From Candidatus Micrarchaeota archaeon (lineage in GTDB: Archaea; B1Sed10-29; WALL01; WAMD01): DNA of 33,865 nt. Position 1 is the first letter of the stretch. The number at the start of each line of letters is the position of its first letter. The translations under genes and the position numbers were made by a program. Below the pieces are notes generated by a model. The model was given only the letters and a program-made list of their open reading frames with translations, was not told where the DNA came from and made no database searches. The stretch is taken from NCBI GenBank assembly GCA_964652335.1, contig CAZZDL010000005.1, positions 1 to 33,865 of the forward strand, written 5' to 3'. Shown here one piece after another: positions 1 to 33,865 of the stretch.

Positions 1-73
1 GCGCCAGTAGTCTAGCCTGGTAGGACCCAGCCCTCCCAAGGCTGTGACCCGGGTTCAAATCCCGGCTGGCGCA
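1..73 (+). tRNA. tRNA-Gly (anticodon CCC), no intron, CCA not encoded
   Basis: Cloverleaf read directly: acceptor GCGCCAG/CTGGCGC + discriminator A, anticodon stem CAGCC/GGCTG with loop CT-CCC-AA, T arm CCGGG-TTCAAAT-CCCGG. Confidence 0.97.
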
Positions 74-74
74 T

Positions 75-96
75 TAGAGGGGTTGCACCCCCTCTA
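75..96. repeat. 8-bp inverted repeat in the tRNA-Gly 3' trailer
   Basis: TAGAGGGG-TTGCAC-CCCCTCTA, starting 2 nt after the tRNA discriminator base. Confidence 0.75.
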
Positions 97-101
97 CCCC
101 T

Positions 102-173
102 GCGGACTACGCAAGGTAGACCTACGCCGGAGCGAGGTTGACGCAAGGTCAACCGCACTGTCCTTCGGCCAGT
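102..173. repeat. tRNA-linked 72-bp multi-hairpin repeat, copy 1
   Basis: Ungapped match to 22346-22417 (63/72 identical). Hairpins CTAC-GCAAG-GTAG, GGTTGAC-GCAAG-GTCAACC, ACTGTCC-TTC-GGCCAGT. Confidence 0.9.
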
Positions 174-280
174 AGCATACCCTCAAATCACTTAAAGAGA
201 TAATTAGGCTGGTTGGATAGTAAAAACGAGAAAGTTACAATAAGACCAGCTATTTATTTGTCTTGTTACTTTATTTATCT

Positions 281-1444
281 ATGGCAAAGCCACGAAAGGT
301 TGAAAGAAGAGCAGATAAAGTGCAAGCTGATTTCTTTGCTAAAGGGATACCAATTCATAGAGAATTTGCACTAATGGCAGCTAAGGAGTACTATGCTCTT
401 CCGTTACGAGAAAGGATTGAATTTGAGCTAAAAAACAGAATAAAAAGAATAAAGCAAATACTGACAGAGCCAGGCACATTGAAAGAAGAAATAGAAAAGA
501 AAAAAGCGGAAAACAGGATAAGAAGAGAGAGGAAGCTAAGGGAAAAATTCAAAGAATTGGGATATGAAGACGAGATTGTGGATGCATTAATCCGCCTTCC
601 AAAAGGAAAAAGAGACAAAGTACTGGAAGAGCTAAAAGTCAAGAGCATAACTCCCCCAAACATAGCATTTAGAATAATGAAGACTGAGCATGCAGATCTA
701 GCAATGAAAGAAGGGCTCAAACCAAGAGAATTTCCGTATTTGAGCGTTAAAACACCTAAAACCATTTTCATTCTAGCTTCACCAGGAATAGCTGAGAACT
801 TCCTTGACAAAAAAGCCAAGAAAAGATTTGAAAAAGGGTACAAAGAGTTCGTCAAAGATAGGTCTAAAATAAGAGAACAAAAAGACAAAGGAGTAAAGAA
901 TATAACAAAAGACGTTTCTGCAATGGCCTCAACATATGAAAGCGTAATGGGGGCTTTGAAGGCCAAAAAGGTTTTGGAAAAAGTGGGAACAGAAGAATCT
1001 CAAATTGCTTGGCTAACAGCGTACTCCAAACTAATGAAACAAGGAGAAATCGAAAACAAACCTAAAATGTCTGTTTTATTAATAGACCTAGAAAAGCTAA
1101 TAGAACATCACAAGAAAAATGGGAAAAATGTCGTGCTAGTAGAAGACCCTGAACTCAAAGGCTCGTATATGATATTTGAAAAAACGAAAAAGGGATTAAA
1201 ACCAATTGATGTGCCTCCACAAGCTCTAAAGAAGGTTGACCTCGGAAGGGTAAGTTATGGAGAATCTAGAGACATCCAAAAAAAGGTTGAAGATGCATAC
1301 ATCAAAGAGCTAGTAAAGGCAATAGAAAAAGAAGAAATAATGAATGCTGCCAGGGAGGAGAAAAAGCATGGAAGAAAAAGAAAGAATAAAACCACAGGTC
1401 AAGTACAGAATAATACAGAAAGGATCACCACCTCCAAAGATTAA
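281..1444 (+). CDS. Orphan basic protein with putative ADP-ribosyltransferase (Tpt1/KptA-like NAD-binding) domain
   Basis: Long ORF; ATG 281 is about 25 nt below a TATTTATT box. PPNIAFRI-x10-EGLKP, SVLLIDLEKL and IDVPPQAL follow the order of the Tpt1 C-terminal domain motifs (PPxxLYHGT..EGLKP, VILxIDxxxL, VPPxxI). CDS confident, function tentative. Confidence 0.5.
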   Translation: MAKPRKVERRADKVQADFFAKGIPIHREFALMAAKEYYALPLRERIEFELKNRIKRIKQILTEPGTLKEEIEKKKAENRIRRERKLREKFKELGYEDEIVDALIRLPKGKRDKVLEELKVKSITPPNIAFRIMKTEHADLAMKEGLKPREFPYLSVKTPKTIFILASPGIAENFLDKKAKKRFEKGYKEFVKDRSKIREQKDKGVKNITKDVSAMASTYESVMGALKAKKVLEKVGTEESQIAWLTAYSKLMKQGEIENKPKMSVLLIDLEKLIEHHKKNGKNVVLVEDPELKGSYMIFEKTKKGLKPIDVPPQALKKVDLGRVSYGESRDIQKKVEDAYIKELVKAIEKEEIMNAAREEKKHGRKRKNKTTGQVQNNTERITTSKD

Positions 1445-2438
1445 TGTATCTTTTGTGGAAGACTTGAAAAAAGAAGCTAAGAAACTAAAAGGGAACAGAT
1501 TCATACTTGTTCAAATGTATCAAGGCCCTTTTGGAAAAGGAGCCTCTGGATACGCAAGGGTAAAGATAGATGATAGCAAGGCAATAATAGAAAAAATAGC
1601 TGGAACCAATTGGGTTCCATTAGAAAAAGAAGATGGAATCATAACAGAACTTGCAAAAAGAATCTATCTAAAAGGCCTGAAACCAGAAGGAGAAATGGCA
1701 GATAAGGTAAAGGCTAAGATGGAAGAAATAAGGAAAACTGAAGAAGTAATAAAACGACTAACAGAAGAAACAAAAAGAGGGTATGTCTCATACGAGCTCG
1801 CAATTGAGACATACAAAAAAATGAATAAGATTAAAAAAATGAGGGAAGAAGATGAAATTCTAAAACTCGCATTACTTTTCCCAATAGAAAAGGCAGAGCA
1901 ACCTAGTTTGTACAACTACATACTGGAAAAATACAGAGACCCAAACATTATAGATGAGATGTACAAATTCAAGCATTGGTACAATCACATATTTACCCCG
2001 GCTCTTTGGAAGCTGGTGAAAAATAAAGAACTAGTGCAGAAATATTTAAGAAAACCAAACAGACTACTGGGTGAAAAGCCAAATCAGAGAATAGTAGCTC
2101 ATCCAAGTGCAGAGGGAGCAATAGAAGATAGGTACGAGAAACTTGAGAAAGAACAAAAAGAATTAGAAGAAAAACTATCTCAAGCCGTTGCACACGTGAT
2201 GAAACGAATAAAGGAGGAAGCACCAGAAATAAGGAAGTGTATGGGGTTTGCAGGTTCTGTTGCAAGGCCAGCCCTACGAACTCCCATGACTGACATAGAT
2301 CTTTGGACAACATATCCATACAACGAATTCTTTGACGACTTAGTAGCAGACGTATTCAGGAGATATGGGATAAGACTTAACATAACAAAGAAGAGAGAAT
2401 TGCCGCCACTTAGAATAAGTAGGAAAAAACGGAAATAA
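1368..2438 (+). CDS. Orphan protein with C-terminal Pol-beta-type (MNT-like) nucleotidyltransferase domain
   Basis: GGAGG RBS before ATG 1368. C-terminal GFAGSVAR-x8-DIDLW matches the hG[GS]-x9-13-Dh[DE]h NTase signature. Ends RISRKKRK. Confidence 0.65.
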   Translation: MEEKERIKPQVKYRIIQKGSPPPKINVSFVEDLKKEAKKLKGNRFILVQMYQGPFGKGASGYARVKIDDSKAIIEKIAGTNWVPLEKEDGIITELAKRIYLKGLKPEGEMADKVKAKMEEIRKTEEVIKRLTEETKRGYVSYELAIETYKKMNKIKKMREEDEILKLALLFPIEKAEQPSLYNYILEKYRDPNIIDEMYKFKHWYNHIFTPALWKLVKNKELVQKYLRKPNRLLGEKPNQRIVAHPSAEGAIEDRYEKLEKEQKELEEKLSQAVAHVMKRIKEEAPEIRKCMGFAGSVARPALRTPMTDIDLWTTYPYNEFFDDLVADVFRRYGIRLNITKKRELPPLRISRKKRK

Positions 2439-2534
2439 TATCCATCAATCGCCCATCAAAATACAAAATAGATATAAACTTGAAATAGTTACACGTCAGT
2501 AACCTTTATCAATTATAGTTCTAAAATTAGTATC

Positions 2535-3443
2535 ATGGATGAGTCAGATGTATGGGACGTGGAAGAAATCCTCAAAAGGATCCTAAAAACAGACATGAAA
2601 GCAATAGCCGATAACAAGGCCCATGTTGAGTTCCTGAAATCAATATTACAAAAAAGGTTGGAAATGGGGATGGAACCACCAATAACTGCTGTCCCAATTT
2701 TGATAAGACAATTGCCTGAGGAGATTGTTCCTGAGAGGTTCAAATCTTTAAAATATGAAGACTTCCATGATGCAGTTAAATGGATGTTTGAGGATGAAGA
2801 AGCCAGAAAACATTTAGAAAAAGCATTACTTCATACAACAGGGGCAACTGAATACACACATGACAACCCGTACTTGGAGCACTTGTTAAACAGTGCTGCA
2901 TTTGAAAACATGAGGATACTTGACATCGGAACTGCGACTGGAGTATACACCAAATCACTGCTTGAAGAAGTGAAAAATCCAATAAAATCGCTAGTAAGAA
3001 CAAACCTTGCGGAGAACATAAAAATAACTCAGCATCCTTGGCAAAAGGATAAGATACCAGATTATAGAGAAATAAAACCATTCAATATAGTAACTGATGT
3101 ACTACCTGAAAAGTTTGACATAGTAATATTCAAGGATGTTTCCAAGTTCCTACACAAGGAAGGTTTAAAGAGGGCTATGGAAAATATCAAGAAAATGACT
3201 GATCATGGATCAATAGTCATATATGGTGGGGAAATAGAGGCTAGCGGGCATGCCAGGTACGTCGGATTTTCAGATGGTAAGAGTGCAATAAGGATACTCG
3301 TCAACCACAATGGAAAATTAGTAGAAGTAGATCCAGAAAGATTCATAAAAGAAGTGGCAAAAGTGAAAAGCAGGGAAGAATATCTCCAAAAGCTTCCCTC
3401 CCTAATAGCCAAGCACAAAATCAGAAAAAGAAAACCTAAATAA
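2535..3443 (+). CDS. Class I SAM-dependent methyltransferase-like orphan protein
   Basis: Motif I RILDIGTATG, later KFDIVIFKDVSKFL and HGSIVIY strands typical of Rossmann methyltransferases. Ends KHKIRKRKPK. Confidence 0.7.
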   Translation: MDESDVWDVEEILKRILKTDMKAIADNKAHVEFLKSILQKRLEMGMEPPITAVPILIRQLPEEIVPERFKSLKYEDFHDAVKWMFEDEEARKHLEKALLHTTGATEYTHDNPYLEHLLNSAAFENMRILDIGTATGVYTKSLLEEVKNPIKSLVRTNLAENIKITQHPWQKDKIPDYREIKPFNIVTDVLPEKFDIVIFKDVSKFLHKEGLKRAMENIKKMTDHGSIVIYGGEIEASGHARYVGFSDGKSAIRILVNHNGKLVEVDPERFIKEVAKVKSREEYLQKLPSLIAKHKIRKRKPK

Positions 3444-3467
3444 ATTAGCTAATCATTATCTCTTCTA

Positions 3468-5945
3468 ATGCAGATAAACGGGTTATCTGAACAGGAAGCT
3501 AAGAAACGGTTTAACATATATGGGGAAAACAAGATTGAAAGAAAGAAAAAAATTTCTCCATTAGAAATGCTTATTTCTCAATTCAAATCTCCCATAATAA
3601 TACTACTTGTCGCGGCCGCGGTAATCTCAATGCTAGTAAATTCAATGAAAGGAGAGGCATTCATTGATAGTATTCTAATTTTAGTCATAGTATTTGCAGC
3701 TGCCATAGCTGGATTCATACAAGACTACAAAGCTGAGAGAACTATAGAAGCGCTAAAAAGGATGGCTGCCCCAACTGCAAAGGTCATAAGAGATGGGAAA
3801 GAAAAAGAAATAGACTCTAGTCTGATTGTACCGGGAGATATAATCGTCTTGTCAGGGGGAGATATAGTCCCAGCGGACGCTATTATCGTGCAAGGGAAAT
3901 TGGAACTAGATGAATCTATGCTAACCGGAGAGTCTAGATCGGTAAAGAGGAAAAAAGGCGACAAGATATTTTCTGGTTGCCCTGTTTATTCTGGAAACGC
4001 GATAGCCAAAGTATACGCAACTGGCATGAACACGGAAATGGGGAAGCTAGCTGCAAGAATGGAAGAGATGGAAGAGGAGGAGACACCATTTGAAGCAAAG
4101 ATGCGAAGTTTCACAAAAAAGATTGTTATTATGACTATAATTATAATCATAATAACTTTCGCAATAGGTCTAAACAAGTTTGGATTGATAGAAGCATTCC
4201 TCATAGCGGTGTCCTTAGCTGTAGCTGCAATACCAGAAGACCTTCCAGCAATAATCACCATCGCATTGTCCCTTGGGGCTAGAGATATGGCCAGCCAGAA
4301 TGCACTTGTAAGAAGACTAGCTGTAACAGAGTCTATAGGATCTGTGGATGTTATATGCACAGATAAAACAGGGACCTTAACTCTAGGGGAAATGAAAGTA
4401 TCTGATTTATGGTTCATAGGAAAATCCGAAGTAGCCAAAGAGCTAGCCGTGAAAGCTTGCTATTTCTGCAATGATGCAAAGATAATTGTGAAAGAAAACG
4501 AGGAAAGATGGGTGGGAGACGAAACAGACATAGCACTAAAAGAATTCTCCTTGGATAAGGTGAAAGAAAATGGAAAAAGAGTGGATGAGATTCCATTTAA
4601 CTCTGAGAGAAAAATGATGGCAGTAGCTTACAGGATAAACAAGGAAATGTTTGTATTTGCGAAGGGAGCTCCAGAAGTAATAGTAGAAAAATGCACTAAA
4701 GCGATAGTTAATGGGAAAATTGTTAAAATGACTAAGAAGATCAAAGAAGGGATACTGGAAGAAAACGGAAAGTATGCCTTCAAGGGAAACAGGGTCCTAG
4801 CTCTAGCTTATAAAAAAGGGAAAGGAAAGCTTGACAAAGAGCTGATTTTCATTGGCCTAGTTATTCTATCTGATCCACCTAGGCCAGAGGTAAGAAGAGC
4901 TATACAAGACTGTTACTCTGCTGGTATACGAGTGATAATGATAACCGGTGACAATCCAAAGACTGCCCTAGCCATTGCAGACAAAGTAGGAATAGAAACT
5001 GATGGAGTAGTGGTAGGTAAAGAATTAGATGCTATGACAGACGATGAACTAGAAAAAGCGTTAGCGAGTGTAAACGTGTTCGCAAGGACAAATCCATTCC
5101 ACAAAACTAGGATCCTTGAGATACTTCAGAAATCAGGACATGTAGTGGCAATGACTGGAGACGGAGTAAATGATTCCCTTGCATTAAAGAAAGCTGATGT
5201 GGGAATCGCAATGGGAAAGAAAGGGACAGAGGTAGCAAAAGAAGCAAGCGACATAATACTGCTGGACGATAATTTTGCAACCATAAGGAATGCCGTAAAG
5301 GAAGGAAGGAGGATATTTGACAACATAAGAAAATTCGTTGATTATCTACTGACCTGTAATGTGGCAGAGGTTCTAGTTGTCTTATCTGCTACGGCATGGC
5401 TTCCATTCATATCATTGTATCCCGCCCAAATATTATGGATAAACCTGATTACAGATGGATTACCTGCCCTGGCTCTAGCTGTAGATCCGCCAAGACCCGA
5501 CGTAATGAAAAGAAAACCAAGAAAAAAGGGGGAAGGAATAATAAACAAGAGACTTGCCATGCTCATTGGGAGCATTGGTTTAGAGAAATCCCTTGTTATA
5601 CTCGGATCGTTCCTCGTAGTCTTGCCATTAGGAGAAGCAAGGGCTAGAACTGTCTTGTTCACAGCATTTATCCTTTATGAGTTCGTAAGAATTGCTGTGA
5701 TAAGGTTTAACGAAAAGCTTTCCAGTCTAAAAGATTGGATGGCAAATAAGTTTTTAGTCGCTTCATTGATAGCTAGTCTCTTGCTGCAAATAGCCCTAAT
5801 ATATACGCCAATTGGAAGCTACTTCAAAGTTGTTCCTTTAGGTTTGTACGAATGGGAAGTACTAATAACCGGAACATTAATAGGCTTCGTATTAGGAATA
5901 GGTATAGCATGGGTAATTGACAAGATCACTGGAGAGGAATACTAA
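3468..5945 (+). CDS. Cation-transporting P-type ATPase, type IIA (Ca2+-ATPase-like)
   Basis: TGES, DKTGTLT phosphorylation site, KGAPE, DPPR, TGDN, GDGVND. Ion-site motifs IPEDLP, NVAE, WINLITDG. Confidence 0.93.
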   Translation: MQINGLSEQEAKKRFNIYGENKIERKKKISPLEMLISQFKSPIIILLVAAAVISMLVNSMKGEAFIDSILILVIVFAAAIAGFIQDYKAERTIEALKRMAAPTAKVIRDGKEKEIDSSLIVPGDIIVLSGGDIVPADAIIVQGKLELDESMLTGESRSVKRKKGDKIFSGCPVYSGNAIAKVYATGMNTEMGKLAARMEEMEEEETPFEAKMRSFTKKIVIMTIIIIIITFAIGLNKFGLIEAFLIAVSLAVAAIPEDLPAIITIALSLGARDMASQNALVRRLAVTESIGSVDVICTDKTGTLTLGEMKVSDLWFIGKSEVAKELAVKACYFCNDAKIIVKENEERWVGDETDIALKEFSLDKVKENGKRVDEIPFNSERKMMAVAYRINKEMFVFAKGAPEVIVEKCTKAIVNGKIVKMTKKIKEGILEENGKYAFKGNRVLALAYKKGKGKLDKELIFIGLVILSDPPRPEVRRAIQDCYSAGIRVIMITGDNPKTALAIADKVGIETDGVVVGKELDAMTDDELEKALASVNVFARTNPFHKTRILEILQKSGHVVAMTGDGVNDSLALKKADVGIAMGKKGTEVAKEASDIILLDDNFATIRNAVKEGRRIFDNIRKFVDYLLTCNVAEVLVVLSATAWLPFISLYPAQILWINLITDGLPALALAVDPPRPDVMKRKPRKKGEGIINKRLAMLIGSIGLEKSLVILGSFLVVLPLGEARARTVLFTAFILYEFVRIAVIRFNEKLSSLKDWMANKFLVASLIASLLLQIALIYTPIGSYFKVVPLGLYEWEVLITGTLIGFVLGIGIAWVIDKITGEEY

Positions 5946-6733
5946 TGGCATTGCAAAAAAGGAGAGGGGTTCCAAGGGAAAAATTTTTGAAAATGCTAGA
6001 TAAAAGAAGAAAGGGAAAATGGACAGAGCCAAGAGAGAATGAGTTATTCCAAAGCCTAAAGGCAACCCGTGCATTCAAGGAAAGAGAAGTAATAGGACAC
6101 AACATAAAGATCCCTCTAACCACTGGGATAGTGAGCGCTCTAAAGAAAGCAGGAGAATCAATTGACAAAGTATATAGCGTCCATAGAAAAAAGGAAGGAA
6201 AGGGGAGAAGAACGATTGAAATAGACTTTTGGGGATTCAAGAATAACAAACATTATCTCTTTGAGTTCAAGAATTTACCACCAGCAGAGAAGGAGAATTT
6301 AAATGCTATAAGGAGATATTACAAACAAGCAGTAGAAGTAGCCAGGCTAGTAAAAAACCACCCGTACATACTAGGAACAGCAGACACAAGGACTCCACCA
6401 ATCAAGGCGGTGGGTAATCCGTTTTACAGGCTCAAAGCGGAGAAATGGATGGAGGGTGGACAGTTAGGCTATTTTCTAATAGTCAATAGACCATTAACAG
6501 AGAAAGAATGGAAAACAGTTGAAAGAATAAGAGAGAAGACAGGGGTCAATGTACCGATAATAATGGATACAGAGGTTTACAAGTTGATTGAGCATATTGA
6601 GAGTGGGAATGAATCTGAAACGTTTGCAGGAAAAGAACAAAGAATTGTCATGCATAGATACAAGCCAGAGGGGCCGATAGACAGGTTCATGAGAAAACAA
6701 AAGAAAGGACCAATAGATAATTGGATTGAATGA
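5945..6733 (+). CDS. Orphan PD-(D/E)xK (restriction endonuclease-like) nuclease
   Basis: TIEIDFWGFKNNKHYLFEFKN fits the EID-x(10-12)-ExK core. Start overlaps the ATPase stop (TAATG). Confidence 0.6.
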   Translation: MALQKRRGVPREKFLKMLDKRRKGKWTEPRENELFQSLKATRAFKEREVIGHNIKIPLTTGIVSALKKAGESIDKVYSVHRKKEGKGRRTIEIDFWGFKNNKHYLFEFKNLPPAEKENLNAIRRYYKQAVEVARLVKNHPYILGTADTRTPPIKAVGNPFYRLKAEKWMEGGQLGYFLIVNRPLTEKEWKTVERIREKTGVNVPIIMDTEVYKLIEHIESGNESETFAGKEQRIVMHRYKPEGPIDRFMRKQKKGPIDNWIE

Positions 6734-7375
6734 CTACTCTTCCAAACCCAACATCTTCCTCAACTGTATCCTTCTCGCTATGGAAAGCTTAGATAAAATC
6801 CATCTTATTCTAGACTCCACATATGGCTGCAAACTCCTGTATAAGACCAAATCAGCCTCTTTCATCTTTTCTTTATGCTTATTAAATACCTCCGAAAGGA
6901 TATAACTTGCATCCCATGGTACTGCTTCCATCATCTCGGTGGTCACAGCAGTCACATCTTCTGGATGATAACAGTCATCAAATGCATTCCCATACTTTTC
7001 TACTAGCATCTTCTCAATGTCATTTAATATCTTTAGGAAATGCTTGTCTGCCTTTTCCATCCTTTTCTCAAATTCCTCGTAGTGCTTGTCTATTTCCTCT
7101 TCACTCATTTTGTCTATGTCTCTACTGTTGAACTTTCTCTTTATTTCAGAGACCCCATGCCGTTCAAGTAAGAGAGAGTAAAACGGATTGAATACTTCAT
7201 GGTCTGTTACTTCTTCCATATCTCCTTCCTTGTACCTAACTTGTATAGTGTACATATTGCCAAATCTGTCCACAGGCCTCCTGATTACTCTAGTATACTT
7301 CCTAACACTAAGTGGTGGAGTCCCTGGAATAGGTGATTTCACCTGTCTCTTTTTCTTCTTAGATCCTCTGGCCAT
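6734..7375 (-). CDS. Hypothetical protein with basic N-terminus
   Basis: 213-aa ORF filling the gap below pyrD; starts MARGSKKKKRQVK; no recognisable family motif. Confidence 0.7.
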   Translation of the reverse strand: MARGSKKKKRQVKSPIPGTPPLSVRKYTRVIRRPVDRFGNMYTIQVRYKEGDMEEVTDHEVFNPFYSLLLERHGVSEIKRKFNSRDIDKMSEEEIDKHYEEFEKRMEKADKHFLKILNDIEKMLVEKYGNAFDDCYHPEDVTAVTTEMMEAVPWDASYILSEVFNKHKEKMKEADLVLYRSLQPYVESRIRWILSKLSIARRIQLRKMLGLEE

Positions 7376-8282
7376 ACTTCATATTTAGTGCTTTCCCCTT
7401 TATATCAGAAACCCGCCTGTCACCTAGCACAGTTAAAAACTCTTTTTCTATGCGCTGCAAAGCAGATATTCCCTCATCCTTTAGAGCAGTGCCTATTTGG
7501 ACAGCGTCTGCCCCAACCAAAAAGAAATCTAGCACATCTTTTCCGGATGATATACCTCCAACTCCAATTATATACACGTCACGAAGCTTTTTCCTGAACA
7601 TTGCAACGTTTGCCAAGGCTATGGGTTTTATGCAATCACCACTCAAACCTCCAAATCCGTTTCTAGGGACTATTATTGGTCTTTCATCATCGCCTATTAC
7701 TAACCCTGTTGGATAGGAGTTTATGAGAGTTAAGTACGAAACAGAATGCCTTTCAATCACTCTAGCCATCCTATCTACATCATTCAACGTCAAATACGGT
7801 GGGAGCTTTAGTCCAATTGGCTTTTCTCCAAGGTCAGATATCGCACCTAGAATTTCATCCATTAGCTCAAGATTATAGGCAGGTATGCCTACGTCTGCGT
7901 TTGGACATGATAAGTTTACTTCTATAGCATCCACAGAGCTATCCTGGAATCTTGATACAAGAAATTCGTACTCTTTTGTGTTGAAGCCAAAGACACTAGC
8001 TACCACTGGCTTTCCTAATTTTTTCAGTTTTTCTGCAAACTCCAAATATGATTTATATCCAAGGTTAGGCAAGCCCATTGCCTGTATAGACCCACAAGCA
8101 AACCTTCCATATCTAGGTTTTGGATTGCCTTCCCTTGGCTCAAGTGTGCATGTCTTCATCACTACTGCGCCTGTGTTTGATACTGCCAATTGCTTCAATT
8201 CATCCCAGCTAGTATCCATTACACCAGATGCATTCATGATTGGAGAATCAAGGGAGATACAAAAATCCAGGTCCCAGTTCAT
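7359..8282 (-). CDS. pyrD: Dihydroorotate dehydrogenase/oxidase, family 1 (1A-like)
   Basis: MNASG, KTCT..REGNPKPR, MGLPNLG, catalytic-Cys loop EVNLSCPN, KLPP, GGLSG, IGVGGI, VQIGT. Confidence 0.9.
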   Translation of the reverse strand: MNWDLDFCISLDSPIMNASGVMDTSWDELKQLAVSNTGAVVMKTCTLEPREGNPKPRYGRFACGSIQAMGLPNLGYKSYLEFAEKLKKLGKPVVASVFGFNTKEYEFLVSRFQDSSVDAIEVNLSCPNADVGIPAYNLELMDEILGAISDLGEKPIGLKLPPYLTLNDVDRMARVIERHSVSYLTLINSYPTGLVIGDDERPIIVPRNGFGGLSGDCIKPIALANVAMFRKKLRDVYIIGVGGISSGKDVLDFFLVGADAVQIGTALKDEGISALQRIEKEFLTVLGDRRVSDIKGKALNMKYGQRI

Positions 8283-8446
8283 CCTTCACACCCAGAAGAT
8301 TAATCATAACTCATATAAAAGACATTACTAAAAAGCGTTACGCAAGGAAAAGCCCTTTAAAAACAACTTCTACATAGATAAAATGAGGAAATATTTAAAA
8401 ATGAACAACGCCTTAATTCCTACAGAAAAAGGTTAGGGGGATCAAA

Positions 8447-9307
8447 ATGGATGAAGAGACATTTGAACAAAAGTTTGAAGCTGCAATCCCTGTGTTAATA
8501 CTGCTTTTATTGATTATTGGTATAATAGCCCTGAATCCTAGCTGGTTATCAGGGATACCAGTCATAGGAGACTTCTTCCAGGGCAAGACAATTAACGTAC
8601 TAGTTATAACAGACGACATGAACGAAGTTAGTATCTGGCAAAGCATGTTGTCAAGCGACATGGCAAGGAGAGTATTCGGGAACACACTAAACGTTGAAGG
8701 CCTTATAGGATCCCAGACAGAAAGCGAAATAATATCTGCAGATGCTCTGGACAAGAAAGGATATGATCTAATTATATTGACTAGTACACATGTTCCACCT
8801 AGTGTCCAGCTGGTCCTAAGAGACTGGGTGAACAATGGTGGAAAGCTGTACATAGCCAGCCTAGGAGGTATAAACGATAATCACAGATGGGGAGAACTAG
8901 CAAGCCTGGTCCCTGTACAATGCAGTGCAGATGGAGAATGCGTTGGTGTCATAACACCTGTCTACGGCGCTACAATCTATCCCCAAGATATAAACAACCC
9001 ACTCGCTGAGAAGTTTGCTCCAAAGACAGAGCTAACCTCAGGAAATGAAAGTGTGAACATAGCAAACGTTTCCCCGTTGTATTCCCAAATAATGTACATT
9101 GGAGGATGGGAATCACCAAGTCAAGTGGAAGCTGGAAAGGTTGGAAACATATATCCATTCGTCACTGAGAACTCACAGTCAACAGGAGGAAAGGTATTTT
9201 ACATAAGCATTAATCCGGCTACAGAAAACATTGATTCGGACATTAAGCAGAGAGTAATAATAAACACCGTGGCATACGTAATGGGAGTGGAAGGATACAC
9301 GGAGTGA
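8447..9307 (+). CDS. Membrane-anchored class I GATase-like (DUF4350/ThuA-like) protein, paralogue A
   Basis: N-terminal TM followed by IPVIG, then GYDLIIL, WVNNGGKLYIA, NNPL, GKVFYISINP. Confidence 0.6.
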   Translation: MDEETFEQKFEAAIPVLILLLLIIGIIALNPSWLSGIPVIGDFFQGKTINVLVITDDMNEVSIWQSMLSSDMARRVFGNTLNVEGLIGSQTESEIISADALDKKGYDLIILTSTHVPPSVQLVLRDWVNNGGKLYIASLGGINDNHRWGELASLVPVQCSADGECVGVITPVYGATIYPQDINNPLAEKFAPKTELTSGNESVNIANVSPLYSQIMYIGGWESPSQVEAGKVGNIYPFVTENSQSTGGKVFYISINPATENIDSDIKQRVIINTVAYVMGVEGYTE

Positions 9308-9311
9308 TTGT

Positions 9312-10184
9312 ATGTTTGAGGGATTCAGCGAGAAATACGGAGATTGGGCGATCCCCCTAATCCTTGTAGTTATAATAGGCGGTCTCTTGGCTGTGAAGGT
9401 ATTCAATCTATACTGGATACCTGTTATTGGTCCTTTAGTGGTAGGCCCTGAGGGAATAATAAGGACACTAATAATAACAAACCCAGATGACTACGATGCA
9501 GCCAAGCAATTTGCAACAGAACTAAGGTCAAAGGTTCCAGGAGTAGTAGCAGTAATAGACGATAATGTTCTCCAACACATAAAGGAAGGTTACATAACTT
9601 CAAACAAATACGACCTAGTTGTCCTTTATGGAGATAATACTGCCCTGACCTATGAAGCTAGAAAAGAGATTGCTAGATACGTAAACTCTGGTGGAAATCT
9701 AATGATAGTGGGGGCGGCTGGACTCCACGACATGACCTCTGACGGAACAATATCCCCATACACATTCTCATGGGGAGTAGACGACATGGCAGGAATTATC
9801 ACATTTGCCCCAGATTGTGGAGACGCTGTAGAATGCAATGTTAACGCGATAAAGATAACACCTGCAGAAATAGGCAATAAGATAACATTTGTTCCTGTTT
9901 TATGGGATCATCCAGTAATAGCAAGAATGGGTGTAAATGCACCAGTGGAAATGGATGTAACTCCAGAATTCCATGGCTTGACAAAGGTGCAAGACCTTGC
10001 AAACCAGAGAATTGCTTACCTAGAATGGAGAGACTCTAATAACAAGCCTCATTCTGTCCCAGCGATAATTGCATACCAAAGCGGTGTTTCTGGTAGAATA
10101 GTCTATCTAGCCTACAACCCGCTAGAGCTGAAGCAAGAGGCATTGTTCAGGAACATCGTCCTATGGGTTGCAGGAAAGCTGTAA
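9312..10184 (+). CDS. Membrane-anchored class I GATase-like (DUF4350/ThuA-like) protein, paralogue B
   Basis: N-terminal TM followed by IPVIG, then KYDLVVL, YVNSGGNLMIVG, DHPVI, GRIVYLAYNP. Starts 4 nt after paralogue A. Confidence 0.6.
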   Translation: MFEGFSEKYGDWAIPLILVVIIGGLLAVKVFNLYWIPVIGPLVVGPEGIIRTLIITNPDDYDAAKQFATELRSKVPGVVAVIDDNVLQHIKEGYITSNKYDLVVLYGDNTALTYEARKEIARYVNSGGNLMIVGAAGLHDMTSDGTISPYTFSWGVDDMAGIITFAPDCGDAVECNVNAIKITPAEIGNKITFVPVLWDHPVIARMGVNAPVEMDVTPEFHGLTKVQDLANQRIAYLEWRDSNNKPHSVPAIIAYQSGVSGRIVYLAYNPLELKQEALFRNIVLWVAGKL

Positions 10185-10188
10185 AGGA

Positions 10189-11895
10189 TTAAACCTTAAC
10201 CCCGCCTTTTTTCTGAGATTCATATATCCTTGCCACTCTATCTAGGTCATCGGCTTCATCTGGGAGTTTGTCCTCTCTAACCCGTATAAGCCTTGGAAAC
10301 CTAAGTGCAAATCCTGATTCATACTTCGGACTGCGCTGTATCTCCTGGTATCCAACTTCTACAACAACCCTTGGCTTAAGCTTAACCTCTTTCCCTTCTT
10401 GCTCTAGAATATCTTGCTTGAGGACGTCTGTTAGTTCCTGCAACTGCTTGTCCGTCAGCCCAGTGGCCATTTTTCCAACTGTCAAAAACTCACCAGTGTC
10501 AGGATCTCTGCATGCCAATAGGAAAGACCCTAACCAATTCGCCCTCCTTCCTTCTCCCCATTCCGCTCCAACAATAACCAGATCTAATGTCTCTGATATT
10601 GGTTTGAGTTTATACATATATCCAACGACCCTGGCTCCCGGGTTATATTCAGCTTTAGGATTCTTTATCATTATTCCCTCATGCCCAGCGTTTAAAGCTG
10701 ATTTATAAAATTCATCAGCTTCTTTTACATCTTCCGTTACAAGCTTCCTAGCTAGCTCTAGCCTCCCAGGAATGGGCTTTATTATCTCCTCCAACTTCTT
10801 TCTTCTCTCTGAAAGAGGCTTGTCTAGCCATGATTCTCCATTTAGGTACATTATGTCAAACAAATGCAACTGAGCAGGAATCTTTTTTATTATCTCATCA
10901 ATATCGTATTTCCTTTTTATCCTTCTGGATAATACTTGGAAAGGTAACGGTTTCCCATTGTTGTCTATGGCTATGGTCTCTCCCTCTATTATACACTCCT
11001 CAACGTCGTCTGATAAAGAATCATTCACCAAGCTGACTATATCTGGGAACTGCTTTGTGACATTCTCTAATCTTCTTGTGAAAAGCATTGTCTTCTTTCT
11101 ATCCTTAAAGATATGGAACTGAGATCTCATCCCGTCATATTTGTACTCTATCTGAGCCGGTTTAAAATCACTGAATATCTCGTCAATGCCATGCAAAGCC
11201 AATGCTAGCATAGGCCTTATCGGTCTACCAAGCATTGGCATTACTTTAGCTAACTGCTTATTTCCCTTCTTAGCCACTGCTATAACTTCCCCGAAATCAT
11301 TTAGAATTGCATACGCTCTCTCCACTAAGCTAGAATCAACAGAAAATGCCTTCGCAATCGCATCTCTAACTATTCCCTCCCCAACTCCTAATCTCATCTC
11401 TCCCAAGATCAACCTAACTAAGTACTTCACCTCATTTGGAGAACAAGAGTTTAGCAGTTCAACCACATGCTTAATCTTTCTGTCCTGACTTTTTTCTCCC
11501 TCAAGCCCAGCTATCTTTTCTAGAGTAGAAGAAACCTCAGCAACAGTAAGCTCTTTTTTCCAAAGAGTCATTTGAGCTTTCCTTTTGAAAAAGAATTCTG
11601 CGGCTAGGCCAGTGTCCCCCAGCTCAGCTATTTTCTTTTCTATCTCTTTTTCAGAATATCCACTGGCTATAGATATGCATTTTATCATCATCTTTTCAGC
11701 TACACCAACCTCTCTTTCATCCCAAGGAGGGAAGACAGCTCCTTGAACGAATAATAATGCGTGTGACAAATCCTTCTCAGGAGCATTTACTATTAATTCC
11801 CTTACAATATCTGTGAGCTCTAATCTAGAACTCGTGCTCTCTAATCGTTCAAAATAACTAACTAGCTCAGAGAATTTCATGTTAGGCATATTCAT
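10189..11895 (-). CDS. lig: ATP-dependent DNA ligase
   Basis: Motif I EYKYDGMR, IIEGE, LFDIMYLNG, EGIMIK, YKLK, LRFPR. True start could be 11880, 11889 or 11895. Confidence 0.97.
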   Translation of the reverse strand: MNMPNMKFSELVSYFERLESTSSRLELTDIVRELIVNAPEKDLSHALLFVQGAVFPPWDEREVGVAEKMMIKCISIASGYSEKEIEKKIAELGDTGLAAEFFFKRKAQMTLWKKELTVAEVSSTLEKIAGLEGEKSQDRKIKHVVELLNSCSPNEVKYLVRLILGEMRLGVGEGIVRDAIAKAFSVDSSLVERAYAILNDFGEVIAVAKKGNKQLAKVMPMLGRPIRPMLALALHGIDEIFSDFKPAQIEYKYDGMRSQFHIFKDRKKTMLFTRRLENVTKQFPDIVSLVNDSLSDDVEECIIEGETIAIDNNGKPLPFQVLSRRIKRKYDIDEIIKKIPAQLHLFDIMYLNGESWLDKPLSERRKKLEEIIKPIPGRLELARKLVTEDVKEADEFYKSALNAGHEGIMIKNPKAEYNPGARVVGYMYKLKPISETLDLVIVGAEWGEGRRANWLGSFLLACRDPDTGEFLTVGKMATGLTDKQLQELTDVLKQDILEQEGKEVKLKPRVVVEVGYQEIQRSPKYESGFALRFPRLIRVREDKLPDEADDLDRVARIYESQKKGGVKV

Positions 11896-11929
11896 TCTTA
11901 CTAATCAAAATGATTTAAATGTTTCTGCA

Positions 11930-11959
11930 CATAATCTAGAACAGCATAATTTAGAACAG
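11930..11959. repeat. Tandem 15-bp direct repeat in the lig/pdaD divergent promoter
   Basis: CATAATCTAGAACAG CATAATTTAGAACAG (14/15 identical). Confidence 0.8.
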
Positions 11960-11983
11960 AATAAGCAACCAGAGGAGATCAAT

Positions 11984-12526
11984 ATGATACCTAGATACAT
12001 GTTCTTCACAAAGGGTGTGGGTGTCCACAAGCACAAATTAGCCTCATTTGAAATGGCATTGAGAAAGGCGGGAATTGCCAGATTTAACCTTGTAAATGTA
12101 TCATCCATATTTCCACCTGGATGTAAGGTTATTCCAAAGGAGAAAGGGTTAAAGATGCTAAACTCGGGCGAAATCGTTTATTGTGTTATGGCAAAAGCAG
12201 AAACGAACGAACCAAACAGAATGATATCTGCCGCTGTTGGACTAGCATTGCCGGCGGAAAGGAATAAATACGGTTACATATCTGAACATCATGCGTTTGG
12301 AGAGACAGCAAAGGTATCAGGGGACCTTGCAGAGGACCTAGCTGCCACAATGCTTGCCACAACGCTTGGAATAGACCTGGATCCAGACAAGGCATGGGAC
12401 GAGAGAAAGAAGATATACAAAGCTAGTGGAAAAGTCTTCAAAACAAGGCATATCTGTCAAAGTGCCAGAGGAAACAAAAATGGATTATGGACAACTGTTT
12501 TAGCAGCAGCCGTCTTTGTGCCCTAA
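11984..12526 (+). CDS. pdaD: Pyruvoyl-dependent arginine decarboxylase
   Basis: FFTKGVG, SFEMALRKAGI, self-cleavage motif NLVNVSSIFP, GYISEH, WTTVLAAAV. GAGGAG RBS before ATG 11984. Confidence 0.93.
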   Translation: MIPRYMFFTKGVGVHKHKLASFEMALRKAGIARFNLVNVSSIFPPGCKVIPKEKGLKMLNSGEIVYCVMAKAETNEPNRMISAAVGLALPAERNKYGYISEHHAFGETAKVSGDLAEDLAATMLATTLGIDLDPDKAWDERKKIYKASGKVFKTRHICQSARGNKNGLWTTVLAAAVFVP

Positions 12527-12600
12527 ATATATCAGCAATGAATGTAAGTTATTTAAATACTCGTTTACAAAAATCTACCAAATGAACAGAGGTGACAAGA

Positions 12601-12873
12601 ATGGCAGATGAGAACGTAGTGTACGTTGGCAAAAAAGGTGTAATGAGCTATGTACTAGCTGTGATAACCCAGTTTAACAATGGAGCAAAGGAAGTTAGTG
12701 TTAGAGCAAGAGGAAAGGCAATTAGCAGGGCTGTGGACGTTGCAGAGATCGTCAGGAACAGGTTCATGAACGATGTAAAGATAAAGGACATAAAGATATC
12801 AACAGAGGAAATTCAAGAAGGAGAACAAGGACCAACCAAGGTATCAGCCATAGAGATCGTGCTTGAAAAGTGA
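12601..12873 (+). CDS. albA: DNA/RNA-binding protein Alba
   Basis: [53 protein letters not shown]. Confidence 0.97.
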
Positions 12874-12972
12874 AAACCCGAAAAACCCACTAATTCTCTT
12901 TTAATTTTGTTAATTTGTTACGACAATATTAATCCCTAATCTTTTTATCATAGCTATTCTTTATTCTGATTG

Positions 12973-13455
12973 ATGAAAGCTCCAATTCATGTGAGATGTG
13001 CAAGGTCAGGAGAGTTATGTGAAGAATGCAAATCAAAGAATCCGTCAGAATTAGATATAAAACTAGTTTCAATACTCTCAAGAATAGAAGAAAAAGAAGG
13101 GATTGGAGAGATAAACTTCGTTGGATCTATTGAAGGTAAAGAAACTGTTTTTGTTCTGCTAAAATCAGATCCTTCTAAGCTAATAGGTAAGCAAGGTAGG
13201 ATAATCAAACACATAAAATCAGAAATAGGAAAAAGGATTAGGTTAATTAATGTCTCAGATGAAGAGACGATAATAAGGGATCTATTCTATCCAATAAAGC
13301 CGAAATATATTAGCAAAGTATTTAGCCCGAACGGAACTTATTTTAAACTAGTATTACCAAAAGGGTCAATTGAAAAACTGAGGATACCTATAGACGAACT
13401 GGAACTTGCCCTTAGGAGACTAACGAAAAAGGAAATAGTGGTAAAGGAGGAGTAA
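12973..13455 (+). CDS. Archaeal NusA-like KH-domain RNA-binding protein with N-terminal metal-binding motif
   Basis: KH signature LIGKQGRIIKHI; N-terminal MKAPIHxxC...LCxxC. Confidence 0.75.
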   Translation: MKAPIHVRCARSGELCEECKSKNPSELDIKLVSILSRIEEKEGIGEINFVGSIEGKETVFVLLKSDPSKLIGKQGRIIKHIKSEIGKRIRLINVSDEETIIRDLFYPIKPKYISKVFSPNGTYFKLVLPKGSIEKLRIPIDELELALRRLTKKEIVVKEE

Positions 13456-13457
13456 AA

Positions 13458-14756
13458 ATGGAAAGAACGCATTATGCAGTAGAGGCAAAGAATGCAATAG
13501 GAGAAAAAGTAAAGATCGCTGGATGGATTTATGAGACAAGGGATCTAGGGGGAATAGGATTTATCATAATCAGAGACAAAACAGGATACGCTCAGATAGT
13601 TGTAAAAAAGAGGGAAAGACCCGATCTTGCGGAGCTACTTAAACTACCGAAAGAGTCTGTAATTGCAGTAGAAGGAACAGTACAAAAATCAGATAAATCA
13701 AAGCTTGGATTTGAGATTGTTCCTGACAACATAAAGGTATTAAATAAGGCAAAGGCCCCATTGCCAATGGATGTGTCTGGAAAAATAGAGTCTGAAATGG
13801 ATACTAGGCTAGACAATAGATTCATGGACCTAAGAATTGACAAAGTCAGGGCAGTATTCATGCTTAGAAACCTATTTATTAAAGGGATTAGAAAGGCAAT
13901 GTATGAAAATGATTTCGTAGAGGTGCAGACTCCAAAAATAGCTGCAGCCGGAGCAGAGGGAGGAGCTAGTCTGTTCCCTGTCCAGTATTTTGACCAATGG
14001 GCATTCCTGACCCAAAGTCCTCAGCTGTATAAGCAAATGTTAATGGCATCCACGCTAGACAGAGTGTTTGAAATAGGCCCAGCATTCAGAGCTGAACCAA
14101 GCGATACATCTAGGCATTTAGCAGAATTCACTAGCTTTGACTATGAAATGGCATATATATCCAGTTACGAAGACGTAGCCAGGACATTGGAAAGCATCGT
14201 AGTGGACACACTAAAATTCGTAAAATCTGAGGGTAAACCATGGCTGGAAATGCTTGACAAGGAGATAACCTTACCGAAAACTCCATTCCCAAGACTAAAA
14301 TTTGATGATGTCAAGTCAATGCTTGAGGATGAAGGGAGAAAAATTGGCAATGACCTTGGAACAGAGGACGAAAGAGTTCTAGGAAAGATCATGGCAGAAA
14401 AGGGTTATTCGGCCTATTTCATAGTTGAATATCCAGAGGAGGAAAAACCTTTCTACATAATGGAAAACGAAAACAGCCCGGGCTACTCTTTTGCATTTGA
14501 CCTAGATTACTATGGTGAGGAGCTGGCAAGTGGTGGACAGAGAGAGCACAGGTATGAAAAGGTAGTGGAGAGGATGAAAAAGAAGGGTTTAAATCCAAAG
14601 AACTTTGAATTCTACTTAAAGGCATTCAAATATGGAATGCCTCCTCATGGAGGAATAGGACTCGGAGTAGACAGATTTATAGCAAAGTCATTGGGAATAA
14701 CCAACATAAGAGAGGTTGTCTTATTCCCCAGGGACCAGTTTAGGCTTGTTCCATAG
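13458..14756 (+). CDS. aspS: Aspartate--tRNA ligase (archaeal type)
   Basis: AGWIYETRDLGG, RLDNRFMDLR, EGGASLF, QSPQLYKQ, motif 2 FRAE..RHLAEF, motif 3 GMPPHGGIGLGVDR. Confidence 0.96.
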   Translation: MERTHYAVEAKNAIGEKVKIAGWIYETRDLGGIGFIIIRDKTGYAQIVVKKRERPDLAELLKLPKESVIAVEGTVQKSDKSKLGFEIVPDNIKVLNKAKAPLPMDVSGKIESEMDTRLDNRFMDLRIDKVRAVFMLRNLFIKGIRKAMYENDFVEVQTPKIAAAGAEGGASLFPVQYFDQWAFLTQSPQLYKQMLMASTLDRVFEIGPAFRAEPSDTSRHLAEFTSFDYEMAYISSYEDVARTLESIVVDTLKFVKSEGKPWLEMLDKEITLPKTPFPRLKFDDVKSMLEDEGRKIGNDLGTEDERVLGKIMAEKGYSAYFIVEYPEEEKPFYIMENENSPGYSFAFDLDYYGEELASGGQREHRYEKVVERMKKKGLNPKNFEFYLKAFKYGMPPHGGIGLGVDRFIAKSLGITNIREVVLFPRDQFRLVP

Positions 14757-14771
14757 AGGTATTGTATACAA

Positions 14772-16034
14772 CTATATCCAACCCCTAAGCTCCATAGCCT
14801 TTGCTACCCTACCAACTGCTAATATATACGCAGCAGTTCTGAGATCAACCTTCTTTGAGTTTGCTATTTCCAAAACATCCTTGTATGCGTTTATCATCTT
14901 TTCTTCCAACTGGGAGAATACATAATCCTCCTTCCAATACTGGCCAGTTCTGTTCTGAACCCATTCAAAATAGCTAACAGTCACTCCTCCAGCATTTGCT
15001 AGTATGTCTGGAACTACAACTACACCTTTCTCTCTTAAAATCTCATCTGCCTCTGGAGTGGTGGGGCCATTGGCTAGCTCAACTATATACCTAGCCTCTA
15101 TCTTATCAGCATTTTCTTTGGTTATTTGGTTCTCTATGGCGGCTGGTGCTATTATATCTGCTTCTGATAGCAAAACAGCCTTTGGATCCCTGTTGCTTGT
15201 TGCACCTTCAAATCCAAAAACACTTCCACTAGCTTTCTTATGCTCTAAAACCGCTATTGGGTCCAGTCCATCAGGATTATATATGCTACCCTTTGAATCA
15301 GATACTCCAACAACCTTGTACCCTGCTTCATGCAAGAACAAAGCTAGGTAATAACCTGCATTACCAAATCCTTGTATGGCTATTCTGGGATTGGAAATGC
15401 TATGCTGCCTAATCAATTCCTCAATTATGAAAAACGCTCCCCTTGATGTGGCTGTGAGCCTACCTTCTGATCCTCCTATTTCTACTGGCTTTCCAGTTAT
15501 CATTGCTGGGGAATATTTTCTAGATATCTTTGAATATTCATCCATCATCCATGCCATTATCTGGGGATTTGTATAAACATCTGGAGCAGGGATATCAGTG
15601 TCAGGACCTACAAACTCGTATATCCCCCGGATATACCCTCTAGATAACTCCTCTAATTCTCTAGACCCCAGCTCCTTTGGATTAACAGTCACCCCACCTT
15701 TTGCTCCCCCATATGGAATGTTAACTACTGCATTCTTCCATGTCATCCACGCAGCTAGTGCCCTAACTTCATCCACATTCACGCTGGGGTGAAATCTTAT
15801 TCCTCCCTTTGTGGGTCCCCTAGCGTTGTTGTGCTGAACCCTATACCCTCTAAATACCTTCACAGTCCCGTCATCCATTTTGACTGGGATGGATACCCAT
15901 ACTTCTCTCATAGGATACTTCAGCTGCTCCACTATGTTGGGATCTAACTCTATGTATCCCAACGCCCTCTCCAACTGGGCAATTACCATCTCAAACTCTC
16001 CAGAAGTGTCTTTGCCAGTGTTTCCTTTCCCCAT
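14772..16034 (-). CDS. gdhA: Glutamate dehydrogenase (Glu/Leu/Phe/Val family)
   Basis: [68 protein letters not shown] favours ATG 16034. Confidence 0.95.
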
Positions 16035-16178
16035 TAACATCACCTACGCCACAGTTACGTAGCCAATAGCTCTACTCAAACTAGTATTATAAATGTTATC
16101 CACAATTTTGTTATTTGGGATGCCCCCTAAAGATTTTTATATAATTTTATTCAGAATTACCCCGACGGAGGGGTAGTG

Positions 16179-19100
16179 ATGAAGAGACTATATTCTATGC
16201 TAACATCTTTACTCGTATTGACATTAACCCTTGGAATTGTCCTAGCTGACTGGCCTATGTTAGGTCATTGGGAAAATAGAACCAGCTGGACATCTGGCAG
16301 CGTTAACCTAGGAGAAGTTCCCCAAATAATATGGAAAACAAATGTTACTGGAAACCCTAGGGGAGTGATAGTCTACACGTTCAACGGAAACAAATATATC
16401 GCAGTAACAAATGGAGTATTTGAGTCTGGAGACTCTGAGACAACAAAGGCAACAATCCTGAACTCTTCTGGAGACATAATCTGGCAGAATGACACAGGCT
16501 CATATACGTGGGGTTTCCCGTTATTCTGGAATAACTATGTTTTCTTCCCTGTCCAAGACAATGGAGCCACCCCTTCTGGTGGAATTCTGGTGTACAATGC
16601 AAGTGACGAATCTTCGTTCTGGCTGGTAAAAAATGTTAGTGTGAGTATATCTCCTGTGATCATAACAAACAGCACAAGCGGATCACAGTATCTAGTAGCC
16701 TTAGCCTTTAATCAGACAAATTCAACGAACAAGGTCATTGCCTTGGTTTATGACTCCTCACTCACAGAGTTATATAACATGGAAATAGACAATGCAAGTT
16801 GGGATCCATTCTGGATGGAAGCAGCTGTTGGAGATGTGGATGGTGATGGAGTAGATGATATTGCAGTGGGATACAACTATACAAGCCTGCTGTATATGAA
16901 TGGCTCATCTTTGATTTTAGGTAGCCCAAACATAACAAAACTAAATGAATTTTCTTCTATTTCACCTGCAATGATTGATTTTGATGGAGATGGAGATAAA
17001 GAGATAATCTGGTTTAATTCAAATGGAGATGCTCTTCTGTTAAACTTTACAAATTCAGCTCTTGGAATAGCCTTATCAACGGTTAAAATTGTTAGTAACG
17101 GAGTTTACAATAATCTAGTGGTTATTAATACTAGCTCTGGCTGGGAGATATACGCAGGTAACCTGAACGGAGATCTTTACAAGATAATACTAGATCTATC
17201 TGGATTCACTAGCGTGGAGCAGCTAGTATGCAAATATGGATGCCTGTCGATATACGGGATCTCTTCAGCAGATGTAAATGAAGATGGGGATTTAGATTTC
17301 ATATATTCACTAGAGGGGATGGTAGCGTACTTAAACGCCACCCTTGATTTCATTGGGGGAGAACAAAATCTAGACAAGGTTGATACACCCCCAGCAATAG
17401 AAGATATAAACGAAGATGGAAAATTAGATCTCATTGTTGGAGACAGGTCCGGCCTTTTGTACGCATTTACTCAAGCTCCGGATGTAAGGCTACTAAATGT
17501 CACATACACTGTTGAAAAGAATGTCACTGCATCAGGTGTTGAGGATGTCTTGCATATATGGAATGCTACTGTTGGCCTTTCAGCAGACAGTGTGAACTTC
17601 ACAGATTATTATTCCCAATGCAACTTAACTATAGTGTTAATGAACGGCACGTACGCACAGGGAGGCGGACTCTGTGTGGTAACAAATTATACACTTACTA
17701 ATCTGACCAATGGAACAAATGTTACTGTCAATCTAAATGAAACCTTTAACGGAGTAAAAAACTGGACAGTTGATGTGAGCGTGGATACAAACGGTTATTA
17801 CCTACTACCTGTACAAAACTCCACCCTTACTTCACTGCAGATGTCGTCCCCACATTTATGGTGGCATACTGACGAAACCGTTCCTGGGAACCTAGCAGTG
17901 AACCAGACCCTATATATGGTTACAGAAGTGGCTGACGCCGGAACTAGTAGCAACATAACATTCTTCTTATTCAATTCATCTGGAGATCAGATAGCAAACA
18001 AAACATTTACAAACAATTCAGATGTATGGATAGCTGATTGGAGCGTGAAATTCAACGAGACCGGGACCTATACATTAATAATCTTAGCTGAGAGAGCAGA
18101 CGGACTACCAAACTGGGAAAAGAAAACAATAACAGTAACAGAACCACTGAATCTAAACGTTTCAATACCTGGAGACTTCAACATAACAATTGGAGATACA
18201 AATCTAGGAAACTTAACTAATCTATCCGGTCTACCTAATATTACATATACTCTGGTGACTAATCCTGTCACTGGGGCAGAGGTAAACATAACTGGAAGAT
18301 TCACTGGGAACCTAGAACTCAATGCAGATAAATACAAAGAGAGCGACACCACGCTGATATATGGATTTAAGCTATCAGGATTTTCACCTCAGAGTAGTGG
18401 AATAAAAATGAAAATCAGCTATTCAGATATAGAAGCAAACGTGAAAGAGGCAGATCTAACAGTGTATAGGTGTGGAAGTTACGATCTATCTACCCACAAA
18501 TGCTCAGATGATTGGGTTGAACTAGCCAGCTTTACAAAGAATACCACGGAAGATACAATAACAATCACAACCAGCGGATTCTCTGGTTATAAAATAACAG
18601 AAAAAAAGAGTTCCAGCTCTAGTTCTAGTTCTTCAAGCTCTTCCAGCTCAAGCTCTGGTAGTTCAGGAAGTAGTGGAGGAACAACGCAAACATGCGACTA
18701 CGACTATTCAATAACCTTACCAGAATCTGTAAGCATAGAGCTAGGAAATAATGCAACAATAATAGCAAAGATAAAAAACACTGGTAATTGCTCAGATATA
18801 ATTGAGCCAGAAATATCTGGGATAAATGAAAGCTGGGTGACAATAGTACCAGCGACATTATCACTAGAACCAAACCAGGTGGATAACGTCACAATAACAA
18901 TAGCTCCAAAGGAAGAAGGAAACTACACTATTAGGTTGACTGTAAACGACGTATGGGAAGAATTTGAGCTAAGAGTTACAGAGAAAAAATATGCAAATGT
19001 TTCAGCCATTCCAAAGGAGCTGTATGTAGACGCGTCAAAGGAAGACAAACTAGTGACAATAACTCTAAAGAACGATGGAAACAAAGAGATAATAGTCAAC

Positions 19101-19439
19101 ATTAGCCTATCCGGGAACCTAAGTGAAGTCATTCAATATCCATCTAATGTAACATTATCTGCTGGAGAGAGCAAGAGCGTTGAACTTGTGGTCAAGAAAA
19201 CAAACAAGGAGTACACAGGAGAAATAATAATCCAAGCAGACAAGGAGATAAAGATTCCTATAACAATTGCAAAGAAGAAGATAATACAAATAGGAAAGAT
19301 GGATCTATTGACAGCAATAGGTATAGGAGTTATCATTGTAATAGTTATGGCAATAGTTGCAGCAGCAGGATATCTATACTACAACTATCAGAAGAATAAA
19401 CCGAAGAAAGGGTTAGCAGCCATAAAACACAAGTACTAA
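16179..19439 (+). CDS. Large cell-surface glycoprotein (FG-GAP/PQQ-like propeller, Ig-like repeats, Ser-rich linker, C-terminal TM anchor)
   Basis: Signal peptide then DWPMLG. Four DxDxDG-type loops (GDVDGDG, DFDGDG, DVNEDG, DINEDG). Very many N-x-S/T sequons, poly-Ser/Gly linker, C-terminal TM plus basic tail. Confidence 0.85.
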   Translation: MKRLYSMLTSLLVLTLTLGIVLADWPMLGHWENRTSWTSGSVNLGEVPQIIWKTNVTGNPRGVIVYTFNGNKYIAVTNGVFESGDSETTKATILNSSGDIIWQNDTGSYTWGFPLFWNNYVFFPVQDNGATPSGGILVYNASDESSFWLVKNVSVSISPVIITNSTSGSQYLVALAFNQTNSTNKVIALVYDSSLTELYNMEIDNASWDPFWMEAAVGDVDGDGVDDIAVGYNYTSLLYMNGSSLILGSPNITKLNEFSSISPAMIDFDGDGDKEIIWFNSNGDALLLNFTNSALGIALSTVKIVSNGVYNNLVVINTSSGWEIYAGNLNGDLYKIILDLSGFTSVEQLVCKYGCLSIYGISSADVNEDGDLDFIYSLEGMVAYLNATLDFIGGEQNLDKVDTPPAIEDINEDGKLDLIVGDRSGLLYAFTQAPDVRLLNVTYTVEKNVTASGVEDVLHIWNATVGLSADSVNFTDYYSQCNLTIVLMNGTYAQGGGLCVVTNYTLTNLTNGTNVTVNLNETFNGVKNWTVDVSVDTNGYYLLPVQNSTLTSLQMSSPHLWWHTDETVPGNLAVNQTLYMVTEVADAGTSSNITFFLFNSSGDQIANKTFTNNSDVWIADWSVKFNETGTYTLIILAERADGLPNWEKKTITVTEPLNLNVSIPGDFNITIGDTNLGNLTNLSGLPNITYTLVTNPVTGAEVNITGRFTGNLELNADKYKESDTTLIYGFKLSGFSPQSSGIKMKISYSDIEANVKEADLTVYRCGSYDLSTHKCSDDWVELASFTKNTTEDTITITTSGFSGYKITEKKSSSSSSSSSSSSSSSSGSSGSSGGTTQTCDYDYSITLPESVSIELGNNATIIAKIKNTGNCSDIIEPEISGINESWVTIVPATLSLEPNQVDNVTITIAPKEEGNYTIRLTVNDVWEEFELRVTEKKYANVSAIPKELYVDASKEDKLVTITLKNDGNKEIIVNISLSGNLSEVIQYPSNVTLSAGESKSVELVVKKTNKEYTGEIIIQADKEIKIPITIAKKKIIQIGKMDLLTAIGIGVIIVIVMAIVAAAGYLYYNYQKNKPKKGLAAIKHKY

Positions 19440-19440
19440 A

Positions 19441-20844
19441 TTAGAACAAGGGTTTTCCATCTAGTTTAACCCTCTTTTTCATTATCTTTGCTATAGTCGC
19501 AGTTACGTCTGGTAAGCTTCCGTTGGACAATGACCTGCACACCTTATCATGAGCTATTATGAAAGGAACTGGATTGGTTGTATGCCCAAGGTAGGGCATC
19601 CCATTCTTGAACATCTCCTCAGCGTTCCCATGATCACCAACTACAATAGGAACCATTCCTTCCTTTTGAGCTGCTCTAACTATTCTACCAACACCATCGT
19701 CAACAATCTCTATGGCATTTATCAAGGCTGAGTAATTGCCTGTGTGTGCTATTACATCAGGATTTGCAAATGAGACAACTATAAAATCATACTGTTTTGA
19801 TTTTATTGCTTTCAAGGCTTCCCCTGTTATTTCAGGGGCCCTCATCTCGGGAGTAACTGAATAGTCTAGCGTAGATGGAGATTCAAATATAATTGACTCC
19901 CCAATGTCCATAGTCCCAGTGAAAAAGTAAGTTAGATCTTTGCCTTTTTCCGATTCACCTATTTTCACTATCCTATGTGTTTTTGCTATGGCTTCTATAA
20001 AGCTCCCCTTAGGCTTAGACGGAGACATGAACGTCTTAACCCTCTTGTCAAAATAGGTTGGCATGAACACCTTCACTCCTAGGTCTAACAAAGCACTAAC
20101 TAGCGCCTCCCATTTGCTTGATCTGTATCCTAGTATCACTGCATGATCTCCAGGAGAGATTGAGCCATTTGGGTCAATTACTCTAGGCTTTAAAGTGTAA
20201 TCATTTTCTCCATGATCATACCCTGTCATCAATGCAGATATAAACGATGGATATATCTCCTCTGGAGAAGAAAGCTCCTTAAGATAGAGTAAAACCTGAC
20301 TCGCCACATTCCTATTCAATGCATATCTAGCGCCTACTATGCTAGAGAGATACGATGAAAGAAGATCATCCTTCCATTTATTGAATAAATCGTAAGCTGA
20401 ATTCAGACCAGACTCTCTTCCTTCCAAGATTAGATGGACATAAACGTTCTTTTTTCTCTTTGACCTAACAATCTTAAGGAATTTTGACAACAATTCTATG
20501 TGCGAGTATATGCCATTCTCTGTAAGGACAACAAACACATGAACCTTTTTTCCTGAAAGCGCATCAGTTATTGACTTGTTTGGTTTATCCAACCTCTTTA
20601 GGAACCTGTAGTGATCCCATTTTACCAATTTTCCACTACCAAGGACTTGATAATTGTTTTCACAAAATCCTGGAATGCCTTTCTCTAGCCCTACACCCTG
20701 ACCACTGGCTTCTACAAGAGCGAATGGGTATTTATCTATATATTTGTCCATGTTCTTTGTTCTGGCTTCGTCTATTGCGTTTCCTTCTCCACCCTCTCTA
20801 AATCCCCAACCATCTAGTATTATTAGTGTCACTTTCTCCTTCAA
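19441..20844 (-). CDS. gpmI: GpmI-like (cofactor-independent phosphoglycerate mutase family) protein, divergent active site
   Basis: ILDGWG, ANPDVIAHTG, DHGNAE, HTTNPVP; directly downstream of enolase. Catalytic GNSEVGH reads GFCENNY. Probable TTG start overlaps the eno stop. Confidence 0.75.
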   Translation of the reverse strand: MKEKVTLIILDGWGFREGGEGNAIDEARTKNMDKYIDKYPFALVEASGQGVGLEKGIPGFCENNYQVLGSGKLVKWDHYRFLKRLDKPNKSITDALSGKKVHVFVVLTENGIYSHIELLSKFLKIVRSKRKKNVYVHLILEGRESGLNSAYDLFNKWKDDLLSSYLSSIVGARYALNRNVASQVLLYLKELSSPEEIYPSFISALMTGYDHGENDYTLKPRVIDPNGSISPGDHAVILGYRSSKWEALVSALLDLGVKVFMPTYFDKRVKTFMSPSKPKGSFIEAIAKTHRIVKIGESEKGKDLTYFFTGTMDIGESIIFESPSTLDYSVTPEMRAPEITGEALKAIKSKQYDFIVVSFANPDVIAHTGNYSALINAIEIVDDGVGRIVRAAQKEGMVPIVVGDHGNAEEMFKNGMPYLGHTTNPVPFIIAHDKVCRSLSNGSLPDVTATIAKIMKKRVKLDGKPLF

Positions 20845-22115
20845 ACAAACCACCTCTTGCCAGCGTAGTCCAAACCACTCTCTTCCTCTATTCTAAGAAG
20901 CCTATTGTACTTTGCTGTTCTCTCCCCCCTCGCAGGGGCTCCTGACTTTATTTCCCCACATGATAATGCTACTGCAAGATCAGCTATGAACGTATCCTCT
21001 GTTTCCCCAGATCTATGAGACACCATAACAAACCATTTATTATCAAATGCAACCCTTGCAGCTGAAAATGCTTCTGTTAGTGTGCCTATCTGATTCAGCT
21101 TTAACAGTAATGCGTTGGCTGATTTATGCATTACTCCCTTCTTTATTCTAGCCGGGTTGGTTGTAAATATATCATCCCCTGTTATTTGAACGTCCTTGCC
21201 TATTGAGTCTACTAGCTTGGAAAAACTTTCAAAGTCTTCTTCTTGAAATGGATCCTCTATATTGATTATTGGATAATCATTTACTAACCGTTCATAAAAT
21301 TTTAAGAGCTTTTCTGATTTCATTCTCTTTCCATCTATTACATAATATTTACCATTAAAGAAAGTGCTGGCAGCTGCATCTATTGATAATCTGACTTCAT
21401 TAGAGTAACCTGCTTTCTCTATTGCCTTCACTAGCATGTCTAACGCTTCCTTTGTCTTTTTCATTGGAGGTGCAAATCCACCTTCATCTCCAACATTTAC
21501 GGCCTTCCTACCATACTTATCTATCAGTAGCTCCCTCAATGTATGGTATATCTCACTTCCCACCCTCAGTGCATCCGAAAAGCTTGTCACACCCACGGGA
21601 GCTATCATAAATTCTTGGATAGCGAGCTTATTTCCTGCATGCTCTCCCCCATTTATTATATTGAAGAAAGGTACTGGGATAACCATTTCTGGAGATCCAA
21701 ACAACGAATTAAGATGATTGTATAATTCAACGCCCTTTGTATTGGCAGCTGCCACAGCAACCGCCATGGAGACAGACAGCATCGCGTTCGCTCCTAGCCT
21801 AGATTTGTCTGGGGTGCCATCTAGGGAAATCATCTCAAAGTCTATTCCCTCCTGATCCCTTGAATCCATGTCTATTATCTTCATTGCAATTATCTTGTTT
21901 ACATTGTCCACAGCCTTACTCACTCCAAGGCCGTTCCACTCCTTTCCTCCATCTCTAAGTTCAACCGCCTCGTGCTTTCCTTTAGATTTTCCGCTTGGGA
22001 CAGAAGCTCTACCAAATCCTCCCTTTGTAACTACATCACATTCCACTGTTGGGTTCCCTCTTGAATCTATTATCTGTCTAGCCTTTACATCTAAAATTGC
22101 ATACTTATCAAGCAT
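20841..22115 (-). CDS. eno: Enolase
   Basis: IDSRGNPTVE, LGANAML, NIINGGEHA, QEFMI, GDEGGFAP, IEDPF, LLKLNQIGT, SHRSGETED, IKSGAPARGERTAKYN. Confidence 0.97.
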   Translation of the reverse strand: MLDKYAILDVKARQIIDSRGNPTVECDVVTKGGFGRASVPSGKSKGKHEAVELRDGGKEWNGLGVSKAVDNVNKIIAMKIIDMDSRDQEGIDFEMISLDGTPDKSRLGANAMLSVSMAVAVAAANTKGVELYNHLNSLFGSPEMVIPVPFFNIINGGEHAGNKLAIQEFMIAPVGVTSFSDALRVGSEIYHTLRELLIDKYGRKAVNVGDEGGFAPPMKKTKEALDMLVKAIEKAGYSNEVRLSIDAAASTFFNGKYYVIDGKRMKSEKLLKFYERLVNDYPIINIEDPFQEEDFESFSKLVDSIGKDVQITGDDIFTTNPARIKKGVMHKSANALLLKLNQIGTLTEAFSAARVAFDNKWFVMVSHRSGETEDTFIADLAVALSCGEIKSGAPARGERTAKYNRLLRIEEESGLDYAGKRWFV

Positions 22116-22182
22116 ATCAATCAGAAATCCTAATGTATAAGAGATATTTAAATCCAAGGCCATATCCAAGCAGTAAGGGAAT

Positions 22183-22192
22183 TATTTTTAAA
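22183..22192 (+). promoter_or_regulatory. Probable TATA box for tRNA-Ser
   Basis: TATTTTTAAA preceded by purine-rich AAGGGA, about 27 nt upstream of the tRNA 5' end. Confidence 0.5.
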
Positions 22193-22218
22193 CTACGCAT
22201 TCAAAAATAATAAGCCAA

Positions 22219-22301
22219 GCTGGGGTCGCATAGCCTGGTAGTGCGCCGGCCTGCTAAGCCGGTGGCCTTTGGCCTCGCGGGTTCGAATCCCGCCCCCAGC
22301 G
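22219..22301 (+). tRNA. tRNA-Ser (anticodon GCT), long variable arm, CCA not encoded
   Basis: Acceptor GCTGGGG/CCCCAGC + G, anticodon stem CCGGC/GCCGG with loop CT-GCT-AA, variable arm GGCC-TTT-GGCC, T arm GCGGG-TTCGAAT-CCCGC. Confidence 0.97.
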
Positions 22302-22345
22302 CTAAACCGACACGTCCGTAGAGCCGCATGCTCCGGCTCGCGGGA

Positions 22346-22417
22346 GCGGACTACGTAAAGTAGGCCTCCGCCGGAGCAGGGTTGACGCAAGGTCAATCAC
22401 ACTGGCCTTCGGCCAGT
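22346..22417. repeat. tRNA-linked 72-bp multi-hairpin repeat, copy 2
   Basis: 63/72 identical to 102-173. Hairpins CTAC-GTAAA-GTAG, GGTTGAC-GCAAG-GTCAATC, ACTGGCC-TTC-GGCCAGT. Confidence 0.9.
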
Positions 22418-22911
22418 TATGGTAACATCAACCAAACGACAAAAATCAGCAATGCAAATATTCCTAACTCAGAAATGCTTCCTGTTCTGACTGCCCATCT
22501 AATTCTATGCTTGTCAAATGGAAAAAACCATGCAACGCCAGATGAAGTAAGAGAATCGGCAAACAAGTGCATTAAATAGCCTAGAGAGAAAGCCAACGCT
22601 GGCCAAAGGCTGAAACGGCCAAACACTCTAAGAATCAGCAAAGCCAAAGGGAACGAGAGTATAAATGCAAATATTGTATGCGTAACCCCTCTATGGCCAC
22701 CTAAACTAATGACCCTGCTTGACATCTGCAGGAATCCGTTCAGATGACTGATATAAGACTTTGGATGATCTATATCTGGAATAAGAGAGCCAATGGAAAC
22801 AGCAATTATCAATTCAGCTGAGTTTGGGACTACACCCAGCTTTACCAAAGCTAAATAGGAAACTAATCCAAACAACAAATGAGTAGTCCACATCATACTA
22901 ATTCGCTCCAT
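22417..22911 (-). CDS. YdjM-like membrane metal-dependent hydrolase
   Basis: THLLFG, GSLIPDIDHP, HRGVTHT, GYLMHLFADSLT..GV within several TM segments. Confidence 0.85.
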   Translation of the reverse strand: MERISMMWTTHLLFGLVSYLALVKLGVVPNSAELIIAVSIGSLIPDIDHPKSYISHLNGFLQMSSRVISLGGHRGVTHTIFAFILSFPLALLILRVFGRFSLWPALAFSLGYLMHLFADSLTSSGVAWFFPFDKHRIRWAVRTGSISELGIFALLIFVVWLMLP

Positions 22912-24836
22912 CAATACAATATGAAATCAACTAGGTTATTCATGAATACTTCATCTGTCTCAGGTGGGAAAGCATAGTAAACAACAACTCCCCTGCCAAA
23001 TACATGGCTGCCATACTTTGGATCCCTAACTGTGATAGCTGGCCATAAAGACTCTCCCTTGTATGGTGGCTGTATTTCCAACGAGGCTACAACATGGCTG
23101 TATTCACCATTGCTAGCCACTAGGACAAACGGAACTGGATTCCCATACTTATCTTTCAGTACTGTAGACTTTGTTATCCCCTTCACCAGAGGGTGCTCCT
23201 CATCCTCCACTCTGAAGTAGGCTATAGCACTGGCATTCGTCGGAAGACTGACTTTAGACGCTTGCTCTATTGCGTCTGCTAAATGCGAGCTAGCCTCATG
23301 GCAGAAGGTATCGGAGCGCAATGCCGCTGTGTAATCAGAAAAGTTATCTGCGTTCATTATCAACCAATAGACATTCTCATCTGTCGGTGAATAAGTTAAG
23401 GAAAGTAACCTTTGCAGATCTGTCCTATCAATGCCTGTGGATTTAGAATAAGCATCAACAAAACCTGGTGCTTCCTTGCAATTAGATAGCTGGTTCTTTA
23501 TACTCATGTATGTATCCCTTGCTGTCTCTAAAGATGATTTATATCCCTCCAAATGCTGGATTATGCTATCATATTGCTCTATATGTGTCTGGTCTTCCTC
23601 ATAGCCTTTTATCTGGGAGAGTAAGCTAACCGCGTTATCTAAGAAAGATGTATCCAAATCTTCTGGCTTAATATCCTTCAGATAATCCTTTCCATCTGTT
23701 AAAACATTTATAACACTTGCAATCCTATCCGCCTGAGTTATATTTCCGTTTAACCTCTTCTCACTTTCTATGCTTGATAATGTAGAGATATCAGAAGTCA
23801 GCCCAATCCTAGCATTTGAAACAGATGAATCAAAATTATCTAGCTCTGCCTCTAACTTGGCAGTCAGTACATCTTTATTACATCCTGTTGGAGAGAACGT
23901 CTCAGAACAGTTAACCAAACTAGAATGAGCAAGAGACAACTTATTCTTTATCAAAGTAAAATCATCTGAAAGCTCTTGATAAGTGGAAACAGCATGAGAA
24001 TCAGAGATAAATGTTATTCCCAGAACATCGCTACCAAAGTTCACACCTTCAGATTCTCCACCACCTATTAACTCATATTTTCCTCTATCCCATGGATTAG
24101 TTATCTGCTTAAAATCATCCTCGTTCTCCCATGATATGTAAACATTTGAATACCTGTTATCCGTATTTATACAATGATACCCCTGTTTCGTTTTAACGCT
24201 TTGAAGCTCTCCTGAAAACGCATCTTTACATAGCTGAGAGAGCTTATCCCATGCCAAAGCATAGAGCTCATCGCTCAAACCGACTGCCATATCTGAAGAA
24301 TGTTCTGAAGAAGTCATAGTCACACAAACAGTCTCAGTTCCCTCTGACTCCTTTGTCCCTTCATCTGTCGTATACTTAGCTACATAATCCACATCTCTAC
24401 AGACGCTGTCTCTAGAACCTCCACCTATCCCTGAATCTCCTACCCAAACGAGTCTCCCTGTTCCAGAAATTACATAATCATAGAAATATCTCATTTTCTC
24501 GGTTGGTATGTCTCTTGCATGTTCAACAATGACAACGTCATACTTATCAAGCATACCAGCTGAAAGCTGGTCAACAGTCACCTCTCTGACATTTATCCTT
24601 TTCACGTCTTCCATATACCTAGACAATGCAAGTGGATCTCCCATACCATATCCATCCGGGTCATAAACTAGCATAACCTTTGGAGCACCAAATATCCCAT
24701 AGTATATACTACAATAGCTGGCCCCAAGGGTTGAACATCCTACCAATCCAACTCTAGTCAAAACAAGCAATAGGGCAAATAACAAAACAGCCAAAGCAAT
24801 TATGTGGGGAAGATCCCTACTCAATTCTCCTCTCAT
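22911..24836 (-). CDS. Membrane-anchored GATase-like (DUF4350-like) protein with large helical insertion, paralogue C
   Basis: N-terminal TM, KYDVVIV, YVISGTGRLVWVG, then after a long Cys-containing helical insert EHPLV, WPAI, GVVVYYAFPP. Same motif order as 8447-10184. Confidence 0.55.
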   Translation of the reverse strand: MRGELSRDLPHIIALAVLLFALLLVLTRVGLVGCSTLGASYCSIYYGIFGAPKVMLVYDPDGYGMGDPLALSRYMEDVKRINVREVTVDQLSAGMLDKYDVVIVEHARDIPTEKMRYFYDYVISGTGRLVWVGDSGIGGGSRDSVCRDVDYVAKYTTDEGTKESEGTETVCVTMTSSEHSSDMAVGLSDELYALAWDKLSQLCKDAFSGELQSVKTKQGYHCINTDNRYSNVYISWENEDDFKQITNPWDRGKYELIGGGESEGVNFGSDVLGITFISDSHAVSTYQELSDDFTLIKNKLSLAHSSLVNCSETFSPTGCNKDVLTAKLEAELDNFDSSVSNARIGLTSDISTLSSIESEKRLNGNITQADRIASVINVLTDGKDYLKDIKPEDLDTSFLDNAVSLLSQIKGYEEDQTHIEQYDSIIQHLEGYKSSLETARDTYMSIKNQLSNCKEAPGFVDAYSKSTGIDRTDLQRLLSLTYSPTDENVYWLIMNADNFSDYTAALRSDTFCHEASSHLADAIEQASKVSLPTNASAIAYFRVEDEEHPLVKGITKSTVLKDKYGNPVPFVLVASNGEYSHVVASLEIQPPYKGESLWPAITVRDPKYGSHVFGRGVVVYYAFPPETDEVFMNNLVDFILY

Positions 24837-24934
24837 ATCAATCAAATAAACTAATGGAAAATGTATTTTTTAATCTTTGCATGATATTAACTATAAATCC
24901 ATAAAAGGCGGAACGAACGCAAACAGCAGAGAAG

Positions 24935-24943
24935 CTTTTTATT
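24935..24943 (+). promoter_or_regulatory. Probable TATA box for fen (leaderless transcript)
   Basis: GAGAAG-CTTTTTATT about 23 nt before ATG 24966; no RBS seen. Confidence 0.45.
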
Positions 24944-24965
24944 TTGATTCTTCTTTTACTCTAAC

Positions 24966-25991
24966 ATGGGCGTAGCCTTAGGAGATCTAATAGAAGGAAA
25001 GACAATCGAACTAGAGTATCTATCTGGAAGGAAGATTGCCGTAGATGCATATAACATGCTCTATCAATTCTTGAGCATAATTAGACAGAGGGATGGAACT
25101 CCATTAATGAATTCAAGAGGTGAAATAACAAGTCACCTGTCTGGATTATTTTACAGGACTGCTAGATTCCTGGAAACAGGAATTAAACCAGTGTATGTAT
25201 TCGACGGACTGCCACCAGAAGAAAAGGAAAAAACAATATCAGAAAGAGAAAAGAAAAAGATAGAAGCTCAAAAAAAGTATGAAGAGGCACTGAAAAAAGG
25301 GAACCTAGAGGAAGCAAGAATATACGCTCAGCAGACGTCCAAGCTAACCAGAGAAATGGTTGATCAGGCTAAGCGGCTTTTGGATCTATTGGGGGTTCCT
25401 TGGGTTCAAGCACCTAGTGAGGGGGAAGCTCAGGCAGCCTACATGGTAAAAAAAGAAGACGTATGGGCATCTGCTTCCCAAGACTATGACTCTTTACTGT
25501 TCGGCTCTCCTAGGCTAGTCAGGAACCTTGGCATAACTGGAAGAAGAAAGCTACCAAGGAAAAATGTCTACATAGAAATAAAACCGGAGATTATAACATT
25601 AGAAGATGCCTTGAAAAAACTAGGAATAAACCAAGAGCAGCTAATAGAGATTGGTTTAATGGTGGGGACTGATTTCAATGCTGGCGTAAAGGGAATTGGT
25701 CCAAAGAAGGCGTTGAAGCTGGTGAAAGAGGGAAAGACAGCAAAGGACGTCTACAAGGAGCACGGGCTAGATATTAAGGAGTTAGAGTTTGCAGAAAGGA
25801 TATTCAAAAACCCAAAGATAACAGACAAATATGAGCTCAAATGGAAAGAGCCAGATAAGAATGGATTAATAGAATTCCTGTGCAAGGAACATGACTTCTC
25901 AGAGGAAAGGATACGCACGACTCTTGAGAAGCTAGCTAGGGAATACGACGTACATGGGAGCCAGGCAAAGCTTGACAAATGGTTTGGATAA
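24966..25991 (+). CDS. fen: Flap endonuclease 1
   Basis: MGV start, AVDAYNMLYQFL, YVFDG, APSEGEAQAA, SQDYDSLLFG, GTDFN..GIGPKKA, C-terminal PIP box QAKLDKWF. Confidence 0.97.
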   Translation: MGVALGDLIEGKTIELEYLSGRKIAVDAYNMLYQFLSIIRQRDGTPLMNSRGEITSHLSGLFYRTARFLETGIKPVYVFDGLPPEEKEKTISEREKKKIEAQKKYEEALKKGNLEEARIYAQQTSKLTREMVDQAKRLLDLLGVPWVQAPSEGEAQAAYMVKKEDVWASASQDYDSLLFGSPRLVRNLGITGRRKLPRKNVYIEIKPEIITLEDALKKLGINQEQLIEIGLMVGTDFNAGVKGIGPKKALKLVKEGKTAKDVYKEHGLDIKELEFAERIFKNPKITDKYELKWKEPDKNGLIEFLCKEHDFSEERIRTTLEKLAREYDVHGSQAKLDKWFG

Positions 25992-26002
25992 CAGGTGATT
26001 GA

Positions 26003-26554
26003 ATGGAAGCATATCAATACATGATAAAAATAAAAAATGCATTCCAAAACTTGGATACCATAAAACTGAGAGAAATAGCCAACCAAGCAATGGAAGAAGC
26101 TGTCTTGAGGAATGATAAACTTCTTGCAAGCGTTGCCATATTCTCATACTCTCTCTCAAAAATACTAACAAAGGTACACTTTAGAAAGAGAGAAGACTGG
26201 GGAAAGTTCAAGAAGGTCATGTCCAGGGAGCTTTCAATGCTTGTGGGATTAACAAAAACAAGGAAAGATATCTATAGAATAATTGAAAACAAGCTGATAA
26301 AACTGGTGGAGGAAATAGACAAAGAAGCTGGGAATTACACAAGGAACCTTGTATACAAAGCTAGAGTGAAGATGGCCTCTACGGCGTACGCTCTGGGAGT
26401 GAGTATAGGAACAGCTGTTGAGCTTACAGGAGCAGACAAATTTGAACTACTTAGATACATTGGGGTTACAAAGATACATGATAGGCCTTACACTAGGACA
26501 ATGAGTGCATTAGAAAGATACAAAATTGCAAGGAGGGTTTTGCGTGCAAGGTGA
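26003..26554 (+). CDS. Helical protein with C-terminal UPF0175-like HTH (candidate antitoxin/partner of the PIN protein)
   Basis: GVSIGTAVELTGADKFELLRYI resembles the UPF0175 pattern (ISLGKAAELAG..EF). GGTGA RBS; overlaps the downstream PIN gene. Confidence 0.5.
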   Translation: MEAYQYMIKIKNAFQNLDTIKLREIANQAMEEAVLRNDKLLASVAIFSYSLSKILTKVHFRKREDWGKFKKVMSRELSMLVGLTKTRKDIYRIIENKLIKLVEEIDKEAGNYTRNLVYKARVKMASTAYALGVSIGTAVELTGADKFELLRYIGVTKIHDRPYTRTMSALERYKIARRVLRAR

Positions 26555-27209
26555 GCCAATAGTATCAGATACTGGGCCGCTGATTTCCCTGGCTGAAAAC
26601 TGCTTATTATGGATACTTGACCTCATAGAAAACGATGTAATAATCCCAAAGGGAGTAGAATATGAAGCAATAACACATCCCCTAGGTATATACAAATACG
26701 AGCTTAATGCGTTAAGAATAAAAGAGGCGGTTACGACAGGGAGCATAATAGTTGACGAAACACCCCTGAAAAAGGAGGCGAGAGAAATACTGAGCCTGGC
26801 AAACAGGCTAATACTTCATAAAAAAAGGCCCTTAACTATTATACAAGAAGGGGAGGCAGAGGTTATAGGTCTAGCACTAAAGAAAGGATACAAAACCCTT
26901 GCAATAGATGAAAGAACTGCAAGGCTTTTAGTGGAAGATGTCTGGCAGATAGAGAATTATATGGAAAGCAGACTAGGAACTGAGCTAGAGACAAATGACA
27001 AAATCGCAGAAATAATTGAGGAAAAGCTTCACGGCTTAAACGTAATACGGTCCAGCGAGATAATCGCATTCGCATTTGAAAATGGATTGATCTCTCATTT
27101 AGCTGATAAAAAGACAATGCTAGAAGCTCTGTTATACGGAGTTAAATCAACAGGGTGTGCAATAACAAATGATGAGATAAAGGAATACCTAAATGCATTG
27201 GGAAAATAG
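26544..27209 (+). CDS. PIN-domain ribonuclease (DUF3368/VapC-like)
   Basis: IVSDTGPLISL, IIPKGVEYE, GEAEVIGLA, LAIDERTAR give the PIN acidic quartet. GGAGGG RBS before GTG 26544. Confidence 0.8.
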   Translation: MQGEPIVSDTGPLISLAENCLLWILDLIENDVIIPKGVEYEAITHPLGIYKYELNALRIKEAVTTGSIIVDETPLKKEAREILSLANRLILHKKRPLTIIQEGEAEVIGLALKKGYKTLAIDERTARLLVEDVWQIENYMESRLGTELETNDKIAEIIEEKLHGLNVIRSSEIIAFAFENGLISHLADKKTMLEALLYGVKSTGCAITNDEIKEYLNALGK

Positions 27210-27425
27210 CAGTCCAAGAGAGATCAGAATGACAGACACTAGTATTGCCACATAATGATTTCTTCTAAGGACTGGAATGTAACTTCTTTCTAGCCATACT
27301 ATAAACCCAAGGAATATCAAGTTAGCTCCAAGGAATATGCCTAGGTATCCAAGCCCCTGAGCAATCAATGCTAGAAGGAATACTACAATGTAATATCCAA
27401 CAAGGGATGCCTCATCTGTTACCAT
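27189..27425 (-). CDS. Small hydrophobic membrane protein
   Basis: 78-aa ATG ORF with 2-3 TM segments filling an otherwise empty gap. Confidence 0.55.
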   Translation of the reverse strand: MVTDEASLVGYYIVVFLLALIAQGLGYLGIFLGANLIFLGFIVWLERSYIPVLRRNHYVAILVSVILISLGLLFSQCI

Positions 27426-27489
27426 AAAAGGTTAACTGAAAATTGCTATTTATCTATAACCTTTTAATTACTGCATTCGTTAGTTCTGT

Positions 27490-28419
27490 GTGATATACTT
27501 AGGCAATGGAATAGAGTATGTGGGAAAGGCTAGAATATACCTAGACGGAAAAAGGGAAGAAGGAGTAAACGTAATAAGTCATGCGCATAGAGATCATCTA
27601 GGAAATGTAAAAAGAGCAATAGCTAGCAAGGAAACGGCAATCCTAGCTGGCCTAGAGGGTTACAAAGAAGGTCTATGCATTGACGATACTGAGATAAAGC
27701 TCCACGATGCAGGCCATATCCTAGGCTCCAGACAAGTGGAGGTACTAGATGGGAACAATGTTGTATATACTGGGGATATTAGGCTGAGAGAGTCCTTTTT
27801 CTCAAAAGGGGCTGAAATACTAAATCCAGATATCTTGATAATTGAATCTACATTTGGATTGCCAAATCTTGTGTTCCCTCCTCAGGACGAAGTTATATCC
27901 AGCATAGAAAGGTGGATAAAAGCTAACTTGTCAATAGGCAGACACGTGGTCATTGGAGGATACGAGCTAGGGAAATCGCAAGAACTGACTAGGCTGGTGA
28001 ACAATATGGGAGAAGTCCCAGTGGTAACAAAAGAGATAAGCAAATACAACCAAATCTACTCAGACCTTGGGGTGAAGATAGGTGAATGGATAACTGCAGG
28101 GGAGCAAGGGGATGATCCAAATGTATTCATAGTTCCAATGAGAATGGTACGAAAGGCTAGAGCTGCTTTGTCGGTATCTGGGAGGGACGTAGCTACCGCC
28201 GTTGCAACTGGGTGGGCTGTAGCATATCCATTCAAAGCTGTAGACAAGGCGTTTCCACTTAGCGATCATGCAGATTTTAATGAGCTAGTTAGATACGCCA
28301 AAGAGTCCGAGGCCAAAAGGATACTGGTGACTCACGGCTACCAAAAAGAGCTTGCAAGGTGGTTAAGAAAGCTAGGGCTAAACGCCCAGCCTTTAAATAA
28401 GAAACCAAAAACAATATAA
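27490..28419 (+). CDS. Metallo-beta-lactamase/beta-CASP family nuclease
   Basis: SHAHRDH, AGHILGS, YTGD, ESTFG, GKSQEL, LSDHADF, THG. Confidence 0.9.
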   Translation: MIYLGNGIEYVGKARIYLDGKREEGVNVISHAHRDHLGNVKRAIASKETAILAGLEGYKEGLCIDDTEIKLHDAGHILGSRQVEVLDGNNVVYTGDIRLRESFFSKGAEILNPDILIIESTFGLPNLVFPPQDEVISSIERWIKANLSIGRHVVIGGYELGKSQELTRLVNNMGEVPVVTKEISKYNQIYSDLGVKIGEWITAGEQGDDPNVFIVPMRMVRKARAALSVSGRDVATAVATGWAVAYPFKAVDKAFPLSDHADFNELVRYAKESEAKRILVTHGYQKELARWLRKLGLNAQPLNKKPKTI

Positions 28420-28504
28420 ATGACATTTTACATAGCTATTCACTGTTTAAAATTTTAAAAAATATTAAATGATTGTTGACTAACGGCAAAACTAAGTGAG
28501 AGCT

Positions 28505-30130
28505 ATGAAAGAGCCTACGAAAGAATATGGTGGAGAATTGCCCCATGAAACAATGAGCGTCTGTCCAGTCTGCAATAAAGTCATTCCTGCACTAGTCTAT
28601 GAAGAAGATGGGAAAGTGTGGGAAAAGAAAACGTGTCCAGAGCATGGTGAGTTCAAAGAAATATACTATGAAGACGTTGAAGTGTACAATAAATTCAGAA
28701 AATTGGCGTATACATGGGGAAAACTAGAGAGCTTTAATACACCTGCAGAAAAGGAATGTCCATGGTCATGCGGATTATGTCCGATGCATCTATCTCACAC
28801 AAATCTTTTAAACATTGTCTTGACCAACAGATGTGATTTGTCATGTTGGTATTGCTTTTTCTATGCAAAAAAGGGAATGCCAATATACGAGCCTAGTATT
28901 GAACAAATAAGGGAAATGCTAGAGTTGGGAAAGAAGGAGAGGCCAGTCTCATGTAATGCTGTGCAGTTTACTGGTGGAGAACCCACAATGAGAGACGATC
29001 TACCTGAGATAATAAGACTAGCTAAAGAACTTGGTTACGAACATGTACAGCTAAACACAAATGGTATAAGGATCTCTAAAGACATCAACCTCCTAGAAGA
29101 AGTAGTAAAGAATGGTGTAAACGTTCTATATCTTAGCTTTGATGGGATAACTCCAAAGACGAATATCAAGAATCACTGGGAAACGCCGTTCGTCCTTGAA
29201 AATGTAAGAAAGGTTAGGAACGTCGGGATTGTCCTTGTCCCGACTGTCATAAAGAATACAAATCTGCATGAAGTTGGGGAAATCCTCAAGTTTGGGCTCA
29301 ACAACATTGACGTGGTGAGAGGAGTAAATTTCCAACCAGTTAGCTTGGTTGGCTCAATGCCGAAGGAAGAAAGAAAAAAATATAGAGTGACGATACCTGG
29401 AGTAATGAAGGCATTGGAGGAGCAAACGAACGGTGCAGTTTCTGTCAAGGACTGGTACCCAATACCTACCGCCGGGATAATTGGAGAATTCATTTACAGG
29501 CTAACTAATAATCAATATTGGATGACGAGCCATTTCGCGTGTGGAGCTGCAACTTATGTATTCCTAGGAAAGAATGATGAAGTTATGCCAATCACCAAAA
29601 TTGTAGACGTAGATGGATTTATAGAGTTTATCAGAGAAAAGTCTGCAGAGCTAGAGAAAGGTAGAAGTCCTGCCATAGTGAAAGCAAAGCTCATGGTGAA
29701 CCTGCCAAGGTTTGTGGATATTGGAGAAATGAAAAAGCTGGGAGGACTGGACTTAGCAAAGCTGATATACAATGCATTTGTGAAGGCTGATTACTCTGCT
29801 CTAGGAGAGTTCCATAAGAGAACTCTCTTCATTGGTATGATGCACTTCCAAGATCCATTTAACTATGACGTTGAAAGGGTAAGAAGATGTGTTATTCATT
29901 ATGCGACACCAGATGGAAGAGTAATTCCATTCTGTACATTTAATGTGTTCCCAGACGTCTACAGAGATGCTATTCAAGAGAAGTTTAGTATTCCATGGGA
30001 GGAATGGATGAAGACCCATCCAGGGTATGACATGGCTAAAGAAAAATATGTCAGATCAAAGGAAGACATTGCAAAGATGGAATCAAGCGAGGTATACAAG
30101 AAGGCATATAACGGAAAGGATTTCTGGTGA
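28505..30130 (+). CDS. tes: Radical SAM tetraether lipid synthase (Tes/GDGT-MAS, MJ0619 family)
   Basis: N-terminal CPVC..CPEH, CPWSCGLCPMH, rSAM motif CDLSCWYC, FTGGEPT, RGVNFQP, HFACG, MHFQD..NYD.ERVRRCVIHY..IPFC. Confidence 0.85.
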   Translation: MKEPTKEYGGELPHETMSVCPVCNKVIPALVYEEDGKVWEKKTCPEHGEFKEIYYEDVEVYNKFRKLAYTWGKLESFNTPAEKECPWSCGLCPMHLSHTNLLNIVLTNRCDLSCWYCFFYAKKGMPIYEPSIEQIREMLELGKKERPVSCNAVQFTGGEPTMRDDLPEIIRLAKELGYEHVQLNTNGIRISKDINLLEEVVKNGVNVLYLSFDGITPKTNIKNHWETPFVLENVRKVRNVGIVLVPTVIKNTNLHEVGEILKFGLNNIDVVRGVNFQPVSLVGSMPKEERKKYRVTIPGVMKALEEQTNGAVSVKDWYPIPTAGIIGEFIYRLTNNQYWMTSHFACGAATYVFLGKNDEVMPITKIVDVDGFIEFIREKSAELEKGRSPAIVKAKLMVNLPRFVDIGEMKKLGGLDLAKLIYNAFVKADYSALGEFHKRTLFIGMMHFQDPFNYDVERVRRCVIHYATPDGRVIPFCTFNVFPDVYRDAIQEKFSIPWEEWMKTHPGYDMAKEKYVRSKEDIAKMESSEVYKKAYNGKDFW

Positions 30131-31045
30131 TCATTTCTTACGAGTCCTTTGCTTTGCTTTTGTCTTTTCAATCTCCTTTTTCAGCTTTTCCCATGCGTCT
30201 GTCCACGACTTGAGGGCAGTTATCTTCTCTGATATCTCTTCTAGTGAGTATCCCTTTGAAGCTAGATCATCTATAACTTTCTGCATCTGTTCCTCCTCGT
30301 TTATGAAGTTGTAAATCAGCTTCTCTACCTTGTCTCTAGGCAACTCCCTAGCTTCTTTTGGTAGCATACTAATAAATTCTTCTGGTGGGATCGTGAGTAG
30401 ACCGCTTTTGTCAGGCTTTAACCTCTTTGAAAGGTTCTCCAGATCGTAATCTCTAACCCTTCCTTCTCTAAGCAGATTAAAGAAGATATATCTCTCCAAT
30501 TGAGCCAATGGAGTATATCTCAGCTTACCTTTGAATGTAAACCTCCTAGTTACCTTCGCCCCTTGATCCTCAAGATCTCTCTTTATTATGTGATACAGAT
30601 AGTGATTAGCTCCAACAGTTATGCAGACATTTTTTGCATCTGATTTTTTCAATGCATCCTTTACTCTTTTTGCCATATACAAATCCCTATTTATCTTGAA
30701 CAATAAGGCAACTAAGGGATCAGTATACATATTTGACAAATGTGCCTTTCTAAGACTAATATTGTCTATGGGAATAATCTTATCCTTCATCTCTATTAAT
30801 AACTTCCTTAACCTAGACTCAAATCCGCTAAGCATCCCTTTCAGCTCTACAGGATTCTTACTCGTTAAAAGCTCAAATTCCTCTGGCGCCATCTCAAGCA
30901 GTATAAGGTCTGCTTTTTTCCACTCTTCCCGTATCCTATCCACGGAGGCAGGAGAATGAACATCCATCAAAAAAGTTATCTTTCTCTTGGGCTGTGTATC
31001 CTTCCTTTTGCTCTTACTGGCCTTGCTACTCCTCGGCTTAACCAT
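30131..31045 (-). CDS. Orphan TraB/Tiki (EreA/ChaN-like superfamily) protein, putative metalloprotease/hydrolase
   Basis: Motif order FLMDVH ... ADLILLE ... NRDLYMA ... VCITVGANH parallels TraB (GTAH, VAVE, ERDxYMA, VVGAGH). Basic N- and C-termini. Confidence 0.6.
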   Translation of the reverse strand: MVKPRSSKASKSKRKDTQPKRKITFLMDVHSPASVDRIREEWKKADLILLEMAPEEFELLTSKNPVELKGMLSGFESRLRKLLIEMKDKIIPIDNISLRKAHLSNMYTDPLVALLFKINRDLYMAKRVKDALKKSDAKNVCITVGANHYLYHIIKRDLEDQGAKVTRRFTFKGKLRYTPLAQLERYIFFNLLREGRVRDYDLENLSKRLKPDKSGLLTIPPEEFISMLPKEARELPRDKVEKLIYNFINEEEQMQKVIDDLASKGYSLEEISEKITALKSWTDAWEKLKKEIEKTKAKQRTRKK

Positions 31046-32706
31046 CACATCCTCTCCGGAGCGTGAATACCTAATAGATCTAATCCAATGTTCAAAACTA
31101 TTGCAACCCCTTTCACAATAGCTAGTCTCTCCTCCTCTTTATCGCTTCCAATTACCTTCTCCTTGTGGTAAAACTCATTAAACAGGCTTGCTAACGAATA
31201 GAGATAATTGGCTATTAGATTGGGCTTCCTCTGAGAACCTGCTTCCAACACTACCTCTGGGAACTCTGCCAGCTTTAGAACTAGCTCCCATTCATTATTA
31301 TTCACAGATTCAAACTCAGGTCTAGGCTCACTGGTCGCCTTCCTCAATATGCTCCTGGCCCTGGCATGTGTATACTGCAGATACGGGCCAGTGTCGCCCT
31401 CAAACCTAAGTGCCTCTTCCCAATTAAAGCTTATCCTTTTCATTGGATCCACTCTAATCAAGAAGTACTTTATAGCGCCAATACTGACTTTCTCTGCTAC
31501 CTCTTCCTTATTTTCCAAATCTGGATTCTTTTCCTTTATGGCAATCAATGCCTTTTCCTTGCCTTCGTCCAAAACTGCATCCACTGGAACGGTTTCTCCC
31601 CTTCTAGTTGACATCTTCCTACCAGCTAAATCCACAAAGCTAAAATGAACAGTCTCTAACCTATCTCCATCTTGACCAATCGCATTCAGCAACGCCTTCA
31701 ATTCCTTGGCTTCTAGCTTATGGTCCTCTCCTAAGACGTTTATACAATACCCTTTCTTCAGCTTCTCAATGTGATATGCCAAATCCCTGATCAAGTAAAC
31801 ACTTGTCCCGTCAGGTCTTGCAATAACTGTATCTCTCCCCATGCCCAGGTCAACGGCCAACGCCCCTGTGTCCAGCTTCTTTACTCCCAGTCTGGAAACT
31901 AAATCCATTGCTTCCTTTACCTTTCCACTGGCTATCAGGTCGCTTTCATAATCATAAACATCATAATGAAATCCACATCTACTAAGAGTCTCCTTCATTC
32001 CAGTAAGGCAAAGGCCTGCTGTTTTTTTCAGCTTAGCCAAAAGATCTTCATCGCCGTTCTCTGCCCTGAACAAAAATTCATCTACTTCCTTTTTGAAGTC
32101 TTCATTTTCTTCAGACAGTTTGTAGGCAGGAACGTACCTAAAGAACACTTGAAAATCATTCTTTTCTGCGTATTTACCCCATTTTTTCACAAGCTCTTGA
32201 TCTGGTTCTATTCCCTTCTCAAACGCCAAAGCAATCAATGCCATTTGCCTTCCAACATCATTTACATAGTAGTGTGTTTCCACTTCATAGCCAAGGAATG
32301 TTAAAATTCTTCTCAATGAATCCCCTATGACTGGATTCCTAAATCTACCGATGTGTATAGGTCCTGTAGGATTGACACTTGTATGCTCAAGAACAATCTT
32401 CTCCCCATTGGACGGCATGGATCCATATCTAGCATTGAAAACTTCTTTAAGTAGAGCACTTGCTAACTTTCTCCTGTTCAAGAAAACATTCACATATGCC
32501 CCTGCCACTTTCACGCCATCTATCCATTCGGACTTTGCTTCCTCAAGCCTCTCCGCAATGCGCTTGGCTGTCTCCTCTTTGTCCTCAAATCTGAATGCAG
32601 TCTTCACTGTCAGATCCGCGAACTTGCTTCTAGTGATATCCCTAGGTGTGGCTGAAAAATCTGCCAGTAACTCTGCAAGATTTTCCTTTAGATCAATGAG
32701 AGCCAT
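31045..32706 (-). CDS. argS: Arginine--tRNA ligase
   Basis: EHTSVNPTGPIHIGRFRN, YYVNDVGRQ, YLIRDLAYH, KMSTRRG, GDTGPYLQYTHAR, C-terminal APERM. Confidence 0.97.
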   Translation of the reverse strand: MALIDLKENLAELLADFSATPRDITRSKFADLTVKTAFRFEDKEETAKRIAERLEEAKSEWIDGVKVAGAYVNVFLNRRKLASALLKEVFNARYGSMPSNGEKIVLEHTSVNPTGPIHIGRFRNPVIGDSLRRILTFLGYEVETHYYVNDVGRQMALIALAFEKGIEPDQELVKKWGKYAEKNDFQVFFRYVPAYKLSEENEDFKKEVDEFLFRAENGDEDLLAKLKKTAGLCLTGMKETLSRCGFHYDVYDYESDLIASGKVKEAMDLVSRLGVKKLDTGALAVDLGMGRDTVIARPDGTSVYLIRDLAYHIEKLKKGYCINVLGEDHKLEAKELKALLNAIGQDGDRLETVHFSFVDLAGRKMSTRRGETVPVDAVLDEGKEKALIAIKEKNPDLENKEEVAEKVSIGAIKYFLIRVDPMKRISFNWEEALRFEGDTGPYLQYTHARARSILRKATSEPRPEFESVNNNEWELVLKLAEFPEVVLEAGSQRKPNLIANYLYSLASLFNEFYHKEKVIGSDKEEERLAIVKGVAIVLNIGLDLLGIHAPERM

Positions 32707-32748
32707 AACTATCTTTACCAGCTACTAAAATTTAACCATTGCGCAGGC

Positions 32749-33390
32749 TCAGCTCTTTTGAAAATGCTCCTTCATTATCTGATCAACAATCTTTTTTGCA
32801 TTCTCTGGATCCAATGGTTCAACCAAGAAACGGACATTGCCTTTTTCTACCTTTGCTGCAAAGCTATTCTCTCCCAAAGAATGTATAATTCCTTCCTTCC
32901 CTGCAAATGCTGCCTCCACAGTTCCAGACTTCAAATGTTGAATAACTCTCTTAACGTCTGGCCTACCTCTCATCTGCGCAAGTTCCCAATTAGTGAGCGT
33001 TAATGCTGTGTGTCTTCTTACCTTCTCTAAAACATGATCAGGAATCTTAAGTTCCTTTGCGACAGCTGGGAGAATATTATTCACATGATCTAAAAACTCA
33101 GCTCCAGAGCTAAGCACTTCTAAATCTCCCCTATGTGGAGACGCCTCATGCTTAATTCCAGTTGAAGTAACGGTTATATCATGTCTTATATTCCCGACAG
33201 ATCCAACTATCTTCCATTCTCTTGGCACTCCATCTTTATCTTTGATAACTCTAAGAGTAGTTGGATGCCATTTTCCCCCCTTTATCATGTACGCATCCTC
33301 AAAACGTCCAGTCTTTTTAGGTGTAACTATAATCTTCATTCCCTTTGGGACATGCTCCATACTAGTTTCCTTTACCTTCCTAACAACCAA
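32749..33390 (-). CDS. Hypothetical protein
   Basis: Long ORF; GAGGGGTG RBS-like site points to TTG 33390 (MVVRKVKE). No family recognised. Confidence 0.65.
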   Translation of the reverse strand: MVVRKVKETSMEHVPKGMKIIVTPKKTGRFEDAYMIKGGKWHPTTLRVIKDKDGVPREWKIVGSVGNIRHDITVTSTGIKHEASPHRGDLEVLSSGAEFLDHVNNILPAVAKELKIPDHVLEKVRRHTALTLTNWELAQMRGRPDVKRVIQHLKSGTVEAAFAGKEGIIHSLGENSFAAKVEKGNVRFLVEPLDPENAKKIVDQIMKEHFQKS

Positions 33391-33551
33391 AACAAACCAC
33401 CCCTCACTTACATTATAGTTATGGCAAATGATTATATATTTGTTTTCCAAGTGTTCAGTAATAAATGGACAGATGCATTGCTATATAAATGGTTTATAAA
33501 TCCTTTATAAATCAGGCAGCTTTTTATTCAAAAAAAGGCCTGAAAAAACCG

Positions 33552-33865
33552 ATGGAAACCGAATACGAAACCGGATTCGGATGGATGAGAATAGGGGATA
33601 AAACGTACAGAGACGACGTGGTGCTTGTAGATCTAGGGGACGGGAACATAAGAGTAAAAGAAAGAGACAAATCCCATTCTGAAATAAAATACGGAACTAG
33701 TCATATCGTGGACTACAACGAGGTTTCTAGATATCTAGATCCGTGGAAGGACATAGGCATAGAACAAATAATAATAGGAACTGGCCAATACGGAAGACTA
33801 GAACTAGATCCTACTGCAAGGGACAAACTGGTAAGAAGGGGCATAGAAGTAATTGAACTTGAGAC
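33552..33865 (+). CDS. Mth938-like (DUF498) protein, truncated by window end
   Basis: Own translation: METEYETGFGWMRIGDKTYRDDVVL...KYGTSH...IIIGTGQYGRL...GIEVIELE, matching FGxxxIxG and IIGTGxxG of the family. Absent from the ORF track because no stop lies in the window. Confidence 0.8.
   Translation, partial: METEYETGFGWMRIGDKTYRDDVVLVDLGDGNIRVKERDKSHSEIKYGTSHIVDYNEVSRYLDPWKDIGIEQIIIGTGQYGRLELDPTARDKLVRRGIEVIELE

Follow-up and report, generated by a model that had tools for sequence, protein, structure and literature searches.

The window analysed here, the whole stretch of 33,865 nucleotides from a very small archaeon of the symbiotic DPANN type, contains seven orphan genes, and open reading frames are present for all of them (7/7, with starts taken from a simple in-house caller). 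We calculated end charge as the net charge (K+R-D-E) of the first and the last 15 residues. The first-pass annotation had described strongly basic ends on six of these orphans and a weaker fit for the seventh. Six of the seven do carry at least +4 at one end, but only one does so at both; the last 15 residues reach at least +6 in three proteins, and in three others most of the basic charge sits at the N-end. The weaker fit of the seventh is borne out by its charges of +2 at either end. The same annotation held that housekeeping enzymes mostly lack such tails, which is true of the N-ends of the 18 non-orphan genes in the window (none at +4 or above), but less so of their C-ends, three of which reach at least +5.

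The first gene (281..1444, + strand) encodes a 387-residue protein with a helical N-terminal half and end charges of +4/0. The C-terminal basic patch quoted for it lies 17-27 residues before the stop codon, within the 77 nt that the two genes share at the start of the second, and the overlap has identical letters in a second assembly that may be from the same source. Only three matches were found among 1.84 billion representatives; two homologues have their basic tail at the very end, and the C-terminal extension of 281-1444 is missing from them. An ADP-ribosyltransferase-like (ART-like) core is possible, given an Atlas feature score of 0.84 to Arr/PARP clusters (sub-threshold), a TM of 0.54 by target against an RNA 2'-phosphotransferase cluster (under the bar), and an Arg after the first strand that is invariant in the homologue alignment. 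The AlphaFold model built from three sequences has a pLDDT of 53, falling to 28-47 in the core, and Foldseek and VIA searches with it returned only helical bundles or nothing. The second gene (1368..2438, + strand; 356 residues, ends +2/+7) carries a C-terminal motif, GS-x11-DxD, of the form typical of Pol-beta-type nucleotidyltransferases (G[GS]-x(9-13)-DxD plus a third acidic residue). The first two elements are conserved in both orthologues, and Asn seems to stand in place of the third acidic residue. In the orthologue from genome G001 (47% identity) the motif is conserved and the C-end is +8. Searches of Pfam, NCBIfam and PDB sequences gave no match, and a nucleotidyltransferase-like activity is predicted from the conserved motif.

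The third gene (2535..3443, + strand; 302 residues, ends -4/+7) has the features of a class I SAM-dependent methyltransferase at the sequence level, with motif I (hhDhGxGxG-like) present and several methyltransferase profiles matching, all under their cut-offs (Pfam E 0.0014; NCBIfam UbiG E 4e-4). Its single homologue, P0011, matches CheR at 1.9e-5. The 262-residue product of 5945..6733 (+ strand; ends +5/+2) is predicted to be a PD-(D/E)xK nuclease-like protein, from a motif conserved in its orthologues: D94, E107 and K109 are invariant in three aligned sequences and present in three more, and would correspond to the Asp on strand 2 and the (D/E)xK on strand 3 of this signature. No profile or structure match was obtained. 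The family is patchy, occurring in 5/31 genomes of the class, and each of the six full sequences examined has a basic stretch at its start. The adjoining gene (6734..7375, - strand) encodes 213 residues with no recognised fold, a +7 N-end on an acidic body and a +2 C-end; it is missing from the syntenic site in G001, and an Atlas search gave no usable match.

The only protein of the seven that is strongly basic at both ends (+6 each) is the 304-residue product of 30131..31045 (- strand), an orphan with a tentative TraB/Tiki-like metallopeptidase fold assignment. It matches Pfam TraB_PrgY_gumN at E 4e-5 and its G001 orthologue does so at 2.4e-5, both below the cut-off (24.0 and 24.8 bits against 26.8). 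The residues His, Glu, Arg and His, presumably the metal-site pattern of TraB/Tiki proteins, are conserved in the orthologue at 58% overall identity. The single-sequence model (pLDDT 47) is too poor for its fold to be judged, and Foldseek and VIA searches with it gave helical bundles only, or nothing. The last gene (32749..33390, - strand; 213 residues) has a TTG start that lies behind a ribosome-binding site and is shared in position by its syntenic G001 orthologue, which is just 30% identical and has an N-end of +4. Of the five unrelated catalytic cores that had been proposed for the window, the methyltransferase and TraB/Tiki-like ones thus retain weak Pfam matches, and the nuclease- and nucleotidyltransferase-like ones conserved motifs, whereas the ART-like one is unconfirmed by folding. 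Neither the window proteins nor their alignments found a significant match among PDB sequences.

All seven proteins are soluble and have no hydrophobic signal stretch: within the first 40 residues no 10-residue segment exceeds a hydropathy of 0.95, compared with best values of 2.6-3.7 in two membrane genes of the window, and a hydrophobic region behind a basic one, as in Sec/Tat-type signals, occurs in 0/7. None contains a recognised trafficking domain, and none is followed by a small, antitoxin-sized or immunity-like partner gene. The genes stand singly between housekeeping genes, outside islands. A PHROGs search with the seven genes gave no match, and a viral origin for them was rejected.

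The basic ends extend far beyond the window. Among soluble proteins separated by Pfam filtering into orphans and known proteins, 12/92 orphans and 5/457 known proteins are double-ended, that is, at least +4 at both ends; outside the window the counts are 11/84 and 5/445 (p=2e-6). When each protein was compared with its own interior, 11/80 orphans were double-ended where 0.6 were expected (reached in 0/2000 simulations), compared with 5/426 known proteins against 4.0 expected. The double-ended pattern is genome-wide and is not due to chance. The charge excess is confined to about 15 terminal residues. Just 5-18% of the 15-mers from flanking DNA and from alternative frames reach +4, and the Asn content of the tails does not rise; the double-ended excess is explained neither by basicity along the whole protein nor by A-rich drift or read-through into the flanks, each of which was tested. 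Apart from a second residue that tends to be Pro or Ala (13/92 orphans vs 22/457 known proteins, and 16/92 vs 33/457), no sequence motif is common to the tails. Our first bulk test, against the relative G015 alone, showed no difference at the C-end (59/353 vs 53/398), because ordinary genes diluted the class; the Pfam filtering was then added. With it, orphans proved to carry more terminal charge than core proteins do.

A single basic end carries little meaning, because dispensable housekeeping tails are also basic. Of the unaligned housekeeping tails, 13/72 at the N-end and 14/66 at the C-end are at +4 or above, and the orphans (22/80 and 24/80) are not significantly above them (p 0.18 and 0.26). 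These rates favour an explanation without any shared signal, in which free, weakly constrained ends in a Lys-rich proteome drift, or are mildly selected for expression, stability or solubility, toward Lys and Arg; the orphans would merely own more free ends and be unrelated enzymes at work inside the symbiont. Malate dehydrogenase is one housekeeping protein with such a tail, known proteins overall show a small terminal charge excess too, alternative frames of the purine-rich DNA have mean charges of +1 to +1.6 per 15 codons, and one of the tails originally quoted falls in a gene overlap. A Lys/Arg bias at C-ends is also general in bacteria (PMC7246954). Against this explanation, 11/80 double-ended orphans still have a p of about 0.003 at the rates of dispensable housekeeping tails, and none of the housekeeping proteins in which neither end aligns is double-ended (0/16). 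Many of the basic housekeeping tails, moreover, are found on proteins that bind nucleic acids, ribosomal ones among them (names assigned by eye). The orphans resemble such extensions, and the bacterial C-termini (PMC7246954), in their short Lys/Arg-rich ends, but are double-ended far more often than their own interiors or the known proteins predict. We consider the absence of any signal rather unlikely; it would also leave the enzyme repertoire described below, and its turnover, unexplained.

Four relatives (G002, G003, G005 and G015) show the same excess when pooled, with 8/116 orphans double-ended vs 7/461 known proteins (p=0.004); the first three were sampled over 56, 72 and 258 kb, and G004 was left out. 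A free-living control pointed in the same direction with a sample that is too small (0/19 double-ended, p=0.12), and controls from FEN1 neighbourhoods, unfiltered by Pfam and too diluted, gave 0/20 in Micrarchaeota and 0/14 in a Woesearchaeota clade. A quick FEN1 tree gave no clear phylum for the archaeon, and an Alba scan of viral contigs returned no match. The orphans are lineage-restricted and evolve fast, and do not resemble conserved, vertically inherited housekeeping enzymes: median identity to G001 orthologues is 46% for basic-ended orphans (n=13, chosen by charge), 59% for other orphans (n=12) and 78% for shared genes (n=139). Orphan genes are gained and lost at sites between housekeeping genes. 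The tails of orthologues remain basic without aligning, at 25-58% identity, which argues further against free drift. The weak result of a label-free test lies on the side of that explanation: over 179 orthologue pairs, identity bore no significant relation to terminal charge, and the 13 pairs of the fastest bin had an N-end of +2.2 vs +0.8 (p=0.08).

The orphan set comprises about 30 soluble genes scattered across the genome. Their predicted cores, recognised mostly by weak matches or motifs, include methyl-, acetyl- and nucleotidyltransferases, a kinase, a deiminase, peptidases, a nuclease, and FHA and TPR/HEAT domains. Three kinds exceed the Pfam cut-off, namely FHA (in a G001 orthologue), GNAT (in a G005 orphan) and ChaN/Tiki (in a G001 orphan); DDAH-type and Bud32/Rio2-type matches among the orphans are weak. 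Nuclease-, nucleotidyltransferase- and ART-like cores are common in defence. Their presence, the last as a possibility, suits conflict or regulatory enzymes of the symbiont itself (antiviral, anti-plasmid or dormancy-related), tethered by basic tails to its DNA, RNA or ribosomes. The basic N-end of the 5945-6733 family, which includes Arg-Gly and is conserved across families, would fit a functional grip on nucleic acid, and ribosomal proteins are among the five known proteins that are double-ended (again named by eye). However, PADLOC, whose 2023 library predates newer systems, matched only the methyltransferase among the seven window genes, weakly (3e-5) and outside an operon, and PHROGs matched none. 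Neither the isolated setting of the genes between housekeeping genes nor the lack of antitoxin-sized partners is what this explanation would lead one to expect. Since many of the cores (FHA, GNAT, ChaN/Tiki, DDAH, Bud32/Rio2) would act on proteins, a nucleic-acid-binding tail meets no obvious need in them, and the same holds for the HEAT/TPR, peptidase and kinase members. A role in the symbiont's own defence therefore seems improbable to us.

The explanation that we tentatively favour, while giving it slightly less than an even chance, is that the seven genes and the set of about 30 orphans encode effectors delivered to an archaeal host, with the basic ends as a loose, charge-based address label. 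The tails would be picked up at the site of cell contact, the cargo would pass through the symbiont-host junction, and the delivered enzymes would modify host proteins and nucleic acids. A nanotube or cytoplasmic bridge between a DPANN archaeon and its host is on record (PMC11329633). In Microcaldus variisymbioticus ARM-1, such structures could provide a physical route for exchange of macromolecules between symbiont and host; unlike our proposal, the cargo discussed there consists of metabolites, enzymes and DNA, with no effector set or sorting signal in that discussion, and Microcaldus belongs to a lineage other than that of the source archaeon (PMC11329633). DPANN contact structures have been imaged, but our literature search found no symbiont-encoded effectors or sorting signal for DPANN. 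If correct, delivery of the orphans would add a new mode in which archaea act upon other cells. It would also account for part of the large unannotated gene fraction of DPANN and provide new thermostable enzyme families.

Host-dependent bacteria such as Legionella possess dispersed, fast-turning effectors of the Dot/Icm system. The orphans are similar in being dispersed, lineage-restricted and rapidly replaced, in lacking immunity partners, and in their domains (kinase, acetyltransferase, peptidase, deamidase, nucleotidyltransferase and repeats). They differ in having another archaeon as their presumed host, in the lack of a type IVB machine, and in cores that lie mostly below profile cut-offs. 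Substrates of VirB/VirD4 type IV secretion systems carry a positively charged C-terminal signal, as in Agrobacterium Vir effectors and Bartonella Beps (PMC11098119). Like these, the orphans are unrelated soluble enzymes with a short, charge-based, motif-poor terminal stretch and no Sec/Tat signal, but their charge may sit at either end or at both, they have no shared domain comparable to BID, and they come from an archaeon.

The analogy with VirB/D4 substrates, drawn in the first-pass annotation, lacks a corresponding machine. In the source genome, G000 (96.8% complete, 51 contigs), VirB4 (PF19044, PF03135) gave no match at E<=0.001, VirD4/TrwB (PF10412) gave two P-loop-only matches below the cut-off, and TatC was not found; a soluble HerA/FtsK-type ATPase is present instead. 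The lack of a dedicated translocon, and tails that are short, Arg/Lys-rich and motif-free, fit proteins that serve as weapons on competing microbes or that enter cells by themselves as toxins. Having no dedicated machine for their release, they would bind anionic membranes through their polybasic ends and be helped in by them, in the manner of cell-penetrating peptides. Polymorphic toxin systems combine an N-terminal trafficking domain with an adjacent immunity gene. The seven window genes have no recognised form of either, nor an island setting, and their proteins have no Sec/Tat signal. The predicted folds do overlap with the toxin tips of archaeal polymorphic toxin systems, which include PD-(D/E)xK (PMC6393860); nucleotidyltransferase and possibly ART are further folds in common. 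Adaptor-type members with FHA, TPR or HEAT domains would suit host manipulation better than killing, and we regard weapons or self-entering toxins as highly improbable.

For delivery into a host, the search turned up a candidate motor, a soluble HerA/FtsK-type ATPase (G000 C7:14397-16751); one of six TadA/VirB11-type ATPases might drive the process instead. The rule of soluble orphans with basic ends and fast turnover then yields a short candidate list together with this ATPase. A class-wide DPANN system, in which enzymes and adaptors with a rapid turnover, dozens in all and sorted by their polybasic ends, would be threaded by the HerA/FtsK-type ATPase through a contact channel into an archaeal host, we judge unlikely in so full a form; it would be the first known archaeal equivalent of effector injection by bacteria, and its signal would be readable from sequence. 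The ATPase was not found in seven Micrarchaeota, nor in G015, though G015 keeps some basic-ended orphans, and relatives at about 38% identity exist in two free-living Methanosarcinales. It is present in 29/31 genomes of the class, in most of which the matched stretch is 57-89% identical, and in G005 it sits among basic-ended orphans.

The first-pass annotation had described Lys/Arg-rich ends on six soluble window orphans and, more weakly, on a seventh (32749-33390). All seven ORFs were confirmed as real and soluble, and the net charges (K+R-D-E) of their first/last 15 residues are +4/0 (281-1444), +2/+7 (1368-2438), -4/+7 (2535-3443), +5/+2 (5945-6733), +7/+2 (6734-7375), +6/+6 (30131-31045) and +2/+2 (32749-33390). 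Six of the seven are basic (at least +4) at one end, but only one at both. The basic tail quoted for 281-1444 lies within the 77 nt that this gene shares with the following one; two of its homologues have a terminal basic tail without the overlap extension. Of the window's 18 non-orphan genes, three have a C-end of at least +5, and no N-end attains +4.

The orphan genes stand alone or in groups of two or three amid housekeeping genes, and no small partner genes were found beside them within the window. Among 1.84 billion representatives 281-1444 has three matches, and its homologue P0012 is apparently the gene of G001, a same-genus genome; 2535-3443 has one known homologue, and the patchy 5945-6733 family is present in five of the 31 genomes of the small DPANN class of the source organism. 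The homologues P0011 (of 2535-3443, labelled as a Caldisphaeraceae MAG protein) and P0014 (of 5945-6733) likely come from a mis-binned DPANN contig, which at most faintly hints at a co-occurring host. Searches detected ORFs 281-1444, 1368-2438 and 30131-31045 in G001 and not in G002-G005. Three window orphans occupy the same sites in G001, whose site for 6734-7375 lacks that gene, and further basic orphans of G001 lie at different sites. Over the 319 kb of G001 read, basic orphans show a median identity of 46% to their orthologues (n=13); shared genes reach 78% (n=139). The orthologue tails mostly remain basic although they do not align. Rare and divergent, the orphans are not conserved housekeeping enzymes.

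The terminal charge comparison that the annotation had proposed was run across the source genome, G000. A custom codon-and-RBS caller gave 905 genes with approximate starts. From 751 complete proteins of at least 100 aa, 201 membrane or secreted proteins were set aside, 318 soluble proteins matched the same-class genome G015 and 232 remained; a Pfam scan of 231 of these (E<=1e-7) yielded final sets of 92 orphans and 457 known proteins. Orphans exceed known proteins in charge of at least +4 at the N-end (23/92 vs 47/457), the C-end (28/92 vs 61/457) and both ends (12/92 vs 5/457; with the window excluded, 11/84 vs 5/445, p=2e-6), and the excess is limited to about 15 residues per end. The five known double-ended proteins, identified by eye and Pfam, are two ribosomal proteins, a Nop5-like protein, ATP synthase D and a HypC-domain protein. 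About 30 orphans of at least 120 aa, on 15 contigs and including six in the window, pass the single-end cut; the class is not pure, because a few of them weakly match ordinary families.

Judged by each protein's own interior, 0.6 of 80 orphans should be double-ended, and the observed number is 11 (0/2000 simulations); known proteins show 5 of 426 against an expected 4.0. The charge thus belongs to the ends and not to the whole protein. Of the 15-mers from in-frame flanks and alternative frames, 5-18% have a charge of at least +4. Drift towards A-rich codons would raise Asn, but this residue is scarcer in the tails than in the bodies. In relatives read partly or fully, double-ended proteins among no-hit vs hit sets number 0/3 vs 2/35 (G002), 3/8 vs 1/46 (G003), 3/44 vs 0/90 (G005) and 2/61 vs 4/290 (G015), or 8/116 vs 7/461 pooled (p=0.004, for non-independent kin and sets without the Pfam filter).

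A rather unlikely but substantial alternative is that free ends are generically basic. Among housekeeping ends without a counterpart in alignments to distant homologues, 13/72 N-ends and 14/66 C-ends have at least +4; the orphan rates in the same comparison (22/80 and 24/80) are not significantly higher (p 0.18 and 0.26), and thus a single basic end is poor evidence. PMC7246954 describes a C-terminal Lys/Arg bias as general in bacteria. The double-ended orphan count still gives p about 0.003 under these rates, their uncertainty included, and none of the 16 housekeeping proteins for which neither end aligns is double-ended. In a test that ignored the orphan label, terminal charge did not vary significantly with identity across 179 orthologue pairs (fastest bin, N-end +2.2 vs +0.8, p=0.08). 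As a control, no-hit proteins encoded near FEN1, a window marker gene, were taken from free-living archaea, and 72 of the 88 were scanned after removal of 16 near-duplicates; among the 19 without a Pfam match, two have a basic N-end, three a basic C-end and none both, the same direction with no significant difference. Three G000 housekeeping proteins likewise have very long C-terminal extensions rich in Lys (+8 to +11): malate/lactate dehydrogenase by Pfam (C23:4670-5638) and, by eye, TFE (C1:86286-86864) and RpoE (C10:20269-20844).

Of the five catalytic cores named by the annotation, weak matches make 2535-3443 methyltransferase-like; the nuclease, nucleotidyltransferase and TraB/Tiki cores are predicted from conserved motifs or sub-cut-off matches, and the ART core is only a lead. 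Class members of G000 and relatives include FHA, GNAT and ChaN/Tiki domains over the Pfam cut-off, weak DDAH-type deiminase, Bud32/Rio2-type kinase and CheD-type matches, and HEAT/TPR repeats. By eye we also saw what we take to be HExxH peptidase, phosphoribosyltransferase and transglutaminase-like motifs. Basic ends tethering the cell's own conflict enzymes to nucleic acid are an unlikely explanation; PADLOC and PHROGs returned nothing for the seven window genes except one weak methyltransferase match. Toxins that enter cells by themselves seem less probable again. An orphan of 3119 aa (G000 C1:168197-177556; L048:31-9390), soluble and highly charged, bears scattered TPRs as well as basic ends and has a partial homologue in G005. 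Two orphans (G000 C15:190-762; G015 C2:25822-26325) open near-identically, Met-Gly-Ile-Phe-Asp...Arg-Gly-Lys-Arg-Pro, yet BLAST finds no match between them; this start is possibly a second, amphipathic type of N-terminal targeting.

Tentatively, we read the class as effectors aimed at a host, with a charge-based tail for sorting, because the class resembles bacterial type IV substrates and DPANN cells have host channels. Like such substrates, its members are dispersed, partner-less, fast-replaced enzymes and adaptors with a motif-free basic end; this end would act as sorting tail, and the proteins would pass from the DPANN cell to a host through a direct channel, with export, route and targets as inferences. 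PMC11098119 describes type IV substrates whose C-terminal positive residues are read by the VirD4 coupling ATPase, and PMC11329633 describes direct channels connecting DPANN cells to hosts. Our searches of the openly accessible literature turned up no paper on a DPANN basic-ended effector class or signal.

The suggested machinery search found no TatC, VirB4 or VirD4 family in G000 (96.8% complete), but did find HerA/FtsK-type and TadA/VirB11-type ATPases. Five of the latter were typed by NCBIfam, most adjoining membrane-platform and pilin-like genes, and a sixth, on C47, was called by eye. A soluble 784-aa DUF87 HerA/FtsK-type ATPase (C7:14397-16751, minus strand; L057:14397-16751), with intact Walker motifs and a C-terminal winged-helix-like region, is a candidate motor, no more. 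Of the 31 class genomes 29 have it; identity across the part that matches is mostly 57-89%, equal to or above that of FEN1, and five genomes carry long, intein-sized insertions close to the P-loop. The G005 copy sits amid basic-ended orphans, of which two are homologous to class members of G000. A subfamily at about 34-40% occurs in seven of eight Woesearchaeota-clade genomes (G040 left out) and two free-living Methanosarcinales, and none was detected in seven Micrarchaeota; literature searches met no description of the function of the C7 ATPase. A separate HerA-like gene adjoining a NurA-like gene, by eye, in G003 (L247:6526-8831; absent at the syntenic G000 site) suggests that the repair HerA and the class-conserved ATPase are different proteins. 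A SecG/Sec61-beta-like gene, by eye, lies two genes from the C7 ATPase. Elsewhere, a run of about eight small membrane-protein genes (C19:889-6937; L077) possibly encodes an uncharacterised membrane complex; its neighbours are a degenerate DUF87 ATPase-like gene (5077-6531) and a pair of small conserved genes that G015 also has.

G000 comprises 821 kb in 51 contigs, of which the window is contig C5; its lineage and size suggest a symbiotic organism. A quick FEN1 tree left the phylum unresolved. The two sequencing runs that match best come from hydrothermal-vent metagenomes, and either may be the source. Three membrane-anchored window proteins with ThuA/GATase-like extracellular domains (8447-10184 and 22911-24845) are far more conserved in G001 (70-88% identity) than the orphans. 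A 1087-aa secreted surface protein with FG-GAP propeller, Ig-like domain and C-terminal anchor (16176-19439) is probably an adhesin. FEN1 is immediately followed by a gene pair (26003-27209; by eye, 183 aa and a PIN-like 221 aa) conserved at 78-83% identity in G001.
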